Part shown: positions 1 to 64,000 of the stretch, piece after piece
Position numbering within the stretch: position 1 is the first letter of the stretch
Layout of the letters: each line of letters begins with the position of its first letter
IMG/VR virus record: IMGVR_UViG_3300025133_009608
Location: 248,001 to 312,000 of that record
Direction: 5' to 3' (one strand)
Length of the DNA stretch: 64,000 bases
The notes under the pieces: model-generated
The model's input: only the letters and a program-made list of their open reading frames with translations
What the model was told of the DNA's origin: nothing
Database searches by the model: none
Translations under genes and position numbers: made by a program

Positions 1-2047
1 GAACCTCTTCTTCCGATATATGCTCGGAATGTAGGACGTATGAGCTCACAGCTTTCGAGATAAGCACATCTGGCAGGTGATTGTCCTTATTCGCCCTCAT
101 AACCTTCTCAAATCCGTAACTTCGTTCGTCGATCATTATTGTTTCAATATTTTTAGCAAGAAACCTCAAAGCAATTGGGGATAGCGCAGACATCCCAAGT
201 ACGGAAAAGAAAACACTACTGAGATTGTACTCTTTACCTTTCTCTTCCATATTGCTCAAAACACCGTCGACCAAGTTATGCTCCTCTCGACCGGCTAGGA
301 CTGCTATAACTTCATCCGGAGACCATAGGGCTCCGGAGTAATAATTATCCATTATCTTTTCAGTCTCGGCAATCATCCAATAATCGTCTGAATCTTCATA
401 ATCTATTGGAGCAAAATACTCATCCAGCCAATTACGAATATATGGTGCATACTTCTGTACCGGAGGGGCGTTTTCCTTTCCCTTTATTTGATGCACATTT
501 CTGCCCGATGAGCCTCCCACCTCTATTGTCACGTGAGGCTCATTCTTGGCGTCTCTTAGAGAATAGATCTTAAGGCGCCCAATGATGATGTCATCGCAAT
601 AGCCCCCAACGCAGTGCCCCATGTTGCGACCCTCGGTTTCGACATCCTCGGGCGGGACAAGAACCATCGTGTATCCGTCCCCAAAATCATGATGAACATT
701 TTTTGTATTATATTCGCCAACTTCAATAGCCGGAACAAACTGCTCGTGCCACTTTTCGGCAGCCTGGATCATGGTCTGCGCGGAAATACTCTGCCATGGG
801 CCCATTCCCGGCTCAGGGAACGCATCCAGAGAGTTCACATAATCCTTAATTTGAATTAAAACCAGCCGTGGCGATGCCGCTTCATTCATATTAATGTTCG
901 CCAGCCACTTAATAAATGGCTTTCTATTCTTATGGGGCAACAGGTCATCACCGACGAGGGCAATGGCATTTAATGCCGATCTATTAAAAATTGGTCCATC
1001 CTCTGCCCTCTCGGAAAGGCTCTCAAAATAAGATCGAGGATCTTGCTCCGGGCTCTTTGCGATCTGCTTTTGCAATGACTTTATATTAATCTTTTTTAGA
1101 TACTCCTTATCTGCCTGTGCGGCAACCTTGTGCAGCTTTTCTATCTGGCCCATCCGGCCTCTTTCGCTTTCGCAAGCTCTAATTATTGATATATCTTTTG
1201 CCTCTTTCTTGAAGCCATTACTCCGAAGCCATTTCGACAGCCTATCTAGAGCATAATCAGGCTCATCTGGCCACTCATCCGGATCGAACTCAGACCACTG
1301 CTCATTTAGCGAAATATATTTAGATGGTATGTGACCATTGATAATTATTGTATCGTGATCAACTCCGTCATTAGCCGCCTCAGAATCAGAATACTCCACC
1401 CCCAGAGCCCAGGCTATGGAGTTTATCATTTTTTCTCTATAAATAGCCGGCTCCATCTCTATAACAGGGAGCTCTTCATTCTTTTGCTCATAATCTTTGC
1501 GCATCGCGCTTAAATCTATTTCAAATATATAGTCGCCATAAGAGTCAATTGCTTCTGGATTGAAGCTTGCGAAAATAGCACTTCCAACCCAGCGATTTGA
1601 AAGCCCCCTCGTCTTGCTCATTGGAGATAGCCCTTCTCGCATAATTGATTTAACATTCTCTCCTGGAGTTGCGTGATAGGCTATTCCGGCAAAGTAATCC
1701 TCCTGATAATTCTCCTCGTCAACGTAGTCTTCTGGGGAAATGTTATAAATCCAATGATTCGCGTCTTCGGAGCCGCTTATATTTTCACCGTCCATGTCAG
1801 CAACATGTTTGTCGCCCCGCCAGCCAAATGCATAAATTTTACTCAGGCCCTCTTTTTCGTTCGTAAGATCTATAACTTCCGTGGATCCACCGTCCTTATT
1901 TATAAGCTCAGAAAACCTACTCCAATTAAGCGCCTCATACCCCCCTATCACGTCCTCAAGGATCCCGAGCTCTTCCTCGGTCAAGCCTTCTGGTTTCATG
2001 GCAGCTTTAAATAGACTTTTAACTCTTAATCGCCTAAAGCTTCTCAT
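1..2047 (-). CDS. Polyvalent protein A (partial, runs off left edge): ADP-ribosyltransferase-fold domain + PcfJ-like domain
   Basis: Not in the supplied track. Translated by hand from ATG 2047 (ATGA overlap with the stop at 2044-2046) to base 1 with no stop (>680 aa). Starts MRSFRRLRVKSLFKAA. ART-like YHATPGENVKSIMREGLSP...SAIFAS...YIFEIDL. Internal RMGQIEKLHKVAA. PcfJ-like EGRNMGHCVGGY...IYSLRDAKNEPHVTIEV. Confidence 0.85.
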   Translation of the reverse strand, partial: MRSFRRLRVKSLFKAAMKPEGLTEEELGILEDVIGGYEALNWSRFSELINKDGGSTEVIDLTNEKEGLSKIYAFGWRGDKHVADMDGENISGSEDANHWIYNISPEDYVDEENYQEDYFAGIAYHATPGENVKSIMREGLSPMSKTRGLSNRWVGSAIFASFNPEAIDSYGDYIFEIDLSAMRKDYEQKNEELPVIEMEPAIYREKMINSIAWALGVEYSDSEAANDGVDHDTIIINGHIPSKYISLNEQWSEFDPDEWPDEPDYALDRLSKWLRSNGFKKEAKDISIIRACESERGRMGQIEKLHKVAAQADKEYLKKINIKSLQKQIAKSPEQDPRSYFESLSERAEDGPIFNRSALNAIALVGDDLLPHKNRKPFIKWLANINMNEAASPRLVLIQIKDYVNSLDAFPEPGMGPWQSISAQTMIQAAEKWHEQFVPAIEVGEYNTKNVHHDFGDGYTMVLVPPEDVETEGRNMGHCVGGYCDDIIIGRLKIYSLRDAKNEPHVTIEVGGSSGRNVHQIKGKENAPPVQKYAPYIRNWLDEYFAPIDYEDSDDYWMIAETEKIMDNYYSGALWSPDEVIAVLAGREEHNLVDGVLSNMEEKGKEYNLSSVFFSVLGMSALSPIALRFLAKNIETIMIDERSYGFEKVMRANKDNHLPDVLISKAVSSYVLHSEHISEEEV

Positions 2048-2484
2048 TGCCCCCTCCAGTACATTATCAGGGCAGGTACATGCGTCATTCCAAGCTCTAT
2101 GGCCGCTGCGAGTCGATGACGACCACTAACGAGCTTATAGCTTCTATTTCCCCATGAACTTTTCCATAATGTTACCGGAGGAAGCGGAACCCCACTCATC
2201 ATTTTATCTTTCAGCTCATTCGTCCAGATCCTTCCATATTCTTCTTGTTTTTTTGCCAAATTTATTGGAGCATTATAATCAAACTCTTCGACCGAGATAA
2301 TTTCAATTCCGTCGCCAAACAAATCCTCCTTCCTATCTTCGGGCCCCAAAAACTGCTGCACTTCCCCCTGGGCATCATGCATTTCCCTGTCTACAGATGA
2401 GTGGTCAGCTTCCCATGTGACTCGCTCTACGGCTTCGGCGATCTTAAGGAATCTTTTTAATTGCATTTTTCTGCAGCCCTTCAT
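2044..2484 (-). CDS. ParB/sulfiredoxin-like domain protein with N-terminal motif leader
   Basis: PPVTLW...YKLVSGRHRLAAAIELGMTHVPALI is a ParB/Srx G-x-H-R signature; leader RKMQLKRFLKIA. Confidence 0.75.
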   Translation of the reverse strand: MKGCRKMQLKRFLKIAEAVERVTWEADHSSVDREMHDAQGEVQQFLGPEDRKEDLFGDGIEIISVEEFDYNAPINLAKKQEEYGRIWTNELKDKMMSGVPLPPVTLWKSSWGNRSYKLVSGRHRLAAAIELGMTHVPALIMYWRGQ

Positions 2485-4958
2485 TCCAAGACATCCTTAT
2501 ATCCAGCGACCCATGAATCATCCTGCTCTATGTTTTGCATTTGATTTTTAGAAATCATTATCCAAATATACTTCTCTCCGGCATTGATTGCCGCAAAGGC
2601 CCTATGATTCCCATCTCGAATTTGGAATGTAAATTTGCCCAGATCTCCCCCTCCAGACTCCTCTGCTTTTTTCAACTGCAATTCTAACTCATCTTTGAGC
2701 TCGTTATATGAGCTTTTGATTATCTCATATTCGTCATCATATTCTGCATTGTTATTTAAGTATTCTTCTTTATCCTTCAAATATTCATCTAGATCTTCAT
2801 CTCCAGTTGTTAATGGCGCATGGCCGTAATCTTCCTGGTACTGTATCGACTCTTCAACCTCGCTGAGTCCGACTTTTGACATCTCGCCATATGGCGCGTA
2901 AAGAATCACCTTTTCTGGAGATGAATTTATCTTGTCGGCCAATTGAGAAATCTTCTCATCGTAAAATACATTCCCTTGGATTGGATAAACATAATGAGAA
3001 TCCGCCCTTACCATCTTTCCGGAGTCTCCAATCCAAATTACATTTTGCCCATGATATAGATTGTCAAATTCTGTTTCGCGCTCGATCTCATCTGAATCTA
3101 AATCTGGATAAAAATCTTCACGGTATTCCGCATATTGATCCGGCTGGCGCCAAAGCGGACCTTCGTCGCGGGGGACTGCGAGCTTGAGCAGCTGATTTAA
3201 TGTTTTTAATTCTGCATATCTTTTCGAATATGCCGTAGCGGCAGTTTCCCCCACGCCCGATCCAACAAGCAGTTCGAGAATCATATCGCTGCGGTCTGGA
3301 TTATCCCTCCTGAGCTCGCTATAAAAGTCAACCATTTTAGTGACCTTCTCGGGGGGTACATTATTTATCTTCGCTACCATATTTGTGAATTCTTCGTCCG
3401 AATAATTTGGCTTAGACAGATCGTAACCCACATCCGAAAGCCTCCTCTCAGATCCATATGGCTGATCTTTCCGGGGAACAACTTTCAGGCCTAATTTTAG
3501 AAATTCTTCTCGCGAATACCAAACCGGATCCTTGCCATACTCTTTGTGTCTTATTCTCTTTATTTGCCTCGGAGAAACAAGGCCTCTCAATAATGCTTGA
3601 GGCTCGCCTCCCTGGGTCCAGGTTAGAGACAGATGTGGCCTAAAGCTATCTGGAAACTTTTTACCTGCCATCTCGGATCTGGCTTTCACTTCGGCGTTAT
3701 GCCAATCGACAGAATGGGCATGCGGATCGCTTTTTCTTCCTATATTCCCAGAATAATCAACTCCATGAAGAAATTTGGCCCTTACATCAATCTCTAGAAT
3801 TATCTGCCCATAGCTTGCAAACTTATCCGCCGCCTCTTCGGTTGGGGCCACGAAAATACCCGCGTGTCTCGGGCCGCTATAAAGCCTTGGCATAATCTTA
3901 TTTGCGTCAAATCCATTAATCATTTCGTAGCAATCCGCCAGGGTTGTGCCATGGAAAACTGTTATGATATCATTTGGACGAACATTGTTGACATCCATTT
4001 CTTCTGATATTTTAAAAATTTGACCCAAACGAACCTTCCTGGAAGACTCTTTGTCGCCCAAAGACTCGACCATATAAGAGTGAAGGCCTCGGCGATCTTC
4101 TTTATCTTCCATTTTTTGCCGCGCATATTCTGATTTATACCTCCTGTCGAAGGGGCTCTCCTCGAACCCCTCTTCGACTCGGCTTAGCATATCGGAATGA
4201 GTGGACCTTCCCATGGATGAGTCCGGCCTATAGTCTACAAAGGAAACAAACCTTCTTCCTTCTAATTGGTTATTTCTAACAAAGGTGTCGATTATTGCCG
4301 ACAACGCGTTGATCGAAGAATCATAAGACTCTCCGCCAAATGGCAGTTTATAGCTTTTATCGTACTTCTCCTTCCACTTTTTCGCCGTCATTCCGGTCCG
4401 CAAATAATCATCTTTAAATAATCCCGGATTGTCATAGGCCGGGAAGTCATTCCACATATCCTCCGGCACAACTCCGAGCGGCTCACTTACCGTGACGAAA
4501 AATACAGAATCATCCAGTTCACCGGATTCGACCTGTTTTCTTATTTTATTATATGCCTTATAATATTCGCTAGTATTGCAGCGACCATGGCCCCAAGGCT
4601 TTGTTGACGCGCATGGAACCAGGGCGATTGTCTTGTATTCTTCGGGGATTTTATAGTTTCGCATTTTTTCATGCCACTCTATAATTTCCGGCTGAGATAG
4701 AAGCCCAACGGTTTCTCCGGGAGTATATGCAACAAGATCTGGGTTTAATCTGAAATCTTTATCGCCATAACCTTTGGTTTTTTTATCCAAAAGATGTTGG
4801 CGTAATTCTGGCCAATTCTCCTCAGATATGTATGGCTTTTTTCCTTCATTATCCGAGCCCAATTGGGCTCTTTCAAATTCTGATAGCTCAATTTTTGGGC
4901 GATCGGCAGAAGACTGCTTAAAGAGTCTTTTTAGATGTAATTTTCTAAAACTTTTCAT
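2481..4958 (-). CDS. Polyvalent protein C: DUF5591-like domain + ART-fold domain + ParB/Srx-like domain
   Basis: LVPCASTKPW...FVTVSEPLGVVPEDMWNDFPAYDNPGLF (DUF5591/ArcS-like); VFHGTT...GIFVAPT...ILEIDV (ART fold); IRDGNHRAFAAINAG (ParB). Modules are separated by copies of the repeated motif. Confidence 0.75.
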   Translation of the reverse strand: MKSFRKLHLKRLFKQSSADRPKIELSEFERAQLGSDNEGKKPYISEENWPELRQHLLDKKTKGYGDKDFRLNPDLVAYTPGETVGLLSQPEIIEWHEKMRNYKIPEEYKTIALVPCASTKPWGHGRCNTSEYYKAYNKIRKQVESGELDDSVFFVTVSEPLGVVPEDMWNDFPAYDNPGLFKDDYLRTGMTAKKWKEKYDKSYKLPFGGESYDSSINALSAIIDTFVRNNQLEGRRFVSFVDYRPDSSMGRSTHSDMLSRVEEGFEESPFDRRYKSEYARQKMEDKEDRRGLHSYMVESLGDKESSRKVRLGQIFKISEEMDVNNVRPNDIITVFHGTTLADCYEMINGFDANKIMPRLYSGPRHAGIFVAPTEEAADKFASYGQIILEIDVRAKFLHGVDYSGNIGRKSDPHAHSVDWHNAEVKARSEMAGKKFPDSFRPHLSLTWTQGGEPQALLRGLVSPRQIKRIRHKEYGKDPVWYSREEFLKLGLKVVPRKDQPYGSERRLSDVGYDLSKPNYSDEEFTNMVAKINNVPPEKVTKMVDFYSELRRDNPDRSDMILELLVGSGVGETAATAYSKRYAELKTLNQLLKLAVPRDEGPLWRQPDQYAEYREDFYPDLDSDEIERETEFDNLYHGQNVIWIGDSGKMVRADSHYVYPIQGNVFYDEKISQLADKINSSPEKVILYAPYGEMSKVGLSEVEESIQYQEDYGHAPLTTGDEDLDEYLKDKEEYLNNNAEYDDEYEIIKSSYNELKDELELQLKKAEESGGGDLGKFTFQIRDGNHRAFAAINAGEKYIWIMISKNQMQNIEQDDSWVAGYKDVLE

Positions 4959-5314
4959 TGTTTCTCAATCTTAATTACCATTACATTATTAGGATCGAAT
5001 ATTACCCAATTTCCATCCAAATAAATGGAATCAAACCCTTGCTCTTGAATTTGCTGCAGGTAAAGCTTGTCATATTCGCCCCATCCGGCGGTTCTGCCAA
5101 CTGATAGTTCGACTTCCATTATATATTTTGATGATATAGCCCCAGATTCACCATTTAATATTTTATCTTTATCTTCGTGGAACCACATAACGCCCTGAGC
5201 TCCCATGCTGGGATCGAAAACATGAATAGGAACATTGCTACCATGATAGGCAGTAACTACTTCCTTGTCGGCTGCGATTTTATGCAAACTTGTTATTTTG
5301 CTAAAACGATTCAC
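4955..5314 (-). CDS. Small ADP-ribosyltransferase-fold protein (ART-PolyVal-like) with motif leader
   Basis: GTG start; leader RFSKITSLHKIA; AYHGSN...F...QGVMWFHED...QGFDSIYL...WVIFDPNNV pattern. Confidence 0.7.
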   Translation of the reverse strand: MNRFSKITSLHKIAADKEVVTAYHGSNVPIHVFDPSMGAQGVMWFHEDKDKILNGESGAISSKYIMEVELSVGRTAGWGEYDKLYLQQIQEQGFDSIYLDGNWVIFDPNNVMVIKIEKQ

Positions 5315-5328
5315 TTTAACCTAGTCCT

Positions 5329-5357
5329 TACGCTTGAAGAGCATTGATTATCAATAG
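5329..5357 (-). promoter_or_regulatory. Candidate phage promoter/regulatory elements upstream of ORF 4955-5314 (CTATTGATAATCAA and TTCAAGCGTA)
   Basis: CTATTGATAATCAA (5344-5357) matches 34083-34096 at 13/14; TTCAAGCGTA (5329-5338) is identical to 11977-11986. Both lie in short intergenic gaps. Confidence 0.45.
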
Positions 5358-5363
5358 AAATTT

Positions 5364-7187
5364 TCACTCAACGGAAACGGATTTTGCCAAATTACGAGGC
5401 ATATCGACCGAACAGCCCCTCTCTATTGCCAAATAGTACGAAAATAATTGACATGGAACCAAAAACATCAGTGGATTCAAAACTTTATTCGAGCAAGTTG
5501 GAATTTCAATGTAGTCATCAACAATATTTCGTAGCTCATCAGAGCATTTATCTTCGAATATCCCGATCACCGTTCCTTTCCTTGCCTTTATCTCTCTAAT
5601 ATTTGAAATCATTTTCTCCTCAGATGCATCAGCGGAAACCAGCGCTAATGTTGGCATTTCTTCCGAAATCAAGGCCAGAGGCCCGTGCTTCAACTCAGCA
5701 GCGGAGTATCCTTCGGCGTGAATATAGCTTATTTCTTTTATTTTCAATGCAGCCTCTTTTGCGACCACTTCTAATGGCCCTCGGCCGATCGTTAGCATGT
5801 TATTATATTTTGCATATTTTTTGGCCAACACCTTGAGTTTGTCGGCAGACTCAAGCGCTCCAAGCATAGCGCCCGGAAGACTTTTAAACTCAGACAGCAA
5901 AGACTCGTAACTTAGTCGAGCAAAATCTCTTTTTGCCCCGATCATTGCAGCCATAGCTAGCATCGCTGTTATTTGGTTCATAACAGCCTTGGTCGATGCC
6001 ACAGACACCTCTTTTCCTGCACGAATATATATTCCTGCGTCGACCATCTTTGAAATTGTAGAATTTGGAACATTTACAATTCCAACATTTAATGCCCCAT
6101 GGTTCTTAAATGCCTTTATGCATCCAATTGTATCCGCTGTTTCTCCGGACTGAGAAACTGACACCAAAACCGTTCCGCCCGTAACAACTGCGTTGTAATA
6201 TTTCAATTCACCGGCAGGAATCGCTCTGGTTCTTATTCTTGCGATTGTTTCCATCGCCATCGCTCCGATTTGCGCAGCATAAAATGCCGATCCGCATCCG
6301 GTAAATATTATCTCTTCTGCTTCTAGCAGATTATTAACAACAGAATCAATCCCGCCAATTCTAATTTCGTCATCGCAAACTCTCCCCGTAATAGCCGTCC
6401 TCAAGTAGTCCGGCTGTTCGAATATTTCTTTTTCCAAAAAATGAGCATAATCACCCAAATGATATTGTGACTCTACAAGTTCTACTTTTTCAAACTTCGC
6501 GTCTACTCCCGCCCCGTCTAAAGCGTGCATCTTTACCGCCCCACCTCGGGCGATTATCGCCAAACGGTTGTCTGCCATTGTAACTACATTATCTGCACCG
6601 GACGGCAGAGATCCGAAATCAGAGGATATAAATATATTATCATCCGAATCCTTAGCGATGCAGGCGGGGGAGCCTAGTCTGGCGACAAAAAGCCTATCCT
6701 TATGATCCAAATGTGTGAATACCATTGCATATGCTCCACGTATCGATCTAAGGGCGGCAATTATGGCATCTTTTATATCTAAATTTGCAGAATAAAACTG
6801 AATTAAGTTTGGAACTATTTCGCTATCCGTATCCGAGGCAAACTTAAACCCCTCCTTTTCGAGGAAGCTCTTTAGCTCGGCATAATTTTCAATAATTCCA
6901 TTATGTACCAAGGCAATTTTTTTATCATTTGAAAAATGAGGATGAGAATTAACTATACTTGGGACTCCGTGTGTTGCCCATCTATTATGCCCGAATGATA
7001 ATCCAAATGATTCGGCCTCTTCGGCTAATAGCTCCGGGTGACCTACGCACTTTTCGATCAAAAACTCACTATTTACTACCGAGACGATTCCAGCGGAATC
7101 ATATCCGCGGTAAGCAAGCCGCTCCAGCCCCGATCTCACTATGTCATATGAATTTTCATCTCCAATATATCCAAATATTCCACACAT
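5364..7187 (-). CDS. glmS: Glutamine--fructose-6-phosphate aminotransferase (isomerizing)
   Basis: N-terminal MCGIFGY, YRGYDSAG, GHNRWATHG, HNGIIEN, SDTDSE, SQSGETADT, ELKHGPLAL and C-terminal PRNLAKSVSVE; 607 aa. Confidence 0.97.
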   Translation of the reverse strand: MCGIFGYIGDENSYDIVRSGLERLAYRGYDSAGIVSVVNSEFLIEKCVGHPELLAEEAESFGLSFGHNRWATHGVPSIVNSHPHFSNDKKIALVHNGIIENYAELKSFLEKEGFKFASDTDSEIVPNLIQFYSANLDIKDAIIAALRSIRGAYAMVFTHLDHKDRLFVARLGSPACIAKDSDDNIFISSDFGSLPSGADNVVTMADNRLAIIARGGAVKMHALDGAGVDAKFEKVELVESQYHLGDYAHFLEKEIFEQPDYLRTAITGRVCDDEIRIGGIDSVVNNLLEAEEIIFTGCGSAFYAAQIGAMAMETIARIRTRAIPAGELKYYNAVVTGGTVLVSVSQSGETADTIGCIKAFKNHGALNVGIVNVPNSTISKMVDAGIYIRAGKEVSVASTKAVMNQITAMLAMAAMIGAKRDFARLSYESLLSEFKSLPGAMLGALESADKLKVLAKKYAKYNNMLTIGRGPLEVVAKEAALKIKEISYIHAEGYSAAELKHGPLALISEEMPTLALVSADASEEKMISNIREIKARKGTVIGIFEDKCSDELRNIVDDYIEIPTCSNKVLNPLMFLVPCQLFSYYLAIERGCSVDMPRNLAKSVSVE

Positions 7188-7222
7188 GCTTTTTCCCTCC
7201 GGGTTTCGTAATATCCCTTTAA

Positions 7223-7230
7223 ATTAATAG
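7223..7230 (-). promoter_or_regulatory. CTATTAAT motif upstream of glmS (candidate late-promoter core)
   Basis: Same core as the intergenic motifs at 5344-5357 and 34083-34096; GGAGG-like RBS precedes the glmS ATG. Confidence 0.35.
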
Positions 7231-7261
7231 CTAATTTTTAAATATATTGCGGAGGCTAAAA

Positions 7262-8020
7262 ATGAAACCAGTTAAATGCTATGACGATCTAGACTACATT
7301 CGAGGAAAGGACGCTAGACATATTCGGATACTACTAGAGCACGAACAGGTCAAAACGAGATTGAAGGACAACAATGTGGAAAATACAGTTGTAATTTTCG
7401 GGTCAGCAAGGACGCTTCCGCCATTAGACTTGACGTCAAAAGCTGAAGATGCTCATTTTGCAAAAGATAAAGAATTTAAAAAACAACTTTCCCAGTCGAG
7501 GTACTACGAAGAGTGCATGAAGTTGTCTGGAGACCTGATTGGGTGGTCTGATAAAAACAAGACAAATATGCATATATGCTCGGGAGGCGGCCCTGGAATT
7601 ATGGAGGCCGCCAATAAGGGTGCATTTTTGGCCAATCCAAATAAAAGTATCGGATATGGAATATCCCTCCCATTTGAGGCAGAAAATAACGAATACATCA
7701 CAGAAAATTTAAGCTTCGAGTTTCATTACTTCTTTATTCGCAAATTTTGGCTCACATATCATGCAAGAGCCGTTGTGGCCATGCCCGGTGGATTTGGAAC
7801 TATGGACGAAATATTCGAGATTCTAACACTAGTACAGTGCCAGAAAATGCCAAAAGTTCCAATAGTCCTATATGGTAAAGATTATTGGAATTCTATTTTG
7901 AACCTTCAGGCATTTGCGGACCACGGAGTGATCTCGGAAGAAGATCTGAATTTATTTAAAATATGCGACACCCCGGAAGAGGCTCTGGAGTACTTGACGA
8001 AAAGCATGGAGCTGACGTAA
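7262..8020 (+). CDS. LOG-family (TIGR00730-like) nucleotide phosphoribohydrolase
   Basis: VVIFGSART, SGGGPGIMEAANKGA, FHYFFIRKFWL, PGGFGTMDE. GGAGG RBS at 7251-7255 supports ATG 7262 rather than the track's 7247. Only convincing plus-strand gene. Confidence 0.9.
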   Translation: MKPVKCYDDLDYIRGKDARHIRILLEHEQVKTRLKDNNVENTVVIFGSARTLPPLDLTSKAEDAHFAKDKEFKKQLSQSRYYEECMKLSGDLIGWSDKNKTNMHICSGGGPGIMEAANKGAFLANPNKSIGYGISLPFEAENNEYITENLSFEFHYFFIRKFWLTYHARAVVAMPGGFGTMDEIFEILTLVQCQKMPKVPIVLYGKDYWNSILNLQAFADHGVISEEDLNLFKICDTPEEALEYLTKSMELT

Positions 8021-8024
8021 ATAT

Positions 8025-8387
8025 TTACTCTCCCTCTTTCGTCTCCGGAAGTTTATTATCCTTGGTGCCGTCAATATTGTATGTTATTTGCTCTCCATCT
8101 TCAAAGGTAATAATGGTGCCATTTATTAAATGCGAAGTAATATGAATGCTTACGAAGTCGTTCATTGAGTCGAATACCGCGATCGATCCGCGAGGTGAGG
8201 GCGAGAGCCAGTGAAGCATTACCTGTCCTGTTGCCAATAACGCCCCCTCGACTATGACTCCCGTTCCTGATATCCCCGTTTCGTCATTTTGGCGGCAGAC
8301 CGTAAAGGTTCTTATGCCCCTAGGAGCAAGTCTCGCTGGAGGGCGCGGCTTCAGATCCTCGTCCTCTGCTTTTTTCTCATCTTCCAT
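8025..8387 (-). CDS. Conserved phage hypothetical protein
   Basis: RTFTVCRQNDETGISGTGVIVEG...G...LHWLS...GSIAVFDS...IH pattern recalled from small phage hypothetical proteins; ATG directly follows the TAA of the upstream ORF. Confidence 0.65.
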   Translation of the reverse strand: MEDEKKAEDEDLKPRPPARLAPRGIRTFTVCRQNDETGISGTGVIVEGALLATGQVMLHWLSPSPRGSIAVFDSMNDFVSIHITSHLINGTIITFEDGEQITYNIDGTKDNKLPETKEGE

Positions 8388-8567
8388 TTAGGCCTCTGCC
8401 GCAGGAGACATGCTGTGTACCGCAAGGGTCTCTATCGCATCCTCTTCTGCTGCCTTTATTTCATCCATCATTTCCCAAACGCTAGCGTTTTCGTCCATAA
8501 GTCTTTCGTTTTCTTTTTCTAGTTCTTTTATCTTGGCGTACGGCCTAAATATGTCTCTAAATTTCAT
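8388..8567 (-). CDS. Small (59-aa) coiled-coil hypothetical protein
   Basis: Below the track length cutoff. MKFRDIFRPYAKIKELEKENERLMDENASVWEMMDEIKAAEEDAIETLAVHSMSPAAEA. ATGA overlap with the upstream stop, abuts the downstream ATG and fills the gap exactly. Confidence 0.7.
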   Translation of the reverse strand: MKFRDIFRPYAKIKELEKENERLMDENASVWEMMDEIKAAEEDAIETLAVHSMSPAAEA

Positions 8568-11500
8568 GATTCGCCCCTTGTGTGTTGTTGCTCTAAAGGA
8601 ATGTTTTTTATATCATTTGTCGTTATATGCTTTAAATTTAACGACCCAGAAGAAAGTCTCTCCCAAGCTCCCTGTGCATGGATATTCATTAATACATAAT
8701 AAAGATAATTAGAATCTAGCACGCTTTTTGCCGCCGGCCTTACGGCAACTCCTATGTGCTGCGGCTCGAAAGACTTGACCACTGACCCCACTGACTCTTT
8801 CGATCCCTTCCTTATTATCCAAAAATCTGCATCTTCAAAGTTTGTTTTAATCTCGCAGAAACCTCCGAGCTTGAGCGGGCTGGCAAGCTTATGGAGCTTT
8901 GCAATTTTATAAGATCTTCCATCCTCAATTATATTTTCGTTAGGAAAAGCTCCCCACTCAAACTTCTCCTCATCATCGCCGACTGGACTATAAAGATCGT
9001 TGTAATCTCCAGAGGATACCATGGCATCAAAGGTTCTATCTCCATCTAAATATGCTTGAAAAATTCTATGATTGCCATCTTCAACAATAAGTTGCTCGTG
9101 TTTGGTGTCCCAAAATAATTCCGGGAGCCCTTCCGTCATCGATGGCCTTCCGAGGCGAAGATGCCTCAAAGTCGAATCGCCCTGACCCTTAGACATAGTG
9201 ATTTTTTCAAAAGGAATGCCCCTAACCAGGGTGTATCCGCTTTCGCTATCTTCTATTTCTCCAAGCAGATCCTCCGAGAATGAGAAGGGCATTTTTGAGA
9301 ATGGAAGCTCCAATTGACGGCCGCTCTGCTTGCGAGCCTCGTTGTCATCGGCCAAATCCTCATCTTCCTCATATTCTATCTCTTCGAACTGTCCGTATCC
9401 TAATTCGTTTTTTGTCTCAAAGTATATTGAGGCCTCTTCCGGCGTTGCCTCGTAATAATCTGACAGCCCCTTGTAGCTCATTTCATCGTTCCGATAAATA
9501 TCGCTAGCGTTCGCCAGAATATAATATGAATCAATAAATTTTGCCGGGATTCTGCCGCGATATCCATATACGCCCATCTCCCTAGACACCGCCATCGCCG
9601 TGCCCGGCATTGCCTCACCTTGGGTGCCGGAGCTGCGAGTTTTGTTGGAAATATAGTCATAAACATTGGTCTGTTCCGACTTGTTATTTATATCATAATC
9701 CGGAACAAGTTTGGCCTCATCCTGCAGAGAAAACTCAACGATCATGGGGTCGTCGCCAACCTTATCTGCTGTATGTACCGCGTGCGCTCGAGCTTCATCA
9801 AATCTGGATGTAAAAAATATTAAATCAGAATGGGCAATATCTTTATAATTCGTCTCTGACACTCCCGGCCGAAGTCCCGTCTTTAAAATATCTCCCAAAT
9901 ACTTGGTTGACGTACCGTGAAACATGGTCTTTGCAACTCTCCCGCGTATTTCGTGCTTTGATGCTTCAAACTCATCATCTCCGCCGTAATAAACAACGTT
10001 GTTTAGCCCTAGCTCTTTGAATACTTTTTTCACTAAGATTGAAGACTTCGGGTCCAGGGAAAACCCCCCTCTTCTTTGCAAGTGAAGATCAGAGCGTGGA
10101 GGGTTGGTCCAGGGGGCGTCATGGATCGACCCAACAAGAACGTCAGAGCGCCCCTCATCGTCGATTGCCGTGTATAGATCCTCTAAGATCTCCCAGTCTT
10201 TATACTTCATCCCTATTTCGGTATTTATTTCATCTATAATGTCATCAGGTATGGGCTCATCATCATCTTCGAATCTCCATATTTTGGAGCCAAACGCAAC
10301 AATCGAAGATCCGCTGCCGTAGATATGCATAGCAATTTTATGTAAGCTTGCAATCTTGTCCATTCTAGCGCTGATATCAAAGTGAGCTAGAGCCAATAGA
10401 ACCCCCGGATGAACATCAAGACTCGAAACCTCGTCTAAATCGACAATCTTCCAATCTGTATGCTCCCAGTTTAGCGTCGGGCTTATCGAGCCCATTACGT
10501 CCGCAGTAACTTCCAGCAGAAACGTCGTAAAAGTAAAGCTGCCATCTTTAAAAACATAATTATCTACAAACCTTCCAGATGGTATGCCTCCGATCTCCTC
10601 TTCGGCCTCATGGATTGCAGATTCTTTCGGATCCCTCCCGCCCCCGTTAGAGTCCCTCGGAATGGCCCCTCCAGAAATGCCCCACAATCCCGGGTTCTCA
10701 ACGTATGGTGAGCGCTTGAGTAATAATATTCTTTCGCCGTCCGTTATCATTATGCCCGAGGCTGCTGAGCCCCAGTACTTCCCGACAAAGCCTTCGTCCC
10801 GGTAGTCCGTGGCTACTTTATTTAATTTCGCGATCTTTCTTTGACGCTTGGACATCTCCTCGTCATATCCATCGGACTGGCCAATTACCTCTCCGCCTGG
10901 AAGCACCGCCCTCCAGGTGCTGCCCACGGTCTTCTCGTGCTCAGCTATATAATCGACATAATCATTTCCACCATAATGAAATGTTAATTCATAATTTGGA
11001 TACCCAGAATCCTCTACCACATATAGTATTCTGTTCTTTCCCGAGAATCCAATTGGCATCATTGAGCGAAGATTTTGATGACGCCAATCGTTATCACTTT
11101 TTATATTTATAAGCTCTGGAGCGGCGGCGCTTAGGGCATCGACCGAGACTCTTAGCTTTTCCCATGAGCCCTTAAAGGCATTATTTCTAGTGGTTTCGAT
11201 TAAGTCTTCATAATCTTGAATCTTATCTTCGACCCCCTCTACCATTTGGTTGTTGCGCCTTATGATTCCTTCAATTATTTTATTATAACGTTTAATGTTC
11301 TCATCTTTATAACGATGAGCCTCGACCTCCATGAGGTGATTCGCATAAGAAATGAAGACATCTTTGAATAAACCATAGAATCGCTCTCTCTGTCTTTTTA
11401 TCCTATTCTTAAATCCAGGATGGTTTTCGATTAAAATATTTCCTAGGTCGTCTATCTTATCCGAATAGTCCCAAAGTCTAATTTCATCATATATCTTATT

Positions 11501-11950
11501 GTAAAAATCTGGATTAAGATTTCCCGAGTATCCCCAGCCACTTCTAGCGCCGTGGAAGACAAGGCTGCCCTCAAACGTGCGAAAGAATTGGTCAGCAGAA
11601 GACCCAATAATCCTGGATATATTCGGCAGTACAAAATCTTCGTCAACCATAGCATCTGGGCTGCGAGTTTCATAAGTTATGCCAATCATTAATTTATTAT
11701 CTCCGCGGGTCGTGGCGGTGCTCGATGCGGAAGATGCGGATCCAAAATTATCGGTCATATAGACGCCACCATGAGTCTTTATGGAGCTTGTGCCGGCCCC
11801 GCGTCCAAACTCATCGTTATAAACGGGGGGCTTATTTGGCAATAATCCTTCTTTTAGGATCCCCCTTAAATTATTTGAGGTTGTTCCGTGCCAAAATAGC
11901 TTTCTTTCGGCAATCTTGTGCAGCCTCGATATTTGCCCCGAGCGATTCAC
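8564..11950 (-). CDS. Polyvalent protein E: ART-fold + Nudix + second ART-fold + ParB/Srx + HsdS-TRD-like domain
   Basis: FWHGTT...ILKEGLLP...GGVYMT (ART); WGISGGAIP...ESAIHEAEEEIG (Nudix box); MFHGTST...ILKTGLRP...LIFFT (ART); VEDGNHRIFQA (ParB); YLYYVLM...SSGSLNLKHITTNDIKNIPL (HsdS TRD-like). Four motif copies; GGAG RBS before GTG. Confidence 0.85.
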   Translation of the reverse strand: MNRSGQISRLHKIAERKLFWHGTTSNNLRGILKEGLLPNKPPVYNDEFGRGAGTSSIKTHGGVYMTDNFGSASSASSTATTRGDNKLMIGITYETRSPDAMVDEDFVLPNISRIIGSSADQFFRTFEGSLVFHGARSGWGYSGNLNPDFYNKIYDEIRLWDYSDKIDDLGNILIENHPGFKNRIKRQRERFYGLFKDVFISYANHLMEVEAHRYKDENIKRYNKIIEGIIRRNNQMVEGVEDKIQDYEDLIETTRNNAFKGSWEKLRVSVDALSAAAPELINIKSDNDWRHQNLRSMMPIGFSGKNRILYVVEDSGYPNYELTFHYGGNDYVDYIAEHEKTVGSTWRAVLPGGEVIGQSDGYDEEMSKRQRKIAKLNKVATDYRDEGFVGKYWGSAASGIMITDGERILLLKRSPYVENPGLWGISGGAIPRDSNGGGRDPKESAIHEAEEEIGGIPSGRFVDNYVFKDGSFTFTTFLLEVTADVMGSISPTLNWEHTDWKIVDLDEVSSLDVHPGVLLALAHFDISARMDKIASLHKIAMHIYGSGSSIVAFGSKIWRFEDDDEPIPDDIIDEINTEIGMKYKDWEILEDLYTAIDDEGRSDVLVGSIHDAPWTNPPRSDLHLQRRGGFSLDPKSSILVKKVFKELGLNNVVYYGGDDEFEASKHEIRGRVAKTMFHGTSTKYLGDILKTGLRPGVSETNYKDIAHSDLIFFTSRFDEARAHAVHTADKVGDDPMIVEFSLQDEAKLVPDYDINNKSEQTNVYDYISNKTRSSGTQGEAMPGTAMAVSREMGVYGYRGRIPAKFIDSYYILANASDIYRNDEMSYKGLSDYYEATPEEASIYFETKNELGYGQFEEIEYEEDEDLADDNEARKQSGRQLELPFSKMPFSFSEDLLGEIEDSESGYTLVRGIPFEKITMSKGQGDSTLRHLRLGRPSMTEGLPELFWDTKHEQLIVEDGNHRIFQAYLDGDRTFDAMVSSGDYNDLYSPVGDDEEKFEWGAFPNENIIEDGRSYKIAKLHKLASPLKLGGFCEIKTNFEDADFWIIRKGSKESVGSVVKSFEPQHIGVAVRPAAKSVLDSNYLYYVLMNIHAQGAWERLSSGSLNLKHITTNDIKNIPLEQQHTRGES

Positions 11951-11976
11951 TTAAATTCTCCAATTTGCTTTCATTC

Positions 11977-11993
11977 TACGCTTGAATATTAGC
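11977..11993 (-). promoter_or_regulatory. Candidate regulatory element GCTAATATTCAAGCGTA upstream of polyvalent gene E
   Basis: TTCAAGCGTA is shared with 5329-5338; GCTAATAT is shared with the intergenic 34075-34082. Confidence 0.4.
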
Positions 11994-12012
11994 AAATTTT
12001 CAAATAGTTAAA

Positions 12013-12798
12013 TTATATTCCTAAATCTTTCATTTTCTTCTTTACAGAGGTGCAAGTATCTTTTGGTCCGGTTACCGGAAATGATTTATCTTCCAATAAT
12101 TTATGCATCGTATAGTCATTTCCTTCTGGGGTCATTCTATCTCCCCAGTAGTAAACATCGTATTCATTAAAAAATTGCATAGCGTATGTCTTGTCCCAGT
12201 TTTCGGGATAAATATCAAAACTAGTATCACCAGCGATAACGGCCGTAAGCTTTATTCCATTTTCATCTAAAAACTCTTGGAGCTCCCCGGCCCGAATCCC
12301 CCGCAGCCCTCGTTCTGCGTCAATTTCTTTAAACTTATCCCTATCGGCATCAGTTGCCATTCTCCCAATCGGGCACCAGTTTACTGTAGAGCCGCGATAC
12401 GTAATAAACGTCCCGGTTAGTGGAATATCATCGGCATCTTGCATAATTTCAGCTTGGGCGTATACCAGCTCGGTCATCAACTTTCTAAAGGCGACCTCTC
12501 CCAGGTGGGCTCGCAAATCTTCTTCTTTAATAACCTCATAAGAGATTTTTTCATCAGACTTTATAACGTTATAAGCCTTGGTTCCATTACAGGCCAGGGC
12601 ATAAACTTTAAAATCATGCGGCATTGCTAAAAATAACTCTTCGCACTGCTCTTTTAAAAAGTCCATATCCGAACCCGTAAGGATTCCGATCTCGATGGAC
12701 TTATTTGCTTTGGATAATAACTTTATAATCTTTTTTGTAACTTGTTTCCGAGACGCGCAAAGGGTGCCGTCCAGATCAAATAGGAATACTGTTTTCAT
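12013..12798 (-). CDS. Eukaryote-type phosphomannomutase (HAD superfamily, PMM family)
   Basis: LFDLDGTL, ILTGSD, TYRGSTVNWCPIGR, TSFDIYPENWDKTY, YWGDRMTPEGNDY. Confidence 0.9.
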   Translation of the reverse strand: MKTVFLFDLDGTLCASRKQVTKKIIKLLSKANKSIEIGILTGSDMDFLKEQCEELFLAMPHDFKVYALACNGTKAYNVIKSDEKISYEVIKEEDLRAHLGEVAFRKLMTELVYAQAEIMQDADDIPLTGTFITYRGSTVNWCPIGRMATDADRDKFKEIDAERGLRGIRAGELQEFLDENGIKLTAVIAGDTSFDIYPENWDKTYAMQFFNEYDVYYWGDRMTPEGNDYTMHKLLEDKSFPVTGPKDTCTSVKKKMKDLGI

Positions 12799-12799
12799 T

Positions 12800-13654
12800 T
12801 TAAAATAACCTTTTTAAGTCATCATCAGATATATATCTTTCTCCACGATCGCAGATTATGGTTACGACTTCGCCGAAGATGCTTTTATTTAATCTAATTT
12901 GCTCGGCTGCCAGAACATTGGCCGCCGATGAAATACCAACTAGAACTCCCAACTCCCTGGACAGGGATATCATCTTTGACTTTGCATCTTCTGTTTTTAT
13001 CTTAAGTGTTGCATCAGCGTGCTCAGCATTCATCAGGTAATCTCCGCCATCGCCGATTCCCTGAATCCCGTGTTCCTCTTCTTCTGGGCGCATAAATATA
13101 AGCTTTGTATTTAAATCATTTTCTGCAACAAAAGCAGCGATCCCCATCATTGTCCCTCCGGTGCCGGCGCCGGATACAAAGGCTCCCCATGTGCTTTCGC
13201 CTAATTGCCTAAATATCTCTTTTGCGGTTGTATTTTTATGGCATTGTATATTTAGTTTGTTTTCAAATTGCATGGGCGACCAAGCCCCCGCGGCTACAAG
13301 TTCATTTCTATACTTTATGGCTCCGGCGAAATCATATGGAGCAACTTCAATAATTTCAGCTCCAAAGAACCTCATCATGCTTCGCCTTTCTTCGGACATG
13401 TTAGACGGCATTATGATCTTTACCTCGTTCCCCAAGGTTGCCCCAATCGCAGCAAGAGATATGCCGGTATTCCCGGAGGTCGCCTCAACCAATATAGTGT
13501 CTTTCGAGATTGCATTATTTTTTAATGCATCTTCTACGATATATGAGATGATTCTATCTTTTATTGAGCCCGTGGGGTTATAGGTCTCAAGCTTTACAAG
13601 AATTCCGGACCTAAGTCTAACTAATGGTGTGTTTCCAATTAATTGTTTGAGCAT
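12800..13654 (-). CDS. cysK: Cysteine synthase-like PLP-dependent enzyme (CysK/CysM family)
   Basis: IGNTPLV, KLETYNPTGSIKDR (PLP lysine), EATSGNTGISLA, MSEERR, GAGTGGT, IQGIG, GISSAAN, DRGERY. Confidence 0.85.
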   Translation of the reverse strand: MLKQLIGNTPLVRLRSGILVKLETYNPTGSIKDRIISYIVEDALKNNAISKDTILVEATSGNTGISLAAIGATLGNEVKIIMPSNMSEERRSMMRFFGAEIIEVAPYDFAGAIKYRNELVAAGAWSPMQFENKLNIQCHKNTTAKEIFRQLGESTWGAFVSGAGTGGTMMGIAAFVAENDLNTKLIFMRPEEEEHGIQGIGDGGDYLMNAEHADATLKIKTEDAKSKMISLSRELGVLVGISSAANVLAAEQIRLNKSIFGEVVTIICDRGERYISDDDLKRLF

Positions 13655-13688
13655 TTAGTCCCCCATAACTATACTCAAATATGGAAAA

Positions 13689-14606
13689 TTAATATGAGTA
13701 GCTCGTCCCTAAGATTTTTTCTTCTATATTTTTGACCGGAGAATAGCCGAGAATTCCTTTAATCTTATCTATATTGGCGAGAGAGTGCTTTACGTCGCCT
13801 AATCGTTCGGCTTTAAATATTGGAGGCATAAGATCTAAAATCTCACAAAGCTGTAAAAGCGACATATTTTCCCCCCTGGCTACGTTGAAGGCTTCCCCAT
13901 TTAACTTTTCAGGATGCTCTGCCGCCAATATGTTCGCAGAAACAACACTTTCAACGGGGCAAAAATCTCGACTCTGCATTCCATCGCCATAAATTGTTGG
14001 ACGAACATTGTTTCTCTTGCAGACCGAAAACGCGGGCAAAACGGCCGCATAAGCCGAATCGGGGCGCTGCCTTGGCCCGATCACATTAAAATATCGCAAA
14101 CATGCGGTATCTAATCCCATTTCGGATGCATATAGTCGGCAATACCGCTCACCTGTTAGCTTCTGGAGAGCATATGGGGACCGAGGGTTGGGCTCGTCGC
14201 TCTCGCAGTTAGGAGGGCCGTCAGAGCCACCGTAAATAGACGATGAAGAAGAAAATACAAATCTTTCAACCTTATATTTTCTGGATAACTCCAAAAGCCT
14301 TACCGTTCCGTTTATATTTGTAAAATCAGAGAAAACCGGATTCTCAACGGAGGGGGCTACTCCAGACTTTGCGGCAAGATGAAACACGTACTTGATTTTA
14401 TGATTCTGAAAGGCTCTTTCTAGGTTATCAGAAGTTATATCATAAAGAGCCGGAATAAAATTTTCATGCCCAATATGAGATTCCAGAGTTGTTTGCAATC
14501 CAGAGCTTAAATTATCAACACCAATAACTTTATACTTATTGAGTAATTCGTCCGTAAGGTGTCCGCCGATAAACCCCGCAGATCCGGTAACTAATACTGT
14601 ATCCAT
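13689..14606 (-). CDS. NAD-dependent UDP-sugar 4-epimerase (WbpP/GalE-like SDR)
   Basis: VTGSAGFIG, FSSSSSIYG, YALQK (YxxxK), LRYFNVIGPRQRPDSAYAAV, GDGMQSRDF. Confidence 0.9.
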   Translation of the reverse strand: MDTVLVTGSAGFIGGHLTDELLNKYKVIGVDNLSSGLQTTLESHIGHENFIPALYDITSDNLERAFQNHKIKYVFHLAAKSGVAPSVENPVFSDFTNINGTVRLLELSRKYKVERFVFSSSSSIYGGSDGPPNCESDEPNPRSPYALQKLTGERYCRLYASEMGLDTACLRYFNVIGPRQRPDSAYAAVLPAFSVCKRNNVRPTIYGDGMQSRDFCPVESVVSANILAAEHPEKLNGEAFNVARGENMSLLQLCEILDLMPPIFKAERLGDVKHSLANIDKIKGILGYSPVKNIEEKILGTSYSY

Positions 14607-14623
14607 TTTATAATTCCTTTCAC

Positions 14624-15285
14624 TTAAAACTTATATCCGAAATAATCTATATCTTTAGAATAAAGCTTTCGAATGAATTCTACCATTTCCTCATCATAAT
14701 AATCCTGGTATTTGTTGTTAAATTTTCGGTATGACGTTTTGAATTTTGGCAAACTTTTAGAATCAAACCTTCCAAGTTGTAATTTGTCAAAAACAACTGC
14801 TATATCATTATGTAAGTTTTCATATTTAATGTAGAAGTCACAAACTGGCTTGTCGTCTATAGTGTGAAGCTCCCAGTTGTTTAATTCTGACGCGTGCTTC
14901 TTCGAAAACAACTTAAATAAAGTCTTTGCATCGGCGAATTTATTAGCCTCCAGCTCTCTGCCTCCCACAAACCAGAATAAAGAAACGGCCCTATCCCACG
15001 GATTTCTTACGGCGGAAAATTTATAGTATGAATCAAATAATTCCGGTCCGATTTCCTTCTTTATCTTTGATGCGGGGCTATGCGGCCGCCACTGAGACCT
15101 CTTATTTATCCCATTCATTCTTCCTGCGATTATTCCATATTTTGATTCTTGCATATTGACAGAATCACCATTTTTTATGCTCTGCTTGGGGCCTATGCAA
15201 TATTTCTGAAAGACGCCTTCGACAGAACTTCCTCCGACTTTTTTATTCTTAATGTAAATGAACTTTTTCGATGTGATATTAGCAT
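14624..15285 (-). CDS. Sulfotransferase family 2 protein interrupted by a -1 frameshift near its 5' end
   Basis: ATG 15285 directly follows the upstream TAA and reads MLISHRK. The -1 frame continues KFIYIKNKKVGGSSVE (5'-PSB-like motif) into the track ORF with RNPWDRAVSLF and YSKDIDYFGYKF. The shift is at an A5 run (forward T5 at 15264-15268). Confidence 0.8.
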
Positions 15286-16098
15286 TTAATCTTCGATAAT
15301 ATTTATAGAATCGGGCCTTAGTATATTCTTGGACTCAACCGCGGCCTCCAAGACTTTGCATATAGACTTTTCCCTCTTCATTTGCGCCAGAAGGGCATTT
15401 GTATCCTTCGGGAAGCAATGTCCAGAATAACTAAGTCCACCATCGGGGCCTGGAACATTTGTATGCATCTTTTCAACCCACGGGCCGAGCATTAAGTCTC
15501 TTACATTATTATAATCTATTCCAAGAGAATTGCATAGAAGATAATATTCATTAAATATTGAAACCTTAACGCTGTAATAGCAATTTCTCATAATCTTCAT
15601 TGCCTCCGACTCATCAGAAGTGCAGGCCGCGATTCTTGCCGACGGGTATAGTCTCTTATAGAACAATATCAGCCTATCGAACAGCTCAGACTTGCTAGAG
15701 CTTCCAATAACTATGTAATCTTGATTGTGAAAATCTTCAAATGCCGTTCTTTCGGTTAAAAACTCTGGATTATGAGCAATATTAAGCCCATACTTATTTG
15801 CCAGCGTCTTGGTTACACCGATTTCAACAGTAGACTTTATAACACAGAGCCCCTTGTAGTTGTTCTTTTTTAAAAGTTCAAGATTCTCTTCGATCGCAGA
15901 TAAGTCGAAGTGCTTGCCGCTTATAAATGGAGTCGGAAGGCAGAGAAACAGAATATCCGAATCTAGGACTGAATTAATCGTTCCTATTTTTTGAAACTTG
16001 TCGTATATAGCTGTGGTTACGCCATTTATTTTAAACGACTTATGCAATGCACTGCCAACAAAGCCATTCCCTATCTGTGCAATTCTCATCGTCATCAT
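15286..16098 (-). CDS. UDP-glucose/UDP-GlcNAc 6-dehydrogenase family protein, short form lacking the C-terminal domain
   Basis: IGNGFVG, FLCLPTP, IKSTV, NPEFLTE, E-x-x-K...N, YSGHCFPKD catalytic Cys motif; 270 aa. Confidence 0.85.
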   Translation of the reverse strand: MMTMRIAQIGNGFVGSALHKSFKINGVTTAIYDKFQKIGTINSVLDSDILFLCLPTPFISGKHFDLSAIEENLELLKKNNYKGLCVIKSTVEIGVTKTLANKYGLNIAHNPEFLTERTAFEDFHNQDYIVIGSSSKSELFDRLILFYKRLYPSARIAACTSDESEAMKIMRNCYYSVKVSIFNEYYLLCNSLGIDYNNVRDLMLGPWVEKMHTNVPGPDGGLSYSGHCFPKDTNALLAQMKREKSICKVLEAAVESKNILRPDSINIIED

Positions 16099-16562
16099 TC
16101 CTTCCTACCGTTTAGGCGCGGGAAGCCTGCACTTTTATCGCCTGAAGCCCCAATAAATTTTATTATCTTCTCGGTAACGTCCTTATCTTTGAATATATCC
16201 AAGATCAAGAGCCTATCCATGGCGCCTGCGTCGGAAAAGGTCTTTATAACATCGCGATGGAACTCGAGCATATCGGGAAGCCCCTCGTGATTAGAGAACC
16301 GCCTCACCGAGCGTGTCCAGGCTGCACTGTCCCTGATGGTTAATATAAATCCGCTGCTATTCGACTCGGCCAGCAGCTCTTCGTATCTTTGGTATAGCGA
16401 ATTATCGATTACCGCAACTGCATCAAGATTTGCGACATTCGGAGTGCCACCGGTGAGCATGCACTTGTGCTCAGACGAAACCCCAAGCTCAAAAAGATAT
16501 GCGGCCAAGCTGGTAGTCCCCGTCCTTGGAAGCCCAATTCCATATATGGCCGTGTAATTCAC
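16095..16562 (-). CDS. Sulfotransferase-like P-loop protein
   Basis: YGIGLPRTGTTSL, FILTIRD...W...S, RLLILD...FIG...FP pattern of the sulfotransferase family 4-like group. Confidence 0.7.
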   Translation of the reverse strand: MNYTAIYGIGLPRTGTTSLAAYLFELGVSSEHKCMLTGGTPNVANLDAVAVIDNSLYQRYEELLAESNSSGFILTIRDSAAWTRSVRRFSNHEGLPDMLEFHRDVIKTFSDAGAMDRLLILDIFKDKDVTEKIIKFIGASGDKSAGFPRLNGRKE

Positions 16563-17452
16563 ATCACGCTCTTTGCGATTTCATTGACCACCACTAGAGA
16601 CTCCATTGCATCGTCTATTCCGAACCCGTTGCCAGATAATACTTCTTTATACGAAATTGTATGCAAATCTGTGAATCCGCCGCTAAACTCAACACTTTGG
16701 TTGTCAATCGTTATTTTTCTAAAAGCAGGCTGACCGGCAGCGATAGATTCTTTTGGAAGATCATTTTCATCCGTACTCAGCCTCCATTTTACGTTTGCTC
16801 TCTCTAGAATCAGGGTTCCAGAGACGCTTGATGAATACTTGCTTTCGACTATGTTTTCAACCGGCGACCCAAAAATCCATATTAACATATCGAAAAAATG
16901 TATACCAATATTTGCAGCAAGACCTCCCGACTTAGACTCCTGTCCCTTCCATGACTGGCAATACCACTTGCCTCTTGACGTTATATACTCAAGATTTACA
17001 TCGACAACTTTTTTGGAGTTATTATATCGGCTCTTTATGTCTATAATGGCCGGATGATGACGAAGCTGCAAAATGCAATTTACTGTTCTTCCCGTCTCTC
17101 TCTCTATCTCTTTCAAATATTGCAAGTTACCTGCCATTACAACCAGTGGCTTTTCGCAAATAACATCACAATCGTTACGAAGCGCCAGCCTTATATGCGA
17201 ATCATGCAAATAATTTGGCGAACAAATACTTATGTAGTCTATTTTGCCACTTGTTCTTCTCAGCTTGTCGACGTGTCTATCAAATCTCTCGATTTCGGTA
17301 AAAAAATCTGCCCCTGGAAAGTATGAATCAATAATTCCAACGGAATCAAATGGGTCAATTGCCGCTACCAAGTCGCAGTTGTTGTCTTTTATTGCTCGCA
17401 TATGCCGTGGGGCTACATATCCAGCGGCACCGATGAGTCCAAACTTTTTCAC
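16559..17452 (-). CDS. wbpB: UDP-GlcNAcA 3-dehydrogenase (WbpB/WlbA-like Gfo/Idh/MocA oxidoreductase)
   Basis: FGLIGAAGYVAPRHMRAIK...DPFDSVGIIDSYFP...ICSPNYLHDSHI...ICEKPLV...ITSRGKWY..SWKG...KSGG...NIGIHFFD...EFSGGFTDLH closely follows the WbpB pattern. Confidence 0.88.
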   Translation of the reverse strand: MKKFGLIGAAGYVAPRHMRAIKDNNCDLVAAIDPFDSVGIIDSYFPGADFFTEIERFDRHVDKLRRTSGKIDYISICSPNYLHDSHIRLALRNDCDVICEKPLVVMAGNLQYLKEIERETGRTVNCILQLRHHPAIIDIKSRYNNSKKVVDVNLEYITSRGKWYCQSWKGQESKSGGLAANIGIHFFDMLIWIFGSPVENIVESKYSSSVSGTLILERANVKWRLSTDENDLPKESIAAGQPAFRKITIDNQSVEFSGGFTDLHTISYKEVLSGNGFGIDDAMESLVVVNEIAKSVM

Positions 17453-18549
17453 TTTTTACTTCCATAATTAAAGAAAAGATTAATATTATGAGATATATAC
17501 TCCAATTCATCTGCTTTTAGCCCAGGATAAATAGGGAGTGATAAGACCTCATCGCAGGTCTTTCTCGACTCCAGCAGGCCGTCTGAGTCTGCGAACGCCG
17601 AATAGTCACAAAGAGGTGCCGGATAATATATATTCGAGGGGATCCCATTGTTGTATAAAAACTTTTTCAAATCGTCCCTTCGACTTGTTCTTATTGTGAA
17701 CTGATTAAAAGAGTGTAGGCTACATTTCTTTGGCAAAACAATGTTTTCGATATCACCTATAGCATTAAAGTAAAATCTAGCATTCTCCCTTCTCTTTTCA
17801 ATCCATTCGTCCGCTTTCTGAATTAATACTGATAAAAATGCAGCCTGCAATGCATCCAGCCTATAGTTTCCGCCAGTAATTTCATAGTTATACTTTGATG
17901 ACATGCCATGTTTTCTAATCATTCTTAGTCGTTGATCGACCCCCCCGTCGCCCGTGGTAACCGCGCCCCCGTCCCCAAGGCATCCTAGATTTTTTGCCGG
18001 AAAAAAACTAAAACTGCTCGCTATCCCGAAGCTTCCATTTGGGGCACCATAAGATTGAGCACAATCCTCTATAAGATGGATCCCCCTATCTCTGCATGCA
18101 GCCGATAGACTGCTTAGATCGCTATACTCTCCAAACAGGTGAACAAAGATTACCGCCTTCGTAGCTCCCGTGCAAGAGTTCATTATTCCATCGACAGACG
18201 GGGAAAAGGATCCTGGAGCAAGGTCTACAAAAACAGGAGTCAGACCCGCTTTTGAGATAACCGATGCAGATGATATAAACGTAAAAGCCGGGACTATAAC
18301 CTCAGATCCCGGTGGTAAGTCGAGAGATGTTAATATCGCAGTTAATGCGTCTGTGCCGTTCGACACTCCAACGCAATATTTCGACCCAACTTTTCTGGAA
18401 AAAATATCCTCAAAAAGCTCAACTTCGGAGCCTAAGATAAAGTTTCCATGCTCAAGGCACCTCTCCAGGCATCCGACCAGCTCTTTCCTGCTGCCGCTTA
18501 ACATTTTTGAAAAATTAAAAAAATCAATATTTGTATCTATTTTTTCCAA
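17449..18549 (-). CDS. DegT/DnrJ/EryC1/StrS PLP aminotransferase (WbpE/WlbC-like)
   Basis: VSNGTDAL, VPAFTFISS, VHLFG, IEDCAQS, SFFPAKNLGCLGDGG, NYRLDALQAA, LSLPIYP; adjacent to wbpB. Confidence 0.9.
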   Translation of the reverse strand: MEKIDTNIDFFNFSKMLSGSRKELVGCLERCLEHGNFILGSEVELFEDIFSRKVGSKYCVGVSNGTDALTAILTSLDLPPGSEVIVPAFTFISSASVISKAGLTPVFVDLAPGSFSPSVDGIMNSCTGATKAVIFVHLFGEYSDLSSLSAACRDRGIHLIEDCAQSYGAPNGSFGIASSFSFFPAKNLGCLGDGGAVTTGDGGVDQRLRMIRKHGMSSKYNYEITGGNYRLDALQAAFLSVLIQKADEWIEKRRENARFYFNAIGDIENIVLPKKCSLHSFNQFTIRTSRRDDLKKFLYNNGIPSNIYYPAPLCDYSAFADSDGLLESRKTCDEVLSLPIYPGLKADELEYISHNINLFFNYGSKK

Positions 18550-19394
18550 AAAACCTCTCCATTAAATGCTATACTATCGTGCGGAACTTTAAAGATATCG
18601 AGCCATATGTTAAATTGGCAAAAAAACATTTTCTGCCTCTTGCTTTTCGGCTCCACCGCGAACCCCTTTGCTCTCAATGCCTCGACGTGCTTGTCAATTA
18701 TGTCGTGGTCTACCCACTCCATAATAAAGCCACTTTTATCTCTAAATACAAAGTCTTTAGAGAAATCTTCTAAAAGTAATTCTTTTATTATCTTTTTGCC
18801 AAAAGACTCTTTGTTGTATTCTTGCAAATCACGATCCAAGAATGGGTACCGTCCTTCGATGTCAAATTTTAAGCCCATTTTATCATTTTTCCGAAGGTGA
18901 TGAAAAATAAGAAGATTCTTATCGTGATGTAGCTTGTCCTGGTTGGTTTTCGCAGAAATCTCTGCGAAAAGCCCTCTGGGATACTCTTCCGTGTCATAAT
19001 ATGAGTACCCGCCATATAACTCATCGGATCCTAGTCCGCTTATGCTTACTCTTTTTTGTTTTTTATTAATCTCACGATAAAGAAAATATCCAACCGATAC
19101 CCAGTAAAACGGCTCCTCCCATATTCTCACTATTTCATATAAATAATCTTCAAAAGAGTCTATCCTGTGAGAGAAGTAATGTACATTTATTCCATATTTA
19201 TCTTCAACAATTTTAGCATACTTATCGTCGCCATAGCACAAGAAGAGGCAATCCTCTTCTCGCCCTAGCTCGCACACCGCCTTCACTATGAGTGAGCTGT
19301 CGAGCCCTCCCGATAGTGGCACAGCGCAGTTCTTGGTTATCCTTTTTTCGACTGCTATTTTAAAGTTTTTATAGTATTTTTGCGCTACTGACAT
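18537..19394 (-). CDS. Asparagine-synthase-like ATP pyrophosphatase domain (C-terminal half of AsnB/WbpS-like amidotransferase)
   Basis: PLSGGLDSSLI, ISGLGSDELYGGY, DKMGLKFDIEGRYPFLD, RDKSGF. Confidence 0.85.
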   Translation of the reverse strand: MSVAQKYYKNFKIAVEKRITKNCAVPLSGGLDSSLIVKAVCELGREEDCLFLCYGDDKYAKIVEDKYGINVHYFSHRIDSFEDYLYEIVRIWEEPFYWVSVGYFLYREINKKQKRVSISGLGSDELYGGYSYYDTEEYPRGLFAEISAKTNQDKLHHDKNLLIFHHLRKNDKMGLKFDIEGRYPFLDRDLQEYNKESFGKKIIKELLLEDFSKDFVFRDKSGFIMEWVDHDIIDKHVEALRAKGFAVEPKSKRQKMFFCQFNIWLDIFKVPHDSIAFNGEVFWKK

Positions 19395-19896
19395 TTCCGA
19401 ATCCAGTTATGTTTGTACTATTAAAATCTATTAATGGGAGCGATGAAATATTTGACGAATATACCACTGATCCCTCAAAGCTCTGCATATATAGTGATCT
19501 TACTTTAAATGGATCTGTATAAACATACTCTTTTTTATTTTTCTTGTCCCAAATGAGTATAGCGTACTGTCCATCTAATCTCTTTACGAAATCTTCGCCC
19601 CACTTCTTAAATGAGAATAATATTGTTTCGAAATCAGAATCATACTTAAAATCATACTCTTTAAGCTCTTTGTTTATTTCTCTGTAATTATATATTTCGC
19701 CATTAAATAAGAGAACATAGTCATCACACTCTAATGGGAGCTGCATTGTATCTTCGCCTGTAATCTGCAGTCTCGTCTGTATGAGCTGTGCCCCGTCTCC
19801 TATGAATTCTCCACAAGAATCTGGGCCGCGATCCTTTATTGAATCCGGAATTTCTGGATATCTATAGTCACCAATTACCGCAAGTATTCCGCACAC
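19369..19896 (-). CDS. Class II (Ntn) glutamine amidotransferase domain (N-terminal half of AsnB-like enzyme)
   Basis: GTG at 19896 gives MCGILAV with the required N-terminal Cys (GAGGTG upstream); RGPD, RLQI, LFNGEIYNY, DFETIL, RLDGQYA...D...DPF. Confidence 0.85.
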   Translation of the reverse strand: MCGILAVIGDYRYPEIPDSIKDRGPDSCGEFIGDGAQLIQTRLQITGEDTMQLPLECDDYVLLFNGEIYNYREINKELKEYDFKYDSDFETILFSFKKWGEDFVKRLDGQYAILIWDKKNKKEYVYTDPFKVRSLYMQSFEGSVVYSSNISSLPLIDFNSTNITGFGNVSSAKIL

Positions 19897-19904
19897 CATA
19901 CACC

Positions 19905-20501
19905 TCACTCGAAATGGTAAAGACAGTACTTTGCCTTACAGGAGTTGGCATAATATTCCCATATTTTTTCAAACCCAAATTGCTCGTAATCCCTCGGAAA
20001 CCAATATGGAGCCATCTCTGCGGTCCCCTGGGGCTCTCTGTCTGGAGCTTCAAATATCACAATTATTTTTCCAATTCTCTTTAGATTATCAATAATCTCA
20101 TCTACTTCGGGAATATGACATAAGACAGAATTCACATAAACAACATCATATTTTTTAGTTATACTGGGCAGGTCTGTATCGTCCCCCACCCATATATTTC
20201 TCAGTCCGAACACCCTCCTCCCCTCTTCAATGGCGCGTTCACTGATATCGATTCCATAAACTTCTATATTTCTTTCCCTAAACTGGTTGAGATGCCTCCC
20301 TATATTGCACCCAAATTCAAATAGCGTCGTTGGAGAGAGGGAGTCTATGTAGTCGTATATATAAAAATTATTTTCAAAAATATTATATTGAAAATGATAT
20401 TTATTTTTATAGTACTCCCCCGCACTACTGCTCGGCCCCGTGGGAGTCTTAGGCCCCAAGAGTGACTCAATTAAGTCTTTATATAAATACCTATGAGCCA
20501 T
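19905..20501 (-). CDS. Class I SAM-dependent methyltransferase
   Basis: LFEFGCNIGRHL, YGIDIS, YDVVYVNSVLCHI. Confidence 0.8.
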   Translation of the reverse strand: MAHRYLYKDLIESLLGPKTPTGPSSSAGEYYKNKYHFQYNIFENNFYIYDYIDSLSPTTLFEFGCNIGRHLNQFRERNIEVYGIDISERAIEEGRRVFGLRNIWVGDDTDLPSITKKYDVVYVNSVLCHIPEVDEIIDNLKRIGKIIVIFEAPDREPQGTAEMAPYWFPRDYEQFGFEKIWEYYANSCKAKYCLYHFE

Positions 20502-21489
20502 TCGACTTCCTTATTTTTTCCAGTTCGAATATCTCTGGGATCTCTTGGCGGATATACTCATCGCTTACAACTTCATGATTGACGCGTATAATGGATTTTG
20601 TCATATTTACTTCGCCCTTTATATCACACATAACAAGGCCATTCTCCCTGCACGAGAAGTGAAGGTGTCTTTTTCTATGGTTTTTTATGGCATCTCTTGG
20701 CCATTTGTCTAAATACTTATCCTCACTGTCGAGCCATAGCTTCCACTCTAATTTCTCCAATATTTCTTTCGATAACGCCCTCCCCGGAGCAATAGGCTCT
20801 CCTCGATGATGTCCGATACCCTTTATATTCCCCTGATATCCATTCGAATAAGTTGAGTATTTCGTTAATAAGTCATAATAATATATGTCTAATGAGGCTA
20901 TTTCGTCATACTTCTTCTTTTGCATATTCAACAATACAAATAAAAAATACTTATCTGAGAATAAATTATCGGACCCCGTCAGGATAACATAGTCTGGGTC
21001 GTATTCCTTGCACGCCAGCAGCCTAATGTTCGCCTTTCTCCCCAGCGGAGCGTTGGGGGATTCCACATACTTAAACCCACAGCCTTCCACCAGTTCTCGC
21101 GACAACCTGCCCTCACTGCCGACGACTACTACATTTATAGTGATCTTTGGAAATCTATTTTTTAATCGCCTGATTCCCGCAGCCCAGGCCATGAAGACGT
21201 CATGACGTCTCCATATCATTGTGGCAATAACTATGCTCAGGCCGGCAGGCTCCGGATCGGAAAATAATTTTTTGTTAAACTTATTTACTCCATATCTATA
21301 AATCTTTTTTTTATTAGAATATTGAACAATCGGTTTCGACTTCCCGCCGCTCTTACTCTGGAGAGGCAGCTGGTCCGATGGGATCGTATATATCCTACTT
21401 GTATTTTCAATAGCCCCCCCAGACGATGATGAGGCCTTCCTTATGGACTTAAAGTTGGCGTTCTTCTTTTTTATTTTTATTTTTTTCAC
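20491..21489 (-). CDS. GT-A fold glycosyltransferase with Lys/Ser-rich N-terminal extension
   Basis: IVIATMIWRR...VVVVGSEG...NAPLGRKAN...VILTGSDNLFS...APGRALS; paralogous to the C-terminal half of 22486-23868. Confidence 0.7.
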   Translation of the reverse strand: MKKIKIKKKNANFKSIRKASSSSGGAIENTSRIYTIPSDQLPLQSKSGGKSKPIVQYSNKKKIYRYGVNKFNKKLFSDPEPAGLSIVIATMIWRRHDVFMAWAAGIRRLKNRFPKITINVVVVGSEGRLSRELVEGCGFKYVESPNAPLGRKANIRLLACKEYDPDYVILTGSDNLFSDKYFLFVLLNMQKKKYDEIASLDIYYYDLLTKYSTYSNGYQGNIKGIGHHRGEPIAPGRALSKEILEKLEWKLWLDSEDKYLDKWPRDAIKNHRKRHLHFSCRENGLVMCDIKGEVNMTKSIIRVNHEVVSDEYIRQEIPEIFELEKIRKSNGS

Positions 21490-21493
21490 TTTG

Positions 21494-21970
21494 TTATTTA
21501 ATCTTTATTTTATAAAATTTTGCCGGGGACCCAAACCAGACTTCTTTATCTGGGATGTTGCTTCGAACCTGAGAACACGCGCCAATAATACAATCGCTTC
21601 CTATCTCAAATCCAGGCATGAGAGTTACGTTCGCCCCAATGAGCGTTCCGTTTCCAATCCCCACAACCATCTTCTCGTCGTTCCTGCTCAAGTCTGCCGT
21701 GTCTGTCAGCACAAACCCATATTTTATTAAAACATTAGAGCCGATAACGGCGTTCGCAGAGATTGTACACCTACTTCCAAACGATGTTCCATCACCTATT
21801 GTGACATTCTCCCGAATCTCACAATAGGCCGTAAAACTACAGTTTTTTCCAATTTTTGACCCACTTCTTATGATACAAAATGGGCCAACCTTGGTACCGT
21901 CCCCAATCTCAACTCCATCTTCAATATATGCAAGCGGATGTATTTCCAAATTTCTTCCCAAATCTCTCAC
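21494..21970 (-). CDS. Hexapeptide-repeat sugar N-acetyltransferase (WbpD/WlbB-like)
   Basis: IHPLAYIEDGVEIGDGTKVG, repeated [IV]G-x-x-[TSC], IGANVTLMPG, WFGSPAK. Confidence 0.8.
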   Translation of the reverse strand: MRDLGRNLEIHPLAYIEDGVEIGDGTKVGPFCIIRSGSKIGKNCSFTAYCEIRENVTIGDGTSFGSRCTISANAVIGSNVLIKYGFVLTDTADLSRNDEKMVVGIGNGTLIGANVTLMPGFEIGSDCIIGACSQVRSNIPDKEVWFGSPAKFYKIKIK

Positions 21971-22485
21971 TATGCGCCCCCCTCGGCCGTCTGCCGATCT
22001 AGTTTTCTAATTATTTTCGCCGGAGAGCCATAAATAAGCACTTCATTTTCATAAAACGATGAAGTGACTACAGAGCCCATCCCTATTATATTTTTGCTAC
22101 CCAGCACAGCCCTATTTCTAATGCAACAGTTTATTTTTATCTTGTTTAAGCTGCCAATTTTACAAAATCCAGCCAAAATCGCTCGCACTCCGATTTCATT
22201 TTTGTCCCCAATTAAAACATCGTGGCCAATATTCGAGTAATTCATTATAAAATTTCCAGACCCTATCGCTGTATCGCTCTCTGCTCCGGACATTATAGAG
22301 ACATGAGCTCCAATCCAATTATCATCTCCAATTACAACCCCGCAAACATCATCGGGGCCGCTACTGGTAAACCCCGGCAGACCTATAACTGCGTATGGGT
22401 ATATTATATTTCCAGTTCCAATCACAACGTTATCGCAAATAATCGCCGTACTATGAATCTTGTTTCCATCTATAAAACTCCACAT
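21970..22485 (-). CDS. Hexapeptide-repeat acyltransferase
   Basis: IHSTAII, IGDDNWIG, IGHDVLIG, IGMGSVVT, YGSPAK. Confidence 0.8.
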   Translation of the reverse strand: MWSFIDGNKIHSTAIICDNVVIGTGNIIYPYAVIGLPGFTSSGPDDVCGVVIGDDNWIGAHVSIMSGAESDTAIGSGNFIMNYSNIGHDVLIGDKNEIGVRAILAGFCKIGSLNKIKINCCIRNRAVLGSKNIIGMGSVVTSSFYENEVLIYGSPAKIIRKLDRQTAEGGA

Positions 22486-23868
22486 TTACTTGATCATCTC
22501 CAAGATTCTACTACGCTCATCATCCGTCAGCTCTCTATTATTCGATGTTTTTAATATCTGCTTAAGAGTGGTTCTATTCCCCTCTGTCTTTATATCTACA
22601 ATTATACCATTTATATCCTTCATGCTCAGGACCGTCTGGCTCTTGATTGATTTCAATTTTTTAGACCAAAGCTTTCCATCGGGAGAGTTATTCGCGTCGT
22701 CTGGCCATAAATTTGGACCAATTCTTTCAACCAATGACCGACTGAGGCATCGCCCGGGGGCGAGCGGCTCTGTTGATCGCCCTCCCTTGTACCCAAATGT
22801 ATATGCCCCAGTCTTGGACTTCATATCGTAAAAGTACAAGTCGCCCCAACTTATTAAATCATATGACATTGCCTTGGTCTTCAGTTCGGAAAAAACTTCC
22901 TTGGAAATTAAATCATCACTGCCTAACAGGATTATGTGGGTGTATTGCTTGCTCTTTATGAACCACTTTATTCTGGCATTAAACTTCCGTCCAAGTGGCT
23001 TATTTTTCTCCTCGACGTAGTGGCACCCGAGACTTTTTGATAGCAACTCCGATCTGCGACCCTCACTTCCGACTGCCAATATATCTGCAAATTGACTATT
23101 ATTCTTTACGAACAGCCTAAATACATCCTCTCTTCTCCAGATTGGGGTAGCTATCAATGGCCGGAACTCGCTACGTGGCGGTGGGAGCTTTCTTTTGCTC
23201 TTATTCCTCAGAGAACTAGACAGACCCTTGGAGGCTCCGTTGTAAGCTTTTTTACTTATATAACTTCCGTCCATTTTCCACTTTCTTTTTAGATATCCGA
23301 CGAAGTGTCTTGCTCCAGCGTCACTTCCGAATTTTCTCATCTTCTGTGTATACTCATAATATTTTGAAAATGCTATAGCTGCCGTCGGAGCCGAATCGTG
23401 GTCCCCGAGTACTTTGGATATTTCAACATTTTGGTACCCCAACTTCGCAGCTCTTTTTGCAAAGTCTCGGTCACCACCCAGAACATCTCTAAACTCTAAC
23501 TGCTGCAGCGCCTCAGAGCTCCATAGCTTCAATGAGCCAATCTTCTTCTCTAAGAATAAATCATATAATAACGAGGAGGCATTAAGAATTTTTACTCCAT
23601 CTGCTTCTTTCTTTTTTGCGAACTTGAGCAGCTCAGTGATAGCATTTTTCTTAAGATACATGTCCTCATCTATCTGAAGGCACCACTTGGTACCAACACA
23701 CGCATTTCGCATAGTGTTTAGCCACGCAGATTGTGGCGACTTATTTTTAATAACCACAACTTCAACAACATTTGGGCTCTCAGCGGCTAATTCATCTATT
23801 ATCTTCTTGCAGCGAGCAAACGTTGGAGACCCAACCGTTCCGATGCATATTGTTATTGAGTCACCCAT
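22486..23868 (-). CDS. Tandem two-domain GT-A glycosyltransferase
   Basis: N-terminal domain with LQIDEDMYL (DxD); C-terminal domain IATPIWRR...VGSEG...PLGRKFN...LLGSDDLIS...APGRCLS. Confidence 0.72.
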   Translation of the reverse strand: MGDSITICIGTVGSPTFARCKKIIDELAAESPNVVEVVVIKNKSPQSAWLNTMRNACVGTKWCLQIDEDMYLKKNAITELLKFAKKKEADGVKILNASSLLYDLFLEKKIGSLKLWSSEALQQLEFRDVLGGDRDFAKRAAKLGYQNVEISKVLGDHDSAPTAAIAFSKYYEYTQKMRKFGSDAGARHFVGYLKRKWKMDGSYISKKAYNGASKGLSSSLRNKSKRKLPPPRSEFRPLIATPIWRREDVFRLFVKNNSQFADILAVGSEGRRSELLSKSLGCHYVEEKNKPLGRKFNARIKWFIKSKQYTHIILLGSDDLISKEVFSELKTKAMSYDLISWGDLYFYDMKSKTGAYTFGYKGGRSTEPLAPGRCLSRSLVERIGPNLWPDDANNSPDGKLWSKKLKSIKSQTVLSMKDINGIIVDIKTEGNRTTLKQILKTSNNRELTDDERSRILEMIK

Positions 23869-24791
23869 TACGCTCTATCCTTCAAGAAATTATCAAACAA
23901 GGTTTGAGCCCTGCTGTCCGGGAAGTGATTATCTCTAGCATACTTAGCAATTTTATTATAAGAATATTTATTATTATTTAATTTATTTCCCTTTGAAATC
24001 ATATCTTTCTTTCCGGAAAATACCTCCCCCAAGAATGGATTGCTCATTACTATTTTAGCTTCCGGAATATTTCTCTCAATGAGGACCGGCATTCCGGCAC
24101 CTATGTACTCAAAGAATTTTGACGAACTTTCTCTCTGAAGCTTCTTGCTTCCTAGCGGATAAATTGACGGGACAAACCCAGCAAAGTAGTGGCCACGATT
24201 TAGCTCCTGATAGAGCTTGCTATGGCTTTTCGGCTCCAAAATTAAAGAACCTGGAATTTTAGACTGCACGAATTCTATATTCTCCTTAAATCCTGGAGAG
24301 CTCCTGGTGAATCTCAATATACTTTTCCCTCGCCAGTATTTTATCGGATAAACCCCAAAGCTAATTCCCGAGGCATTCATTGTCTTTATCTTTGCTTCAG
24401 CCAAGGGAGAGAGTCTTCCCAAGTAGGCCATTCGCACCCGGTCCGTGGTGGCTATTTTTATATCCCTATCTCCATGGCAGTAATTCATTAAAATAAACTG
24501 ATTATTTTTTGGAGCAGGGTATGGGGATATCGAGCAGGCTGTATCTACCCCGGTCATATCGAATCCGCACTCGGTAATCTTCAAAGTATATTTCGAACTA
24601 ATCTTTCTCCTTAGAGGCGTTCTGTCAATAATTGCGAAATCATACTTTAAATCATAATCATTAATAAAGGATTCAAATTCACATATTTTATGCAATTCTT
24701 CAACTATCTTTCCAATCTTACATGGAGAGCAGTGATAGAGCCCGCCTCTACCATAGTTGCCGGAATATCTTGAGAAGATTCCAATCCTCAC
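23868..24791 (-). CDS. Putative GT-B glycosyltransferase
   Basis: AYLGRLS and SSKFFEYIGAGMPVL (GT4-like C-terminal motif); within the GT array. Confidence 0.6.
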   Translation of the reverse strand: MRIGIFSRYSGNYGRGGLYHCSPCKIGKIVEELHKICEFESFINDYDLKYDFAIIDRTPLRRKISSKYTLKITECGFDMTGVDTACSISPYPAPKNNQFILMNYCHGDRDIKIATTDRVRMAYLGRLSPLAEAKIKTMNASGISFGVYPIKYWRGKSILRFTRSSPGFKENIEFVQSKIPGSLILEPKSHSKLYQELNRGHYFAGFVPSIYPLGSKKLQRESSSKFFEYIGAGMPVLIERNIPEAKIVMSNPFLGEVFSGKKDMISKGNKLNNNKYSYNKIAKYARDNHFPDSRAQTLFDNFLKDRA

Positions 24792-25726
24792 TTCAATACC
24801 TCTTCGAAAGCTTCGCCCCAGCGCTCTTTGTATTCTTTAATTCCAAACACTTTGATCGCCCTGGCTCGACCGGCCGCGCTCAGCTCCGCTTGCAAATCTT
24901 TTGACCCCAAAATTCTCTTACACGCCGCTAACATATCTTCCTTCGTATCTGCAAAAAGACAGTCTCTCCCGCCCCTTAGGTGCCTGCTTATTCCATGATT
25001 ATTAGTTGTGACTAGCGGAGCCCCGCACATCATTGCCTCGACCCTGCTGCGAGGCATAGCGCTTCGCACAGTGGAATTCAGGCAAACCCCATACTTATTA
25101 TATTTTTGCACTAATTTCTTTAACGGAAAGTTTCCAATACTCTCGGGCAGGTCCTCGTCTCCATGGCCAACCAAGTCGCACAAGCCAGTCTTTTCGGAGA
25201 CATACCTCCACTCATCAAATCCTAATATTGCCCCTCTTTTTTCGAATACATTCGCTACGGTCAAGATCCTATCATTTCTTTTCAGCTTCATATCGCAAAA
25301 TTCATCCGGATCAAATCCGTGGGGGATGTAAAAATGTTTTTTTCCAGGCAAGTTTTTATAATTCTTATCCATCGCATATTTGGAATTCCACACAACCACT
25401 CTGGCCCACCTTGGAATAGAAAAGGGAGCATCCGTCTGAACTACGGCAATTCCCGGTGCGCGATGCCTTCTTCGAAATGGCTCAAGCCTTTTTGCTCCCG
25501 GTGACACGCGAACCATAATAATATTATATTTTCGCGTCATTAGTGCGCGCTCTTTTGCGGCAACGATGTTCGCCTTATCTCCGCTAATAGCTGGTCGGCC
25601 GAAGTCCTCATCGGTCGGGGCACGGCCGTTGAGTTTGGTGCACCAAAATCGAGGACCAGTCTTAAAGAACTCATATTGATGCCCGCCATGAACGAGCCAA
25701 TCCATAATTTCCAATTTTTCAACCAT
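24788..25726 (-). CDS. GT4-family glycosyltransferase
   Basis: IPHGFDPDEF, PRSRVEAMMCGAPLVTT, GRARAIKVF. Confidence 0.8.
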   Translation of the reverse strand: MVEKLEIMDWLVHGGHQYEFFKTGPRFWCTKLNGRAPTDEDFGRPAISGDKANIVAAKERALMTRKYNIIMVRVSPGAKRLEPFRRRHRAPGIAVVQTDAPFSIPRWARVVVWNSKYAMDKNYKNLPGKKHFYIPHGFDPDEFCDMKLKRNDRILTVANVFEKRGAILGFDEWRYVSEKTGLCDLVGHGDEDLPESIGNFPLKKLVQKYNKYGVCLNSTVRSAMPRSRVEAMMCGAPLVTTNNHGISRHLRGGRDCLFADTKEDMLAACKRILGSKDLQAELSAAGRARAIKVFGIKEYKERWGEAFEEVLK

Positions 25727-26831
25727 AGTTTTTAAACCGATCTTTCTTTAAAATTTCTTCAATTCTACTCCCGACGGCCTCTATTGTCATGGTTTTTGAT
25801 ATATTTTTTGCGTTAATGACCTTGTCGGCTATGTCTTCGTTATTCTCGAATACGTTTCTCATATTTTTGCGCAAAGAAGAGGTGGAGGGATATGCCCAAT
25901 TCTGAGTCTTATTGTATAATGGCTGCCAGCCCATGCCCTTCACTGGGCCGATTTTGTGAGCAATTATATTTGCGCTATTTTCATCTAAAAATTCTGTTAT
26001 CCCGCCGAACTTTGTAGTTATCAAATGATTCCCGGCCTCAATGGCATCATGAATCGGCATCCCCCATCCTTCGCCGCGATGCGGAGCCACATAGCAGTCG
26101 CCATAATTATGAATTGCTTTAATTTGCTCAAATGGAATTTTTTCGTCAATTAAGTATACTTTTGGATAAAACTTTTTATTTAGTCTTCTCTTTATATTTA
26201 TAATATCAAGATAAATCTGCTCTTTTTTGTACTTATCCGGATCGAGCTTGCTGGTTTTTATAAGCAATAAAACCTTATCCTTCCGGGCGAACTCGTTGTA
26301 ATAGGCCGTTAGTAGCTCTTTGTACCCCTTTCTCTCGTGCCATTGAAATATAGAATAAAACTTAAATACATCATCCGATATTAAAAGCTCAGAAGTTGCC
26401 GGGGACGGAACCGCCACAGTTAGCGCTGAGGAGCTCCAGATGGACGGGGTTGGCACGACCTCTATGTGACCTTTAAAGCCAGCCCTGCGACAGGCTGTGG
26501 CGACCAGTTCGCATGGTGCCCATATCTCATCCAAAAACTTTATAGAACTACGCCAAGGCGTGGGCAAAGCATCCGCCTCCCAGTAGAAATAGCCTATTTT
26601 ATAATTATTTGACTTATGCTGGCTAAAGGGTGGCATATTCAAATATAAATCAATTTTGGGCGAACCAGAAAAGTTATTTAGCTTGATGTTAAAATCCGAA
26701 GGGCTTGAGCTTAATTCAAATTTTGTATTTACATCCGACCCAGACAACGCGAGTGCAAAAGCTCTACTGGCATTTGCATACCCAGAGGGGCCCGAGGTTT
26801 TTGCGAAATATCTTATTGAAGGCAGAGGCAT
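25719..26831 (-). CDS. GT4-family glycosyltransferase
   Basis: SGYANASR, YFYWEAD, QWHERKGYKELLTAY, APHRGEGWGMP. Confidence 0.82.
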   Translation of the reverse strand: MPLPSIRYFAKTSGPSGYANASRAFALALSGSDVNTKFELSSSPSDFNIKLNNFSGSPKIDLYLNMPPFSQHKSNNYKIGYFYWEADALPTPWRSSIKFLDEIWAPCELVATACRRAGFKGHIEVVPTPSIWSSSALTVAVPSPATSELLISDDVFKFYSIFQWHERKGYKELLTAYYNEFARKDKVLLLIKTSKLDPDKYKKEQIYLDIINIKRRLNKKFYPKVYLIDEKIPFEQIKAIHNYGDCYVAPHRGEGWGMPIHDAIEAGNHLITTKFGGITEFLDENSANIIAHKIGPVKGMGWQPLYNKTQNWAYPSTSSLRKNMRNVFENNEDIADKVINAKNISKTMTIEAVGSRIEEILKKDRFKNYG

Positions 26832-28354
26832 CAGACGTACCTACCCACTAGAATCTCAGAATCTCCATCATTTCTCTTGTAAAATACAGAATCCGGAAGA
26901 ACCCCAGATAAAAACTTAGCGGATATATCCTTTATATCATGATTATCTCTAACATACTTTGATGCAGCTCTAACTACATCGCTATTTTCGATATTTTCAG
27001 ATATCAATAAAGCATTTTCAGATTCAATATCACCGATAAAAAATCCATTAACTCCATTCGAAATAATATCTGGAATCCCTCCAACTTTAGGCATAAAAAC
27101 CGGAACTCCGGATGCCATAGCTTCAAGCATTGAAATGGGAGTTCCTTCCATTGTTGATGTAGAGAGAAATGCATCAAATAATGAGTAATATTTATGCACA
27201 TCCCTCTTATGTCCGAAAAACCTAACGTTCTCCCCTGCGGCCTGCCTTAGTCGTCCAAGCTCGGGGCCGGAGCCTATAATTAAAAAGGTAAAATCCTTCA
27301 TTTTTTTAGCAATATCTAAAACTCTATCTATATTTTTCTCAGATGAAAGCCTTGAAACAACTCCCACAGTCGGCCGATTGATTGGAAGATTATTTTGGAC
27401 CCGAAACTCTCTCCCATCCCGATTGCAAAATCTGTCTAGATCGATCCCAACTGGTATAGTTGTGACTCTATTCTCTTCGACTCCTTCGATATCAAGACAC
27501 AAAGATGATGATACTTTAAATATCTGATCAACTCCTCTTCTCGACTTTATGCTCGAGACCGAATCAGACCACTCGAAGTCGCTATGATAAATTTCAATTA
27601 TTCTAGATGATATCGCACCAGTAGACACCAGCGCAGAGATCTTCTCGTAAACCCTTTTGCTATTATAATAAATAACAACATCGTAACCTCTTGAGGAGAT
27701 AAGCGCCCCGAGACGATCAACGCCGCCAACCCTGGTGTGCTTTACTCTCTTATTGCTGCAAGCTCCGACGAGCGGATTTTTCCCAAGATATAGTAGTTCT
27801 ATAGAAAGCATTTTGGAGTCTATATTGTCCAATATGCTCTTTATATATATCTCTGCCCCTCCATAAATTCCATACGGGATGACGATGGCCAATGTGCTTG
27901 GGTCGGCGGTCCCAAATCTCGAAAGCAACTCTAGATCTGTTCGTTTTATGCTATTTTGTTTGCTCTTTTTCTTTTTTATCGGAAGCGCTCGGCTCGAAGA
28001 TATGACGACTCTTCCAATTTCCACTCCACCGATTGCCCCACCGGGTCTAGTTATTCTTATTTTTCCAAAAAAAGGCTCCGGCGCAGAAATCGGAAAAGAA
28101 GACTCCGACCAACTCGTGCTAGATAGTGAAATTTTTTCATCCAACAATATTATATTATCTTTCGACAAAATCTGGAGCCTCGCTGGGCCGTTTCCCGAGC
28201 GCTTCCGCCCTATAACCTTTATCCTTCCTTCGGCCGGTATCCTTGCCGGGTGCTCTGCGATTCCCCTGGGATTTAAATGAACGGTCTTCTCTGTCCCAAC
28301 ACGAATCCCGCTTCCAAACCATTTAAAATCCCTAGCGGAGTCGAAATCTCTCAT
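26831..28354 (-). CDS. GT4-family glycosyltransferase with extra N-terminal beta-sandwich-like domain
   Basis: YGGAE, PVGIDL, VSRLSSEKN, STMEGTPISMLEAMASGVPV. Start moved to ATG 28354, which makes an ATGA overlap with the upstream stop. Confidence 0.85.
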   Translation of the reverse strand: MRDFDSARDFKWFGSGIRVGTEKTVHLNPRGIAEHPARIPAEGRIKVIGRKRSGNGPARLQILSKDNIILLDEKISLSSTSWSESSFPISAPEPFFGKIRITRPGGAIGGVEIGRVVISSSRALPIKKKKSKQNSIKRTDLELLSRFGTADPSTLAIVIPYGIYGGAEIYIKSILDNIDSKMLSIELLYLGKNPLVGACSNKRVKHTRVGGVDRLGALISSRGYDVVIYYNSKRVYEKISALVSTGAISSRIIEIYHSDFEWSDSVSSIKSRRGVDQIFKVSSSLCLDIEGVEENRVTTIPVGIDLDRFCNRDGREFRVQNNLPINRPTVGVVSRLSSEKNIDRVLDIAKKMKDFTFLIIGSGPELGRLRQAAGENVRFFGHKRDVHKYYSLFDAFLSTSTMEGTPISMLEAMASGVPVFMPKVGGIPDIISNGVNGFFIGDIESENALLISENIENSDVVRAASKYVRDNHDIKDISAKFLSGVLPDSVFYKRNDGDSEILVGRYV

Positions 28355-29442
28355 ACTAGGTCCAAGATTTGATTTGCTGCATTTTCCCAAGTAAACTTTT
28401 TGAGCGTCTCTTTTCTTTCATCCGAGAATTCATCTAAAATTATAGCCTTATTGAGATACATGCGCTTCATCTTATCGGCCAGGTCTTCAACCTCTGGGAC
28501 CCATATTTTTGCCCCGGGGGATGCCCTCCAGTATTGATACTTATCTCCGGCAGCAATCTCTCTGACATCTACGAGCAAGCTATTTTTCTCATTTAAAAAG
28601 TCTAGATGGCCAGAACAATTTGGAGCTATAACCGGAAGACCAGCGGCCATTGCCTCTAAAAACGGAAGGCCGAATCCCTCTGCCGAAGTTGCGCTAACAA
28701 GCGAATCACAAGAATTATAAAGAGGAATCAGGCTGTCATACTTTCTTTGTACGATTTCAATCTGAGGAAGACTTTTTCCTTTGTGCTTTTTTTGTACTTT
28801 TACAATCTCTTTTGCAATATCACATTCAAATTTAAATTTTGGCTTCTTCAGAGAGGTCTTTATTATCAGGCAAACGTCATCGGAAGCAGAAAATGCAGAA
28901 TAATAAGCATCAACCAGCATTCCTATGTTTTTTCTGTGATGCGCTATAGACACGTTAAGAAACTTAAATGATTTATTGGTCTTGATCGAATCTAACTTGT
29001 CTTTTCGGTCAAAATCTTCAATATTTATTCCATGAGGAACCACTATGCATTTATCTTCAGGCCAGCCAGATTCTACAAATACCTTTTTAGAGTATGAACT
29101 CGACGGCAAGACGTAATCCACATGCTTTATCTCGGGGAGCCAAACCCCCGGTAGGATACTGGACTCGTAATTATATATTGCAAGCTTTAAGTTTGACTTG
29201 CCGCGAAATCGCTCTTTAAAGTTCCGAGGGAGGGTATATGTGATGTCTATGTCCGGATCTTTGACCTCTCTCTTTGTCTTTTTCATCCAATCTGGCGGAA
29301 ACATTTCATACCCGTTTATTGAATTAAGATATAAGTCATGACCCTTTGCATCAAACTGAGCAAGAAGGCTTCTGATTGTTACGGCCCAGCTATGGCTGGT
29401 TCCGAGCATGGCTTTGCTTCTGATCTTTAACGTCTTGGGCAT
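28351..29442 (-). CDS. GT4-family glycosyltransferase
   Basis: HSWAV, YNYESS, VPHGIN, HHRKNIG, EGFGLPFLEAMAAGLPVI, FTWENAA. Confidence 0.85.
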   Translation of the reverse strand: MPKTLKIRSKAMLGTSHSWAVTIRSLLAQFDAKGHDLYLNSINGYEMFPPDWMKKTKREVKDPDIDITYTLPRNFKERFRGKSNLKLAIYNYESSILPGVWLPEIKHVDYVLPSSSYSKKVFVESGWPEDKCIVVPHGINIEDFDRKDKLDSIKTNKSFKFLNVSIAHHRKNIGMLVDAYYSAFSASDDVCLIIKTSLKKPKFKFECDIAKEIVKVQKKHKGKSLPQIEIVQRKYDSLIPLYNSCDSLVSATSAEGFGLPFLEAMAAGLPVIAPNCSGHLDFLNEKNSLLVDVREIAAGDKYQYWRASPGAKIWVPEVEDLADKMKRMYLNKAIILDEFSDERKETLKKFTWENAANQILDLV

Positions 29443-29493
29443 GGCATGATTTTACCAAAAAAAGTACCAATAATTGAAAATACTAAATTAAAA

Positions 29494-32400
29494 CTAACTA
29501 TCTGCCCCAGCTCCCAAGTTGCATGGCCACGGTCCGTCCACATATGACCCAACTCTTGTATCCGCAACAACAAAGAAGCATAGCTCGTCTTCTTCGAATG
29601 CCTCTATATCGGAGCACAGCCCCAGGCCAATCCTGTCGAGATCTTTAATGTTCACTTCAACGTCGCCATTAACAAATCCTGACTTCTTAAGGTAAATTCC
29701 AAAGTTTAAAACGGTTCTATTCTCAGCGTTTAGAGCATCATATAAAACATTTTTAGTTCTCAATGTGGCAATTCCAGTCTGGGGATCTAATGATACCCCA
29801 ACTTTAAATATAACTCCAGTCGTAACGTCTTCATAGAGAATTTCCAGGGTTATATCCGCCCCAACCTCAATGCTTGTTGTTGCGTCCGTGCTCGCCTCAA
29901 TCAATATCGCCTTATAATACCCCGGCAGGTGGCCGGACTGGGATAACCAGAAAATAACATGCGAGGTCACGTCGACCTCAAAGGTTTCCCCAACTGCGAC
30001 TTCTCCTGGCACAAATGTTGACACGAAAGAATCATTGTGCTCGAGCGGATAATCAAACAATGCGCCCAAGTTATCTGCATTCATTATATTATATGGAGTT
30101 ATGTTAAACTTGTCGTACGATAATATCGGTTGATATGCGGTCATTTTCAAAGATGCAGATACAATATTTGTTTTGGACGTAAGATTAAGCGGGAATGTAG
30201 CAGTAACCCTGCTTGCCCCCGCTAGGGCGTCTCTTCCGACAATAATTGACTCTCCGAGCAAATTATCTGACTCTAAATCCGACTGGAGAACCACCTCATG
30301 CAGCCTAACTGCGAAGTTTACGCCAGCACTCGGTGTATCATAATTTGCAACCTCAAAGTCTACAGTAGCATCGCCTATGCCGGGGTGAAGATCTGGGTTT
30401 TCGCCAATCCTTATATACTGGCCGGTCGGATTTGCCAAAACATCTATTGAGTTGTCATCAAAATAGTATGCAGTTACTACCTCATTTACTCTGCGCACTC
30501 TAAACAACATGTCTTCGCCCAGCTTCTCTGCGTAATCATCAAAATAATCAAAATCGTATATCAGAGCACCATCTGCATTAAAAATCTCTCCGCTAAAAAA
30601 GACTCCAAGGCCATGTCCCGCAACCTCTCTCCATCCAACCTTTAGCTCCGCCCAGGTTCCGTCATCATTTACTATGTCTATCGTAGAGAAGAAAGAGGCC
30701 TTTCCGGTGAAAAATAGATCGCTCTCCCACGCGCTCCTCGCTGCTCGAAAATCTATAATAAAATCTCCAGACATTCCCGGCGCGGCTGACGGGTACTCTA
30801 CTCTTCCGTATTTTTCCGTTGAAAACTCTATTGTTGTAATGTCAAACTTTATTCCGCGAGTTGACTTTGTTCCATCGTCCTTATCTATTGCCAAAACAGA
30901 GGATGACGCATTCCCAAGAGACTCTGCCCATTCGGAAAAGTATATATAAGAACTCTCACTGAGCTCCTCTCCTATGAGCTCAGTGGCCGTTGTGGCCTCG
31001 GCCTCATCTGCATATCCATCGACAACGTACCCGTCGACCAGGGCGTCAACATGAAGACTTGCAATGGCTTTCGAAAACTTAACCCTACCCTTTGTAATGT
31101 CGGTATCAGTAGCCGAGTCCTCACAGCCAACGTATGTCCCATCCGAAAACTTCATAGCGGGATATCCAGACGCAGTAAAGCACTTCCCTTCATCAGACTT
31201 TATAAAGTTTGTATAAAGATTTATGCTGCAGCCCTCGATACTGCCAGGCGGAAGGGGTATTGTTACGTTGGAGTACTCGAAGTCTCCATGATATGGAATC
31301 CCCGGCTCAGAGTAGATCTCTCCATTTGGAATGAACAAATCGTTTGCCAATATTTTTTGTGTTTTAAACTGAGGAGTACACAGGGACCCGTCAATGCACT
31401 TTGGCTCCTGACAGATGCAGGTTTCAATATGCTCTTCTATGAGGGTGGATTCAACGAACCTTCTTAAGTCACAAATATCTACAAACCTCTCGTCAAACGC
31501 GGCTCCTATGCTTGATATGGAATAATTCTTTTTGACAAATGGGACGCTCATCAAGTTTATGTTATCAGCAAAAACGTTTACCCTGGTTCCGCTAATAATT
31601 ATGACATTAAAGTCGGATGCTCCAGAGAATTCAACGTCTGCCCCGTCCATGCTGGAGACGACAACCGAAACGTCCAGACCAGATGTGCCGACGGTTTTGG
31701 CTGTAATTTCAAACTCTCCGGCATCCGCTTGGTCCGAGGGTATTTCGATCTTATCCCCGACCCTAATGGCGAGAGCCTCCAAATCAGAGGACGTAGAAAA
31801 TGAAATAACATTGCCTCCGGATGCAGATGAGCCGGACGATACGGAATCGGAAAATACCTCTGGATAATCAGATGATTCAAAAATATTCTCCAGCCGAAGC
31901 CTTAATATCTTAAAAGTCTCATCCGCAGAAAAATTTACATAGCCGTCTACAGCGTCTTCCATCAGCTCTATGTCTGTTCCGTCTACTGAGCCATCGGCAT
32001 TTAAATCTGCCTTTAGAAAGTCTATAATGCCAAACTCTCCGCCGAGAATTCTTCGCTCTGTTGTCTCCGAATTTATTGTATTTCCGACAACATTGAGTAG
32101 CTCTATTATATCGTTTGATGTAATCTCATTATCACCATCCAAGTCTCCGGTGAGAACCTCCTCGCATATTGCTTCTATTATTCTATAGCGAGATGTACAC
32201 TCACAATCTGTATCTGGAGTAATCACTTGCCCAACGAGGTTAGCGGCAACAAGGGCCGCCTCCGGGTTCACTATAACGACCTCATTGGCCTCGATCATTC
32301 CCGGGAGATCAATCTCTCCAGAGAATATGCTTGAATCCCGAACGTTTTTATCTGAAATTTTGCCAAGGAATATACTTGGATTATTATAATCCAGGCTGTC

Positions 32401-34047
32401 CAGATCTTTTATCATTCCAAAGGATGGGTAGTCTTCTATTTTTGAATAAACAAGATTCCCAGTTCTTGGATGAGTCTTGGGGTCTGAAAACTTGTCTTCT
32501 CTAGAAAGAGTTAGATAGTTTGTTCCGCCCTCCGATACATCGCTTATGGATATATTTCTCTCGAATTTTGATATATGAGTTCCGCCAACATATTCTTCTG
32601 TTTTTGGAAGAGTTATTGGGGTTCCATCACTTGCATATGCAGAGCCATTGGTAACTTCTATGGAGTCGGAATGAATAACAAACCACAAAGATGCCGTTAT
32701 ATCATCAACATAAACTCTATTTTTTGAGTCATATTCTACATACCTGCTCTGCTGGCGACCGAATCGCTCTGTTACCGATAGGTCTTGCCCGTTGTCTTCT
32801 TTTCTAGATACGGCATCATATCCCTTCTCGAGGAGTATCGTGCCGGTTTTATTGCTCCCTCTTCTGGAGATTAAAACGACGTAGTATTTATCGACCTCCA
32901 TCGATGGTTCGATATCGGGGTCTGCAATCAGCATATCAGCAAAATTAAAGCTGACTATCTTCGGCGTGCTGCTAAGCTCGTATCCAAGATCTTTCAAGTC
33001 CTCTTGACTATAGGCTCTTTCCGCTATTGGCTCTGGCTCGGGATCAAAATCAATGAAGTTATCCGGGACATGATCTGAGGAGCACTTTGTTTCTGTTGAC
33101 AGCTTGTGAATTGATACAACTATATCTCCAGAAAATTCATACTCAAGGCCCGCATCAGCATCCAGGTCTTCCTCTATCGATACCAACAAATCGACCCTCT
33201 GGAGGTTATTTGTTCTAGATAGAAACTTCTGACCGTACATCGGAGAATCCGACGAAGCAGCCGCAAAAGACACCTTGCTTTCTGATTCTAGCTCAATGTA
33301 TAAGTCAGATATTGAATTCTCGGACCCCAATAAGTCTATTATTTCATCTTTTATCGTCTTTTCTGGATCCGAGCTTATAAAATTAGAAATTCCAATATTT
33401 GGAGACTCAACCTGAAAGGACGAGGTCGTACGTGCGAAAACCTTTAGTGGCTCAGCCTCTCTGAATATAAAGCCGCCACCGGCATCTGAAATTGAATTAA
33501 GGCTTTCAGCATATGACAAAAACTCTGTTCTTCCAGTCCCTCCGGAGAAGTTATTGAAAATAACACCGGAAATACTAGTATAGTAATTTTCTGTAACTTG
33601 CACTTCATTATCTTTAAACTCTAAAATCTCAGAGGTCAGAAGTCCCGAATCACCAATGCCGTTGAATCTTTTTCCTAAAATCAATACCTTTGCGGCATGT
33701 CTTCCTCCGAGATTAAGGCCGTGCGCCTCAACCTCGATCCTTTCTCCATGGGCAGAATCTGCCGGCTGTCGATCAAAATATACGGCAGAGCCGTCAAAGG
33801 ATCCAGATTCTATTTTGAATTCGGAAGGGTTTGCGCCAGAAGAGTGCGCCCCAGGAGCCGAAGTATCCAGAAGAATCCTCTCGCCAAACGGCGCATCTTG
33901 AACCACGCCACTTCCGTGAAAGTCAATATTTAGCTCAGATACTAGAGATCTATGATGAATCTGCTCTTCGTCTAAATCCCTCTCTGTAACCCGCTGCCCA
34001 TCAAAGAAGTTAATCCTTGGGGCATTGGCTTTTTTCATATTTCCCAT
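29494..34047 (-). CDS. 1517-aa putative virion (baseplate/tail) protein with a dockerin-type double EF-hand
   Basis: N-terminal RINFFDGQRVTERDLDEEQ (resembles the R-x-x-[FY]F-x-G-Q...DL..EQ start of tail/CIS proteins); GDLDGDNEITSNDI and ADLNADGSVDGTDI Ca-binding loops (about 31960-32150); AGGAG RBS; follows the baseplate genes. Confidence 0.65.
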   Translation of the reverse strand: MGNMKKANAPRINFFDGQRVTERDLDEEQIHHRSLVSELNIDFHGSGVVQDAPFGERILLDTSAPGAHSSGANPSEFKIESGSFDGSAVYFDRQPADSAHGERIEVEAHGLNLGGRHAAKVLILGKRFNGIGDSGLLTSEILEFKDNEVQVTENYYTSISGVIFNNFSGGTGRTEFLSYAESLNSISDAGGGFIFREAEPLKVFARTTSSFQVESPNIGISNFISSDPEKTIKDEIIDLLGSENSISDLYIELESESKVSFAAASSDSPMYGQKFLSRTNNLQRVDLLVSIEEDLDADAGLEYEFSGDIVVSIHKLSTETKCSSDHVPDNFIDFDPEPEPIAERAYSQEDLKDLGYELSSTPKIVSFNFADMLIADPDIEPSMEVDKYYVVLISRRGSNKTGTILLEKGYDAVSRKEDNGQDLSVTERFGRQQSRYVEYDSKNRVYVDDITASLWFVIHSDSIEVTNGSAYASDGTPITLPKTEEYVGGTHISKFERNISISDVSEGGTNYLTLSREDKFSDPKTHPRTGNLVYSKIEDYPSFGMIKDLDSLDYNNPSIFLGKISDKNVRDSSIFSGEIDLPGMIEANEVVIVNPEAALVAANLVGQVITPDTDCECTSRYRIIEAICEEVLTGDLDGDNEITSNDIIELLNVVGNTINSETTERRILGGEFGIIDFLKADLNADGSVDGTDIELMEDAVDGYVNFSADETFKILRLRLENIFESSDYPEVFSDSVSSGSSASGGNVISFSTSSDLEALAIRVGDKIEIPSDQADAGEFEITAKTVGTSGLDVSVVVSSMDGADVEFSGASDFNVIIISGTRVNVFADNINLMSVPFVKKNYSISSIGAAFDERFVDICDLRRFVESTLIEEHIETCICQEPKCIDGSLCTPQFKTQKILANDLFIPNGEIYSEPGIPYHGDFEYSNVTIPLPPGSIEGCSINLYTNFIKSDEGKCFTASGYPAMKFSDGTYVGCEDSATDTDITKGRVKFSKAIASLHVDALVDGYVVDGYADEAEATTATELIGEELSESSYIYFSEWAESLGNASSSVLAIDKDDGTKSTRGIKFDITTIEFSTEKYGRVEYPSAAPGMSGDFIIDFRAARSAWESDLFFTGKASFFSTIDIVNDDGTWAELKVGWREVAGHGLGVFFSGEIFNADGALIYDFDYFDDYAEKLGEDMLFRVRRVNEVVTAYYFDDNSIDVLANPTGQYIRIGENPDLHPGIGDATVDFEVANYDTPSAGVNFAVRLHEVVLQSDLESDNLLGESIIVGRDALAGASRVTATFPLNLTSKTNIVSASLKMTAYQPILSYDKFNITPYNIMNADNLGALFDYPLEHNDSFVSTFVPGEVAVGETFEVDVTSHVIFWLSQSGHLPGYYKAILIEASTDATTSIEVGADITLEILYEDVTTGVIFKVGVSLDPQTGIATLRTKNVLYDALNAENRTVLNFGIYLKKSGFVNGDVEVNIKDLDRIGLGLCSDIEAFEEDELCFFVVADTRVGSYVDGPWPCNLGAGADS

Positions 34048-34074
34048 TCACTGCTCCTAACTAACACATTGTCG

Positions 34075-34096
34075 ATATTAGCTTGATTATTAATAG
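34075..34096 (-). promoter_or_regulatory. Candidate late promoter CTATTAATAATCAAGCTAATAT
   Basis: Lies in the 54-bp intergenic gap and contains both recurrent cores (CTATTAATAATCAA and GCTAATAT). Confidence 0.45.
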
Positions 34097-34101
34097 AGCC
34101 A

Positions 34102-37100
34102 TCAGCAATGATTTCTTGGAAATTTTACCAAGGCATTTGAGTGAGCGGGCTTAAGCCTATTTACCAATTCAATTATTAAATCTTCTGTTTTTTCATCAGT
34201 TATTCTACCTAGATCGTCTAGAATTTCTATATCAAAGTTATAAATGCCTCTTTCTGGATCGATTATCGATGCAAAATTTTCATCGTCTGCCATTACCTTC
34301 GTAAAGTTTATAATAGCAGTTGTCATATCATCTTCTATTATTGGATATATGGATTCTTTATTTTCTGAATAATTTATATCTATATAATTTCCGTAAATAT
34401 CTCTTGGAATGTGCCTTGCAACCCTACTGAATCGTATATTGTCAATTCTAGAATAAGCCGATCTTCCTCCGAGGATATCCCCTCCGACTCCTATTGTTCT
34501 GAAGTCATCAACAATTTTGATTTTATAATTATTTGATGCAATCGTTCCTCGGGAAGATAATTGCTGCCCGTAGGTTATTCCGCCATTATACGTTAAATTT
34601 GTTCCATAAGTTATTGTTCCGCCCTCGATTCCATCGACAAACATCGTCATATTATCCCGACTGGAATTTGCCTTATACGTGCAAATTATTCTATGCCAAG
34701 TATTTTTTGTCCAATTTATATTTGTCTTCACTGCATTCTCTATTCCACTTGCGGTTATGGAAAATACAATTTGGCCAAATTTACTTTTATATATTGATAT
34801 TCTATCCCCAGAAAACTCCAGGGGAACATATGAGACTACAACGTCTACATCGTGCCCGGGCAGCGCCTCTCTTAGGCTTACCTCTCTTCCGTTCGGAGAT
34901 AAAATAGCACCGACGGAGAAATCCTTATCCGTTCCGGTTCCTCCTGCGAGACGTCCGGATATCTGACTCCTATGTATCTCGTCGAAAAGTATGGCGTCCG
35001 CCTCTTCTTGGGTATAAAACTCCGAAAACTCCTTTGTTTTTCTCATTAATCTTATTCCAATGATTTTCGAGGCGGCAGAGGGCAGGCGAATAGAAGTTGG
35101 GGAGCTGGCCGAGACTCTGGCCATTGCAGATGATGCGATATCTATATAGTATCGGTCTTCGTCGTCAGCCTCTGTGTCCATGGCCGGACTGACCCAAAGC
35201 TCGATGGACCCCTCGTCCCTTCTGAAGTATGAATCTTTATTGTTTAAAATCAATGGCGGTGAGTTTATGAATCTTGCAGATTCGCCAAAGGCCGAGTTTA
35301 CACTAACCCCAGAAATATCACTACTCCCTATTCCCGGATAATATGTAGCATCATTAAATATTGGACCACCGGCTGCAGCGTGGGACTCGAGATACGTCGC
35401 TCTTGAGTCCTCTTTTGAAAATCCAATTCTCATCATGTTGTCAACGAAGGTTGCTTCGTTATTTATATGGGCGAGTAATAGGGCTATTTGTTCTGTGTTT
35501 AATTTAAATTTAAAGTTCGTTTCTTCATTTAAAAACTCTTTTAAGCGCAGCCTTCTTCGCTGTAATTCAATTGGATTCTCAAAATGAATAAGGGCCAGGG
35601 TTTGACGGTCAGGGCAGGATCTATTTGGATCATTGAATTCACCAGTAATGCTCCTTACTCCGGCACGGCCGGTGGCAACTGGTCGGGTATCTTGCGACAT
35701 CTCAGAGATTATTTTAAATTCATCAATTACTCCGCCAAACTGCCCCTCTCCTCTTATATCGGTTCCTATAAATGAATCTTTCCCTATCCTTGGAACGGAC
35801 ACTTTTAGCCTGGTTGGGTAGTCGAGCTCGTATTTTCCAGGATGCAACTCAAAGGGAACGGTCCCACCGGTCCCTGCCGTTGTAATATTAAATAGGCCAG
35901 CCCGATAAGACTCAAACTCTGCAGTTTCGCCACCATTCACCGACTCTGTAATCAAATCTGTCTCTACAAGCTCGACAACGCATGGTTCGTAGTCGATGTC
36001 TGCAACGCCAAGGGACCCGGCAATTCTTGAAACATTTAAAAATGTCTTTGACAACTCAACGCTTCCGTTTTCTCTTAAGATAACTCTCTCAACTCCGACT
36101 CCATCCGTAGTATCTCCAAAAACATCAATAAAACTATCACCCAGGCTGGCGCCATATCCGTCTATATATCCATCGCGATCATCACAGAAAATCACATTGT
36201 CGGAGTCAAATCGTAGCGTCAGATTCCGCCCCAGATTCTGAGTTGAAATCCTTCCAGACTCCGAGGTTAGCAAGTTATGCCCAAGCTCAGAGTCAAGCGA
36301 AATCTCAAAGTCTACCGACGAGCCCCATGGGCCAGTTTCGTAACTATCAATCGCCGGAATCATTCGATCAAGAACAACTCTTCGCATAGATATGTCATCC
36401 AAATCGATCGGCGGCGTAGAGTGGGTTTTTAGGATGCTCTTTCCGCTATATTTCTCAATGTCAAATCCGGAGTCCGAATAGTAAGAAGAGCCAGATAGCC
36501 AAATCCCCTCTTTTAGCCTTCCAAGGACGAGTCCAAATGTTCTAATGTGAATGTCTAAATCTGAATACTCAATTGTATCTGTACTTTTGCAATCAACATT
36601 TCCACCAACAAATTCTATCGTTCGATCCGACACGTTGGCCCGGAAGGATGGCTTAATTATTTCATCTCCAGATATTATATTTATCGCCCCACTGTCTACC
36701 GAATAGAGAACCCCACCGAGCTCCATCTCTTCTCCGTTACATGTTTTTCTATAAATCGAAAACTTTTCATTTTTAAGATCTGTTTTAATTCTACTCTTAA
36801 TTCCGGCTGTCGGAGCAAAAGAGAATCTGATATCTGATGCCGAAGTATTAAATACAACTGGATTTAAATTAATGCCAGACACTATTGTTACGCGGCTAGA
36901 GTCGATTACGCTTCCTATTATTAGCTCTTCTCCGACCATGGTTGGGGCCATTCCGGACGATCTTATTATAATAGATCTACCAACCATGTCCGAGGAGAAC
37001 CCTGCATCGCCGGAGTATAGAGAGCTGGAGCCGGCAGATACCGTTCCGTCCTCATATATGTCTGAAAACAATATATTGTCTATCGCAAATCCGTGCAGCA

Positions 37101-40100
37101 CCTCTTGGCCAATGTCTGAAAATTTATCATTTATTTTTATCTTTGCCGAACCACCAAATCTATATAGATTTGGAGCCTCTAGGCCATCAAGAAATAGGTG
37201 CATTTCATCTTGCTCGTTAAGAGTATTTAACCTCCAACTTGCAGCGACATGATGCAGCTCTCCGGGCCTAAAGTTCTTTATATTTGTAGCTATATTAAAA
37301 ACACCCGATTCGGAAGATGACTTACTTTCTTTTATTCTAAAATTTAGAAATCCCTTGCCATCCTTGAACAGAGAGACTCTTCCGTGGCGCTCATCCTCTC
37401 CGGTATCGTATATATACCTGAATCTGTCTGAATTTAAATAAATCTCATCCACGTCATAATCTGGGCCGGACAGGTAGCCATCGGCGTAACCATCAATATA
37501 GCCATCGGCGTAACCATCCACGAACAGGGCCGGCTCTCCCGCAAAGAAGGAGAACAAAACCTTTGAATCAGTATTTATAAATATATCATTGCTCTCTAGC
37601 GTACTCACCCTCTCCTCGTGCCTTCCCTCAAAGGACACTAGGGATAAATCCAGAGAGGAAGATCTTTCTGAGGCTGGCTCGAAAACAGATGAGTCAAGCC
37701 ATCTTATCGCAATGTATGGCTCGGACAGGAGATCGCAGTCATCCAGATTGGCATCATTAAAATCTGACCCGGCAAGCCTTGACAAAATTGTGCTGTCTGC
37801 GCTTATTGTTATATTTCCATCTAAATCTTTATCTACGCTTAGTCCGATAAACTCATTAGATATCCAGTCCAAATATACTATGTCCAAAATGGAGTTATCT
37901 ACTCCGTCCATAATAACAGCCAGTGGAGTTCCGAAGTTAGCATGAGCTAGGGCGATCTTAATAGATATTGATCCATCGCCGATTTCAATTGGAATCATTC
38001 CGGAAAACGTACCAGAAATTGCACCATCAAATTCGGACCCGCCGGCTTGATCGATGTAATTTGCTCGAAAAAATACAGAAGCAGAGTATTCACCGCCGGA
38101 GCATGGGAGGCTTGAATAAATAAGCTCATCTCCACCGGAGAGCCCTCCTCCGCTCATTCTATATATTCCTCCGGATTCATTGGTAGAAAAATCACCAACT
38201 TTTGCCCACGGGATTGACTCCAGGGACGACCCTCCGGTTATGACGTTTATTAGCTCAGACTGCGTCTCCCTGATGTTTCTCCACCCAGACTCCTCTATCA
38301 GTCCGTCTCCGCAGTATCTGAGCTCCGAGGAGCACACAGCTCCAATACGACACCCGTTTTCATCTTCACTTCTTCTCGCCCTCAGTACCGATGAAAATTC
38401 ACCGTTTGTTGTAACCTTTCCTGAAATACCATAATTTGAATGAATTTCTTCAAATGTATTTTGAAACGATCGAACCGCTCGGTCTACCTTGTAGCTTCCA
38501 TCCGGAAGTATTGACGGGAAGCCAAAATCAGAATTGATGACGAGAGAATACAGGGCGGGGTCAGTAGCCATGAGCTGATCTTTGCTTGTAATCTCCCACT
38601 CTTCAGAGATTAGGTCTTCATTCTCGCTATACTCGCCCAGAAGAGAAGATATTCCCCAGTATAAATATTTAGAAATCTGACACTCAAAATCACAATTTTT
38701 ATTATCATCATGATACCACGATGATATCGGGTATACAGCCGGAACTATAGGATAATATCCTCCCCGCGCCGTATTCATGGCGGTTGTCAGCTCCGATCCG
38801 ACGAAGAGCCCAAACTTGTCCGGGTATGTATTTGAATAGCCCACATCACCTATTAAACTCCACACCATTCTGGTCGTTGGATCTACAGCTTCGTCCGAGA
38901 TGTCATTTGAATATATTACAATACCAGTATTAAACTCTTTATCTTCCCAAATTCTTGACTCAAGTGAGTCAAAATCGCCTCTATCTTCTGAGACTATTAT
39001 ATATGAATTTCTTTCCGTCAAATTTTGAATAACGAGCTTATTATCAGGATGACCGTCTTCGTCATTATCCAAGAGCTGGGCAAGAACATTTGCAACGTGC
39101 AGGACTTTTTCGCTTGAAGCCAAGCTCGTAGAGAAAATATGAATCCCGAATACATTAATGTACTTTACAAGCCCCGCGGCAAAAAACGAAGATAACTCCG
39201 CCGGGGGATTGGAAAACTCCAGGGAGAAATCGTCGTATATCGGGAACGCTCCAGATGGAATTACTACATTTTTATCTATTCGACTCCTAATAACCCACTG
39301 GCCCGCATCTTCAGACAGCGGTGATTCGCAGGTCTCATCGAAGCCTATAAATATCCCCTCGCTTACATCCGCATTATGAGGAAGACCAGAAGACACGAGC
39401 GGAAAATCATCTTTGTTTACAGAAAACGGCATACGCATGGGGTTTCTTGCGGTCTTTCCAATAAATATGTCTTCCAATCCAAACCTATTTTTTATGGAAT
39501 AATTATATTTTCCTATATTAAATACAGACTGGCACATGCTATCTGGAGCAGATATGGAGATTCCGTGCCCAAATGATGAGTCGCTATGCGACATAAGATC
39601 CGAGTAGAGAACTTGAGCTTTCTTTCCGGCATTTAGGTGCGTCTTTAGCAACACAGAGACAACGTTATCTAATGGATTATGATCTGTTGTTACATTGACG
39701 TGACCAGAGCTCCAATCTAATAGGTAGTCCATATTCTCAAAATTAAAAATTTCTTCAGACAAAGCGCTGGTTGCGAGGGGAATGGAGACAGATTGAGCCA
39801 CAACTCTTAATCTTCCAATCGGAAGGTAATCGTTCAAGGCCTTCGACCCTGCGGCGCTAAGATGCTGCATATTTCCGGGGATTCTCTCGATAATAAATCC
39901 GCCAATTTTGGTCGGAATTCCGCCCCTTACCGTTCTTCCTGCAAGATCCAAGAACGCATACACCTCATATATCCCGCCATTTGAGTCGACGATCTGAAGT
40001 ACAGACGGGGACTCATCGATAAGGAAATTCTTGTTCAGGAATGACGAAAGATCGATCTCGTGGTCCAACTCAATTCTTATAACCTGGGTGTCTTTATTTC

Positions 40101-43100
40101 TAAAGTCCAAAAGATTATCAATAACATTGCTAACAGCGCAGACACATCCTCGTATGGGGTACGGCCCCTCGTATGACGGATACTCCACCGCATCAATATG
40201 CTCTTCTTTCGTCTCGAAGATTAAAATATTTCCATCGGAATCCCTTACCGGCTTCACATTAAGCAGAATCTGCAGAGATTTATTATTATCAGAGATAGAA
40301 ATTGCGGCCACACAATTAGAGTCCAAATCGGACATGTGATGGGATATATCTGTAGAATGTCCAAGCGCTTCGGGAAGGGAGAAGGTATCAACTCTTATGC
40401 TCGTATCGAGCCTAAGTGGGCCAAAATGAGAAAGGGCCGGTGGGCTTTTCTTTAGCCCAAACTCTCCGGACGAAACCTTCTCTAGTCCAGATTCGTCGTA
40501 TACCATCTTGTAGTTCGATATAGAGACTCCATCTCCAGAGTAATCTATAGTCCCAACAGCGTTGGATATCTCGAATAATTCAAATTTATTTTTGAGGCTA
40601 AACGGATCCGTGGTTGTATTGTAATAAAACCTATCTTCTCCGATATCATCCAAGTTAATCGTTAAGGTTGCATCATTATTTATACCTGCCCACTCCGGAC
40701 GAATCCATGCAGATAGCGTTCCCTCTTCTATTGAAATATTTGAATCGGAGGGTATTTTAACAATATTATCATCATTTATCATCAGCCCTGAGCCAAATCG
40801 ACCCTCGGAGAAATCCAGAACACCGCTGTATTCAACTCCACCCGGAGATAAGTAGTCTCGCCCAAGAATCCAGTTTCCAAAATGAGACTCAGTTATCTCC
40901 GGCTCAATCAGTGTGAACGATTCTATCAATGATTTGAACGCCGGGACGGTCGGCCCAGATGTAAATGCCTCTAGCGTCCCCAGTAGCGCGCTTCTATACG
41001 TTTCGCGGTCTGTCGACATAGAGAAGTCTTTGAAAAATGGTATATCAGTTAGGTTTCCGAAGTTTTTCCTCAGAGCATCCCTGAGCGCTCCGTATTTGTA
41101 TGATACATAATAATCCTGCCCCTCGATCATCGCATTGGAGATGGACCAGTCAATTTGATTATCTCCATATTCATATGATACATAGATATCGTCAGCAACA
41201 TACGAGTAATCTAAAAAGATCTTCCCGTACCTATAATCCACAATGAGACTATCTCCGGGCTCGGGGATGTTGCTATCGATATAAGATATATCTACCATAT
41301 CTCCATTTGCAACGGCGGCATCCGACGGAATTAATATCTCCATTCTATCTTCATAGATGTCTACAGTGGCTTTTACAATGATCTTCGCGCCCGCTCCTAC
41401 TGTCGGCTCTTGCGCCTCTACGTTATTTACTGCAGGAGAGAAGACGTCAAGCGTTGATGTCAGGCTGTCAAAGTTATTTATTTCGAACCTATTTCCATCC
41501 GAATCAAGCAGAAAATCTTCTAGGTTATCTATTGATGAATTTATGCTTCCGCTCCTAATCCCGGCCGAGGCTGTGCCATCGAAAGAATTGGAGAAAACTA
41601 TTTCAACATCGTCGATTTTTGTTACATTTAGCTTCTCATCAAACAGCTCCTCTCCCGTTTTGGACAAGGTTATTGATAATAGTTTGCTAATATTTGAATC
41701 TTTTACCGTTATACTATAAGTCCCATCTTTTTCTATCAGGTAGCGACTATCATGCCTCTTTAGATCGATAACATTGGCGTCGATCTTCATATGTGAGGCG
41801 TTATAAATATTTCCGCCGCCGTCCGAAACAAAGGAGGTTAACAAGGAAGCATCGAGGGCCGATTTTCTTTTGGATCTGTACCTGCTATCAAGGCTAGCGC
41901 CTACAACTGATTCTTTTAAGTAAATTCCATTTATCTGTCTTATATCGGACATCATGGCAACCGTATAGTCGCCGAGAACAGTTGCAGCAGAAACCGCCTC
42001 CCCGTGAGAGTTAAATGTACTTCCAATCTCCGGAGACTCAAATGATGGCTCTAGATCTATTAGTGATATACTATTGGAATCAAGAGAGAAATCTTCATAT
42101 ATTACGGCTGCATTTTTAATCGAATCAGAAGCTCTGTTTTTCTTTGCGATCTGATCCGAGCTTAATAGGTTGGGGTTTTTGGTTATAATCTTTGAGCAAC
42201 TATATTTTGCCGTTCCAAGCGCGAGGGGGTCCTGGCTCTTATTGATTCCAAGATATACAACTCCATGCGCATAATCAACAACATAGTCTCCAACGCGAGT
42301 TATCCTGGATAAATTCTCAAAAAATTTATCGCCGCGCTTAGACAAAACCGACGATACAAACCCCGATCTTGATGCCTCGTTGATGTCGTAATCAGATGAA
42401 AGCGGAGAAAAGAACCTCTCTTCTATAAATACATCATCTTTGGAAAAAGATAATGATGAATTAAAAAAGACACCCATGGCGTCAAGCTCTTTATTTAAAA
42501 TGCCAATATTTGAAAGAGCCATGGAAATAACTCTTGGCCCAATAATCACTTCCGAGCCCAGCATGGGGGTCGACAAGGAGTTGGATATTCCAACAGAGTT
42601 TATCACGCCCTCTGAGTCGGGGGAGCCAAAAAACTGAATCGGCAGATCGTCCGAATCGGACTCCCCTCTTATAAAGTATTCTTTTGAGTTCTCGTCGATC
42701 AGCTCTGCCGGGATGCCCGGCTTGATCTTAATGTTACTATTTGAACCTCCAGATACAACCGTAGTCTTAAATGCCGGAGAGACAAACTCTTCGAATGGCT
42801 CGATTTTTTCTGCATCAACCTTTAGGAACTCTGCCATTTCTGATTTTTTAGACTCAAACTTTGGAGGAGTTCGGCCAGTGAAATGGATTTCCGTATCGGT
42901 AGTGTATAGTTTTTTATATACTTCTCCCGTTGTTTGGTTTACAATTCTAAATACATTTGTTATCGGCTGATGCGCCGTCTCTACCGAGAAAGACGACGTA
43001 AAGTTGTTTTCCACATGCTCGGCCGAGACCTCCTCGTGACATGGAGCTCTATAATCATCTCCCTCTGAAAATACCTCTCCGTAAGAGAATTCTATTTTCA

Positions 43101-44520
43101 CCTCTTGGCCGCCGAGATCTCTCACCTTGCTGGCGACAACATCTCCTCCATCAACATAATAGTCTAAATTATTCTCAAATACGTCTCTATAGTAATATTG
43201 CGCAGCGAGGCTTTTAGACCCAGTTCCAGATACCCCGTCTCCAACGATTATTACCTCTCCGGTTTCGTAATTTATCGAGTACTCGCCCTCCAGCATCGGG
43301 AGTCTTGATGTATTAAACTTTAGTTCTTTTAAAAATGCACTTGGAAGCCCCGGCTCTCCGGATGAATGTGAAAATGCAACCCCGCCAATCTCGGCAACTT
43401 CGTTATTAGAAAAAACAATCGGAGCATTAGACAAAAAGAATCTAGAAATATTGGTTGGAATCGATTCCTTTGCCACATGTTTTACGTTAAATACACTAAC
43501 TGAATCTTCCGACACCTCAATTCCAAAGTCATTAAACGCATAAGAGATTATTAACTTATCGCCGGGTCGTGGCTTGTCTATATTTCCAAACTCAGATATT
43601 AAAATTTGATTTGATTTCAACTCAAAGTAAGAAAGAGAATGTTCTCGATCATATTTATTATCCAGTATGGAGTACTTATATCTTTCTATATTATAATCTG
43701 TTCCTATTTCATTATTGCAATCATAAATATCATTTTCCTTTATGAGCGCTAGGGACAATAATTTTATTATATTCTTATTTGCAAGACTAATTAAATATCC
43801 ATCAAATTCGCCATCACTTGTATCTTCACTAATGTCTACGCTTACCACTCGCCTGCGGAGCGACACTGGGCCGCTTGATGGCATAGCCCCCTCCCTCGCC
43901 TCTCCGCCAGAAGACAGGTCTATTGCTCCGAATCTCGACGGAAAGCCTTCGGGAATCTTCGAAACCCTATCCACACTATACGATCCTTCGTTTCCAAGGC
44001 GGTCTGTGGCGCCCGCGCCTCTTGTTCTTAGCTCGTTAATTACAGTTTCTGATATGTAGTTGTCGCTTAACACCTCTCCGATGTGCTTTTGGGCCTTATA
44101 TATTTCATCAGCTTGGGAGCTAACTATATCTTTTATTAATGTATTTTCTAGGCTATATAGATGCGGAACTTCTTCGAAAATTCTATCGCGAATCGGATTA
44201 TATGAGTCAATTCCTATAAAAAAGATCTCTCTTGAGTTATCATCATTTATTAAAGACGCGCCCCTCTCTGAAGAAAATGGAGAGTCGTCAGTATCAATCA
44301 TTTTAAGTAAATAAAAGTTTCCAGAAACCTGTGGTCTGGTTTTTATCTCTATGCTCTTATCTTTTACCGATACACTCAATATCTCCAGGTCATCTATATT
44401 CCCGCCCAGGGATGTTATCGTAAAGTTACTGGCTGAAATCTTGTCGGATACGTTGTCGGTGAATACGATCTTTATCCCAGTACTAGATGTAACCGTAAAA
44501 TGAGTTGGTCTTAATAACAT
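34102..44520 (-). CDS. 3472-aa giant baseplate wedge/adhesin protein (Ig-like, P2 gpI/gp7-like wedge segment, several LamG/ConA domains, peptidase-like insert)
   Basis: DRETYRSALLG...GPTVPAFKSLIESFT...PEITE wedge-like segment (about 40890-41010); LamG signatures EGTLSAWIRPEW, ELHHVAASW...LFLDG, EGSIELWVSP, WHRIICTY...FVDG, IDNIRFS; directly downstream of baseplate J. Confidence 0.7.
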   Translation of the reverse strand: MLLRPTHFTVTSSTGIKIVFTDNVSDKISASNFTITSLGGNIDDLEILSVSVKDKSIEIKTRPQVSGNFYLLKMIDTDDSPFSSERGASLINDDNSREIFFIGIDSYNPIRDRIFEEVPHLYSLENTLIKDIVSSQADEIYKAQKHIGEVLSDNYISETVINELRTRGAGATDRLGNEGSYSVDRVSKIPEGFPSRFGAIDLSSGGEAREGAMPSSGPVSLRRRVVSVDISEDTSDGEFDGYLISLANKNIIKLLSLALIKENDIYDCNNEIGTDYNIERYKYSILDNKYDREHSLSYFELKSNQILISEFGNIDKPRPGDKLIISYAFNDFGIEVSEDSVSVFNVKHVAKESIPTNISRFFLSNAPIVFSNNEVAEIGGVAFSHSSGEPGLPSAFLKELKFNTSRLPMLEGEYSINYETGEVIIVGDGVSGTGSKSLAAQYYYRDVFENNLDYYVDGGDVVASKVRDLGGQEVKIEFSYGEVFSEGDDYRAPCHEEVSAEHVENNFTSSFSVETAHQPITNVFRIVNQTTGEVYKKLYTTDTEIHFTGRTPPKFESKKSEMAEFLKVDAEKIEPFEEFVSPAFKTTVVSGGSNSNIKIKPGIPAELIDENSKEYFIRGESDSDDLPIQFFGSPDSEGVINSVGISNSLSTPMLGSEVIIGPRVISMALSNIGILNKELDAMGVFFNSSLSFSKDDVFIEERFFSPLSSDYDINEASRSGFVSSVLSKRGDKFFENLSRITRVGDYVVDYAHGVVYLGINKSQDPLALGTAKYSCSKIITKNPNLLSSDQIAKKNRASDSIKNAAVIYEDFSLDSNSISLIDLEPSFESPEIGSTFNSHGEAVSAATVLGDYTVAMMSDIRQINGIYLKESVVGASLDSRYRSKRKSALDASLLTSFVSDGGGNIYNASHMKIDANVIDLKRHDSRYLIEKDGTYSITVKDSNISKLLSITLSKTGEELFDEKLNVTKIDDVEIVFSNSFDGTASAGIRSGSINSSIDNLEDFLLDSDGNRFEINNFDSLTSTLDVFSPAVNNVEAQEPTVGAGAKIIVKATVDIYEDRMEILIPSDAAVANGDMVDISYIDSNIPEPGDSLIVDYRYGKIFLDYSYVADDIYVSYEYGDNQIDWSISNAMIEGQDYYVSYKYGALRDALRKNFGNLTDIPFFKDFSMSTDRETYRSALLGTLEAFTSGPTVPAFKSLIESFTLIEPEITESHFGNWILGRDYLSPGGVEYSGVLDFSEGRFGSGLMINDDNIVKIPSDSNISIEEGTLSAWIRPEWAGINNDATLTINLDDIGEDRFYYNTTTDPFSLKNKFELFEISNAVGTIDYSGDGVSISNYKMVYDESGLEKVSSGEFGLKKSPPALSHFGPLRLDTSIRVDTFSLPEALGHSTDISHHMSDLDSNCVAAISISDNNKSLQILLNVKPVRDSDGNILIFETKEEHIDAVEYPSYEGPYPIRGCVCAVSNVIDNLLDFRNKDTQVIRIELDHEIDLSSFLNKNFLIDESPSVLQIVDSNGGIYEVYAFLDLAGRTVRGGIPTKIGGFIIERIPGNMQHLSAAGSKALNDYLPIGRLRVVAQSVSIPLATSALSEEIFNFENMDYLLDWSSGHVNVTTDHNPLDNVVSVLLKTHLNAGKKAQVLYSDLMSHSDSSFGHGISISAPDSMCQSVFNIGKYNYSIKNRFGLEDIFIGKTARNPMRMPFSVNKDDFPLVSSGLPHNADVSEGIFIGFDETCESPLSEDAGQWVIRSRIDKNVVIPSGAFPIYDDFSLEFSNPPAELSSFFAAGLVKYINVFGIHIFSTSLASSEKVLHVANVLAQLLDNDEDGHPDNKLVIQNLTERNSYIIVSEDRGDFDSLESRIWEDKEFNTGIVIYSNDISDEAVDPTTRMVWSLIGDVGYSNTYPDKFGLFVGSELTTAMNTARGGYYPIVPAVYPISSWYHDDNKNCDFECQISKYLYWGISSLLGEYSENEDLISEEWEITSKDQLMATDPALYSLVINSDFGFPSILPDGSYKVDRAVRSFQNTFEEIHSNYGISGKVTTNGEFSSVLRARRSEDENGCRIGAVCSSELRYCGDGLIEESGWRNIRETQSELINVITGGSSLESIPWAKVGDFSTNESGGIYRMSGGGLSGGDELIYSSLPCSGGEYSASVFFRANYIDQAGGSEFDGAISGTFSGMIPIEIGDGSISIKIALAHANFGTPLAVIMDGVDNSILDIVYLDWISNEFIGLSVDKDLDGNITISADSTILSRLAGSDFNDANLDDCDLLSEPYIAIRWLDSSVFEPASERSSSLDLSLVSFEGRHEERVSTLESNDIFINTDSKVLFSFFAGEPALFVDGYADGYIDGYADGYLSGPDYDVDEIYLNSDRFRYIYDTGEDERHGRVSLFKDGKGFLNFRIKESKSSSESGVFNIATNIKNFRPGELHHVAASWRLNTLNEQDEMHLFLDGLEAPNLYRFGGSAKIKINDKFSDIGQEVLHGFAIDNILFSDIYEDGTVSAGSSSLYSGDAGFSSDMVGRSIIIRSSGMAPTMVGEELIIGSVIDSSRVTIVSGINLNPVVFNTSASDIRFSFAPTAGIKSRIKTDLKNEKFSIYRKTCNGEEMELGGVLYSVDSGAINIISGDEIIKPSFRANVSDRTIEFVGGNVDCKSTDTIEYSDLDIHIRTFGLVLGRLKEGIWLSGSSYYSDSGFDIEKYSGKSILKTHSTPPIDLDDISMRRVVLDRMIPAIDSYETGPWGSSVDFEISLDSELGHNLLTSESGRISTQNLGRNLTLRFDSDNVIFCDDRDGYIDGYGASLGDSFIDVFGDTTDGVGVERVILRENGSVELSKTFLNVSRIAGSLGVADIDYEPCVVELVETDLITESVNGGETAEFESYRAGLFNITTAGTGGTVPFELHPGKYELDYPTRLKVSVPRIGKDSFIGTDIRGEGQFGGVIDEFKIISEMSQDTRPVATGRAGVRSITGEFNDPNRSCPDRQTLALIHFENPIELQRRRLRLKEFLNEETNFKFKLNTEQIALLLAHINNEATFVDNMMRIGFSKEDSRATYLESHAAAGGPIFNDATYYPGIGSSDISGVSVNSAFGESARFINSPPLILNNKDSYFRRDEGSIELWVSPAMDTEADDEDRYYIDIASSAMARVSASSPTSIRLPSAASKIIGIRLMRKTKEFSEFYTQEEADAILFDEIHRSQISGRLAGGTGTDKDFSVGAILSPNGREVSLREALPGHDVDVVVSYVPLEFSGDRISIYKSKFGQIVFSITASGIENAVKTNINWTKNTWHRIICTYKANSSRDNMTMFVDGIEGGTITYGTNLTYNGGITYGQQLSSRGTIASNNYKIKIVDDFRTIGVGGDILGGRSAYSRIDNIRFSRVARHIPRDIYGNYIDINYSENKESIYPIIEDDMTTAIINFTKVMADDENFASIIDPERGIYNFDIEILDDLGRITDEKTEDLIIELVNRLKPAHSNALVKFPRNHC
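37475..37518 (+). repeat. 24-bp-period in-frame tandem repeat (TAGCCATCGGCGTAACCATC x2) encoding DGYADGY
   Basis: Identical 20-mers at 37475-37494 and 37499-37518; the protein reads VDGYADGYIDGYADGYL. Confidence 0.9.
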
Positions 44521-44522
44521 TT

Positions 44523-47500
44523 TTAACTTATCCTAAATTCTTCTCGTAAAACTGCCTCAAAAAGTATTAATCCGGGAGAGATGTACTGATTATCTAGAGC
44601 TTTAATAAATGATTTTCTTCCGCCAAGTCCAGACTCATTAAACATAGATATATCAACTGAGTCGACACCCTTAACGGAGGCCGCAGAAGATATAAGATCA
44701 CTGTAATCAACCACGGACCCGAGTCTCGAAGAATTTAACGTGTTAGTTATATTGTTCGAAACATCCTCGATTATGGAATTTACATTAAGTATATAATCTT
44801 CATTAATCATTATAGTTCCAGATACATCTATAGATAACTCTTCTGCAGACTTTACGAGAACATCTGCCGTTATTGGCCTAACACTTTCGATTGCATTAGT
44901 TGCAGAAGATATTACGTCATTAACATTATAAGATATAGTTATTCTCTCCCCCTCCTTGGGGGCTACAAAAGAGTAATCTGCATAATATATATCATTGCTT
45001 CCCGGCTGGCTCATGGAATCTATCAAAATAGATCCGGAAAGCAATCCAGTCGAGGCTCTAAATCCAGATGATACAGATACTCTGTTTATTAATCCAAATC
45101 TTTTATTTGTAATGCTACTGCCAGACCCTGAAAAATATAGCTCTTCGACATCTTGGTCATTATAAACCAAGACGCTAACCCTAATAATATCGCCTGAAAT
45201 CGCCGTAACACTAGAGTTATTTGGAGTGGATGGCAGGCTCACGTTGTACGCCTCAAGAGACGGCGCATAGAAAGATTTTTTAGGACTATATTTCGCACTC
45301 AACAGGCCCGCCCCGGCAATATCATATTTTAACCTGAGAGTCATGTTAGAGGACAACAGCTGTGCCGAATCAATTCTGGCGATGCCCACTCCATTCGGAA
45401 TTGTTCCCCCAAAGAAGCTTTCGAGCTCTGATTTTAAAGATATTGTCAGGCCGTCAATTGATAGCCCTGCGGTTAAATCTAGATCAAATCTTGTCAGGGT
45501 TTCTCCTGCGATCTTGATCTTTCCCGGAGAGCCTGCACCAATCACCGAGACGGCTAGTTGTGCTGGCCCAAATCTCGAAACACCTCCGGAGGCGTGGTCA
45601 AAAAATATTGGCTGCATACCCTGGGCACTATCAGACGTTACAGAAGAAAATAGAGAGTTAGAAACGTCAGAGCCGAGGATCGGCAGCGCCTCCAGGGACA
45701 CTTCGCCAATAATATTTGGAATTTCTGCAACGTATTTTACAAAAATATCCGAACCCAACTGCTCCGTCTCGTCTACGAGGTCTAATACCTGCGCCTCCGA
45801 TAATATGTCCTCGGAAGGAAGAGTTATTGAGTTTAGGCCGAACGATCCATTGCCGCCCTCGATGTCAAATAACTCTACCTTGTTAAAGAACGCAGTCACA
45901 GCCTCTCCGGCGACTGCCGGAGAATCCGATGGCAAATATATGATGTTAGATGCAAACCCGCCATCTGAAGCTTTTGTATTATAAACTTCGACCCCAGTCG
46001 AGGTAATCACCGACTCAACATTTTTTATGTCGGGGTATTCTCCGCCAAGATCTATCCCGATTGCCCCCAAGACTCCATCTCTTGGGACGCCCCCTATGGC
46101 TCCGTCTATTGTGGATACTGAGTAAACAGAAACCACCCTACTTATTTGCTGCTCGGTGGAAACTATATACTCTATGCCATCGCTGGTCTTTTCTATTATT
46201 GCGGATTCTTTATAGATTCCATTGCTTAGCGCCCAATCTATGACGTCAGACTTTGAATCATCGAATAAGCTGCGCTCATTATCAACATGATCATAATCGA
46301 TATACTTATCGAATCTTTTTCTCCATGTATACGCCGCCTCAAGAATGTCCGATGAGCTTGGAAGGCTCCGGCCTTCGATTCTTATTAGCCCGGTCTCCGA
46401 TCCGCCGCCAGACAAGCTGTTGCTGCGGCCCACCACATAGGTCTCACCCGTTGTTTTATTTTTTATAGAAGAAACGCTAGTAACTGGAAAGTGATTTAAT
46501 TGGATATAATCTCTTCCAGATATAGATATAGATGAGTTTTCTCCTATTATTCTAATATCCTGGTATACGCTGCCCATATCGGACATATCGGTATATCTCA
46601 GAGCATCAGCACTATTCAGACTTGGCTTTGAAACTATTTCCCCAAGAACCTCTTTCTCTCCGGATATAAAATGAATCGAATCGAATCCAAACGGGCTTCC
46701 GCCTGTTTCTGGGTTCAGATCTTTCACTAATCTATAATTTCCAGAGGACACCCCATTCTCATCGGTAGATTCTTCCGCGAAGACCCCCGACTGGCTTCCT
46801 ACAATAGAGACTATCGAATCGACCGGCTGAAATGGAAGGTTTCCGTTTTTAAATGCCAAAACTCTACGCTCCGATGCAGTCCTTGTTGGGTCTTGCCCGG
46901 CTTGCCCGAGAATTACATCATTTCTTTCATCACTAGCTCCGCCACTACCCGATAGATCTGTATATATAAATGACTCTGAAGATTCCACTATATTTTTTCC
47001 GAGAATGTATACATCGACTTTTCCGCCAGTTCCAGAAGATAAAATTCGACTCTCACCGCCGTCTAATTCTATAGTTTCTGTTCCGTCTCTCGACATGAGT
47101 GTATCTCCCGGCTCCACAACTATCGCGTCCAGAACTCCCGGAGAGCTGAGCGCTGCGCTTCTATACCCAGAAGATGTTCCGGTATTTGAACCTCCAAATA
47201 TAGACAAAATCCTTGCACGAAAAGAGGAGTCAACCTCTACGTTTGATCCTCCAAATAGCGAGGTTAAATTTACAACATTAACTCCGGATCCAACATTTGA
47301 TTCTATAATCTGAAGAGATGCAACATTTCCGGCAGTACCGGGGCGTGTTGCCTGAACTGGAACTTCAATCGCATATTTACTATTTATTCCCGCTATATTT
47401 AGTGACTTTCTAAGCCTATTTGCCGTTGCTGCGAACCTTCCCTTCTCAAATGGGGTCATTGCATAATTGCCGATTACAGAAAACGAAACGCCATTTCTAG

Positions 47501-47831
47501 ATCTAACGGTCGTTCCAGATGGAATTAGGATATCAGTAGAAATCGAATTTGTAGCAAAAATAACGACCCCAGATGCTAACGCTCCGGCCGCTCTTGTTAT
47601 CCCAAAATTTGATGCAAGCATATCCAAATCCGCACCAGAGGTTGAGGCCAAAGATTGTTTTTCAGATATTGCCGCCAGCGTTCTATATAGCCGATCAATT
47701 TGGTCCGCCTGAATATCTACAAACAAATCCCTAGATACAGATCCGGGCTTGGTATCAAGATTTGGCTGAACCAATCTTAATCTTTCCAACATCGTTGCTA
47801 CTACTTCGCTAAATGTTCTAAATGATGCCAT
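44523..47831 (-). CDS. Baseplate J-like (T4 gp6-like) wedge protein, extended
   Basis: RTFSEVVATML...LDTKPGSVSRDLF...GADLDMLASNFGITR..G..ASGVVIF...IPSGTTV...VQATRPGTAGNV...VVNLTSLFGGSNVEVDSSFRARI. Confidence 0.9.
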   Translation of the reverse strand: MASFRTFSEVVATMLERLRLVQPNLDTKPGSVSRDLFVDIQADQIDRLYRTLAAISEKQSLASTSGADLDMLASNFGITRAAGALASGVVIFATNSISTDILIPSGTTVRSRNGVSFSVIGNYAMTPFEKGRFAATANRLRKSLNIAGINSKYAIEVPVQATRPGTAGNVASLQIIESNVGSGVNVVNLTSLFGGSNVEVDSSFRARILSIFGGSNTGTSSGYRSAALSSPGVLDAIVVEPGDTLMSRDGTETIELDGGESRILSSGTGGKVDVYILGKNIVESSESFIYTDLSGSGGASDERNDVILGQAGQDPTRTASERRVLAFKNGNLPFQPVDSIVSIVGSQSGVFAEESTDENGVSSGNYRLVKDLNPETGGSPFGFDSIHFISGEKEVLGEIVSKPSLNSADALRYTDMSDMGSVYQDIRIIGENSSISISGRDYIQLNHFPVTSVSSIKNKTTGETYVVGRSNSLSGGGSETGLIRIEGRSLPSSSDILEAAYTWRKRFDKYIDYDHVDNERSLFDDSKSDVIDWALSNGIYKESAIIEKTSDGIEYIVSTEQQISRVVSVYSVSTIDGAIGGVPRDGVLGAIGIDLGGEYPDIKNVESVITSTGVEVYNTKASDGGFASNIIYLPSDSPAVAGEAVTAFFNKVELFDIEGGNGSFGLNSITLPSEDILSEAQVLDLVDETEQLGSDIFVKYVAEIPNIIGEVSLEALPILGSDVSNSLFSSVTSDSAQGMQPIFFDHASGGVSRFGPAQLAVSVIGAGSPGKIKIAGETLTRFDLDLTAGLSIDGLTISLKSELESFFGGTIPNGVGIARIDSAQLLSSNMTLRLKYDIAGAGLLSAKYSPKKSFYAPSLEAYNVSLPSTPNNSSVTAISGDIIRVSVLVYNDQDVEELYFSGSGSSITNKRFGLINRVSVSSGFRASTGLLSGSILIDSMSQPGSNDIYYADYSFVAPKEGERITISYNVNDVISSATNAIESVRPITADVLVKSAEELSIDVSGTIMINEDYILNVNSIIEDVSNNITNTLNSSRLGSVVDYSDLISSAASVKGVDSVDISMFNESGLGGRKSFIKALDNQYISPGLILFEAVLREEFRIS

Positions 47832-47840
47832 CTTTAATTC

Positions 47841-48272
47841 CTATGTTAACCTTACGGTTATAAACTCACTAACCTCTGTTAGCTCTCTGGTAATAACTGA
47901 AATGGATATATTATATAATCTTGGGTCATCAAGGTCCCTGCCTACGTTAACATTTCTAATTTCAACTATTGCCTCGCCTGGAGATAAAAATTGCCGCCTC
48001 TCTTGTGCTCTTTGCATTGCAATTAGAGTTTTAATAGCTGATTTTGCCGATGCTATTATTTCCATGGACATCATATTTTCATCAGTATAGTGACCTACCC
48101 TTAGCGCGCCAATTATGCTACCATAATTTCTATGATATTTTACGCTGCCCTTTTGGGTTAATAATATCTTTATAAGATCTTGCTTTAACTTAGAGTTTTC
48201 AGCAACAGTATCTACCCCACCCCCCGCTACAAGCCTTAGATCTCCATTCTGTATCTTAAGATCGAACGACAT
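47841..48272 (-). CDS. gp25/gpW-like baseplate wedge subunit
   Basis: MSFDLKIQNGDL...KLKQDLIKILLTQKGS..YHRNYGS...I...NV...DPRLYNISISV; directly upstream of baseplate J. Confidence 0.85.
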   Translation of the reverse strand: MSFDLKIQNGDLRLVAGGGVDTVAENSKLKQDLIKILLTQKGSVKYHRNYGSIIGALRVGHYTDENMMSMEIIASAKSAIKTLIAMQRAQERRQFLSPGEAIVEIRNVNVGRDLDDPRLYNISISVITRELTEVSEFITVRLT

Positions 48273-48366
48273 TTATATTCCTATTAAATTAAACAATTAA
48301 ACTTCGATATTTAAGTAAAAAATAATAGAAAAACTACTATCGCTGCAAAGCCCCAGCAAAGGCGGC

Positions 48367-50361
48367 CTAGGCATCGAGCGGATCGGCCGGCGTCGGCGGT
48401 GGAGTCGGCGAAGGGCTCCATGTTTCCATGAACGTCCTGTATACGGCATTTGCAAGAAATGCGACATCATTTACGGACTCAACTATTGATTTTCTACCAC
48501 CCTCAATTGAGCTTCTTTCTTCAAAAAGATCAAATGTACCGTCTGGAAATTCTCTCTTCATATTTTCATATTGAGAATCGTTCAGCAAGCCTATCAGGCC
48601 GCCCTCTTCCATTGAGAAGAGCGCAATAGAAAAGGCCATAAGATCCAGAATTCCAACTCCCTTTTTCGTTCCCAGGATCAGCATTATATCCTCCATTGCA
48701 CTCTCCGCCACCCTTCTTTGCGCGGCCACCCTTCTCTCTGCAGATGCAGTTAGCTTGCTTCTTATTGCATCTTGATTTGCTCCAACTATTTTCATCACAT
48801 GGCCCATAAAATGAGCGCTTCCAATGTCGGAGCTTCTTTGGGTATTTCTCTGAAGATCTATTGCCAGTGGGCTCGACGCCTCTCCAAATAATGTCATCGC
48901 CGACTCTTCGAACAATAATGCCGCTCGGAGTTTGGTCTGCTCATCCGACTCTGGGGCTGGCGAAGATGTTTGAGCCACGGAAGGGCGAGAACTAGAGTCC
49001 ACTCGACCATCCTCAGAGGCCGAAAACTGCGGAGTTCTCTTTATGTCTTTATTTTTCTTTTTCGCCCACTGAACCATTCCAATCACTGCGGACCACATTC
49101 TGGATATAACCATTGCCTCTACCACTCCCATGCTATCGGCGGTTTTATCTATGGTCATTTCTACTCCAAGGTTTATCTCCTCAGAAAGCGGGTCTCTAGA
49201 GCCGGCAAATGCTAGCGTTCCAGAGATTCTATCCATTCTCAGCCTTATAACTGCCTCCAGCAGGGTCGACTTCATAGTGGCTCCATTTATCGTCCTTTGG
49301 CTCCTCGGAAGGAATGGCTCGGCAATAATCTTTGATGGCTCATTTATGCAAGTTTCTATATCCCCATCTTGGAACGGTGGAAACAGCAGATAAACATGCT
49401 TATAAAAATTACCAGGCTCATGGAGCCAATCCACAGTTTCGGGTGGCGCGCCGCCTGTCAGTTTTAGAAATATTCTTTTCAGCCTTTTCTCGCTCAAGCC
49501 TGGGAGGCTATCTATTTCATTGGCGACCAAAATTGTAAAAACTTCGGCTCCGTCATTGAGCGAGCTTCCGGACGAAAGCAATATTTGGACCCCCGTGGCT
49601 GCATCGGTACGCGCAGCAAGACCTGCTGCCGCCGTAGCCGCCGCGCCGGAGTCGCCAGCCCCAATGCCCCTTGCTTTATTTATTTCGTCAGCTATGTTCT
49701 TCATCTCTTCTTTTTCGCTATCGCCAACCGGCGGAGCCTCTGAAAACGGATCCGAGCTGCTATTTATATAGTCAAATAATGCCGCATTACTAACTCGGCT
49801 CCCCTCTGCTTCCTGTCTTTTGTTTAATGTCCCCCACAGCCCGCTTGTCACGGATGCCCTTCCCACAAATTCATCGAAGTTCGTATTCTCCAGCGATGCT
49901 CTTCCGTCGCTAGATATATCAAGCAAGCAGGCATGACAATCATCTATATCATTTGAGCTTGGCATTCCAAGCATTCTCATGAATGCATTCTCATAAGACT
50001 CCATTGCGGCGGTTGAGTTTGGAATGGCCTCATTAACTACAGTATTTTCCCCATGTTTTTCAATTGACTCGAGGATTTCTATTGGCATCCATGATGACCT
50101 CATTCCTCTGAGCAGTTCCGGTAGATCTTTTGCGTCAGATAATATTTTTTCAATTGCCTGAAGCAGCGGCGCCCCACTCGCTCCGGCTGTTAAATCCGAA
50201 TAGGCCCCAGAAACGCCATCCGAAGAGTCCGTAAAGCGATCCATAAGCCCTCTTGCTGCGGCAAGCTGGTTGCCCAAAAGGCCCCGAGCCATAATGTTGG
50301 CGCTCCTCAGGTACTCCTCTATGGGGTCACTGCCCTCAGGGCTTGTCGTATCGTCGCTCAT
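48367..50361 (-). CDS. 664-aa hypothetical, mostly helical protein in the baseplate module
   Basis: Long ORF with GAGG RBS between baseplate genes; Ala-rich linkers and a Pro-rich C-terminus; no family recognised. Confidence 0.75.
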   Translation of the reverse strand: MSDDTTSPEGSDPIEEYLRSANIMARGLLGNQLAAARGLMDRFTDSSDGVSGAYSDLTAGASGAPLLQAIEKILSDAKDLPELLRGMRSSWMPIEILESIEKHGENTVVNEAIPNSTAAMESYENAFMRMLGMPSSNDIDDCHACLLDISSDGRASLENTNFDEFVGRASVTSGLWGTLNKRQEAEGSRVSNAALFDYINSSSDPFSEAPPVGDSEKEEMKNIADEINKARGIGAGDSGAAATAAAGLAARTDAATGVQILLSSGSSLNDGAEVFTILVANEIDSLPGLSEKRLKRIFLKLTGGAPPETVDWLHEPGNFYKHVYLLFPPFQDGDIETCINEPSKIIAEPFLPRSQRTINGATMKSTLLEAVIRLRMDRISGTLAFAGSRDPLSEEINLGVEMTIDKTADSMGVVEAMVISRMWSAVIGMVQWAKKKNKDIKRTPQFSASEDGRVDSSSRPSVAQTSSPAPESDEQTKLRAALLFEESAMTLFGEASSPLAIDLQRNTQRSSDIGSAHFMGHVMKIVGANQDAIRSKLTASAERRVAAQRRVAESAMEDIMLILGTKKGVGILDLMAFSIALFSMEEGGLIGLLNDSQYENMKREFPDGTFDLFEERSSIEGGRKSIVESVNDVAFLANAVYRTFMETWSPSPTPPPTPADPLDA

Positions 50362-50370
50362 ACATTCCTC

Positions 50371-53300
50371 TTAGTTTTCAAGCTTTGTGCCAAAGCCCTG
50401 AGGGGATGGCTTCGCGCTCTCGGCGCTGGCATCTCTTGCATCATTTTCAAAATTAATACCAGATTTGACCTTTGGAGTAAATATTATAGTTAAGATTCTG
50501 TCAACCTGCATAATCGACCCGGGAGAAAATAACTCCTGAGCTTCCTCTGCGTCCGGAATGCAGTCTACTCCGAGATCCTCCGCGGACTCCGGAAATATGA
50601 GCCCCTTGTCTGCCCAGGCTCTTATTGGAATATCACAAAATGATGCAGATATTTGCACAACGCCAGGCGTTTGAGATGTAATAGAAGCAAAATATTTCTC
50701 ACTCTCTCTGGAGATTATATTTCCATCTTCGTTTATCTCCATAAAGTACGCCCTAGACTCAGTCTTGTCTTTTACTATATTCAGCTCGACGTGGCTGGAC
50801 CAGTCTCTTGAGATCGGAAAGTCCGCATCTTTAGAATCACGAGGGACTATCTCTATATAAACTGGCGAGCCGGCCTCAATCATTATCATATCTCCAATCC
50901 CAGAGGCAAATTCAGATGCACCAGTTACGGTTGGCAAATCAAAACTAACGCCATCTATTATATCTGGATCGAGCCTGGTCGGATCCTCTCCCAGTTCATC
51001 TCCCGAGTCTGCTAGCTCTTCATTTATTATCTTAAATCCGGTATTTAACGGATTAAACACCCAAGGACACACCCTTGTAACTGCATCGTCTATACACAGC
51101 TCTAGTTTTTTATGCTCGTCGTATACTTCTTCTACGTCGAATTTTGTTTCTCTAAGTTTTATCTGAAAATCTTCTATCGACTGAGTTTTATCGCTTGCTG
51201 CTGTGAGTATGTTTTTTGACTTTTCCTTTATATAATCCCTAAATGACTCTATACAATCATTTGCCTCGCCCACTATTGATCCGAAATCATCCGGCCAAAT
51301 GGCGTCCATCGGTCCGAGGTCAAACAATGCTTCATTCATATCTGACACCTGACATGCCGAAGCTATTTCGTCGGCGCAATGGCGAAGATCTACCACATAT
51401 AATCTTGGAAAATCAAGTACTTTTATCGTGTCGATTGCCTCACTGATTGCCTGCTGATCGTCGTCGGGACTGTGGTCGTCATCGGTATGCAGATAGTTGT
51501 AAGCGCCTGGTGGTGAAGGTTGCCCTTCATCTGGAAATGGAGGAGTGAACTCGTCATGGTCGGTGGCACCAGCGCCGAACGTTGCGTTGTAACTGCTTGC
51601 AGGAATTTTGGCAAAATAGCCGCTGCCGGGGTCGCCATCGGGCCCCCAGGGCACGGTGTTCCAGCCCCCTGGATCAGAAGCGGCCTCGTAATTTGCCAAG
51701 ATCCAGTTTGCATTAGCCTGTTGTTGTACTATTTTCTCGCCATTTTTGGTGCCGCCGCCGCCTTCTTCCTCGGTAGTTCTATATACCGTAAAGTCATCTT
51801 TTGATGCTTTTTGCTTTGGAGCCGAAGGATGATTTATCATTTTGGCAGTTATAGATGTTATCTTATTTCCAACGGTATTAATTCCATTTGGCTCTATAAA
51901 GTAAACATTAAATTCATCGTCAACCAAGGCAACCATCGGAATCCCCGGGAACGTCTTTTGATATGGGGTCTCAGTAAGATCTTCCAGTGGGAATCCCTTA
52001 TCATCAACTTCCTGGGAATAGGATATTAAATCCAGAGTTAAACCGCGAGGCTGGAGCGATCCAGCTCCCTTTAAATAATTATTATAACCATCCCGAGGAC
52101 TGACAAGATCCCATCCGCCGTCGGTGCCTTCGCTTAAGCGCAAATTCCCATCGCCGTCTTTCTTTAAAAAGACAGGGCCATCATCCAAAGTCTGCAGCTC
52201 ATCAAGTGTTTTTGCCTTTACAAATATTCCGAGGAACCAGTGGTATGCAGCCCAGCTAGTAATCCCAGATTCCTCAAACTCAAAGGTTACAACTCTTGGG
52301 TCTGGACCCTTGAAGATTTTAAATCCACCCTTGGTCGACTTTGTGAATGATAAACCGAAAGTTGCCTCAAAATCTCCATTGTCAAACCTTACCGACGATG
52401 GCTTTACATTTGCATACCTGCCCGGATTCCCATCGGCATCGATCTCCTCCTCCCCGAAGTGCACACTAAAGAGCTCGCCCTCTGTATCCATTACTTCTTC
52501 GTAATTAGCGACGAGATCGCCTACTCCGGCCTCTCCCGGGCGAACCAGAACGTTGCCCGGTACGCCGGAGGTCCCGCCATCCTTGTTTTCGATCTCACTA
52601 TCGTATCCGGCCTCCGGAGTATTTCCATAGCCTCCAACGTTACTCTTCGGCAACGCAGTATAGCTCTGAGCCATAGGCAGAAGGGCGTCGGGAGTTATCT
52701 CTCCCGTTGGGCTCATAACTTTGCTCAAGATAATTCCAGCAAGCATAGACGGAGAGATGCACATCTCTGGATCTCCATCTTCTTCGATCTCACATGGGAA
52801 TCGGAAGAACATTTGAATTATTTCTAGAATCATTCCAAGAATTGTAATTATTGGCTCAAGAACCTCAAGATCGGTTTCCAGACTAAAAATATGCTCATTA
52901 AGAGTTTCCTCCAGGGTTACTATCGCCGCATAATTTTTATATGTAATAGCCGCATCTAAAGATGTAATTATATCATTTATAGCGACTATCCATCCGAGGA
53001 TCTTCAGAATAACGCACTGGAGAAGCTCCAATAGGTGCAGAAGCAGAAACAGTACCGCAATAGGAATTGCGATCTGAGGAAGAAGCAGCAGCAACTCAAA
53101 AAGGCAAGCAAATAATCTTATTATTGCATAAGCCAATTTAAATGGATTCATTAACGCACAAATAACATCAATAATACACAAAATAACTTTAATTGGAATA
53201 TATAATGTCTTTAAGTCATCAAGATGATACTTTAGCTCAGCGGTAAGATGAAAGGACAAGTCACAGAAGCTATTCAGGAACTCCTTTGCGGCCATAGACT

Positions 53301-56300
53301 TGTCCCCGATCCAGGCGCCGATCCTTAGCTGGAACATTTCAATTCTATCTTTTATGTCATCCAGGCCCATCCTCTCTAGCATGTCTCCAAAATCATCTTC
53401 TAAAGAAAATGTTTTTTCCGTCCCAAGCTGGAGAATCCCTCTCATCATATTTTCGTTAGAGTTTGTCAGACCAAACGTTACACAGCCATCCATAGAAAAT
53501 GTTGGTGATAAACTCATATCCGGAACAATAATCGTCGTTAATTGCGTTGGGCCCAAGAACGAGATTGCACCCGCTCTGTTCGCTCTTATTCCGGAAATTT
53601 CAAACTTCGTAGTCTCTGTGACTCCAATGGACTTTATTCTTAGTTTTTCCCCCGTTCTGATTGATAACTTTGAAATTGGAAACGTGCCCGCAGTCACACT
53701 CTCCGACTGATTTGGAAGATAAATATTTTCATCACCCTCCTTCTTTACTTCGACTATTTCCGGAATATTAAATCGAATAGATGAGGCGTTCCTTATCTCC
53801 ATTTCAAGGACCAGCTTGTAGTCCCTGGACCCCTCCTTATTATGTATCTGGGCTCCAGAGACTTCTGCTCCACTTGGAATAATTATTCCTTCTAGATCTG
53901 TCCCAACAAGCTTTGCGCTCGAGCCTATCATAGAGTTTAAGAGTCCCTCTATGCTTCCTGCGAAATCATTCAAAAAGTTTTCAACGAAGTCCGCCGCGGA
54001 CGATAAGTCGTCCGTTAAGACGTTAGTGAGATTATTTACATCATCAACAAATTCATTTGCAGCCTTTGATGCGTCATCAAGAGCCTCGGCACCCTCAACG
54101 ACAGCATTCACGGCGCCATCCAGCAAGCCAGTATCGCTTGGCTCTGCCGCTGCGACTTGGTCCTCGACCTGGGCCAGCGCAGCGGCCTGATCCGAAGCCC
54201 CTGCTGCCGTACCGGAACCCCCCTCTTCTTCGGAGCCCGATGCCCCGCCGCCCGCAGAGCCGGAGTCGCTCGCCGCCCCAACCTCTCCCGAGCCAGTGGG
54301 ATCGGGCTCCGATTGGGCCTGTGATCGTGATATTTCCGAGCACAAGTCCGGAGGTATCCCGCCAACTTTATTTTCGCTCTCCGCCCCTAACGCTGCGCCG
54401 ATCTCTCCCAGAATGTCTGAATTTATAACTTGGGAAATATATCCGCCCGGACTTAAATTGACAATAAGCTCATCCGGAATGCCTTCGAATCGCGTTCCAT
54501 GAATAATTTTATTGTCACCCGTACCGGCCTCACGGCCCAGCTTGAGCCCTATATTTGGGACTAAAACCACTTCGCTCATAAACTCAACATCTGATGCGGA
54601 TCCGCCTGGACGGGGATAACTAGATGGCGCGAGTATTAGCCTTTCCGTTGGAATGATAACACTACTACTATCCACCGGTTCGCCGACTACCTGGCTTGGA
54701 CTGCCCTGGTTGATGTCACTTTCACCTTTTAAAACTTTTAGATCGCTACCATTATAAATCTTAACGCCATCAACAGTTTCGAATGGCTCATCCCCTTCTA
54801 TGCTGACGGTAACTCGGTTGTATACGGAAGAGCCATAGGTAACCCCATAGTTTTTATCTTTCTTTCTTATCTCAACATCGAGCCATCCGTCGTCGTCGAT
54901 CTGCTTTCCTTTAAATACAAATAATGCACCGCCACCAAACTTAACCCTACGGCCAGTCAGGCTTTCGAATCCAAGCTTTCTACTAAGCCTTTTTCCTCCA
55001 ATATATCCCTTGTACTTCCCTGCTCCAGCGGGAAGATCAACGTGAACACCCAACAGGCTGACTTTGTTTCCGGCCTTCAGCTTCTTTCCATATTCGCTGG
55101 GTTCAAGGTTTCTTTTCTCGAGCTTCTTTTTCAGCTTACCATTGATGTCGGACTCCCTCGCATTGGTCTGTACATCGTCACTGCCGGGTAGCTTAAGATA
55201 TAGCCCGCGGATTGTTGGAGGGTGAGAAAATCCATCTATATCTACCGTTCCATATCCATTCGGCTCTAATGTAACCTCCAAAGGATCCGGATCGCCGGCA
55301 GCGGCGCCATCGTTGTCAGCAGGTGCCGCCAGCTCTATTTCTTTGTTAGTTATAAGTATCTTCGAGGGACCATCTGCACTCGGAAGCTGAGAAAAATTAT
55401 ATCCGACATAGCTTGATCCGGGGAATTTTAAAATACTATTTTTGTTTGACAGCCGATAAAAATCACCAGAGTTAGAGTCACTAAATCTATAAATAACATT
55501 TATTGCAACAATATAATTCTCGCCATCGCCAGCGCGCAAAGAAACAACCTCCGATGGCATCGAGAAGTCCTTTATTATCTTCCTGTTTTTCTCCGTAGAT
55601 TTTAACGCTAGGTATCCAAATAATTTATTTCCAGATCGAAACAGTTTGTTATTTGACTTTATCTTTAACTTTGCACTGCCTCCATCCATCAAGAGAGGGA
55701 CTGCACTAAAGCTATTTTCAAAAAACTTTGCGGCCTCAAACTCCTCCTCTGGATGCTCAATCAGTACAAGTGGAGGCGGGACCTCATCTCTCGATGGCCT
55801 ATCTGCGCTCGGCGTTCCACCGGGAGATATATAAGCAAGCCCAGTCCGCCCAGCACCATAGTGGATCCCTCCCACTCGATCTATTAGGCCGAGAGTCACG
55901 GGCCCAACGTTCGAGCCCAGTCCCGTTAGCGTACCATAATCTGCAGAGTCATCAACCCCCATGATCCCTATAGAGTTCTCGCTAACAATTCCCCTAAAGA
56001 CACCGTCCGAAAAGTAATGATCAGTTGCCAGGCTTGGGTCCAGAGAATTTGCCGGGCTAAAACGAACCCCGACTACCTCGTCAAAGTCACTCCCGCTAAT
56101 CGTCACAATTGCCCGCTCAGAGCCATACATAGGAAGGTCCCCCTGGAAGCCTCCCGGGGTGACGCGACCAAGGCTTGGGGAGGGGAGGCTTAGTTGTAGC
56201 ACAGAATTTGTTGCCCGGGCAATTTGACCGATCTCGTCCATGACGTAAACTGCAAATTTAATATTATCGGCTGGCGGCCTGAACTTCTTCCTTATATCAA

Positions 56301-58035
56301 GGCCGTCGAACGTTACTCGAACCACCGGCTCTCCATCTTCTTTTCCAGAAGTCGCCGGAGAGAGATTCTTCGCCCAAAGGCTAGATACTAAATTAATATT
56401 GAAAAACTTTGGCCTAGTAGACGATAGCATCCTTTTTAAATGCGACGAGTTATTGTTAAAATAAATATCATCATTATCAGAAGAATCGCCCAAGAATCCA
56501 TCTGATCGATTCTTTTCTCCCACAAGAAGATCCACAGATCCAACGAATGTCGGGAGGTTGACATTCGGGATCCCAACATCTCCCACAGACAGGGAGATAC
56601 TGTGTTCTGCGGCCCCCGTAAGAGTAATAGATGTCTGGTCTTCCAGGGTGGTAGATATATTAAAATTTCCGGACGAATTCAAAGTCCTCGCGGGGGTGAA
56701 CCACGGGTTCAACACAAATCCCCCTATGGTCGGAGCCCCAGTGGTGGCTCTCGTCAGAACAGGAGACGTTACTACCTCTATTTCTCCAGGAGAAAGCTCC
56801 ATGCCCTGAGAGCTTAGCGGCAGATCGTCGGGGCGAGTCATGAGTGGTGATAGAAAGAAGTTATACTTATGAAGCATATCCGGATTTAAACCCTCGGCGT
56901 CCAGGGTTATTTCCAGGTTTCCATGCACAGGATAATCAGCGGACTCAGAATTCAAGCCCAAAGATGGCGGCGGCAAGTGGTTTATCGCTATGCTTTCTTG
57001 TATGCTTGAGGACCCGTAAAACACCCTTAGAAAAAATAGCGGACCGGGAGTCTCGGAGTCTTCTTCTCCGATTTCATGCATATTTGGTGACGACCCAGAA
57101 GAATCTGTTCCGCTTAGTTCTGGAAATTTTGCATATAATGTATTATTATAAGCGGTATAGTACCCGACTATCCTTTCCGGGTTGGGCGCATTGATATCGT
57201 CCTCTGACACCCTAAAGATGGGAAACAGATCCAAAACAGCATTCATTATATCTGTTACGGCTATGTCATCTGCCGTCTCGATCGGGCTGCTTGCAGATGC
57301 CTTTTGCCATAACGACTCTGCCAGCTCTCCCATGGTCCTTCCGCTTGGACCGACTGCATTATAAAGGCCCTTTCCACTTCTGTCGTCTGGCCCCGCCTCT
57401 GAGGCTTCGTCCTTCCCCGAGAGAACCATAATTAATGATGCAAGGGCTTCTATCGGAATAAACTTAAATTTTCCGATCTCTTTGCCGGATATTGGCTGAT
57501 CTGAGCCGAGATTTGCCTTTAAAGATTCATAATCTAAAACAGAGTCTCTTCGGTCCGTCGGAGTATGCCCCGCCAAATATAGCTCCGGAGGGCCTCCCAC
57601 TCCCCACGGCAAGTCTGATGGCATGCCCTTGAGAGCCCTCGTCGAGGCTTTTCGAACCCTTTCTATGAGTTTTGAGAAATTTATGTTGCTCCCGTCAGTT
57701 GCAGCGGCCTCCATTATGGGGTCGTCGAGAAATAGGCTTTTTACAGCAGAAATTGTCGAACCATAACGTTGTAAATTATTGCTCTTTAAACTGTCAGGAA
57801 TGCCATCAGAGGTAAATACTCCGAGTGGACTTGGGATGGCGGCAACCGCCCCGCCGGATAACGGCAAGTAATTGTCATCATTACAAGGGTGCAAAACCTG
57901 TAAGTCGCCAGACTTCGAGGTCTCTGTGGAGTTATTTGCCTCACAGTTTACACGATAAAGGGAGTACTCCTCGTTCGAGCTTGGAATTTTTGCGCCAACT
58001 ATTAGCGGTAATATTTCTGATGCTTTTTCTGCCAT
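50371..58035 (-). CDS. 2554-aa putative virion protein with IPT/Ig-like segments and a long hydrophobic helical region
   Basis: PSLGRVTP...IVTISGSDF..V.GVRF (IPT/TIG-like); Gly/Ser/Ala low-complexity linker at about 54120-54330; 74-aa hydrophobic stretch at 52978-53199. Confidence 0.7.
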   Translation of the reverse strand: MAEKASEILPLIVGAKIPSSNEEYSLYRVNCEANNSTETSKSGDLQVLHPCNDDNYLPLSGGAVAAIPSPLGVFTSDGIPDSLKSNNLQRYGSTISAVKSLFLDDPIMEAAATDGSNINFSKLIERVRKASTRALKGMPSDLPWGVGGPPELYLAGHTPTDRRDSVLDYESLKANLGSDQPISGKEIGKFKFIPIEALASLIMVLSGKDEASEAGPDDRSGKGLYNAVGPSGRTMGELAESLWQKASASSPIETADDIAVTDIMNAVLDLFPIFRVSEDDINAPNPERIVGYYTAYNNTLYAKFPELSGTDSSGSSPNMHEIGEEDSETPGPLFFLRVFYGSSSIQESIAINHLPPPSLGLNSESADYPVHGNLEITLDAEGLNPDMLHKYNFFLSPLMTRPDDLPLSSQGMELSPGEIEVVTSPVLTRATTGAPTIGGFVLNPWFTPARTLNSSGNFNISTTLEDQTSITLTGAAEHSISLSVGDVGIPNVNLPTFVGSVDLLVGEKNRSDGFLGDSSDNDDIYFNNNSSHLKRMLSSTRPKFFNINLVSSLWAKNLSPATSGKEDGEPVVRVTFDGLDIRKKFRPPADNIKFAVYVMDEIGQIARATNSVLQLSLPSPSLGRVTPGGFQGDLPMYGSERAIVTISGSDFDEVVGVRFSPANSLDPSLATDHYFSDGVFRGIVSENSIGIMGVDDSADYGTLTGLGSNVGPVTLGLIDRVGGIHYGAGRTGLAYISPGGTPSADRPSRDEVPPPLVLIEHPEEEFEAAKFFENSFSAVPLLMDGGSAKLKIKSNNKLFRSGNKLFGYLALKSTEKNRKIIKDFSMPSEVVSLRAGDGENYIVAINVIYRFSDSNSGDFYRLSNKNSILKFPGSSYVGYNFSQLPSADGPSKILITNKEIELAAPADNDGAAAGDPDPLEVTLEPNGYGTVDIDGFSHPPTIRGLYLKLPGSDDVQTNARESDINGKLKKKLEKRNLEPSEYGKKLKAGNKVSLLGVHVDLPAGAGKYKGYIGGKRLSRKLGFESLTGRRVKFGGGALFVFKGKQIDDDGWLDVEIRKKDKNYGVTYGSSVYNRVTVSIEGDEPFETVDGVKIYNGSDLKVLKGESDINQGSPSQVVGEPVDSSSVIIPTERLILAPSSYPRPGGSASDVEFMSEVVLVPNIGLKLGREAGTGDNKIIHGTRFEGIPDELIVNLSPGGYISQVINSDILGEIGAALGAESENKVGGIPPDLCSEISRSQAQSEPDPTGSGEVGAASDSGSAGGGASGSEEEGGSGTAAGASDQAAALAQVEDQVAAAEPSDTGLLDGAVNAVVEGAEALDDASKAANEFVDDVNNLTNVLTDDLSSAADFVENFLNDFAGSIEGLLNSMIGSSAKLVGTDLEGIIIPSGAEVSGAQIHNKEGSRDYKLVLEMEIRNASSIRFNIPEIVEVKKEGDENIYLPNQSESVTAGTFPISKLSIRTGEKLRIKSIGVTETTKFEISGIRANRAGAISFLGPTQLTTIIVPDMSLSPTFSMDGCVTFGLTNSNENMMRGILQLGTEKTFSLEDDFGDMLERMGLDDIKDRIEMFQLRIGAWIGDKSMAAKEFLNSFCDLSFHLTAELKYHLDDLKTLYIPIKVILCIIDVICALMNPFKLAYAIIRLFACLFELLLLLPQIAIPIAVLFLLLHLLELLQCVILKILGWIVAINDIITSLDAAITYKNYAAIVTLEETLNEHIFSLETDLEVLEPIITILGMILEIIQMFFRFPCEIEEDGDPEMCISPSMLAGIILSKVMSPTGEITPDALLPMAQSYTALPKSNVGGYGNTPEAGYDSEIENKDGGTSGVPGNVLVRPGEAGVGDLVANYEEVMDTEGELFSVHFGEEEIDADGNPGRYANVKPSSVRFDNGDFEATFGLSFTKSTKGGFKIFKGPDPRVVTFEFEESGITSWAAYHWFLGIFVKAKTLDELQTLDDGPVFLKKDGDGNLRLSEGTDGGWDLVSPRDGYNNYLKGAGSLQPRGLTLDLISYSQEVDDKGFPLEDLTETPYQKTFPGIPMVALVDDEFNVYFIEPNGINTVGNKITSITAKMINHPSAPKQKASKDDFTVYRTTEEEGGGGTKNGEKIVQQQANANWILANYEAASDPGGWNTVPWGPDGDPGSGYFAKIPASSYNATFGAGATDHDEFTPPFPDEGQPSPPGAYNYLHTDDDHSPDDDQQAISEAIDTIKVLDFPRLYVVDLRHCADEIASACQVSDMNEALFDLGPMDAIWPDDFGSIVGEANDCIESFRDYIKEKSKNILTAASDKTQSIEDFQIKLRETKFDVEEVYDEHKKLELCIDDAVTRVCPWVFNPLNTGFKIINEELADSGDELGEDPTRLDPDIIDGVSFDLPTVTGASEFASGIGDMIMIEAGSPVYIEIVPRDSKDADFPISRDWSSHVELNIVKDKTESRAYFMEINEDGNIISRESEKYFASITSQTPGVVQISASFCDIPIRAWADKGLIFPESAEDLGVDCIPDAEEAQELFSPGSIMQVDRILTIIFTPKVKSGINFENDARDASAESAKPSPQGFGTKLEN

Positions 58036-58095
58036 TTATTAAACCTAAAAACTATTGCAATATATTACTACAAACATCTTATTTAATCGAGACTG

Positions 58096-60549
58096 TTATT
58101 CGCACGATTTGGGGACAAGCGACTCTGCAGCGACCTCGATGGCCTCCTTTATAGATGTTGCTATATCCAGAGGATTTGCGCTACCCTTATCCGATGCAGA
58201 TACTGTGTCCTGATGCGAAGGCCGCTCGGCCTTGCCTCCCTCTCTCATCATAATTTTCGTTCCAGATAAAATTAATTTATCGGTCGCCTCTAACATTAGA
58301 TTGCCATCATTCCTAATAACCATCGGAGTATGGGGATTCATTCCTGCTATAACTAGGCCGTGGGGGCCGATCGATATAATGTAGTCTGATGCATATGGCG
58401 GGAGTACTTCGGCATCACCCGGGGAGCCTTTCGTCGGCATCGTCTTTTCTGGCGGCTCACTATTATAATGAGCATCTAAGGTGCCCTTGTTTACTACGTT
58501 TACTCTAAGATCAAACCTGCCGGCACTGAACCCCCCAGAGCTCATCCCTCCAACGCTAATCGCTACGTCTCCGTCTGTCTGTACGACTGCACTCCTGTTA
58601 TTTTTATCTTTCCCCAGCCATGCGATCAGACTTCCTGCCGTATCCAACACCACGCTCTTCTTGTCGGCGTCATCCGCCCCAACAGACATCTCTAGTGAGC
58701 CCTCGAGGTTTACGTTCATACTTCTTCCGCCGGCGGAAGATATTGGAGCCCCAGAAGACACTTGAGATATTTCGACAGTGGATCCTCCATCCGGGGCTGG
58801 CTCAATAGACGTTATGTCAAATACATTCCCAAAAAACCCGTTTGCACGCGTTCCATCTTCATTATAGTTACTAGTCCTGTCCTTTCCGCACACCGTGACT
58901 CCGCCTCCGGAGTCAATGGCAGACCCCTTTGGGGAGACAATTATTTTCGCCATAGATCCCGAATGGGGCTTTGACTCCTCTCTTCCGTCTCCTCTTAGCG
59001 GGCCGGTACATATCTCAAACCCCTCTGGACGACTAGGAGCTCCTCGTGGAATCTTTCCCGTCGGAGTTATATTGTTTGGGGGAATATAAATTTTCGAAAT
59101 AGTATTCGCGATCAACATCTCAGCTGCGGCATACATATTATGATGCTTTGTGGTATTTACCCTCGCAGTTTCCCCCTCCTCCGGAAAGTACCCCGATGAA
59201 TTTGCAAACCTAACCCCAGTACCACGCTTTGTGCGCTGAGATGGAAATGGATGATTTATCTTTGGATATATTACCATTCCAGATTTAGATCTCAACGTTA
59301 TCGGAATATCCTCATCGGAGGTAGGGAGTGCTGGCTCGACCGATATTTCTCCATTGTTATTATACAATTTTGCATTAGTTACATATGGGATGTTTCCGGT
59401 AGGAGAGCTCCTTGGAACATTTAATTTTGCAACCCCCTCTTTGTCGATTCCAAAAACGAAATTACTAGCAGTTTCGACGGGGCTGCTTATTTCCGTAGAT
59501 GTCGACAGCTGAAAGTGGTAACCAAGCTCTCTTCTGGATATTCTTCTTGCCTTTTCAAAGCCTCTGCCAACATCCGTGGTGGGAACGGCGCCATCGGCCC
59601 CACCAATACTTACTTTTCCGTAGTTTATATCCAAAACATTGGATCCCATATCAACTACGCTTCCGCCAATTACCTCAATTAGCTGACTTGAGTCTAAAAA
59701 TAATGCATTCTTGTGACTCATTCCTCTGCGGAACTTGAGACCTCCAGTTGTGGCCCCATGTACTGGCATTGTCTCCATTATCAGTGCAGATTCCGGGCCG
59801 AATCCCGCAAAGCCCACATAACTTGGGAACTCATTTATAACTTGTCTAAATTCACTTCTTGGAATATTTCTCGGTGCGCCGCCGTCGGAGAACTCTTCGG
59901 CGGTGGCGGCAAACAGCCCTCTTTCGCTGCCCGAAAGGTCTCTAGATATATTAAGATCCGTATCGTCGTTACTCGGAATTGATGGCATCATGGAGCCGCT
60001 TCTTCGAACCGTTGTTGACCTAACTATCCCGCCCGCATCTGCCCTAACTGCGCCATGAAATAAAGCTGAAATCTGAGTTCGAGTAGCACTTCCGTCCAGG
60101 GAGCCAATCTTATATCCGGATCCGCTTGGAACCGATATTTCCACTCCATCATTATCCAAAAGAACCATGGAGCCAGATGGGCCAAGTATGCACAACTCTC
60201 CATTTTCAAGCATGCTCCTCGGAAGGGGAGTAAGCCCGGCTGGCCGATCTGATGGGTCGATTCCACTTTCATTTACATGAATCGGCGGTGTTTTTACCCC
60301 CATTATGACCAGCTCATCGGTGTTCGCGATTCTGCACGCAAATACCCTCATTCCATTCAGGGATGTTCCTCCGGAGACTATTCCGTGATCCGTTCCCGCC
60401 AACCACTGTGGGATCGATGCCGAAACAGATGGGATTGACGTTCCCGCGGAATCATCGGACTCGAGAAGAACACCTCCACGACCATCGACTCCTACGACGG
60501 TATATGAGAGCATTGAATAAGCTTTAAATGGATTTAAACCAGAAACCAT
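58096..60549 (-). CDS. Baseplate central spike-like protein (T4 gp5/VgrG-like)
   Basis: N-terminal OB-like segment; beta-repeat-like MNVNLEGSLEMSVG...VVLDTAGSL...VQTDGDVAISVGG and NDGNLMLEATDKLILSG; immediately downstream of the hub gene. Confidence 0.6.
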   Translation of the reverse strand: MVSGLNPFKAYSMLSYTVVGVDGRGGVLLESDDSAGTSIPSVSASIPQWLAGTDHGIVSGGTSLNGMRVFACRIANTDELVIMGVKTPPIHVNESGIDPSDRPAGLTPLPRSMLENGELCILGPSGSMVLLDNDGVEISVPSGSGYKIGSLDGSATRTQISALFHGAVRADAGGIVRSTTVRRSGSMMPSIPSNDDTDLNISRDLSGSERGLFAATAEEFSDGGAPRNIPRSEFRQVINEFPSYVGFAGFGPESALIMETMPVHGATTGGLKFRRGMSHKNALFLDSSQLIEVIGGSVVDMGSNVLDINYGKVSIGGADGAVPTTDVGRGFEKARRISRRELGYHFQLSTSTEISSPVETASNFVFGIDKEGVAKLNVPRSSPTGNIPYVTNAKLYNNNGEISVEPALPTSDEDIPITLRSKSGMVIYPKINHPFPSQRTKRGTGVRFANSSGYFPEEGETARVNTTKHHNMYAAAEMLIANTISKIYIPPNNITPTGKIPRGAPSRPEGFEICTGPLRGDGREESKPHSGSMAKIIVSPKGSAIDSGGGVTVCGKDRTSNYNEDGTRANGFFGNVFDITSIEPAPDGGSTVEISQVSSGAPISSAGGRSMNVNLEGSLEMSVGADDADKKSVVLDTAGSLIAWLGKDKNNRSAVVQTDGDVAISVGGMSSGGFSAGRFDLRVNVVNKGTLDAHYNSEPPEKTMPTKGSPGDAEVLPPYASDYIISIGPHGLVIAGMNPHTPMVIRNDGNLMLEATDKLILSGTKIMMREGGKAERPSHQDTVSASDKGSANPLDIATSIKEAIEVAAESLVPKSCE

Positions 60550-60551
60550 TA

Positions 60552-63500
60552 CTACCCCCCAGCCTCACTTACTGATCCCGGAATATCGATTATCCCTATT
60601 TCGATCACATTTTCTGTATTACTCATCATTATTCGCAAATCCAGCCATGTCTTCTGCTTGGGACCCCCTTTTGGAAAGACTCCAAGAATATCAGCATCAC
60701 TTATGCTGATACCAGCAGCACTTAGATCTCCTGCGATATCCACATTCATGCACCTGATTGTTCCAACGGTATTTTCATCTTCTTTTTCTAAATATACAAT
60801 TTGCTCTAAAATTTTATCTTCCGGAACGGGACTGGCCATAATATTATTGGGGAGCCTCATTGGAGAGACTTCTTTCGAAGTTCCGGTCCCCATAAACAGG
60901 TCCCTCCCAGTTTCCATAAGAACATCCAGCCCAGACGTGCCAGAAGGCTGATGAGATACCTGCTGCGGATCCATTAGCAAAGACTTGACGGTGCTGGAGT
61001 TTCTTTCTGCATCAGATTTTGCAGAATTATCATATTTTGATTTTACAAACGTTCTTATTAGAACGTATCTATTTCCAACGGCAGTGCCGGCCAGATCGAT
61101 CATCATATTTGTAAACCTTACCTGATTATCTCCATACGCCAGAAGCTCAGCAACGCCCGCGCCAGGGGTGGAGGGAAACACCAGGGAGCAATCCGGGCGC
61201 AATGGTCTATAATTATCATCCCCTCTTTCGTTTCTATATGTTATTGTGCTGTGCTTCATTGGGTCCTTTGCAAACTGCTGCCCGATTACATCAAGTGGCG
61301 TGGGGAGGTAGATCCCGGGAGGATGCCCATATGTAAGATCCAAGGTCGTAGTAAAGGACTGGCCTATGGAGAATGAGTGATTTACAGAATTTACATAATA
61401 AAGAAGCCCCTTTTCTGATAAGTAAACCACATCTCCTGGTCGATAAAACTCGTTTCCCGCCAAGGTTACAGAGCCCTTATTGATGAGGGCTCTTTGCATT
61501 TGTAGCTCCAAAATAGCATACGGCCTACCCTGAGACTCTGGGTCGCTAATAAATGGAACTTTTATATTCTTTTGCTTGTACCCATATTGACGCCAGAGAT
61601 CAAAGTCCGTTGCCCCCGCCCAAAGATAATAACCCTCGAGCGAGCGCTCAAGAGCATCTGCTACGCCGAGTGGCAGATCTCCTTTTATATCCACTCTTGT
61701 AAATTCCGGTGGATTTTCCGAAAAGCTAGCAGATAATATATTTTCTTCTCCGATTATAAACCTAGAGCCAGAACCTGGACCCAAAAGGTTTCTTCGGTCA
61801 TCTTCAATCAAATGGTCAAAAATAGACCCTTTTGCCGCCGACCCCGTTAAAATATCCTTTATAGCATTAATCCCACGATTAACCGCCTGAAGGGGCTCTC
61901 CGATTGACTTTAGGCCGCGAGTGAGTTTTGCAATAGCGCTATTCCCGCTCATGCTTTTTATCTCATCCTCTGAGCCATAATCTCCATAAAACATTTGCTC
62001 AATTTCTTCGAGCTCCGTTCTTTTTGCTATATTGTTTTTAAGCAGCGACACCAAGGAGTCCCTCTCTGAAATAGCGCTTTCTAGCTTGCTTAGAATATCA
62101 CTTTCGCCCAAAAGATTATCTACAGCCCTCTCTGCAGCGTCGGAGCCCGTAGCCGACCCAAAGAAGAAGTCCTTACTTTGAAATCCTATATTTAAATCTA
62201 TCCCAAGATTCTTGGCCGGATCCCTCCCTGTTTTGGACATAAAGGAGTTTCTTATTGCGTTTAGGTTTTCAACAGTTGCCGCGCCTCCGGCCGTCGCAGG
62301 AGGGGTTCCGATCCCCAATATGGCTCCATATAGATCATCAGAAACACCGGCAGACTCCCTATATATTACATCGAATGCGCCCAATATTGTTTCCGTATCC
62401 GCGTCTAAGACGTCTCCCTTTTCTTCCGTGCTTGTAAATGATATATTAATTCCGTTTCCAAGAGAAACATTATTCTGCTCTGTTAAATCTCCAACCCGAG
62501 TAAGGGGAATTGACGAATCATTAGTGGCTCCAGATGACATTCCCGGGATTCCTCCTAAAAGATTTCCAAAAAATCCTTTTGGCTCTGGAGACTTTACTCC
62601 AAAGAACTCCAAAGAGTCGCCACCGGAAGTTATCATATTTGGAATCAACGTACTATCTGGATATCGACCCAACATTAGGGCTATCAATACTATTCTAATA
62701 TTCTGCGTATGAATATCCAAATAAAGGCTATCTATTCTCGTCTGAAACATATTTGTTATAAAGTCTGGAATTATAGTTCTTCCAGTCTCTCGACTCATAT
62801 TTATTGCCTCTTCTAAAACGCTATATGGAACCTTATTCCATGCCGGCGGCCTAAACTCCAGGTGTCCGTTTGGATTGCAAAAGAACTCTAATTTCAAATG
62901 ACTAGTTGCCGCAGTACACTTGTTATAAACATCAACATAATCTGAGTCAAATAGCTTCCACCCAGATCGGTTGAGCCGAAGAAGGAATGGTCTTAAGTCA
63001 GTATTATAATCATATTGATCTGATACAATAAACAAATTATTATCTGAATTAAGTCTTACTTGATCGATTTTTCTTTGAGCTCCCAATAACATTGTGGCCC
63101 TATTTATATCATGCTCTCTGGCTTCATTGCTCGAAGTTGGAAGCGACGGATTAGACCCAAAAAGACTAAATTGAATTACAGCATTATCTGCCGAAGAAAT
63201 TTGCCCAGCCTGAAGCCCCACCCTGACGTGATCGCTTATGGCGGCGCTTATAGACTGAATCTCTGCCTCTAGTGCATTTATAAGTATTCCGTTTTGAGTG
63301 TGAGCATTCTTTCTGAGATCTGATATTCTTCTTTTTATTGAAATCTTTCTTCTCTGAAGTAGATCTACAGAGTTCTTTGCAACCTCGAGCTTTCCAACTG
63401 CAGATATAGTCTGCTGTATTGTCGAATTACTCATTGTAATCATTCTATATGGCTGAAAATTTCCATAATAATCATTTTGACGACGCACAGACTCAATTAC

Positions 63501-64000
63501 TGCACTCAGTGGGTCCGCCGGATCGAGAGTTGTTGATGACCTATTAATTCTAGAGTGGGCCTCAAAAGTCCTCTTCATAAAAGTCTCTACATTGTAGGGT
63601 TCTCCGATTATGAGAACGCTCAAAATATTTGCTATATCGAGATTTGACAAAACATCTTCTGCAACCGTCAATCCATACTGAGATCGATCGGTTTGAGATT
63701 GTCGATTTGCCTCCTGAGTTGGGTCGGCCACCTGAAAGCCTGCAGTTGCAGTAATAATTCCCGTCTTCCACCTGTAAACAAATCCGCTCGGATGCTGCAA
63801 AACCTTTGCTCCATCGAGAGACCCTGCTCCATTATATTGCCCCTGAAGAATATTTCCCTCAGAAGCATTTTGGCCGGCGAGCAGCCCCGAGTCATACGAT
63901 AGCAGTCCAGAATGTAATAAGTCTTTATTCTCCTGAAGGAGCTGCTGCCCCTCTCCGTACACAACAGCGCCGGTGTCATCCAATGGAATGTCGAATGGAG
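60552..64000 (-). CDS. Baseplate hub protein (T4 gp27/late-control-D-like), 5'-truncated by window edge
   Basis: The frame is open past 63983 (...PFDIPLDDTG), so the track's TTG start is probably not the real start. LEFFCNPNGHLEFRPP and GSVTLAGNEFYRPGDVVYL...YYVNSVNHSF...FTTTLDLTYG are hub-family patterns. Confidence 0.75.
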   Translation of the reverse strand, partial: PFDIPLDDTGAVVYGEGQQLLQENKDLLHSGLLSYDSGLLAGQNASEGNILQGQYNGAGSLDGAKVLQHPSGFVYRWKTGIITATAGFQVADPTQEANRQSQTDRSQYGLTVAEDVLSNLDIANILSVLIIGEPYNVETFMKRTFEAHSRINRSSTTLDPADPLSAVIESVRRQNDYYGNFQPYRMITMSNSTIQQTISAVGKLEVAKNSVDLLQRRKISIKRRISDLRKNAHTQNGILINALEAEIQSISAAISDHVRVGLQAGQISSADNAVIQFSLFGSNPSLPTSSNEAREHDINRATMLLGAQRKIDQVRLNSDNNLFIVSDQYDYNTDLRPFLLRLNRSGWKLFDSDYVDVYNKCTAATSHLKLEFFCNPNGHLEFRPPAWNKVPYSVLEEAINMSRETGRTIIPDFITNMFQTRIDSLYLDIHTQNIRIVLIALMLGRYPDSTLIPNMITSGGDSLEFFGVKSPEPKGFFGNLLGGIPGMSSGATNDSSIPLTRVGDLTEQNNVSLGNGINISFTSTEEKGDVLDADTETILGAFDVIYRESAGVSDDLYGAILGIGTPPATAGGAATVENLNAIRNSFMSKTGRDPAKNLGIDLNIGFQSKDFFFGSATGSDAAERAVDNLLGESDILSKLESAISERDSLVSLLKNNIAKRTELEEIEQMFYGDYGSEDEIKSMSGNSAIAKLTRGLKSIGEPLQAVNRGINAIKDILTGSAAKGSIFDHLIEDDRRNLLGPGSGSRFIIGEENILSASFSENPPEFTRVDIKGDLPLGVADALERSLEGYYLWAGATDFDLWRQYGYKQKNIKVPFISDPESQGRPYAILELQMQRALINKGSVTLAGNEFYRPGDVVYLSEKGLLYYVNSVNHSFSIGQSFTTTLDLTYGHPPGIYLPTPLDVIGQQFAKDPMKHSTITYRNERGDDNYRPLRPDCSLVFPSTPGAGVAELLAYGDNQVRFTNMMIDLAGTAVGNRYVLIRTFVKSKYDNSAKSDAERNSSTVKSLLMDPQQVSHQPSGTSGLDVLMETGRDLFMGTGTSKEVSPMRLPNNIMASPVPEDKILEQIVYLEKEDENTVGTIRCMNVDIAGDLSAAGISISDADILGVFPKGGPKQKTWLDLRIMMSNTENVIEIGIIDIPGSVSEAGG

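What the first reader, a model, noticed from the sequence alone, without database searches (positions are those of the whole stretch)
1121..11944. A 12-aa motif (RxxKIxxLHKIA) leads all five effector genes and most internal modules: candidate capsid-loading/protease-cleavage code
Seen in sequence: 11 copies align in one register. RRLRVKSLFKAA (2000-2035), RMGQIEKLHKVA (1121-1156), RKMQLKRFLKIA (2437-2472), RKLHLKRLFKQS (4911-4946), RKVRLGQIFKIS (4005-4040), ELKTLNQLLKLA (3177-3212), RFSKITSLHKIA (5273-5308), RSGQISRLHKIA (11909-11944), RQRKIAKLNKVA (10811-10846), RMDKIASLHKIA (10331-10366), RSYKIAKLHKLA (8882-8917). Five copies begin at residue 3-5 of five different genes. The other six lie at boundaries in front of a new module (PcfJ region, ART, ParB, Nudix, ART+ParB, TRD-like). 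K10 is invariant, R1 is present in 10/11, and positions 5, 8 and 11 are mostly hydrophobic, i.e. a basic amphipathic helix. I did not notice it in the glycan or baseplate genes. Established knowledge: T4 internal proteins carry a short N-terminal capsid-targeting sequence removed by the gp21 prohead protease, and phiKZ-like ejection proteins are cut by the head protease at short motifs. Inference: this phage builds polyproteins from single-domain cassettes that each keep a packaging/processing tag, so the head protease could release separate enzymes for injection. I do not recall this motif grammar being described.
Basis: partly seen in the sequence, partly recalled or inferred. Interest (0 to 1): 0.92.

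Follow-up and report, generated by a model that had tools for sequence, protein, structure and literature searches.

The report
Reused leader peptide joining phage effectors
An uncultured 317-kb marine jumbo phage puts the same 12-residue helical peptide at the start of five enzyme genes and at the joints between enzyme modules inside them. Related phages swap, fuse and delete modules exactly at this peptide, so it looks like a portable address tag, possibly for loading the enzymes into the virus head, although that function is untested.

Summary
All 11 copies sit at the stated coordinates on the minus strand. Ten are far beyond chance. The eleventh is weak by sequence but is a positional homologue of clearer copies in relatives. 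Codons differ between copies, so the peptide is conserved, not a DNA repeat. In about 107 kb of this genome that I could read, the motif occurs only in these five genes.

Comparative data extend the finding. Homologues of three cargo families (a small ART, Nudix, a ParB-like protein) keep the domain but carry other short leaders. One, MKxLLxEWRxFLxE, is found on 21 genes, always N-terminal, and ends in a T4-like [LIMV]-x-E. Relatives permute modules, and BLAST breakpoints fall on the motif. One sister phage fused two genes by an in-frame crossover inside two motif copies. AlphaFold places the motif as a detached, low-confidence segment outside the folded domains.

The tag and junction role is well supported. 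The capsid-targeting and protease-cleavage reading is a reasonable analogy to the T4 capsid targeting sequence, but it is untested. The head genes were not reached, no conserved Glu-type cleavage site follows the motif, and no virion data exist.

Verdict: a new variant of known kinds (a CTS-like leader on polyvalent proteins). Interest 0.68.

The parts
1..2047 (-). G1, a polyvalent effector gene. It is 1,122 aa in full and its 3' part lies left of the window. Layout: leader, ART-like region, motif, PcfJ region, C-terminal repeats.
   Evidence: full length from L003; PcfJ, E about 2e-9.
2044..2484 (-). G2, 146 aa: leader plus a ParB-like domain.
   Evidence: ParB_N weak; PHROG ParB-like; homologues.
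2481..4958 (-). G3, 825 aa. Layout: leader, DUF5591, motif, ART module, motif, ParB-like module.
   Evidence: module map.
4955..5314 (-). G4, 119 aa with a GTG start: leader plus a minimal PARP-like ART fold.
8564..11950 (-). G5, 1,128 aa with a GTG start. Layout: leader, PARP-like, motif, Nudix, motif, ART2 plus ParB-like, motif, C-terminal module of unknown family.
11909..11944 (-). Motif copy RSGQISRLHKIA, G5 residues 3-14, N-terminal.
   Evidence: leave-one-out score 25.6.
10811..10846 (-). Motif copy RQRKIAKLNKVA, G5 369-380, in front of Nudix.
   Evidence: Predicted helix is model H6-22 = G5 360-376, low-confidence, overlapping the N-terminal two-thirds of the motif; the stretch between it and the confidently predicted Nudix core is also low-confidence.
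10331..10366 (-). Motif copy RMDKIASLHKIA, G5 529-540, in front of ART2.
   Evidence: The PHROG 11974 match starts at residue 530.
8882..8917 (-). Motif copy RSYKIAKLHKLA, G5 1012-1023, in front of the last module.
   Evidence: In P0030 the same upstream end plus the motif is followed by a different module.
5273..5308 (-). Motif copy RFSKITSLHKIA, G4 3-14, N-terminal.
   Evidence: pLDDT below 50 in the model. Replaced by an MK-type leader in 22 homologues.
4911..4946 (-). Motif copy RKLHLKRLFKQS, G3 5-16, N-terminal.
4005..4040 (-). Motif copy RKVRLGQIFKIS, G3 307-318, in front of the ART module. It is one partner of the in-frame crossover seen in sister phage L044.
3177..3212 (-). Degenerate motif copy ELKTLNQLLKLA, G3 583-594, in front of the ParB-like module.
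   Evidence: Weak by score. Accepted as a positional homologue of copies in P0035 and P0031.
2437..2472 (-). Motif copy RKMQLKRFLKIA, G2 5-16, N-terminal.
   Evidence: Kept in P0047, which is 75% identical.
2000..2035 (-). Motif copy RRLRVKSLFKAA, G1 5-16, N-terminal. It is the other partner of the L044 crossover.
1121..1156 (-). Motif copy RMGQIEKLHKVA, G1 298-309, in front of the PcfJ region.

Best explanation
The motif has the consensus R-x-x-K-[IL]-[AN]-K-[LFI]-[LHF]-K-[IL]-[AS]. I read it as a portable, selected peptide tag of about 12 residues, probably an amphipathic helix, that marks the start of each effector cassette in a clade of uncultured marine jumbo phages.

Shown:
- It is conserved as a peptide, not as DNA.
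- It is restricted to the effector genes.
- It lies outside the folded domains.
- It precedes unrelated folds.
- It is exchangeable with other leader types on homologous cargo in other phages.
- Cassettes are fused, lost and permuted at it, at least once by an in-frame crossover inside two copies.

Inferred:
- All tagged cassettes are recognised by one common partner. That partner is most probably the prohead core or packaging apparatus, so the tag would work like the T4 capsid targeting sequence and send anti-defence and host-takeover enzymes (ARTs, Nudix, ParB-like, PcfJ) into the capsid for injection.
- Internal copies either add binding valency or are cut by a maturation protease to release single enzymes. 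Cutting would make fused and split gene arrangements equivalent and would explain the free shuffling.

My estimates: tag and junction role about 0.9; capsid targeting about 0.45; cleavage at every copy about 0.3.
For: Statistics and exclusivity. The motif is found only in G1-G5 within about 107 kb read from this genome, and it is absent from tail sheath, tube, fibre, baseplate and glycan genes.

Peptide-level conservation with free codon choice.

Leader swapping on conserved domains:
- G4 family: 22 homologues at 52-63% identity to G4 in the alignment carry MKxLLTEWRxFL in place of the motif.
- Nudix.
- G2 family.

In relatives, 3 to 5 adjacent unrelated genes share one leader. The MK leader is always at the ORF start (23 of 23 occurrences), and across 21 distinct genes it has [LIMV] at position 12 in 19 and Glu at position 14 in 18.

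The window-type core also sits at residues 13-24 of three adjacent genes in a different 296-kb phage, L019.

Module permutation with HSP ends on motifs: P0030-P0032, P0036 and P0037.

Sister phages: in L043, G3 ends 24 aa after motif 3. In L044, G3 1-318 is joined to G1 residue 17 onward with a hybrid motif, and the DNA crossover lies in the shared TTTAAA.

AlphaFold: G4 residues 1-14 have pLDDT below 50 while the domain folds as PARP-like. The two motifs flanking Nudix overlap or lie in low-confidence predicted helices outside a core with pLDDT about 90; the upstream helix (G5 360-376) covers only part of motif 369-380.

Precedent: the T4 CTS and Alt, and phiKZ/SPN3US propeptides. Phage polyvalent proteins are predicted to be capsid-packaged.
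Against: - There is no direct evidence that these proteins are in virions. No cultured relative exists.
- The head module, with its protease, scaffold and capsid protein, was not found in the roughly 107 kb read. A matching site in head proteins could therefore not be sought.
- No position after residue 12 is conserved. Glu at position 13 or 14 is enriched only within one homologous module family, unlike T4 or phiKZ sites.
- Some junctions lack the motif: G5 about 855-878, and the Nudix of P0031/P0032.
- In P0030-P0032 the first copy is at residue 57, behind a real 56-aa N-terminus that has a good ribosome-binding site. An N-terminal position is therefore not required.
- L019 carries two leader types in one genome.
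- The genes sit among metabolic and anti-defence genes (glmS, LOG, Acb5), which does not by itself point to virion proteins.
Confidence: 0.45

Rival explanations
1. It is a junction or linker element only. The peptide would be a neutral-to-useful spacer helix that insulates neighbouring domains. Its coding sequence would offer microhomology for in-frame recombination, so it marks where cassettes can be joined but addresses nothing.
For: The crossover in L044 lies inside two motif copies at a 6-nt identity. HSP ends fall on motifs. The motif is detached from the domains in the models.
Against: All five genes carry it at their extreme N-terminus, where there is nothing to link. At least 8 further genes in relatives do the same. 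K10 is invariant across 33 distinct copies despite free codon choice. Homologous stand-alone cargo carries other N-terminal leaders at the same place.
Confidence: 0.2
2. It is a docking helix for a partner other than the capsid. The tag would gather the separate enzymes on a common hub in the infected cell, such as a phage scaffold or chaperone, the membrane, or a compartment-import or secretion step, without encapsidation.
For: It has a basic amphipathic pattern. The genes are co-located and translationally coupled. The genes lie among non-structural accessory genes. Two leader types occur in one genome, which could mean two destinations. Tubulin/TubZ genes occur in these phages.
Against: No candidate hub was identified. 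A 12-residue helix is short for self-association. The nearest experimentally understood case of many unrelated anti-defence proteins sharing only a short leader is capsid targeting in T4.
Confidence: 0.2
3. It is a pro-sequence removed by a protease that is not the head protease. Candidates are the Peptidase_M50 (site-2 protease family) genes encoded next to leader-bearing genes in two related phages, or a host protease. Cleavage would activate or release the enzymes after synthesis.
For: M50 genes lie within 1-3 kb of leader genes in L019 and L022.
Against: No M50 gene is present in the window, in the roughly 107 kb read from this genome, or in L027-L031. The two M50 genes are not similar to each other by tblastn. 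The association rests on two loci.
Confidence: 0.05
4. The internal copies are inert fossils of former gene starts. Only the N-terminal copies would function, and the internal ones would persist because the fusions are recent.
For: A Met lies 2-4 residues upstream of some internal copies: MSK-R in G5, MMKK-R in P0030-P0032, and RM in two copies. Fusion and fission events between sister phages are recent.
Against: Internal copies stay recognisable between proteins whose modules are only 40-68% identical, for example RMDKIASLHKIA against RFDKIAKLLKFA with a module identity of 41%. In the 87%-identical orthologue the internal copies (34 of 36 residues identical) are better conserved than the N-terminal one (7 of 12).
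Confidence: 0.1

Closest known systems
Capsid targeting sequence (CTS) of phage T4 internal proteins IPI-III and Alt, removed by prohead protease gp21
   Same: A short leader of 10-14 residues is the only thing shared by otherwise unrelated anti-defence or host-modifying proteins. ADP-ribosyltransferases are among the cargo. The leader is interchangeable on cargo. The MK-type leader of related phages even ends in [LIMV]-x-E, like gp21 sites.
   Different: There is no sequence similarity. The window motif has no conserved Glu after it. It is reiterated inside long proteins at module joints, whereas the T4 CTS is strictly N-terminal. This phage is not T4-like; its nearest cultured baseplate homologue is in Bacillus phage G. 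Packaging and cleavage are untested.
Polyvalent proteins of phages and conjugative elements (Iyer, Burroughs, Anand, de Souza, Aravind 2017; PMC5512222)
   Same: These are multi-enzyme polypeptides that combine ART, ParB-like and Nudix domains, are encoded by phages, are predicted to be injected, and show extensive domain shuffling. The Pfam family ART-PolyVal hits relatives weakly.
   Different: That paper describes no conserved inter-domain peptide; the word 'linker' occurs 0 times. It proposes MuF or portal fusions and embedded zincin-like peptidases for packaging and processing. None of these domains is detectable in G1-G5.
Propeptides of phiKZ / 201phi2-1 / SPN3US head and ejection proteins, cut at several S/A/G-x-E sites by the prohead protease
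   Same: These are jumbo phages with many packaged proteins. Short cleavage motifs are repeated within one polypeptide.
   Different: Those sites are 3-residue motifs inside long propeptides that are discarded. They are not a 12-residue helix in front of each functional domain, and no A-x-E rule holds here.
Junction motifs of polymorphic toxin systems: the short conserved peptides that separate the constant part of CdiA or Rhs proteins from their swappable C-terminal modules (from my own knowledge of that literature)
   Same: A short conserved peptide marks the point where modules are exchanged by recombination. In Rhs proteins the junction is also a self-cleavage site.
   Different: Those systems have one junction per protein and are bacterial secretion systems. 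Here there are up to four junctions per protein, plus N-terminal copies on single-domain genes of a phage.
N-terminal packaging determinant of phage P1 DarB and the Dar system (from my own knowledge; P1 papers are listed)
   Same: A large anti-restriction protein is loaded into the capsid through an N-terminal region.
   Different: It is a single protein-specific region that depends on helper proteins. It is not a motif shared by many cargo proteins.

Membership tests
Polyvalent proteins (Iyer et al. 2017) | Two or more distinct effector or enzymatic domains in one polypeptide | tested here: met
   G5 has PARP plus NUDIX above the Pfam cut-offs. G1 has PcfJ and G3 has DUF5591. The further ART and ParB-like modules are supported only by weak hits and by module homology.
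Polyvalent proteins (Iyer et al. 2017) | Encoded by a phage or conjugative element | tested here: met
   The genes lie on a 316,664-bp IMG/VR contig that also carries baseplate, sheath and tube genes.
Polyvalent proteins (Iyer et al. 2017) | Packaging or processing domain in the protein or its neighbourhood (MuF, portal fusion, zincin-like MPTase) | tested here: not met
   No such Pfam or PHROG hit in G1-G5 or their neighbours.
T4-type capsid targeting sequence | Short leader at the extreme N-terminus, shared by unrelated proteins | tested here: met
   Five of five effector genes in the window, and more in relatives. Six further copies are internal, which the T4 CTS is not.
T4-type capsid targeting sequence | Leader ends in a prohead-protease site ([LI]-x-E in T4) | tested here: not met
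   Only 3 of 11 window copies have Glu at position 13, and no conserved residue follows position 12. The MK-type leader of related phages does meet this feature, with Glu in 18 of 21.
T4-type capsid targeting sequence | The phage encodes a gp21-like prohead protease and scaffolding core | tested here: inconclusive
   The head module was not found in the roughly 107 kb of the genome that could be fetched.
T4-type capsid targeting sequence | The leader is sufficient for encapsidation and is removed in the mature virion | not testable with these tools
   This needs virion proteomics or reporter fusions. No cultured relative exists.
phiKZ-like ejection-protein propeptides | Cleavage motif S/A/G-x-E repeated in the propeptide | tested here: not met
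   [AS]12-x-E14 occurs only in copies that precede one homologous ART module.

The most novel reading that the evidence does not exclude
A reiterated capsid-targeting and cleavage code. Each effector cassette of these jumbo phages would carry its own 12-residue address helix. Polyproteins would be loaded through several tags and cut apart in the prohead. Fused, split and permuted gene arrangements would then be functionally equivalent, and cassettes could be exchanged between phages by in-frame recombination inside the tag. Different phage lineages would use different tag dialects (the window type, MKxLLxEWRxFLxE, MKITKSQLxxIIKEE, and an RVAxR[YF] type), each matched to its own head machinery.
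Probability: 0.3. Interest if true: 0.85.

Novelty: new variant of a known kind. Interest (0 to 1): 0.68.

Why it matters
If the tag is a loading signal, it gives three things.
- A sequence handle for finding the injected proteins of uncultured jumbo phages. These are mostly anti-defence enzymes that have no other common feature.
- An explanation for why polyvalent proteins shuffle so freely.
- A short peptide that could be tested for packaging foreign proteins into large capsids, as was done with the T4 CTS.

Even if the function is different, the finding shows that domain shuffling in phage effector genes can run through a conserved, selected junction peptide. One recombination event was caught between sister genomes. 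It also shows that several tag dialects exist on homologous cargo in related marine phages.

Tried and rejected
- DNA repeat or RNA element: rejected. Codons differ and no repeat family covers the copies.
- Widespread exact motif: the back-translated pattern for R..KI..LHKIA found only this phage plus 8 chance-like hits in IMG/VR.
- Cultured relatives: none for the region or for G4. The Zeta-like cargo has pelagiphage homologues, but they lack the leader.
- KVP40.0290, the stand-alone homologue of the ART2 module, starts with a different helix-like leader that ends in L-N-E. I found only two loosely similar N-termini in 57 kb of KVP40, so this stays a lead.
- Internal translation starts: only one internal copy (G1 298) has a Shine-Dalgarno-like sequence, so this is not a general explanation.
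- Sigma-70 promoter and terminator scan: uninformative.
- Peptidase_M50 link: seen in two loci only.
- Search for head genes: I walked upstream to the contig end. I then jumped to the contig start through the overlap of about 700 bp between the two contig ends and walked on to 26.7 kb. This found sheath, tube, fibre-like and lysis-like genes but no recognisable capsid protein, portal, scaffold or protease. One look-up failed because the ORF ran off the locus.
- The 'TRD-like' label for the G5 C-terminus: no Pfam support.

Full report
**What the window is.** The window is positions 248,001-312,000 of a 316,664-bp IMG/VR contig, IMGVR_UViG_3300025133_009608 (JGI Ga0208299_1000006). The same sequence is present on several other marine assemblies. 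It is a myovirus-type jumbo phage:
- gp6-like and gp25-like baseplate proteins lie in the window;
- tail sheath and tube lie at the start of the contig;
- the nearest cultured baseplate homologue is in Bacillus phage G;
- no cultured phage matches the region at the DNA level.

**The observation.** All 11 peptides translate as written from the minus strand. The carrier genes are:
- G1: starts at 2047 and runs off the left end of the window; 1,122 aa in full;
- G2: 2044-2484;
- G3: 2481-4958;
- G4: 4955-5314;
- G5: 8564-11950.

G4, G3, G2 and G1 overlap by ATGA. The N-terminal copies start at residue 3 (G4 and G5, both 'MN-R' after a GTG start) or at residue 5 (G1, G2 and G3, 'M[KR][SG][FC]-R'). 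The internal copies lie at G1 298-309, G3 307-318 and 583-594, and G5 369-380, 529-540 and 1012-1023.

The statistics are clear.
- A motif regex hits 10 times in the 3,340 residues of G1-G5 (G1 at full length) and never in 17,906 residues of the 30 other window proteins. Shuffled effector proteins give a mean of 0.0005 hits.
- With leave-one-out PSSMs, ten copies beat all 17,576 null positions. ELKTLNQLLKLA does not.
- In a six-frame scan the 11 copies score 19.7-32.2, and the next hit (15.5) lies in a non-coding frame.

The copies use different synonymous codons, and no DNA repeat family covers them. What is conserved is the peptide.

No further copy exists in 10 kb downstream of G1 or in contig positions 1-26,723, which hold sheath, tube, fibre-like and lysis-like genes. 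In the roughly 107 kb I could read, the motif is confined to these five genes.

**What the genes are.**
- G5 has PARP-like and Nudix domains above the Pfam cut-offs, plus a second ART module that is homologous to the stand-alone protein KVP40.0290.
- G1 has a PcfJ region and G3 a DUF5591 region. Further ART-like and ParB-like modules are supported only weakly.
- G4 folds as a minimal PARP-like domain.
- The cluster also holds glmS, a LOG-family gene and an Acb5-family gene.

By composition these are polyvalent proteins in the sense of Iyer et al. 2017 (PMC5512222). They lack the MuF, portal or zincin-peptidase domains that paper links to packaging and processing.

**Leaders are swapped on conserved cargo.**
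- G4 family. G4 has 26 metagenomic homologues, and the 22 placed in the alignment are 52-63% identical to it over a well-conserved domain. Their first 14 or so residues read MKxLLTEWRxFLKEE instead of the motif.
- Shared leaders on neighbouring genes. In locus L022 three adjacent genes all begin MKKLLTEWRKFL: one of unknown function, the G4 homologue, and a stand-alone Nudix. Two more genes begin MK[IL]TK[ST]QLR.IIKE. Loci L027, L028, L030 and L031 show three to five adjacent genes each with the MK leader.
- Properties of the MK leader. All 23 occurrences found start at the first Met of the ORF. Across the 21 distinct genes, position 12 is L/I/M/V in 19 and position 14 is Glu in 18. That is the form of a T4 gp21 site (established knowledge; T4 CTS and processing are reviewed in PMC9026906).
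- Nudix. The stand-alone L022 Nudix aligns from its first residue to G5 376-516, so it starts where G5 has its internal motif.
- G2 family. A 75%-identical homologue keeps the motif (RKLQLKRLLKIA). More distant homologues keep the domain from about residue 20 but carry other short amphipathic N-termini.
- A second phage with the window-type core. In L019, a different 296-kb phage, the core [LFIV][HFL]K[IL][AS] sits at residues 13-24 of three adjacent genes, one of them a PARP/ART-PolyVal protein.

**Cassettes are rearranged at the motif.**
- P0029 is 87% identical to G5 and keeps all four copies.
- P0030, P0031 and P0032 are positional orthologues of G5, downstream of the same phosphomannomutase gene. 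They contain the same modules in another order, and almost every BLAST segment starts or ends on a motif.
- The N-terminal PARP module of G5 is internal in P0031 and is still preceded by a leader (RSNRLLELEKIA).
- The sequence 'FPNENIIEDG + motif' is followed by an unrelated module in G5 but by the G3-type ART module in P0030.
- P0036, P0037 and P0039 show further combinations, again with the leader at the N-terminus or at the joint.

Two sister phages with the same gene order make the point directly.
- In L043, G3 stops 24 residues after its third motif, and the ParB-like module is absent.
- In L044, one gene consists of G3 1-318 joined to G1 from residue 17 onward. It carries the hybrid motif RLSRLNQIFK-FAMKPEGLT. 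The DNA alignment places the crossover in the TTTAAA shared by codons 9-10 of the two copies.

Pooling 33 distinct copies gives the consensus R1 (24 of 33), K4, [IL]5, [AN]6, K7, [LFI]8, [LHF]9, K10 (33 of 33), [IL]11, [AS]12 (33 of 33). No conserved position follows.

**Structure.**
- In an AlphaFold model of G4 built on its family alignment, residues 1-14 have pLDDT below 50 and no contact with the folded domain.
- In a model of G5 355-545, the Nudix core has pLDDT of about 90.
- The predicted flanking helices are G5 360-376 and 531-544. They cover most of motif 369-380 and nearly all of 529-540.
- Both helices have low confidence (pLDDT 40-51). The upstream helix and the core are separated by a further low-confidence stretch.

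The tag therefore lies outside the folded domains it precedes.

**Interpretation.** The well-supported part is that this is a portable peptide under selection. It marks cassette starts and serves as the point of in-frame joining.

The functional part is inference. The nearest understood case is T4. [quoted passage not shown] The MK leader on homologous cargo fits that model closely.

For the window-type motif, several pieces are missing.
- I could not find the head genes.
- No Glu-type site or any other fixed residue follows the motif.
- Some joints lack it.
- In P0030-P0032 the first copy lies behind a genuine 56-residue N-terminus.

Cleavage at each copy would neatly explain why fused and split arrangements are interchangeable, but nothing here shows it.

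The rivals are a pure junction element, a docking helix for a non-capsid partner, a pro-sequence for another protease (M50 genes lie beside leader genes in only two loci), and fossil gene starts. They are weighed in their own sections.

**Novelty.** I found no description of this motif or of the MK leader. The kinds are known: CTS-like leaders and polyvalent proteins. What appears new is the reiteration of a leader at internal module joints, its use as a recombination point, and the existence of several dialects on homologous cargo.

Noticed in passing
L022:68-1331, L027:10342-11500, L028:8704-10066, L030:74-2722, L031:8695-17911: A second leader, MKxLLxEWRxFLxE, heads 21 distinct genes in related marine phages. 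These include a Zeta-toxin-like kinase, a Nudix and an 1,868-aa polyvalent protein. It is always at the ORF start and ends in [LIMV]-x-E.
   Followed up: partly
L022:2662-3498, L027:1247-2040, L031:16910; protein P0056: A third leader family, MK[IL]TK[ST]QL[RA]xII[KR]EE, sits on small genes in the same phages that use the MK leader.
   Followed up: no
L005:5241-10942: A high-GC 297-kb phage has a Nudix 55% identical to that of G5. It shows a repeated RVAxR[YF]-type peptide 7 times in its polyvalent gene cluster, and one copy lies exactly where G5 has its 529-540 motif. Its significance is uncertain in an R/A/V-rich proteome.
   Followed up: partly
L019:6592-7299 (-), L022:1823-2626: Peptidase_M50 (site-2 protease family) genes lie next to leader-bearing genes in two different phages. 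None is found in the sequence read from the window phage.
   Followed up: partly
window 8028-8387 (-), 7247-8020 (+), 5364-7187 (-): An Acb5-family gene (PF26761), a LOG/lysine-decarboxylase-family gene and glmS sit between G5 and G4. The Acb5-like gene is also next to G4 homologues in L028 and L031.
   Followed up: no
window 5329-5338 and 11977-11986 (-): G4 and G5 share TTCAAGCGTA about 15-30 nt upstream of an identical GTGAATCG start (15 nt in G4, 27 nt in G5). This may be a common promoter or 5' element. The 10-mer is not over-represented in the window.
   Followed up: partly
L003:22400-23269 (G1 residues about 830-1122, left of the window): The C-terminal third of G1 is built of repeats of about 35 residues with a recurring P-x-x-FF signature. 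It has no Pfam match.
   Followed up: no
L045:1-703 and L046:13165-13867 (contig start and end): The two ends of the 316,664-bp contig overlap over about 700 bp at about 89% identity with small indels. This suggests a closed, circularly permuted or terminally redundant genome assembled across strain variants.
   Followed up: partly
L048:1683-10004: Two adjacent giant proteins (1,588 and 1,183 aa) upstream of the sheath share the same N-terminus (MSKSKYP..LD.S.EIP). They look like paralogous fibre-like proteins.
   Followed up: no
L001:2995-4113 (KVP40.0290): The stand-alone KVP40 homologue of the G5 ART2 module begins MKNLKSFMEELQSLNE. This is a helix-like leader ending in L-N-E at the position of the window motif. 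It may be a T4-type CTS, which was not established here.
   Followed up: partly
window 29494-63983 (-): A run of very large structural-region proteins (1,517, 3,472, 2,554, 817 and at least 1,143 aa; the last is 1,619 aa in the JGI gene call) has no PHROG match. They lie around the gp6-like and gp25-like baseplate genes.
   Followed up: no

Follow-up and report, generated by a model that had tools for sequence, protein, structure and literature searches.

A cluster of ADP-ribosyltransferase-like modules and a Nudix domain in linker-bearing multi-domain proteins of a marine jumbo phage

The ADP-ribosyltransferases (ARTs) Alt, ModA and ModB of phage T4 modify host proteins and belong to the R-S-E clade. 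Alt is packaged in the virion (PMC5512222). Polyvalent proteins are large phage proteins which string together unrelated effector domains; ARTs are their most frequent modifying domains, often present more than once, and ParB-like, GNAT and Nudix-linked domains occur alongside (Iyer, Burroughs, Anand, de Souza and Aravind 2017, PMC5512222). ART, Nudix and SLOG domains are enriched in jumbo myoviruses (PMC9503650). The proteins described here resemble polyvalent proteins in their make-up and in the reshuffling of domain order between relatives. Described polyvalent proteins have processing- or packaging-linked domains (zincin metallopeptidase, MuF, portal), whereas Pfam scans of our proteins A, C, D and H gave no zincin peptidase, MuF or portal fusion, and a T4-type prohead protease was not found. 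They differ further in that their ARTs lie mostly outside the ART-PolyVal (H-Y-D) family and their cassettes are set apart by a conserved linker peptide. Since all five ART modules carry the strand-1 His of the H-Y-E clade, we see no homology to the T4 enzymes beyond the fold.

The window, a 64,000-nucleotide stretch of DNA, comes from the 316,664-bp genome of a marine jumbo phage (316 kb), a myovirus. At one end it contains a cluster with four multi-domain genes, all on the minus strand, encoding proteins A (1122 aa), C (825 aa), D (119 aa) and H (1128 aa) and in total five ART-fold domains and one Nudix hydrolase. Genes D, C, B and A overlap one another at their start and stop codons. Gene A is cut by the window, which holds the first 682 of its 1122 residues (2..2047); the full gene spans genome positions 246679-250047, the remainder lying at 246679-248000. 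A GlmS gene and a cluster for glycan synthesis are interspersed among the ART genes, so the neighbourhood is not purely one of counter-defence.

A sequence-only reading of this DNA had proposed five ART-fold domains from H-[GA]-[TS] motifs, and all five motifs were located in long minus-strand ORFs: YHATPG at A residues 124-129 (1661-1678), FHGTT at C residues 335-339 (3942-3956), YHGSN at D residues 23-27 (5234-5248), WHGTT at H residues 20-24 (11879-11893) and FHGTS at H residues 677-681 (9908-9922). An I-x-x-x-G-L-x-P segment, claimed for three cases, lies downstream of the motif in exactly three modules, A1, H1 and H2. Among the approximately 99,600 residues of non-overlapping ORFs in the whole genome, [FYW]H[GA][TS] occurs seven times. 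Proteins A, C, D and H account for about 3% of the proteome yet hold five of these occurrences, a concentration above chance. That the motifs are chance tripeptides in unrelated proteins, a reading which gains something from the near-noise similarity of most module pairs, is thus extremely improbable given this concentration and the independent family, profile and structure evidence which places each module in the ART superfamily.

This evidence, from Pfam, profile, language-model or structure comparison, points to the ART superfamily for all five modules, with uneven strength. H1 and H2 appear PARP-like, A1 resembles the NAD lobe of Tpt1/KptA, D is ART-PolyVal-like and C1 appears to form a separate family, a classification in the terms the earlier reading had proposed. 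Among the window's own modules only H1 passed a curated ART threshold, and it did so marginally. The modules represent at least four ART families and are not close paralogues. Of the "divergent ART paralogues" first suggested, only H1 and H2 are detectably related, and A1, D and C1 belong to separate families. In family alignments the His of strand 1 and an acidic residue are conserved in every module, a pattern that would be compatible with NAD+ binding and ADP-ribose transfer.

Protein A consists of a linker, an N-domain, the A1 ART module (residues 112-250; 1298..1714), a second linker, a PcfJ-like domain (residues 466-532; 452..652; Pfam PcfJ E 4e-9, 36.9 bits against a cut-off of 25) and a long C-terminal region. 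A1 matched 573 representative proteins at E<=0.001; it forms a family of its own that comprises over 500 representative clusters, most of them from phages. Its invariant residues are H125, G139, R147, N151 and E199, and the second strand carries Phe or Tyr. When 41 family members were compared with Pfam, 32 matched Tpt1/KptA, 18 PARP and 10 Tox-ART-HYD1, and the member P0086 exceeded the Tpt1/KptA cut-off (36.3 bits against 26). Tpt1/KptA structures made up the top 17 Foldseek matches of the A1 AF2 model (pLDDT 84.7, pTM 0.78).

The proximity to Tpt1/KptA (PF01885; PDB 8tfz, 9ld6, 6e3a) raises the alternative that A1 and the Nudix domain serve RNA repair, removing the 2'-phosphates of cleaved tRNA and then clearing ADP-ribose cyclic phosphate, with no attack on the host. 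Viral KptA-Nudix fusions have been so interpreted (PMC9503650), and the A1-family protein P0068 also has a CCA-adding/polyA polymerase head domain and an HD domain. However, A1 aligns only with the C-terminal NAD lobe of Tpt1/KptA (Pfam profile positions ~85-167) and lacks the N-terminal lobe, which bears three of the four catalytic Arg-His-Arg-Arg residues, as the region upstream of A1 gave no Tpt1 match in the Pfam scan. A Glu and an Asn absent from Tpt1 are invariant in A1, which is embedded in an 1122-aa protein with PcfJ; moreover, the Nudix sits in another protein, H, and the neighbourhood showed neither an RNA ligase nor a 2H gene. We consider RNA repair distinctly unlikely.

Gene B (2044..2484, minus strand, 146 aa) resembles the ParB N-terminal domain, with Pfam ParB_N at E 0.014, under the cut-off, PHROG ParB-like at E 1.6e-4 and NCBIfam parB_part at E 0.0012. 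Gene C (2481..4958) encodes a linker, an ArcS (archaeosine synthase alpha)/DUF5591-like domain (residues ~20-305; 4044..4901), a linker, the C1 ART-like core (residues 325-485; 3504..3986) with a helical extension, a linker and a ParB/sulfiredoxin-like C-terminal segment (2484..2756). The ArcS-like domain scored 28.2 bits against the DUF5591 cut-off of 26, and matched NCBIfam ArcS models at E 2e-8 and 3e-6, both far under their cut-offs. The C-terminal segment had no Pfam match; its DGNHR..AA motif was found by BLASTP to match B (E 0.001) and H (E 4e-4).

C1 is the least supported of the five modules. Its family alignment shows FHGTT (H336) and a GIFVAP strand, and E452, within EPQALLRG, is invariant; Pfam ART-PolyVal matched at E 0.039, and the A1-family HMM matched C1 in register. 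ESM feature and structure neighbours (AF2 model pLDDT 64) were Arr, ExoA, PARP, HYD1, DUF4433, DUF3990 and ART-PolyVal, and AFDB and Atlas gave DarT, HYD1 again and pierisin. Every named neighbour is an ART family and none is significant singly, so that C1 is weakly assigned, by concordant matches, as a separate conserved ART-like family.

Gene D (4955..5314) is a stand-alone domain of the same size and pattern as ART-PolyVal (PF18760), with H24, W44/F45 and a conserved Asp near residues 95-100. Although 22 of 23 D homologues matched Pfam ART-PolyVal (best E 2.6e-5; D alone 13.5 bits), D and all its relatives remained under the gathering cut-off. The nearest ESM Atlas clusters carry the ART-PolyVal family (feature score 0.94, 200 shared). 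D differs in having Trp-Phe for the strand-2 Tyr and in being a separate gene, translationally coupled to a polyvalent protein, instead of an internal domain. Its structure gave TM by query of 0.64-0.70 to ART-PolyVal, PARP and RES. NADases, the RES clade among them, also have the ART fold, which leaves the reading, close to the NAD+ consumption raised in the sequence-only reading, that the modules are chiefly NADases for host shut-off or superinfection exclusion and not target modifiers. This is quite improbable, since four modules are nearest to transferase families (PARP, Tpt1/KptA, ART-PolyVal) and NAD+ depletion might starve the phage's own five putatively NAD+-using modules.

Gene H (8564..11950, GTG start) encodes a polyvalent-type protein in which a linker, the H1 ART unit, a linker, a Nudix domain, a linker, the H2 unit, a ParB-like segment, a linker and an HsdS-TRD-like domain follow each other; its relatives are one 87% orthologue and shuffled proteins. 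Against Pfam, whole H matched PARP in two stretches (39.8 bits) and also NUDIX. The N-terminal half of H1 (residues 15-170; 11441..11908), with WHGTT (H21) and GGVY (Y64), scored 27.7 bits against the PARP cut-off of 26.7 as an isolated piece, and a PDB sequence search placed PARP1/PARP2 on top. H1 shares with PARP (PF00644) the strand-1/helix-1 signature W-H-G-T...I-L-x-x-G-L and the second strand G-x-Y-x-T-D, and 5 homologues all retain H21 and Y64. The match spans only ~40-110 residues, however, and the protein is without PARP regulatory, WGR or zinc-finger domains. In the remainder of the unit (residues 171-365; 10856..11440) a helical stretch of ~120 residues lies between the N-half and the putative Glu strand, a GKNRIL..E block conserved alongside H1 in 5/5 homologues; the PDB profile match stops short of this region, and its invariant E313 is, by conservation, a candidate catalytic Glu.

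The H2 ART module (residues 665-835; 9446..9958; H678 in FHGTS) differs from PARP in having Phe for Tyr in its second strand, I-F-x-T-S, and in remaining under the PARP cut-off (E 5.6e-4; Arr-ms was weak). It has an invariant Glu preceding GVYGYRGRIP, and hhalign of the H1 and H2 families gave a probability of 91.6% (E 8e-7). An N-terminal subdomain (residues 542-664; 9959..10327) always accompanies it, and phrog_11974 covers residues 530-814 (E 1.8e-36). In tblastn, residues 525-840 matched 53 records, of which 51 are from Vibrio phages, mostly KVP40-like, and in these the region corresponds to one gene of ~370 aa. The KVP40 homologue is placed with early or middle genes close to asiA and not with the virion genes, and that of Vibrio phage 1.081.O carries the annotation PARP catalytic domain protein.

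Downstream of H2, a segment with a DGNHR..A motif (residues ~900-1010; 8921..9253) had no Pfam match, matched the same motif in C locally (E 4e-4) and is kept at 68% identity in the relatives P0008 and P0009; we tentatively call it ParB/sulfiredoxin-like. The C-terminal domain (residues 1025-1128; 8567..8878) also had no Pfam match, and a PADLOC Specificity_I match at residues 1040-1120 (E 4.8e-4) is a lead towards a Type I restriction (HsdS) target-recognition domain. With PcfJ in A and ParB-like motifs in B, C and H, the polyvalent make-up of ART, ParB-like and PcfJ domains first suggested for these proteins was borne out.

Nudix enzymes hydrolyse the pyrophosphate linkage of nucleotides and ADP-ribose, whether free or attached. 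The Nudix domain of H (residues 385-525; 10376..10798) has its box at residues ~427-455 (10586-10672), close to the predicted 10590-10680, and scored 34.7 bits against the Pfam NUDIX cut-off of 21.1, with PHROG MutT/NUDIX in agreement. Three box glutamates are invariant; the Arg position is His in H and variable in relatives, and the G-x-E loop is lengthened. Because pyrophosphate bonds are its substrate the Nudix is no true eraser, and with no Macro domain found in the genome the suggested pairing of writers with an eraser is weak and gained no support. Outside the cluster the genome gave no further PARP, ART-PolyVal or A1-like match. Neighbouring gene G (8025..8387, minus strand, 120 aa), non-ART, is a candidate of the Acb5 family, described as an anti-CBASS cGAMP nuclease (bioRxiv 10.1101/2025.07.12.664507), being 93% identical to a gene of the related phage L005 with a precomputed PF26761 Acb5 match. 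Gene F (7247..8020, plus strand, 257 aa) is of the LOG/SLOG family (Pfam Lysine_decarbox E 4e-29, LDcluster4; TIGR00730 95.9 bits against a cut-off of 96.35).

The Acb5-like, LOG/SLOG and Nudix proteins, which degrade or bind signals, would also suit ART-like modules that are, some or all, catalytically dead and act as binders or sponges of NAD+- or ADP-ribose-derived immune signals or as targeting domains, as would the low scores against curated ART models and the Phe or Trp at the PARP stacking-Tyr position in A1, C1, H2 and D. Phe, however, can stack on nicotinamide, and because the strand-1 His and the acidic residue are invariant in each family, including the 41 diverse A1 members, catalysis fits better than binding alone. 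We regard dead modules as unlikely.

A short conserved linker peptide, basic and amphipathic with the consensus R..I..LHKIA, stands at every N-terminus and domain junction of the cluster proteins. Its copies, all on the minus strand, lie in H at the N-terminus (11909..11944; ..ISRLHKIAE..) and internally at 10808-10849, 10328-10366 and 8879-8917, in D at 5270-5308, in C at 4911-4952, 3999-4040 and 3168-3206, in B at about 2440-2475 and in A at 2000-2041 and 1118-1162. A regular expression run over all 357 ORFs found these 11 sites and 3 weaker ones elsewhere, against 0.34 in shuffles. The linker is kept at junctions in the relatives P0006-P0009; in P0007 and P0008 ParB, C1, H1, H2 and Nudix are fused in altered order. 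In the 87%-identical relative L005, C(1-318) is joined to A by a crossover within the linker. Our literature search found no description of a conserved linker peptide between polyvalent-protein cassettes.

On balance we think it probable that D-C-B-A and H encode polyvalent-type anti-host effectors whose five H-Y-E-class ART cassettes ADP-ribosylate varied host targets. The data show the motifs, the assignment of the domains to families and folds, the shuffling and the confinement of the linker to these proteins. We infer that the modules use NAD+, which residues are catalytic, what the targets are and when they are hit, and whatever part the linker may have in packaging or processing. The ART modules would modify different host macromolecules early in infection, and A1, in which a Tpt1-like Arg is kept after the GL.P turn, may target a phosphate of nucleic acid. 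The Nudix fused in H, the adjoining Acb5-like nuclease and the LOG/SLOG protein would clear ADP-ribose-derived or cyclic-nucleotide immune signals, and the linker would be the place at which related phages gain, lose and reorder their cassettes. The linker peptide is a new element; the ART-effector toolkit around it is of a known kind of phage anti-host toolkit.

The region belongs to a jumbo tailed phage whose 316,664 bp IMG/VR record, of which the window takes in bases 248001-312000, is 94% complete as estimated by CheckV and whose nearest relatives are marine metagenome sequences; no near-identical DNA was found among cultured phages. Nearly all genes of the window are on the minus strand, including H (8564-11950, 1128 aa), D (4955-5314, 119 aa), C (2481-4958, 825 aa), B (2044-2484, 146 aa) and A (2-2047 in the window, running past its edge, 1122 aa in all); these letters are also used for the encoded proteins. 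A four-base overlap was found at each junction of D, C, B and A, which suggests that the four genes form one translationally coupled unit. H is separated from D by an Acb5-family candidate, G (8025-8387, minus strand, 120 aa), by the sole plus-strand gene of the region, F (7247-8020), which belongs to the LOG/SLOG (TIGR00730) family, and by a full-length GlmS, E (5364-7187, minus strand), lying between D and F. A scan for promoters and terminators gave nothing interpretable.

Beyond H (12013 to approx. 29000, minus strand), many genes in a row have sugar-nucleotide, glycosyltransferase and related functions. Together with GlmS, these genes at 12-29 kb belong to a sugar/glycan-synthesis cluster, which suggests phage-encoded glycan synthesis, and because of their presence the region has to be regarded as mixed in function. 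Further along, at 29494-58035 on the minus strand, are giant ORFs of 1517, 3472, 1102 and 2554 aa, which probably encode components of the tail fibres and baseplate; the 1102 aa product is a Baseplate_J protein (44523-47831, minus strand) and a laminin-G/ConA-like domain lies near the end of the 3472 aa ORF.

The sequence-only reading had proposed that positions 1-11950 hold five ADP-ribosyltransferase (ART)-fold domains and a Nudix domain, possibly acting as an arsenal of writers and erasers. The H-[GA]-[TS] motifs on which it relied were all present, each no more than a few bases from the position it had given, and lie in ORFs A, C, D and H; the I-x-x-x-G-L-x-P segment reported for three cases was found after the motif in the modules termed A1 (in A), H1 and H2 (both in H). 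Seven matches to [FYW]H[GA][TS] were counted in the approx. 99,600 residues of the phage ORFs, five of them in this cluster, and PARP, ART-PolyVal and A1-family profiles had no match in the genome outside the flagged region. This confirmed that the motif cluster is not due to chance. In pairwise BLAST and phmmer comparisons the five modules were near noise except for H1 with H2, and hhalign comparisons of C1 (the module of C) with D, C1 with H2 and A1 with H2 gave low probabilities (3%-28%) with alignments in register.

The A1 module spans residues 112-250 of protein A, which contains at least three domains including a PcfJ domain. A word-indexed search returned only two relatives, an exhaustive HMMER search returned 573 representative proteins, and a tblastn search with the A1 piece found no match among cultured phages. 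His, Gly, Arg, Asn and Glu residues were invariant in an alignment of 41 family sequences, members of which matched the Pfam families Tpt1/KptA (32 of 41), PARP (18 of 41) and Tox-ART-HYD1 (10 of 41). A1 itself scored 13.3-13.5 bits against Tpt1/KptA (PF01885), under the gathering cut-off of 26 bits, and one family member, P0086, scored 36.3 bits, over the same cut-off. The AlphaFold model of A1 was good (pLDDT 84.7). The Tpt1/KptA matches were confined to profile positions approx. 85-167 of 177 (chain residues approx. 85-180), and a Pfam scan of residues 1-110 of A found no Tpt1 similarity. A1 is an ART fold nearest to the NAD lobe of Tpt1. It shares this lobe with Tpt1/KptA but lacks the N-terminal RNA-binding lobe with the Arg-His-Arg of the catalytic tetrad, whereas it has an invariant Glu which is absent from Tpt1; for these two reasons we do not consider A1 to be a Tpt1. 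The C-lobe of Tpt1 carries a catalytic Arg, and an Arg kept in A1 aligns two residues off this position; the alignment, read with Tpt1 biochemistry, hints that A1 may use a phosphate acceptor. The A1 family, which comprises over 500 representative clusters and has not been given a curated model, is a candidate for a new class of nucleic-acid or protein ADP-ribosyltransferase. Separately, the C-terminal third of A, which lies outside the window (L002:10683-11500, genome approx. 246679-247500), contains about six repeats as judged by eye, in which a P/Y-x-x-F-F motif precedes an Ala-rich helix and for which no family match was found.

H1 and H2 are closer to the PARP family. H1 (residues approx. 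15-170 of H) scored 27.7 bits against Pfam PARP (PF00644) as an isolated piece, just over the gathering cut-off of 26.7 bits, the whole H protein scored 39.8 bits, and the best PDB sequence matches of H1 were PARP1 and PARP2. Of the H-Y-E residues, His21 and Tyr64 (in GGVY) are invariant in five homologues. A GKNRIL..E block with an invariant Glu313 is always attached downstream and is likely the catalytic strand of H1, set apart by a helical insertion, a placement made by conservation only; the match of the H1 family profile to PDB entries stops short of this putative strand. H2 (residues 665-835) alone gave a PARP score of 19.9 bits (E 5.6e-4), which is under the 26.7 cut-off, and its putative triad residues are His, Phe and an invariant Glu. 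The H2 and H1 family profiles aligned with 91.6% probability by hhalign. H2 and the subdomain upstream of it (residues 530-664) form one conserved unit (phrog_11974). In 51 Vibrio phage records, most of them KVP40-like, this unit makes up one gene of its own, and a homologue was annotated as a "PARP catalytic domain protein" by one depositor. These Vibrio phages offer cultured systems in which the module could be tested. In total, H contains at least five domains.

The C1 module (residues 325-485 of C, with a helical extension to approx. 600) is kept in four other polyvalent proteins at 41%-66% identity, with an invariant His, GIFVAP strand and Glu of EPQALLRG. Its Pfam score against ART-PolyVal was 15.2 bits (E 0.039), under the 31.2-bit cut-off. 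In the ESM Atlas its features pointed to Arr, exotoxin A, PARP and HYD1 and its structure neighbours were DUF4433, PARP, DUF3990, HYD1 and ART-PolyVal. A Foldseek search with the C1 model (pLDDT 64) returned TreX/TreTu, pertussis S1, Tpt1 and PARP10/15, shape searches of AFDB and the Atlas returned DarT, pierisin-like and HYD1 proteins, and the A1-family HMM matched C1 in register. A PDB sequence search with C gave only noise. None of the C1 matches is significant individually and every informative match is to an ART family; we consider it quite probable that C1 has an ART fold. Protein C has at least three domains, and its N-terminal domain (4044-4901, minus strand) matched DUF5591 and the archaeosine synthase ArcS, a 7-deazaguanine-modification enzyme family which is unexpected within a polyvalent protein.

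Relatives of D are 27 stand-alone proteins of approx. 119 aa. D scored 13.5 bits against ART-PolyVal (PF18760), under the gathering cut-off of 31.2, and matches to this family were observed in 22 of 23 aligned homologues, all under the cut-off (best E 2.6e-5). Its nearest ESM Atlas neighbours were ART-PolyVal clusters (score 0.94, 200 features in common), and the Atlas model of D gave TM scores by query of 0.64-0.70 with ART-PolyVal, PARP and RES models. A D-family profile found no ART match in the PDB. ART-PolyVal proteins have a His in strand 1, a Tyr in strand 2 and an Asp in strand 5 (PMC5512222). In D, as read from the alignment, H24 is present, W44-F45 are in place of the Tyr, and Asp residues 95 and 100 are conserved.

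The Nudix domain of H is real (Pfam NUDIX PF00293, 34.7 bits against a 21.1 cut-off), with three invariant Glu residues in the Nudix box and a His at the Arg position, which is variable among relatives. The eraser half of the earlier proposal is weak because no Macro domain was found in the genome and Nudix enzymes do not reverse protein ADP-ribosylation. A second, stand-alone Nudix gene is located elsewhere, outside the window (locus L013, genome 161834-162166, plus strand; open frame 161 aa, Pfam 76.7 bits). ParB/sulfiredoxin-like motifs were seen in B, C and H, all weak. The last approx. 100 residues of H (8567-8878, minus strand) resemble the target-recognition domain of Type I restriction specificity subunits (PADLOC E 4.8e-4), and this end of the protein may serve in DNA targeting or as a decoy against restriction. 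A precomputed match to PF26761 (Acb5) is carried by an orthologue that shares 93% identity with G. Acb5 enzymes cleave 3'3'-cGAMP and block CBASS (bioRxiv 10.1101/2025.07.12.664507), and LOG/SLOG proteins are proposed to process nucleotide-derived signals in phages (PMC9503650).

The same cassettes were found in proteins of other marine phages, with the order changed in P0007-P0011. P0007 and P0008 (approx. 1540 aa) combine the ParB-like domain, C1, H1, the H2 unit and Nudix within a single polypeptide, P0009 is without H1, and P0011 has Nudix first, then C1, with a GNAT domain added. Polyvalent proteins are defined as phage polypeptides with several unrelated effector domains and an architecture that varies among relatives (PMC5512222), and H, C and A have both properties.

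All five proteins (A, B, C, D and H) have at their N-terminus a peptide that is basic and amphipathic, such as ..ISRLHKIAE.. or ..RLRVKSLFKAA.., with the consensus R..I..L[HF]K[IV]A, which is repeated at internal domain junctions of A, C and H. On the minus strand this linker was located in H (11909-11944, 10808-10849, 10328-10366 and 8879-8917), D (5270-5308), C (4911-4952, 3999-4040 and 3168-3206), B (approx. 2440-2475) and A (2000-2041 and 1118-1162). Scanning for the pattern gave 11 sites in the five proteins as against 0.34 in shuffles, and the remaining 352 ORFs had three sites, all weaker. These counts overstate the significance since the pattern was built from these same proteins. Even so, the linker is clearly confined to A, B, C, D and H, with near absence from the rest, and it is kept at corresponding junctions in relatives of 40%-87% identity. 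In L005, the locus of the 87%-identical relative, a single ORF (L005:16959-19319) fuses residues 1-318 of C to A, the A part starting at its residue 3. The approx. 2.9 kb present here and missing there encodes the C1 ART, its extension, the ParB-like domain and gene B. The switch point (compared with 2000-4040 of the window) falls inside the linker peptide, and this crossover shows that the linker is where cassettes change hands. A scan for direct repeats found no similarities other than short ones, no larger than a common linker peptide would give.

A broader role can be proposed, in which the linker would be a dedicated "cassette connector", serving as a homology patch for domain swaps and also as a capsid-targeting and/or protease-cleavage signal, with an MNWYK[KL]AQ-type tag as its counterpart. 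We consider this unlikely. If true, it would be a plug-and-play system in which any domain behind the linker is packaged, injected and released, and a packaging or processing signal of this kind would account for the deployment of polyvalent proteins that have no peptidase domain. Of 148 A1-family representatives, 17 matched a loose leader pattern at the N-terminus, compared with none in a control window. An MNWYK[KLI][AS]Q-like tag opens approx. 14 of these 17 proteins, which come from other phages (P0047, P0054, P0075, P0089, P0149, P0170, P0171, P0184 and others) and are otherwise unrelated; this tag may correspond to the leader found here. No description of an MNWYKKAQ tag was found in the literature.

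The best-supported interpretation is that the proteins of the cluster would be effectors deployed against the host, following the polyvalent-protein model (PMC5512222) and a survey of NAD+-ADPr systems in viruses (PMC9503650). Under this interpretation the cluster has several NAD+-dependent transferases, which belong to different families and probably act on different targets, and the accompanying hydrolases may remove ADP-ribose-derived or cyclic-nucleotide signals. A stricter version is that the effectors are packaged, as polyvalent proteins are carried in the virion and enter the host together with the DNA, for which MuF or portal fusions or a processing peptidase are frequent marks (PMC5512222). 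However, Pfam scans found no MuF, portal or peptidase domain, no T4-type prohead protease (PF03420) was found in the genome, and the KVP40 homologue of the H2 unit (KVP40.0290, L015:3995-5113, a "hypothetical protein") is near asiA and topoisomerase genes, amid non-structural genes.

Phage polyvalent proteins with multiple ARTs are already known, and jumbo myoviruses have been described as carrying ART, Nudix and SLOG genes (PMC9503650). The present locus differs from known systems in its mix of four ART families, in a Tpt1-lobe-like family that is large and uncurated and has a catalytic-type Glu, in the absence of the known processing domains from Pfam scans, and in a conserved linker peptide inside which recombination is directly evident. 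Interest in the ADP-ribosyltransferases of phages is growing fast in work on phage-host conflict, and to our knowledge few of these enzymes have known targets. Here four ART families, a Nudix, an Acb5-type nuclease and a LOG/SLOG protein are found inside 12 kb, and the cassettes are acquired, lost and rearranged among natural variants, which makes the locus a compact set for asking whether ART families differ in their host targets.

What the first reader, a model, noticed from the sequence alone, without database searches (positions are those of the whole stretch)
12013..29442. Soluble, flippase-free glycan factory beside the baseplate genes: probable virion glycosylation with diacetamido-uronic, amidated, sulfated sugars
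Seen: 20 consecutive co-oriented genes: PMM, CysK, 4-epimerase, 6-dehydrogenase, WbpB-like oxidase, WbpE-like aminotransferase, two hexapeptide acyltransferases, split AsnB, a methyltransferase, two sulfotransferases and 7 GT genes (8 GT domains). No Wzx/Wzy/ABC exporter, undecaprenyl-P transferase or oligosaccharyltransferase, and no obviously multi-TM protein. Established: WbpA-WbpB-WbpE-WbpD convert UDP-GlcNAc to UDP-GlcNAc3NAcA (P. aeruginosa O5, Bordetella), AsnB-like WbpS-type enzymes amidate uronic acids, and chloroviruses and mimiviruses glycosylate virion proteins with their own cytoplasmic enzymes. Inference: a tailed phage builds a complex anionic glycan on capsid/tail proteins (camouflage, adhesion or stability), far larger than the few GTs usually described in phages.
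Basis: partly seen in the sequence, partly recalled or inferred. Interest (0 to 1): 0.78.

Follow-up and report, generated by a model that had tools for sequence, protein, structure and literature searches.

The report
Huge-phage tail-linked acidic glycan factory
An uncultured 317-kb marine phage carries, straight after its baseplate genes, four conserved sugar-adding enzymes followed by a swappable set of genes for acidic sugars, with no membrane export machinery; this most likely coats part of the virus particle with sugars, but the target is not proven.

Summary
Window 12013-29442 is 20 tightly packed minus-strand genes. They encode a strong WbpB, a sugar 3-aminotransferase, two hexapeptide acyltransferases, a split AsnB, a methyltransferase, two sulfotransferases, PMM-like and CysK-like enzymes, an SDR epimerase, a C-terminally truncated NDP-sugar dehydrogenase, and 7 GT genes with 8 GT domains. 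No polytopic membrane protein occurs here. The same scan found one in 24 of 35 cellular WbpB loci and in 0 of 249 ORFs in related phage loci.

The cluster has two tiers. GTa-GTd (24788-29442) are core genes. In 22 of 22 close relatives they directly follow the same two giant acidic post-baseplate proteins. GTa follows the 1517-aa protein's homologue in about 21 of 26 distant huge phages and co-diverges with it (r=0.92). The rest (12013-24791) is a hypervariable cassette. Relatives carry Kdo and nonulosonic-acid pathways, a sialyltransferase, a pyruvyltransferase or other sulfotransferases instead. Every cassette I annotated carries at least one gene for an acidic decoration.

Cytoplasmic glycosylation of a virion component is the best reading (about 0.5). 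Host-surface remodelling and DNA glycans are not excluded. I rate it a new variant of a known kind.

The parts
28351..29442 (-). GTa: core GT4 glycosyltransferase, first gene after the 1517-aa structural gene (51-nt gap)
   Evidence: Pfam Glyco_trans_1_4, Glycos_transf_1 and GT4-conflict. EX7E motif conserved in 39/39 and 37/39 homologues. Follows the FIB homologue in 22/22 close and about 21/26 distant loci. Co-diverges with FIB, r=0.92. At least 375 protein clusters match; the best 120 listed are from metagenome or environmental collections, with a few also held by NCBI under no name, and their longest contigs are at most 420 kb.
26831..28390 (-). GTb: core GT4 (519 aa)
   Evidence: Glycos_transf_1 E 2e-25. 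29-43% identical homologues in the same position in close relatives.
25719..26831 (-). GTc: core GT4, paralogue of GTa
   Evidence: Pfam. 24% identical to GTa. Conserved position.
24788..25726 (-). GTd: core GT-B glycosyltransferase, last conserved gene
   Evidence: Glyco_trans_1_2 E 2e-11. 39-64% identical homologues in relatives.
23868..24791 (-). GT-B-like protein (307 aa), first gene of the variable cassette
   Evidence: Weak Pfam Glyco_trans_1_2 hit, E 0.003. Shared only with L017, 43% identity.
22486..23868 (-). Double GT-A glycosyltransferase (residues 1-225 and 235-460)
   Evidence: Atlas structure and feature hits to GT2. The N half is 62% identical to a 225-aa L017 protein. The C half is 35% identical to the 332-aa GT-A.
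21970..22485 (-). Hexapeptide acyltransferase 2 (LpxA-like)
   Evidence: Hexapep E 8e-19. PDB 8e62 and LpxA.
21494..21970 (-). Hexapeptide N-acetyltransferase 1 (WbpD/WlbB/QdtC-like)
   Evidence: Hexapep E 4e-33. Nearest solved structures are sugar 3-N-acetyltransferases 4mzu, 3fs8 and 3mqg.
20491..21489 (-). GT-A glycosyltransferase (residues 84-332) with an 80-residue polybasic N-terminus
   Evidence: No Pfam hit. Atlas feature score 0.98 and TM 0.94 to phage GT2-like clusters.
19905..20501 (-). SAM-dependent methyltransferase
   Evidence: Methyltransf_11/12/23. Best NCBIfam match is the pseudaminic-acid-associated methylase, below cut-off.
19369..19908 (-). AsnB-type glutaminase (Ntn) subunit; likely start at GTG 19896, giving Met-Cys-Gly
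   Evidence: GATase_7 E 8e-26. DNA read. Logan gene call of 175 aa.
18537..19394 (-). AsnB-type synthetase (PP-loop SGGLDS) subunit; overlaps the glutaminase ORF by 26 nt
   Evidence: Asn_synthase E 1e-23. Junction read. The split is identical in five assemblies.
17449..18549 (-). DegT-family sugar aminotransferase (WbpE/QdtB-like)
   Evidence: DegT E 5e-86. Nearest solved structures include sugar 3-aminotransferases QdtB and WbpE, E 5e-61. 4-nt overlap with the WbpB gene.
16559..17452 (-). WbpB-type UDP-GlcNAcA 3-dehydrogenase
   Evidence: Full-length match to PDB 3oa2 (WbpB), E 2e-96. Cellular homologues 53-60% identical. No orthologue in 50,697 GenBank phage records.
16095..16562 (-). Small sulfotransferase (Sulfotransfer_4-like, PRTGTTS loop)
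   Evidence: Pfam E 6e-11. Sequence. GC3 0.55, an outlier in the cluster.
15286..16098 (-). Short NDP-sugar 6-dehydrogenase-like protein (270 aa; no C-terminal UDP-sugar domain)
   Evidence: UDPG_MGDP_dh_N plus central domain only. Aligns to residues 73-282 of a 393-aa UGDH, with the catalytic Cys present. 262-277-aa homologues in L010, L017 and L033.
14624..15285 (-). Sulfotransfer_2 sulfotransferase; called ORF is 14624-15154, with the PAPS-binding loop in frame upstream
   Evidence: Pfam E 1e-7. The L017 homologue (209 aa) aligns into 15155-15265. ATC at 15277 sits where its Met is. An alternative is ATG 15285 plus a -1 slip on an A5 run.
13689..14606 (-). SDR NDP-sugar epimerase (TviC/GalE-like)
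   Evidence: Epimerase E 3e-57. Best NCBIfam match is TviC, below cut-off.
12800..13654 (-). CysK/CysM-like PLP enzyme; role in the pathway unknown
   Evidence: PALP E 8e-56. cysKM subfamily 247 bits, below cut-off. SIKDR and TSGNTG motifs present.
12013..12798 (-). Eukaryotic-type phosphomannomutase (HAD-IIB), last gene of the cluster
   Evidence: PMM E 2e-32. DLDGT motif.
29494..34047 (-). FIB1517 (my label): conserved, very acidic 1517-aa beta-rich protein with a central dockerin-like Ca-binding module; candidate acceptor or partner
   Evidence: Collinear 38-54% identical homologues, plus 25-32% identical shorter ones. Profile hits to dockerins, E 3e-7. AF2 model of residues 1-1000, pLDDT 83.9. 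Net charge -142. No PHROG hit.
34102..44520 (-). GIANT (my label): 3472-aa acidic protein with a ConA-like lectin domain near the C-terminus; lies just after the baseplate-J gene
   Evidence: Laminin_G_3 E 8e-10. Homologues in all related loci. Occupies the position of phage G gp189.
44523..47831 (-). Baseplate wedge (gp6/Baseplate_J) protein
   Evidence: Pfam E 8e-26. phrog_6 E 6e-43. 31.6% identical to phage G gp188.
47841..48272 (-). gp25-like sheath initiator
   Evidence: Pfam Sheath_initiator E 2e-6, below cut-off.
5364..7187 (-). GlmS (glutamine-fructose-6-P aminotransferase), likely precursor supply for UDP-GlcNAc; outside the cluster
   Evidence: GATase_6/7 plus two SIS domains.

Best explanation
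This is a cytoplasmic glycosylation system of a huge contractile-tailed marine phage that works without a lipid carrier. It sits at the end of the tail/baseplate gene block and most likely decorates a virion component. The best candidates are the two very acidic giant proteins encoded just upstream.

The system has two tiers:
- Four conserved GT4/GT-B enzymes (GTa-GTd) would lay down a conserved inner glycan on a conserved phage acceptor.
- A swappable cassette supplies lineage-specific nucleotide sugars, further GTs and tailoring enzymes for an acidic outer part.

In this phage the inferred cassette pathway is:
1. UDP-GlcNAc supply is boosted by the phage GlmS.
2. UDP-GlcNAc is oxidised to the uronic acid. 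The enzyme for this step is doubtful.
3. WbpB oxidises the sugar at C3.
4. A WbpE-like enzyme transaminates it.
5. A WlbB/WbpD-like enzyme N-acetylates it, giving a 2,3-diacetamido uronic acid.
6. Optional steps follow: 4-epimerisation, amidation by the split AsnB, methylation, a second acylation and sulfation.

What is shown: gene content, absence of membrane machinery, synteny, co-divergence and cassette turnover. What is inferred: the sugar structures, the order of action, and above all the acceptor.
For: 1. Family assignments are solid.
2. No polytopic membrane protein occurs in the cluster, the window, 18 kb beyond it, or the cassettes of relatives: 0 of 249 ORFs. The same scan finds at least one in 24 of 35 cellular WbpB loci. 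No signal peptides are present.
3. The order GIANT -> FIB1517 -> GTa -> GTb -> GTc -> GTd occurs in 22/22 close relatives that have enough downstream DNA. GTa lies within four genes of the FIB homologue in about 21/26 distant lineages.
4. GTa co-diverges with FIB (r=0.92, Mantel 0/2000, 35 lineages) and is more conserved than FIB in 82% of pairs. Its EX7E catalytic motif is kept. The best 120 listed relatives come from metagenome or environmental collections, on contigs of at most 420 kb. So it is a vertically inherited phage core enzyme and not a moron.
5. The gap between FIB and GTa is 51 nt with no terminator-like site in it, and start/stop overlaps run through the cluster.
6. The cassette turns over: 45 of 68 families are singletons among 15 genomes. 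Every cassette I annotated carries at least one gene for an acidic decoration: Kdo and nonulosonic acid, GT29 sialyltransferase, pyruvyltransferase, sulfotransferases, or the uronic-acid dehydrogenase-like gene.
7. Cassette composition matches the rest of the phage: GC3 0.42, tetranucleotide r=0.90.
8. Precedents exist. Mycobacteriophage capsid and tail-tube glycosylation by phage GTs is cited in PMC12619734. Megavirinae have clade-specific 6-33-gene fibril glycosylation clusters (PMC10117803).
Against: - No acceptor is shown.
- FIB1517 and GIANT have no Ser/Thr-rich tracts of the kind glycosylated in mycobacteriophages.
- All seven GTs are net basic. That fits acidic protein acceptors, but it also fits anionic membranes or DNA.
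- The enzymes are classic O-antigen types with 53-60% identical cellular homologues.
- Comparable jumbo-cyanophage clusters have been read as host-surface modification (PMC7824862, PMC12801897).
- About 240 kb of the genome was not seen, so a flippase, a PGT or a hydroxymethyl-pyrimidine pathway could lie there.
- No RNA run holding this DNA was listed, so co-transcription and timing are untested.
- The structural role of FIB1517 and GIANT rests on gene position and weak domain hits.
Confidence: 0.5

Rival explanations
1. Host-surface remodelling. The soluble phage GTs and sugar pathways feed the host's own undecaprenyl-phosphate machinery (initiating transferase, flippase, polymerase or ligase). 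This changes LPS or capsule during infection, masking receptors against superinfection or stopping progeny from sticking to debris.
For: The enzymes are O-antigen types (WbpB, WbpE-like, WlbB-like, TviC-like, AsnB-like). Cellular homologues are 53-60% identical and sit in loci with polytopic membrane proteins. GTs that act on lipid-linked acceptors are usually soluble and basic, as these are. Cassette polymorphism resembles O-antigen loci. This is the published reading for jumbo-cyanophage clusters (PMC7824862, PMC12801897).
Against: Not one of about 45 related loci carries a flippase, polymerase or PGT. The four core GTs are vertically inherited core genes. They are more conserved than the neighbouring structural protein, and their listed relatives lie only on phage-sized metagenomic contigs. 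That is unlike accessory conversion genes. Their fixed position after the same structural gene across 25-30% identity divergence is hard to explain if the acceptor is a host lipid.
Confidence: 0.2
2. DNA hypermodification. The GTs build glycans on hydroxymethylated pyrimidines of the phage DNA to block restriction and other nucleases.
For: Phage GT-A and GT-B enzymes put mono- to trisaccharides on 5hmC, including Kdo and uronic acids, and such clusters can lie near structural genes (bioRxiv 10.1101/2023.12.21.572611). The GTs here are basic, and one has an 80-residue polybasic N-terminus. Relatives' cassettes make CMP-Kdo.
Against: No cytosine C5-methyltransferase, TET/5mYOX or dNMP hydroxymethylase occurs in the 64-kb window or in 18 kb beyond it. 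Eight GT domains plus sulfation, methylation and amidation far exceed any DNA glycan reported in that preprint. The tight co-inheritance is with a baseplate-side protein and not with replication genes.
Confidence: 0.08
3. Another target. The glycan may be made as a free or non-covalently bound polymer, for example held on the particle by the lectin-like domain of the giant protein. It may instead be put on a non-virion protein such as the phage tubulin-like protein.
For: GIANT carries a ConA-like lectin domain. This genome encodes a GT fused to a TubZ-like tubulin, and in five distant lineages a TubZ-like gene closes the GT cluster. No acceptor motif was found in the giant proteins.
Against: There is no primer, synthase or export function for a free polymer. 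The GT-tubulin fusion lies outside the cluster and is a different GT. Nothing links it directly to GTa-GTd.
Confidence: 0.15

Closest known systems
Mycobacteriophage virion O-glycosylation (Che8, Corndog, Myrna; Freeman et al. 2023, as cited in PMC12619734 and PMC12801897; details from my own knowledge, paper not held)
   Same: Phage-encoded soluble GTs act in the cytoplasm on virion proteins, and the GT genes belong to the phage.
   Different: Those phages have a few GTs and little sugar-nucleotide biosynthesis. Their acceptors are the C-termini of capsid and tail-tube subunits. Here there are 8 GT domains, a full acidic-sugar pathway and a position after baseplate-distal giant proteins, and the acceptor is unknown.
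Megavirinae clade-specific fibril glycosylation clusters (PMC10117803)
   Same: The virus encodes both nucleotide-sugar pathways for rare bacterial-type amino sugars and the GTs. Clusters hold 6-33 genes. Content differs by clade. No host ER/Golgi or lipid-carrier route is involved.
   Different: Those are eukaryotic giant viruses whose acceptors (fibril proteins) are experimentally known. Here the virus is a tailed phage, with a fixed four-GT core plus a variable cassette and acidic or sulfated chemistry.
Jumbo cyanophage sugar clusters (P-SSM2 15-gene cluster, S-SCSM2R 13 GTs and 22 'cell wall' genes; PMC7824862, PMC12801897)
   Same: Large clusters of soluble GTs with epimerases, Kdo enzymes and UDP-glucose dehydrogenase occur in phages over 200 kb. 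They are polymorphic between relatives, and the target has not been tested.
   Different: Those clusters are described as sporadic and are not reported as fixed to a structural gene. Here a core of GTs is vertically inherited with a baseplate-side protein. No WbpB orthologue was found in deposited phage genomes.
Wbp/Wlb pathway for UDP-2,3-diacetamido-2,3-dideoxy-uronic acids in P. aeruginosa and Bordetella O-antigens (PMC10622841)
   Same: A WbpB orthologue (E 2e-96) sits next to a sugar 3-aminotransferase, and a 3-N-acetyltransferase-like hexapeptide enzyme is present.
   Different: The WbpA-like dehydrogenase lacks its UDP-sugar domain. There is no WbpI 2-epimerase. There is no WbpL/Wzx/Wzy/WaaL context. 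The setting is a phage.
Phage DNA glycan hypermodification clusters (bioRxiv 10.1101/2023.12.21.572611)
   Same: Phage GT-A and GT-B enzymes work with sugar-activating enzymes, acidic sugars are used, and the clusters sometimes lie near structural genes.
   Different: Those clusters are defined by an adjacent C5-methyltransferase and 5mYOX, which are absent here. Their glycans reach at most a trisaccharide.

Membership tests
Wbp/Wlb UDP-GlcNAc3NAcA / ManNAc3NAcA pathway | WbpB-type UDP-GlcNAcA 3-dehydrogenase | tested here: met
   Full-length phmmer match to WbpB structures 3oa2 (E 2e-96) and 3o9z (E 2e-88). The next-best GFO family hit is E 2e-8.
Wbp/Wlb UDP-GlcNAc3NAcA / ManNAc3NAcA pathway | WbpE-type 3-aminotransferase coupled to WbpB | tested here: inconclusive
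   The nearest solved structures include sugar 3-aminotransferases (QdtB E 2e-70, WbpE E 5e-61). It is no closer to WbpE than to the others. The gene overlaps the WbpB gene by 4 nt.
Wbp/Wlb UDP-GlcNAc3NAcA / ManNAc3NAcA pathway | WbpD/WlbB 3-N-acetyltransferase | tested here: inconclusive
   Hexapeptide enzyme 21494-21970 is nearest to 3-N-acetyltransferases (WxcM-like E 2e-18, QdtC, WlbB E 2e-11), a family-level match only.
Wbp/Wlb UDP-GlcNAc3NAcA / ManNAc3NAcA pathway | WbpA three-domain UDP-GlcNAc 6-dehydrogenase | tested here: not met
   The only candidate is 270 aa. It has the NAD and central domains and the catalytic Cys but no C-terminal UDP-sugar domain. The host enzyme may substitute.
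Wbp/Wlb UDP-GlcNAc3NAcA / ManNAc3NAcA pathway | WbpI UDP-sugar 2-epimerase | tested here: not met
   No 2-epimerase family hit in the window. The product would therefore stay in the gluco configuration, or galacto if the SDR 4-epimerase acts.
Wzx/Wzy- or ABC-dependent O-antigen/capsule locus | Initiating polyprenyl-phosphate transferase, flippase or ABC exporter, polymerase or ligase (polytopic membrane proteins) | tested here: not met
   Kyte-Doolittle scan, 19-aa window at 1.6 or above. No segments in any cluster protein. 0 of 249 ORFs in related phage loci have 4 or more segments, against 24 of 35 cellular WbpB loci with at least one. No matching Pfam family. The unseen 240 kb of the genome was not tested.
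Phage virion protein glycosylation (mycobacteriophage type) | Phage GT genes genetically tied to virion structural genes | tested here: met
   Synteny and co-divergence of GTa with the post-baseplate 1517-aa protein.
Phage virion protein glycosylation (mycobacteriophage type) | Glycans covalently bound to virion proteins | not testable with these tools
   This needs virions or co-expression followed by mass spectrometry.
Phage virion protein glycosylation (mycobacteriophage type) | Ser/Thr-rich acceptor extension on the modified protein | tested here: not met
   No 40-aa window with 45% or more Ser+Thr in FIB1517 or GIANT. The capsid and tail-tube genes are not in the window.
Phage DNA glycan hypermodification cluster | Adjacent cytosine C5-methyltransferase and 5mYOX/TET, or a dNMP hydroxymethylase | tested here: not met
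   None found by Pfam in the window or in the 18 kb beyond its left end. The one methyltransferase is of a small-molecule type. The rest of the genome was not seen.
Virus clade-specific glycosylation toolbox (Megavirinae type) | Clustered virus-encoded nucleotide-sugar pathways plus GTs whose content differs between clades | tested here: met
   Cassette content differs among 15 genomes, with 45 of 68 families singletons. Different acidic-sugar pathways were annotated.

The most novel reading that the evidence does not exclude
The glycan, and not a protein tip, may be the lineage-specific surface determinant of these phages. FIB1517 and GIANT have no hypervariable receptor-binding end. The adjacent cassette is hypervariable, and every cassette I annotated carries at least one gene for an acidic decoration, several of them sulfotransferases. 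The virion could display an algal-polysaccharide-like 'bait' that the glycan-capturing outer-membrane proteins of marine Bacteroidota bind, so host range would change by swapping sugar cassettes. A phage cytoskeletal (TubZ-like) filament, genetically linked to GTs, might organise this glycosylation.
Probability: 0.08. Interest if true: 0.92.

Novelty: new variant of a known kind. Interest (0 to 1): 0.62.

Why it matters
Glycosylation of tailed-phage particles has been demonstrated in mycobacteriophages, and to my knowledge hardly anywhere else. Large sugar clusters in jumbo phages have been assumed to act on the host surface.

This work defines a widespread, uncultured clade of huge aquatic phages in which a catalytically intact GT core is inherited together with baseplate-side giant proteins. 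The core is followed by a swappable acidic-sugar cassette with no export machinery. That makes the question 'what do jumbo-phage sugar clusters glycosylate?' directly testable, with a small conserved set of genes (FIB1517 plus GTa-GTd).

If the target is the virion, huge phages would have a Megavirinae-like 'glycan coat toolbox'. That would bear on adsorption, particle stability, grazing and sinking in the ocean. It would also provide soluble enzymes for making rare diacetamido, amidated and sulfated sugars.

Tried and rejected
- Megablast of 24 kb against 50,697 phage records found no match. tblastn with FIB1517 also found none. No cultured relative is available to lean on.
- PHROGs gave nothing for five of the six tail-side proteins searched; only the baseplate J protein matched.
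- The Atlas search for FIB1517 gave only sub-threshold leads.
- An AF2 model of FIB1517 residues 1-1000 was obtained (pLDDT 83.9).
- The profile search of PDB sequences found only the dockerin-like module and nothing for the C-terminal part.
- No RNA run holding this DNA was listed.
- The promoter and terminator scans were close to shuffled expectation and gave no operon boundary.
- No tRNA genes and no Rfam matches were found.
- Host inference from WbpB homologues is weak. Polaribacter and Bacteroidales are top at 59-60%, but many phyla reach 53-58%.
- I could not test whether this lineage equals the 'moraphages', which have four GT orthogroups in their core genome (PMC12619734). The text of that paper that I searched lists mostly freshwater phages under BioSample-style names and holds no IMG/VR contig names.
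- I rejected assembly error as the cause of the split AsnB, the odd sulfotransferase start and the short dehydrogenase, because five assemblies from different sources agree.
- I found no sign of a chimeric contig, because composition is uniform across the cassette, core and structural genes.

Full report
**What the window is.** The window corresponds to positions 248001-312000 of a 316,664-bp IMG/VR viral contig (JGI sample 3300025133). The same DNA is also assembled in other JGI, ENA and Logan data sets from marine metagenomes. Nearly every large ORF from 63983 down to 2044 is on the minus strand.

The right-hand part encodes a contractile-tail module:
- a 2554-aa protein with a hydrophobic core, like a tape-measure protein;
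- a gp25-like sheath initiator;
- a Baseplate_J/gp6 protein, whose best cultured match is Bacillus phage G gp188 at 31.6% identity;
- two giant acidic ORFs of 3472 aa (GIANT) and 1517 aa (FIB1517). These are my own labels.

The gene order parallels phage G, which runs TMP, four genes, wedge, then a large protein. There is no nucleotide-level match in 50,697 deposited phage genomes. This is therefore a huge phage without cultured relatives.

**Checking the observation.** The 20 ORFs between 12013 and 29442 are real, co-oriented and tightly packed, with many 4-nt start/stop overlaps.
- The GFO/IDH/MocA protein is a clear WbpB: a full-length match to 3oa2 at E 2e-96, against E 2e-8 for the next family member.
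- The nearest solved relatives of the DegT enzyme include sugar 3-aminotransferases (QdtB, WbpE).
- One hexapeptide enzyme groups with 3-N-acetyltransferases (WxcM-like, QdtC, WlbB). The other is LpxA-like.
- The '6-dehydrogenase' has the NAD-binding and central domains and the catalytic Cys. It stops at 270 aa, without the UDP-sugar-binding domain. This short form is conserved at 49-62% identity in three other lineages, so it is not a pseudogene, but its activity is open.
- AsnB is truly split into a glutaminase ORF and a synthetase ORF that overlap by 26 nt. The glutaminase ORF most likely starts at GTG 19896, which places Cys after the initiator Met. The synthetase ORF carries SGGLDS.
- The Sulfotransfer_2 gene has its PAPS-binding loop in frame upstream of the called ATG, with no ATG, GTG or TTG available. 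An ATC codon sits exactly where a relative has its Met. Alternatively, an ATG overlapping the previous stop could reach the frame by a -1 slip on an A5 run.
- These three oddities are identical in five assemblies from different sources.
- The 332-aa protein with no Pfam hit is a GT-A with a polybasic N-terminus.
- The 460-aa protein is two GT-A domains. The count of seven GT genes and eight GT domains therefore holds.

**No membrane machinery, with a control.** A Kyte-Doolittle scan finds no TM-like segment in any cluster protein and no signal-peptide-like N-terminus. The same scan was applied to 35 cellular loci centred on WbpB homologues. It finds at least one ORF with four or more TM-like segments in 24 of them. 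It finds none among 249 ORFs downstream of the FIB1517 homologue in about 60 phage loci. The 18 kb beyond the window's left end contains only a MotA/ExbB-like protein and two single-pass proteins. About 240 kb of the genome was not examined.

**The cluster has two tiers.** Searches with the GTs and with FIB1517 recovered about 45 distinct related loci from IMG/VR contigs of up to 473 kb.
- In all 22 close relatives with enough downstream DNA (FIB1517 38-54% identical), the order is GIANT, FIB1517, GTa, GTb, GTc, GTd.
- In a more distant group, the FIB homologue is 25-32% identical and 920-1280 aa long. There, a GTa homologue (29-38% identical) lies within four genes downstream in about 21 of 26 loci. 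It is followed by GT2 genes and often by an SDR epimerase.
- GTa keeps its EX7E motif in 39/39 and 37/39 sequences.
- Pairwise identities of GTa and of FIB track each other (r=0.92, Mantel 0/2000, 35 lineages). GTa is the more conserved of the two in 82% of pairs.
- GTa has at least 375 relatives in the protein collection. The best 120 listed come from metagenome or environmental collections, a few also held by NCBI under no name, on contigs of at most 420 kb.
- WbpB behaves differently. It has 53-60% identical cellular homologues in many phyla and no orthologue among deposited phages.

Downstream of GTd, gene content turns over. Among 15 genomes, 45 of 68 protein families are singletons, and most of this window's cassette (12013-24791) is unique to it. 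Other cassettes encode:
- NeuB, a CMP-nonulosonate cytidylyltransferase, KdsA, KdsB, a KdsD-like SIS protein, methyltransferases and a sulfotransferase (L007, L011, L028);
- a GT29 sialyltransferase (L016);
- a polysaccharide pyruvyltransferase (L022);
- sulfotransferases with methyltransferases (L010, L030).

Every cassette I annotated thus carries at least one gene for an acidic decoration. Cassette composition matches the rest of the phage.

**What it most likely does.** The enzymes imply a cytoplasmic pathway to a 2,3-diacetamido uronic acid. The Wbp scheme is set out in PMC10622841. Amidation, methylation, extra acylation and sulfation would follow, and eight GT domains would assemble the glycan. 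The phage GlmS (5364-7187) plausibly raises UDP-GlcNAc supply. All of this chemistry is inferred from family membership.

The acceptor is the open point. I favour a virion component at about 0.5, for four reasons:
- the GT core is a vertically inherited core function fixed to a baseplate-side gene across deep divergence;
- no lipid-carrier or export function accompanies it in any lineage;
- the gap between the structural gene and GTa is 51 nt, without a terminator-like site;
- viruses with their own cytoplasmic glycosylation of particle proteins are known, namely mycobacteriophages and the clade-specific Megavirinae clusters (PMC10117803).

FIB1517 and GIANT are the obvious candidates. They are extremely acidic (net -142 and -220), whereas all seven GTs are basic. 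FIB1517 is a beta-rich multidomain protein with a conserved dockerin-like module. GIANT has a ConA-like lectin domain. Neither has Ser/Thr-rich tracts, and neither has a hypervariable tip.

**Rivals.**
- Host-surface remodelling through the host's Und-P machinery (about 0.2) is the published reading of jumbo-cyanophage clusters (PMC7824862, PMC12801897). It fits the O-antigen-type enzymes and the basic GTs. It does not explain the core status of GTa-GTd or their fixed structural synteny.
- DNA glycan hypermodification (about 0.08) is a real precedent that includes Kdo and uronic acids (bioRxiv 10.1101/2023.12.21.572611). The defining C5-methyltransferase and 5mYOX are absent from the 82 kb seen, and the machinery here is far larger.
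- A residual class (about 0.15) covers a non-covalently held polymer or a non-virion protein target. One oddity keeps this open. This genome encodes a GT fused to a TubZ-like tubulin, about 10 kb beyond the window's left end, and a homologous stand-alone TubZ-like gene closes the GT cluster in five distant lineages.

**Novelty and verdict.** Large sugar clusters in huge phages, virion glycosylation in phages, and clade-specific glycan toolboxes in giant viruses are all known.

I did not find the following described in the papers I searched:
- the two-tier architecture;
- its inheritance together with a baseplate-side giant protein across a broad uncultured clade;
- the recurrent acidic theme of the cassettes;
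- a WbpB-type diacetamido-uronic pathway in a phage.

A paper on aquatic 'moraphages' notes four GT orthogroups in their core genome without further analysis (PMC12619734). Whether that is the same lineage was not testable here.

I rate this a new variant of a known kind, interest 0.62.

Noticed in passing
window 14624-15285 (-): The Sulfotransfer_2 gene has its PAPS-binding loop in frame upstream of the called ATG (15154), with no ATG, GTG or TTG available. ATC at 15277 aligns with the Met of a 209-aa homologue. Alternatively, ATG 15285 (overlapping the previous stop, TAAATG) could reach the frame by a -1 slip on an A5 run. The sequence is identical in five assemblies.
   Followed up: partly
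window 15286-16098 (-); L010:20692-21525; homologues in L017 and L033: A 262-277-aa NDP-sugar dehydrogenase-like protein has the NAD and central domains and the catalytic Cys but no UDP-sugar-binding C-terminal domain. It is conserved at 49-62% identity in four phage lineages. Its activity is unknown.
   Followed up: partly
L179:12216-14639 (same contig, about 10 kb beyond the window's left end); L090, L091, L092, L094, L095: An 807-aa fusion of an N-terminal GT-B glycosyltransferase with a TubZ-like tubulin GTPase. The tubulin half is 33-43% identical to stand-alone TubZ-like genes that close the FIB-GTa-GT2-SDR cluster in five distant huge-phage lineages. A further 314-aa GT1-like gene sits next to it.
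   Followed up: partly
window 8564-11950 (-), 8025-8387 (-), 7247-8020 (+): Directly after the glycan cluster lie a 1128-aa protein with a PARP-catalytic fragment and a NUDIX domain, a 120-aa protein matching Pfam Acb5, and the only plus-strand gene, a LOG/'lysine decarboxylase'-family (SLOG) protein. This could be a nucleotide-signal or counter-defence islet.
   Followed up: no
window 31957-32148 (-), FIB1517 residues about 634-697: A conserved dockerin-type double Ca-binding module sits inside the 1517-aa post-baseplate protein (profile E 3e-7 to dockerin chains). It is present in both close and distant homologues. No cohesin partner was looked for.
   Followed up: partly
window 38605-39204 (-), GIANT residues about 1773-1972: This stretch of the 3472-aa protein has almost no counterpart in 14 relatives (identity 0.03-0.04), while the rest of the protein, including the C-terminus, is 22-60% conserved. 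It looks like a lineage-specific insert.
   Followed up: no
window 12013-44520 (-): There is a charge split. All seven GT proteins are net basic (+8 to +29, one with an 80-residue polybasic N-terminus). The sugar-nucleotide enzymes are near neutral. The two giant proteins are strongly acidic (-142 and -220).
   Followed up: partly
window 2481-4958 (-): An 825-aa protein whose only hit is a marginal DUF5591 match (a domain known from archaeosine-type tRNA-guanine transglycosylases). No PDB sequence match. Function unknown.
   Followed up: partly
L013:16281-22477 (contig just left of the window): Genes here include a MotA/ExbB-like membrane protein followed by two single-pass proteins (possibly an ExbB/ExbD-like set), a second SDR sugar epimerase/dehydratase, NifU and IscA-type Fe-S assembly genes, and a small cupin of the mannose-6-P-isomerase type.
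   Followed up: no
window 16095-16562 (-): The small Sulfotransfer_4-like gene has GC3 0.55 against about 0.42 for every other part of the window. It may be a more recent acquisition.
   Followed up: no
window 50371-58035 (-): A 2554-aa protein with a cluster of TM-like segments at residues about 1607-1748, in the position of the tape measure protein of phage G. No Pfam hit.
   Followed up: no
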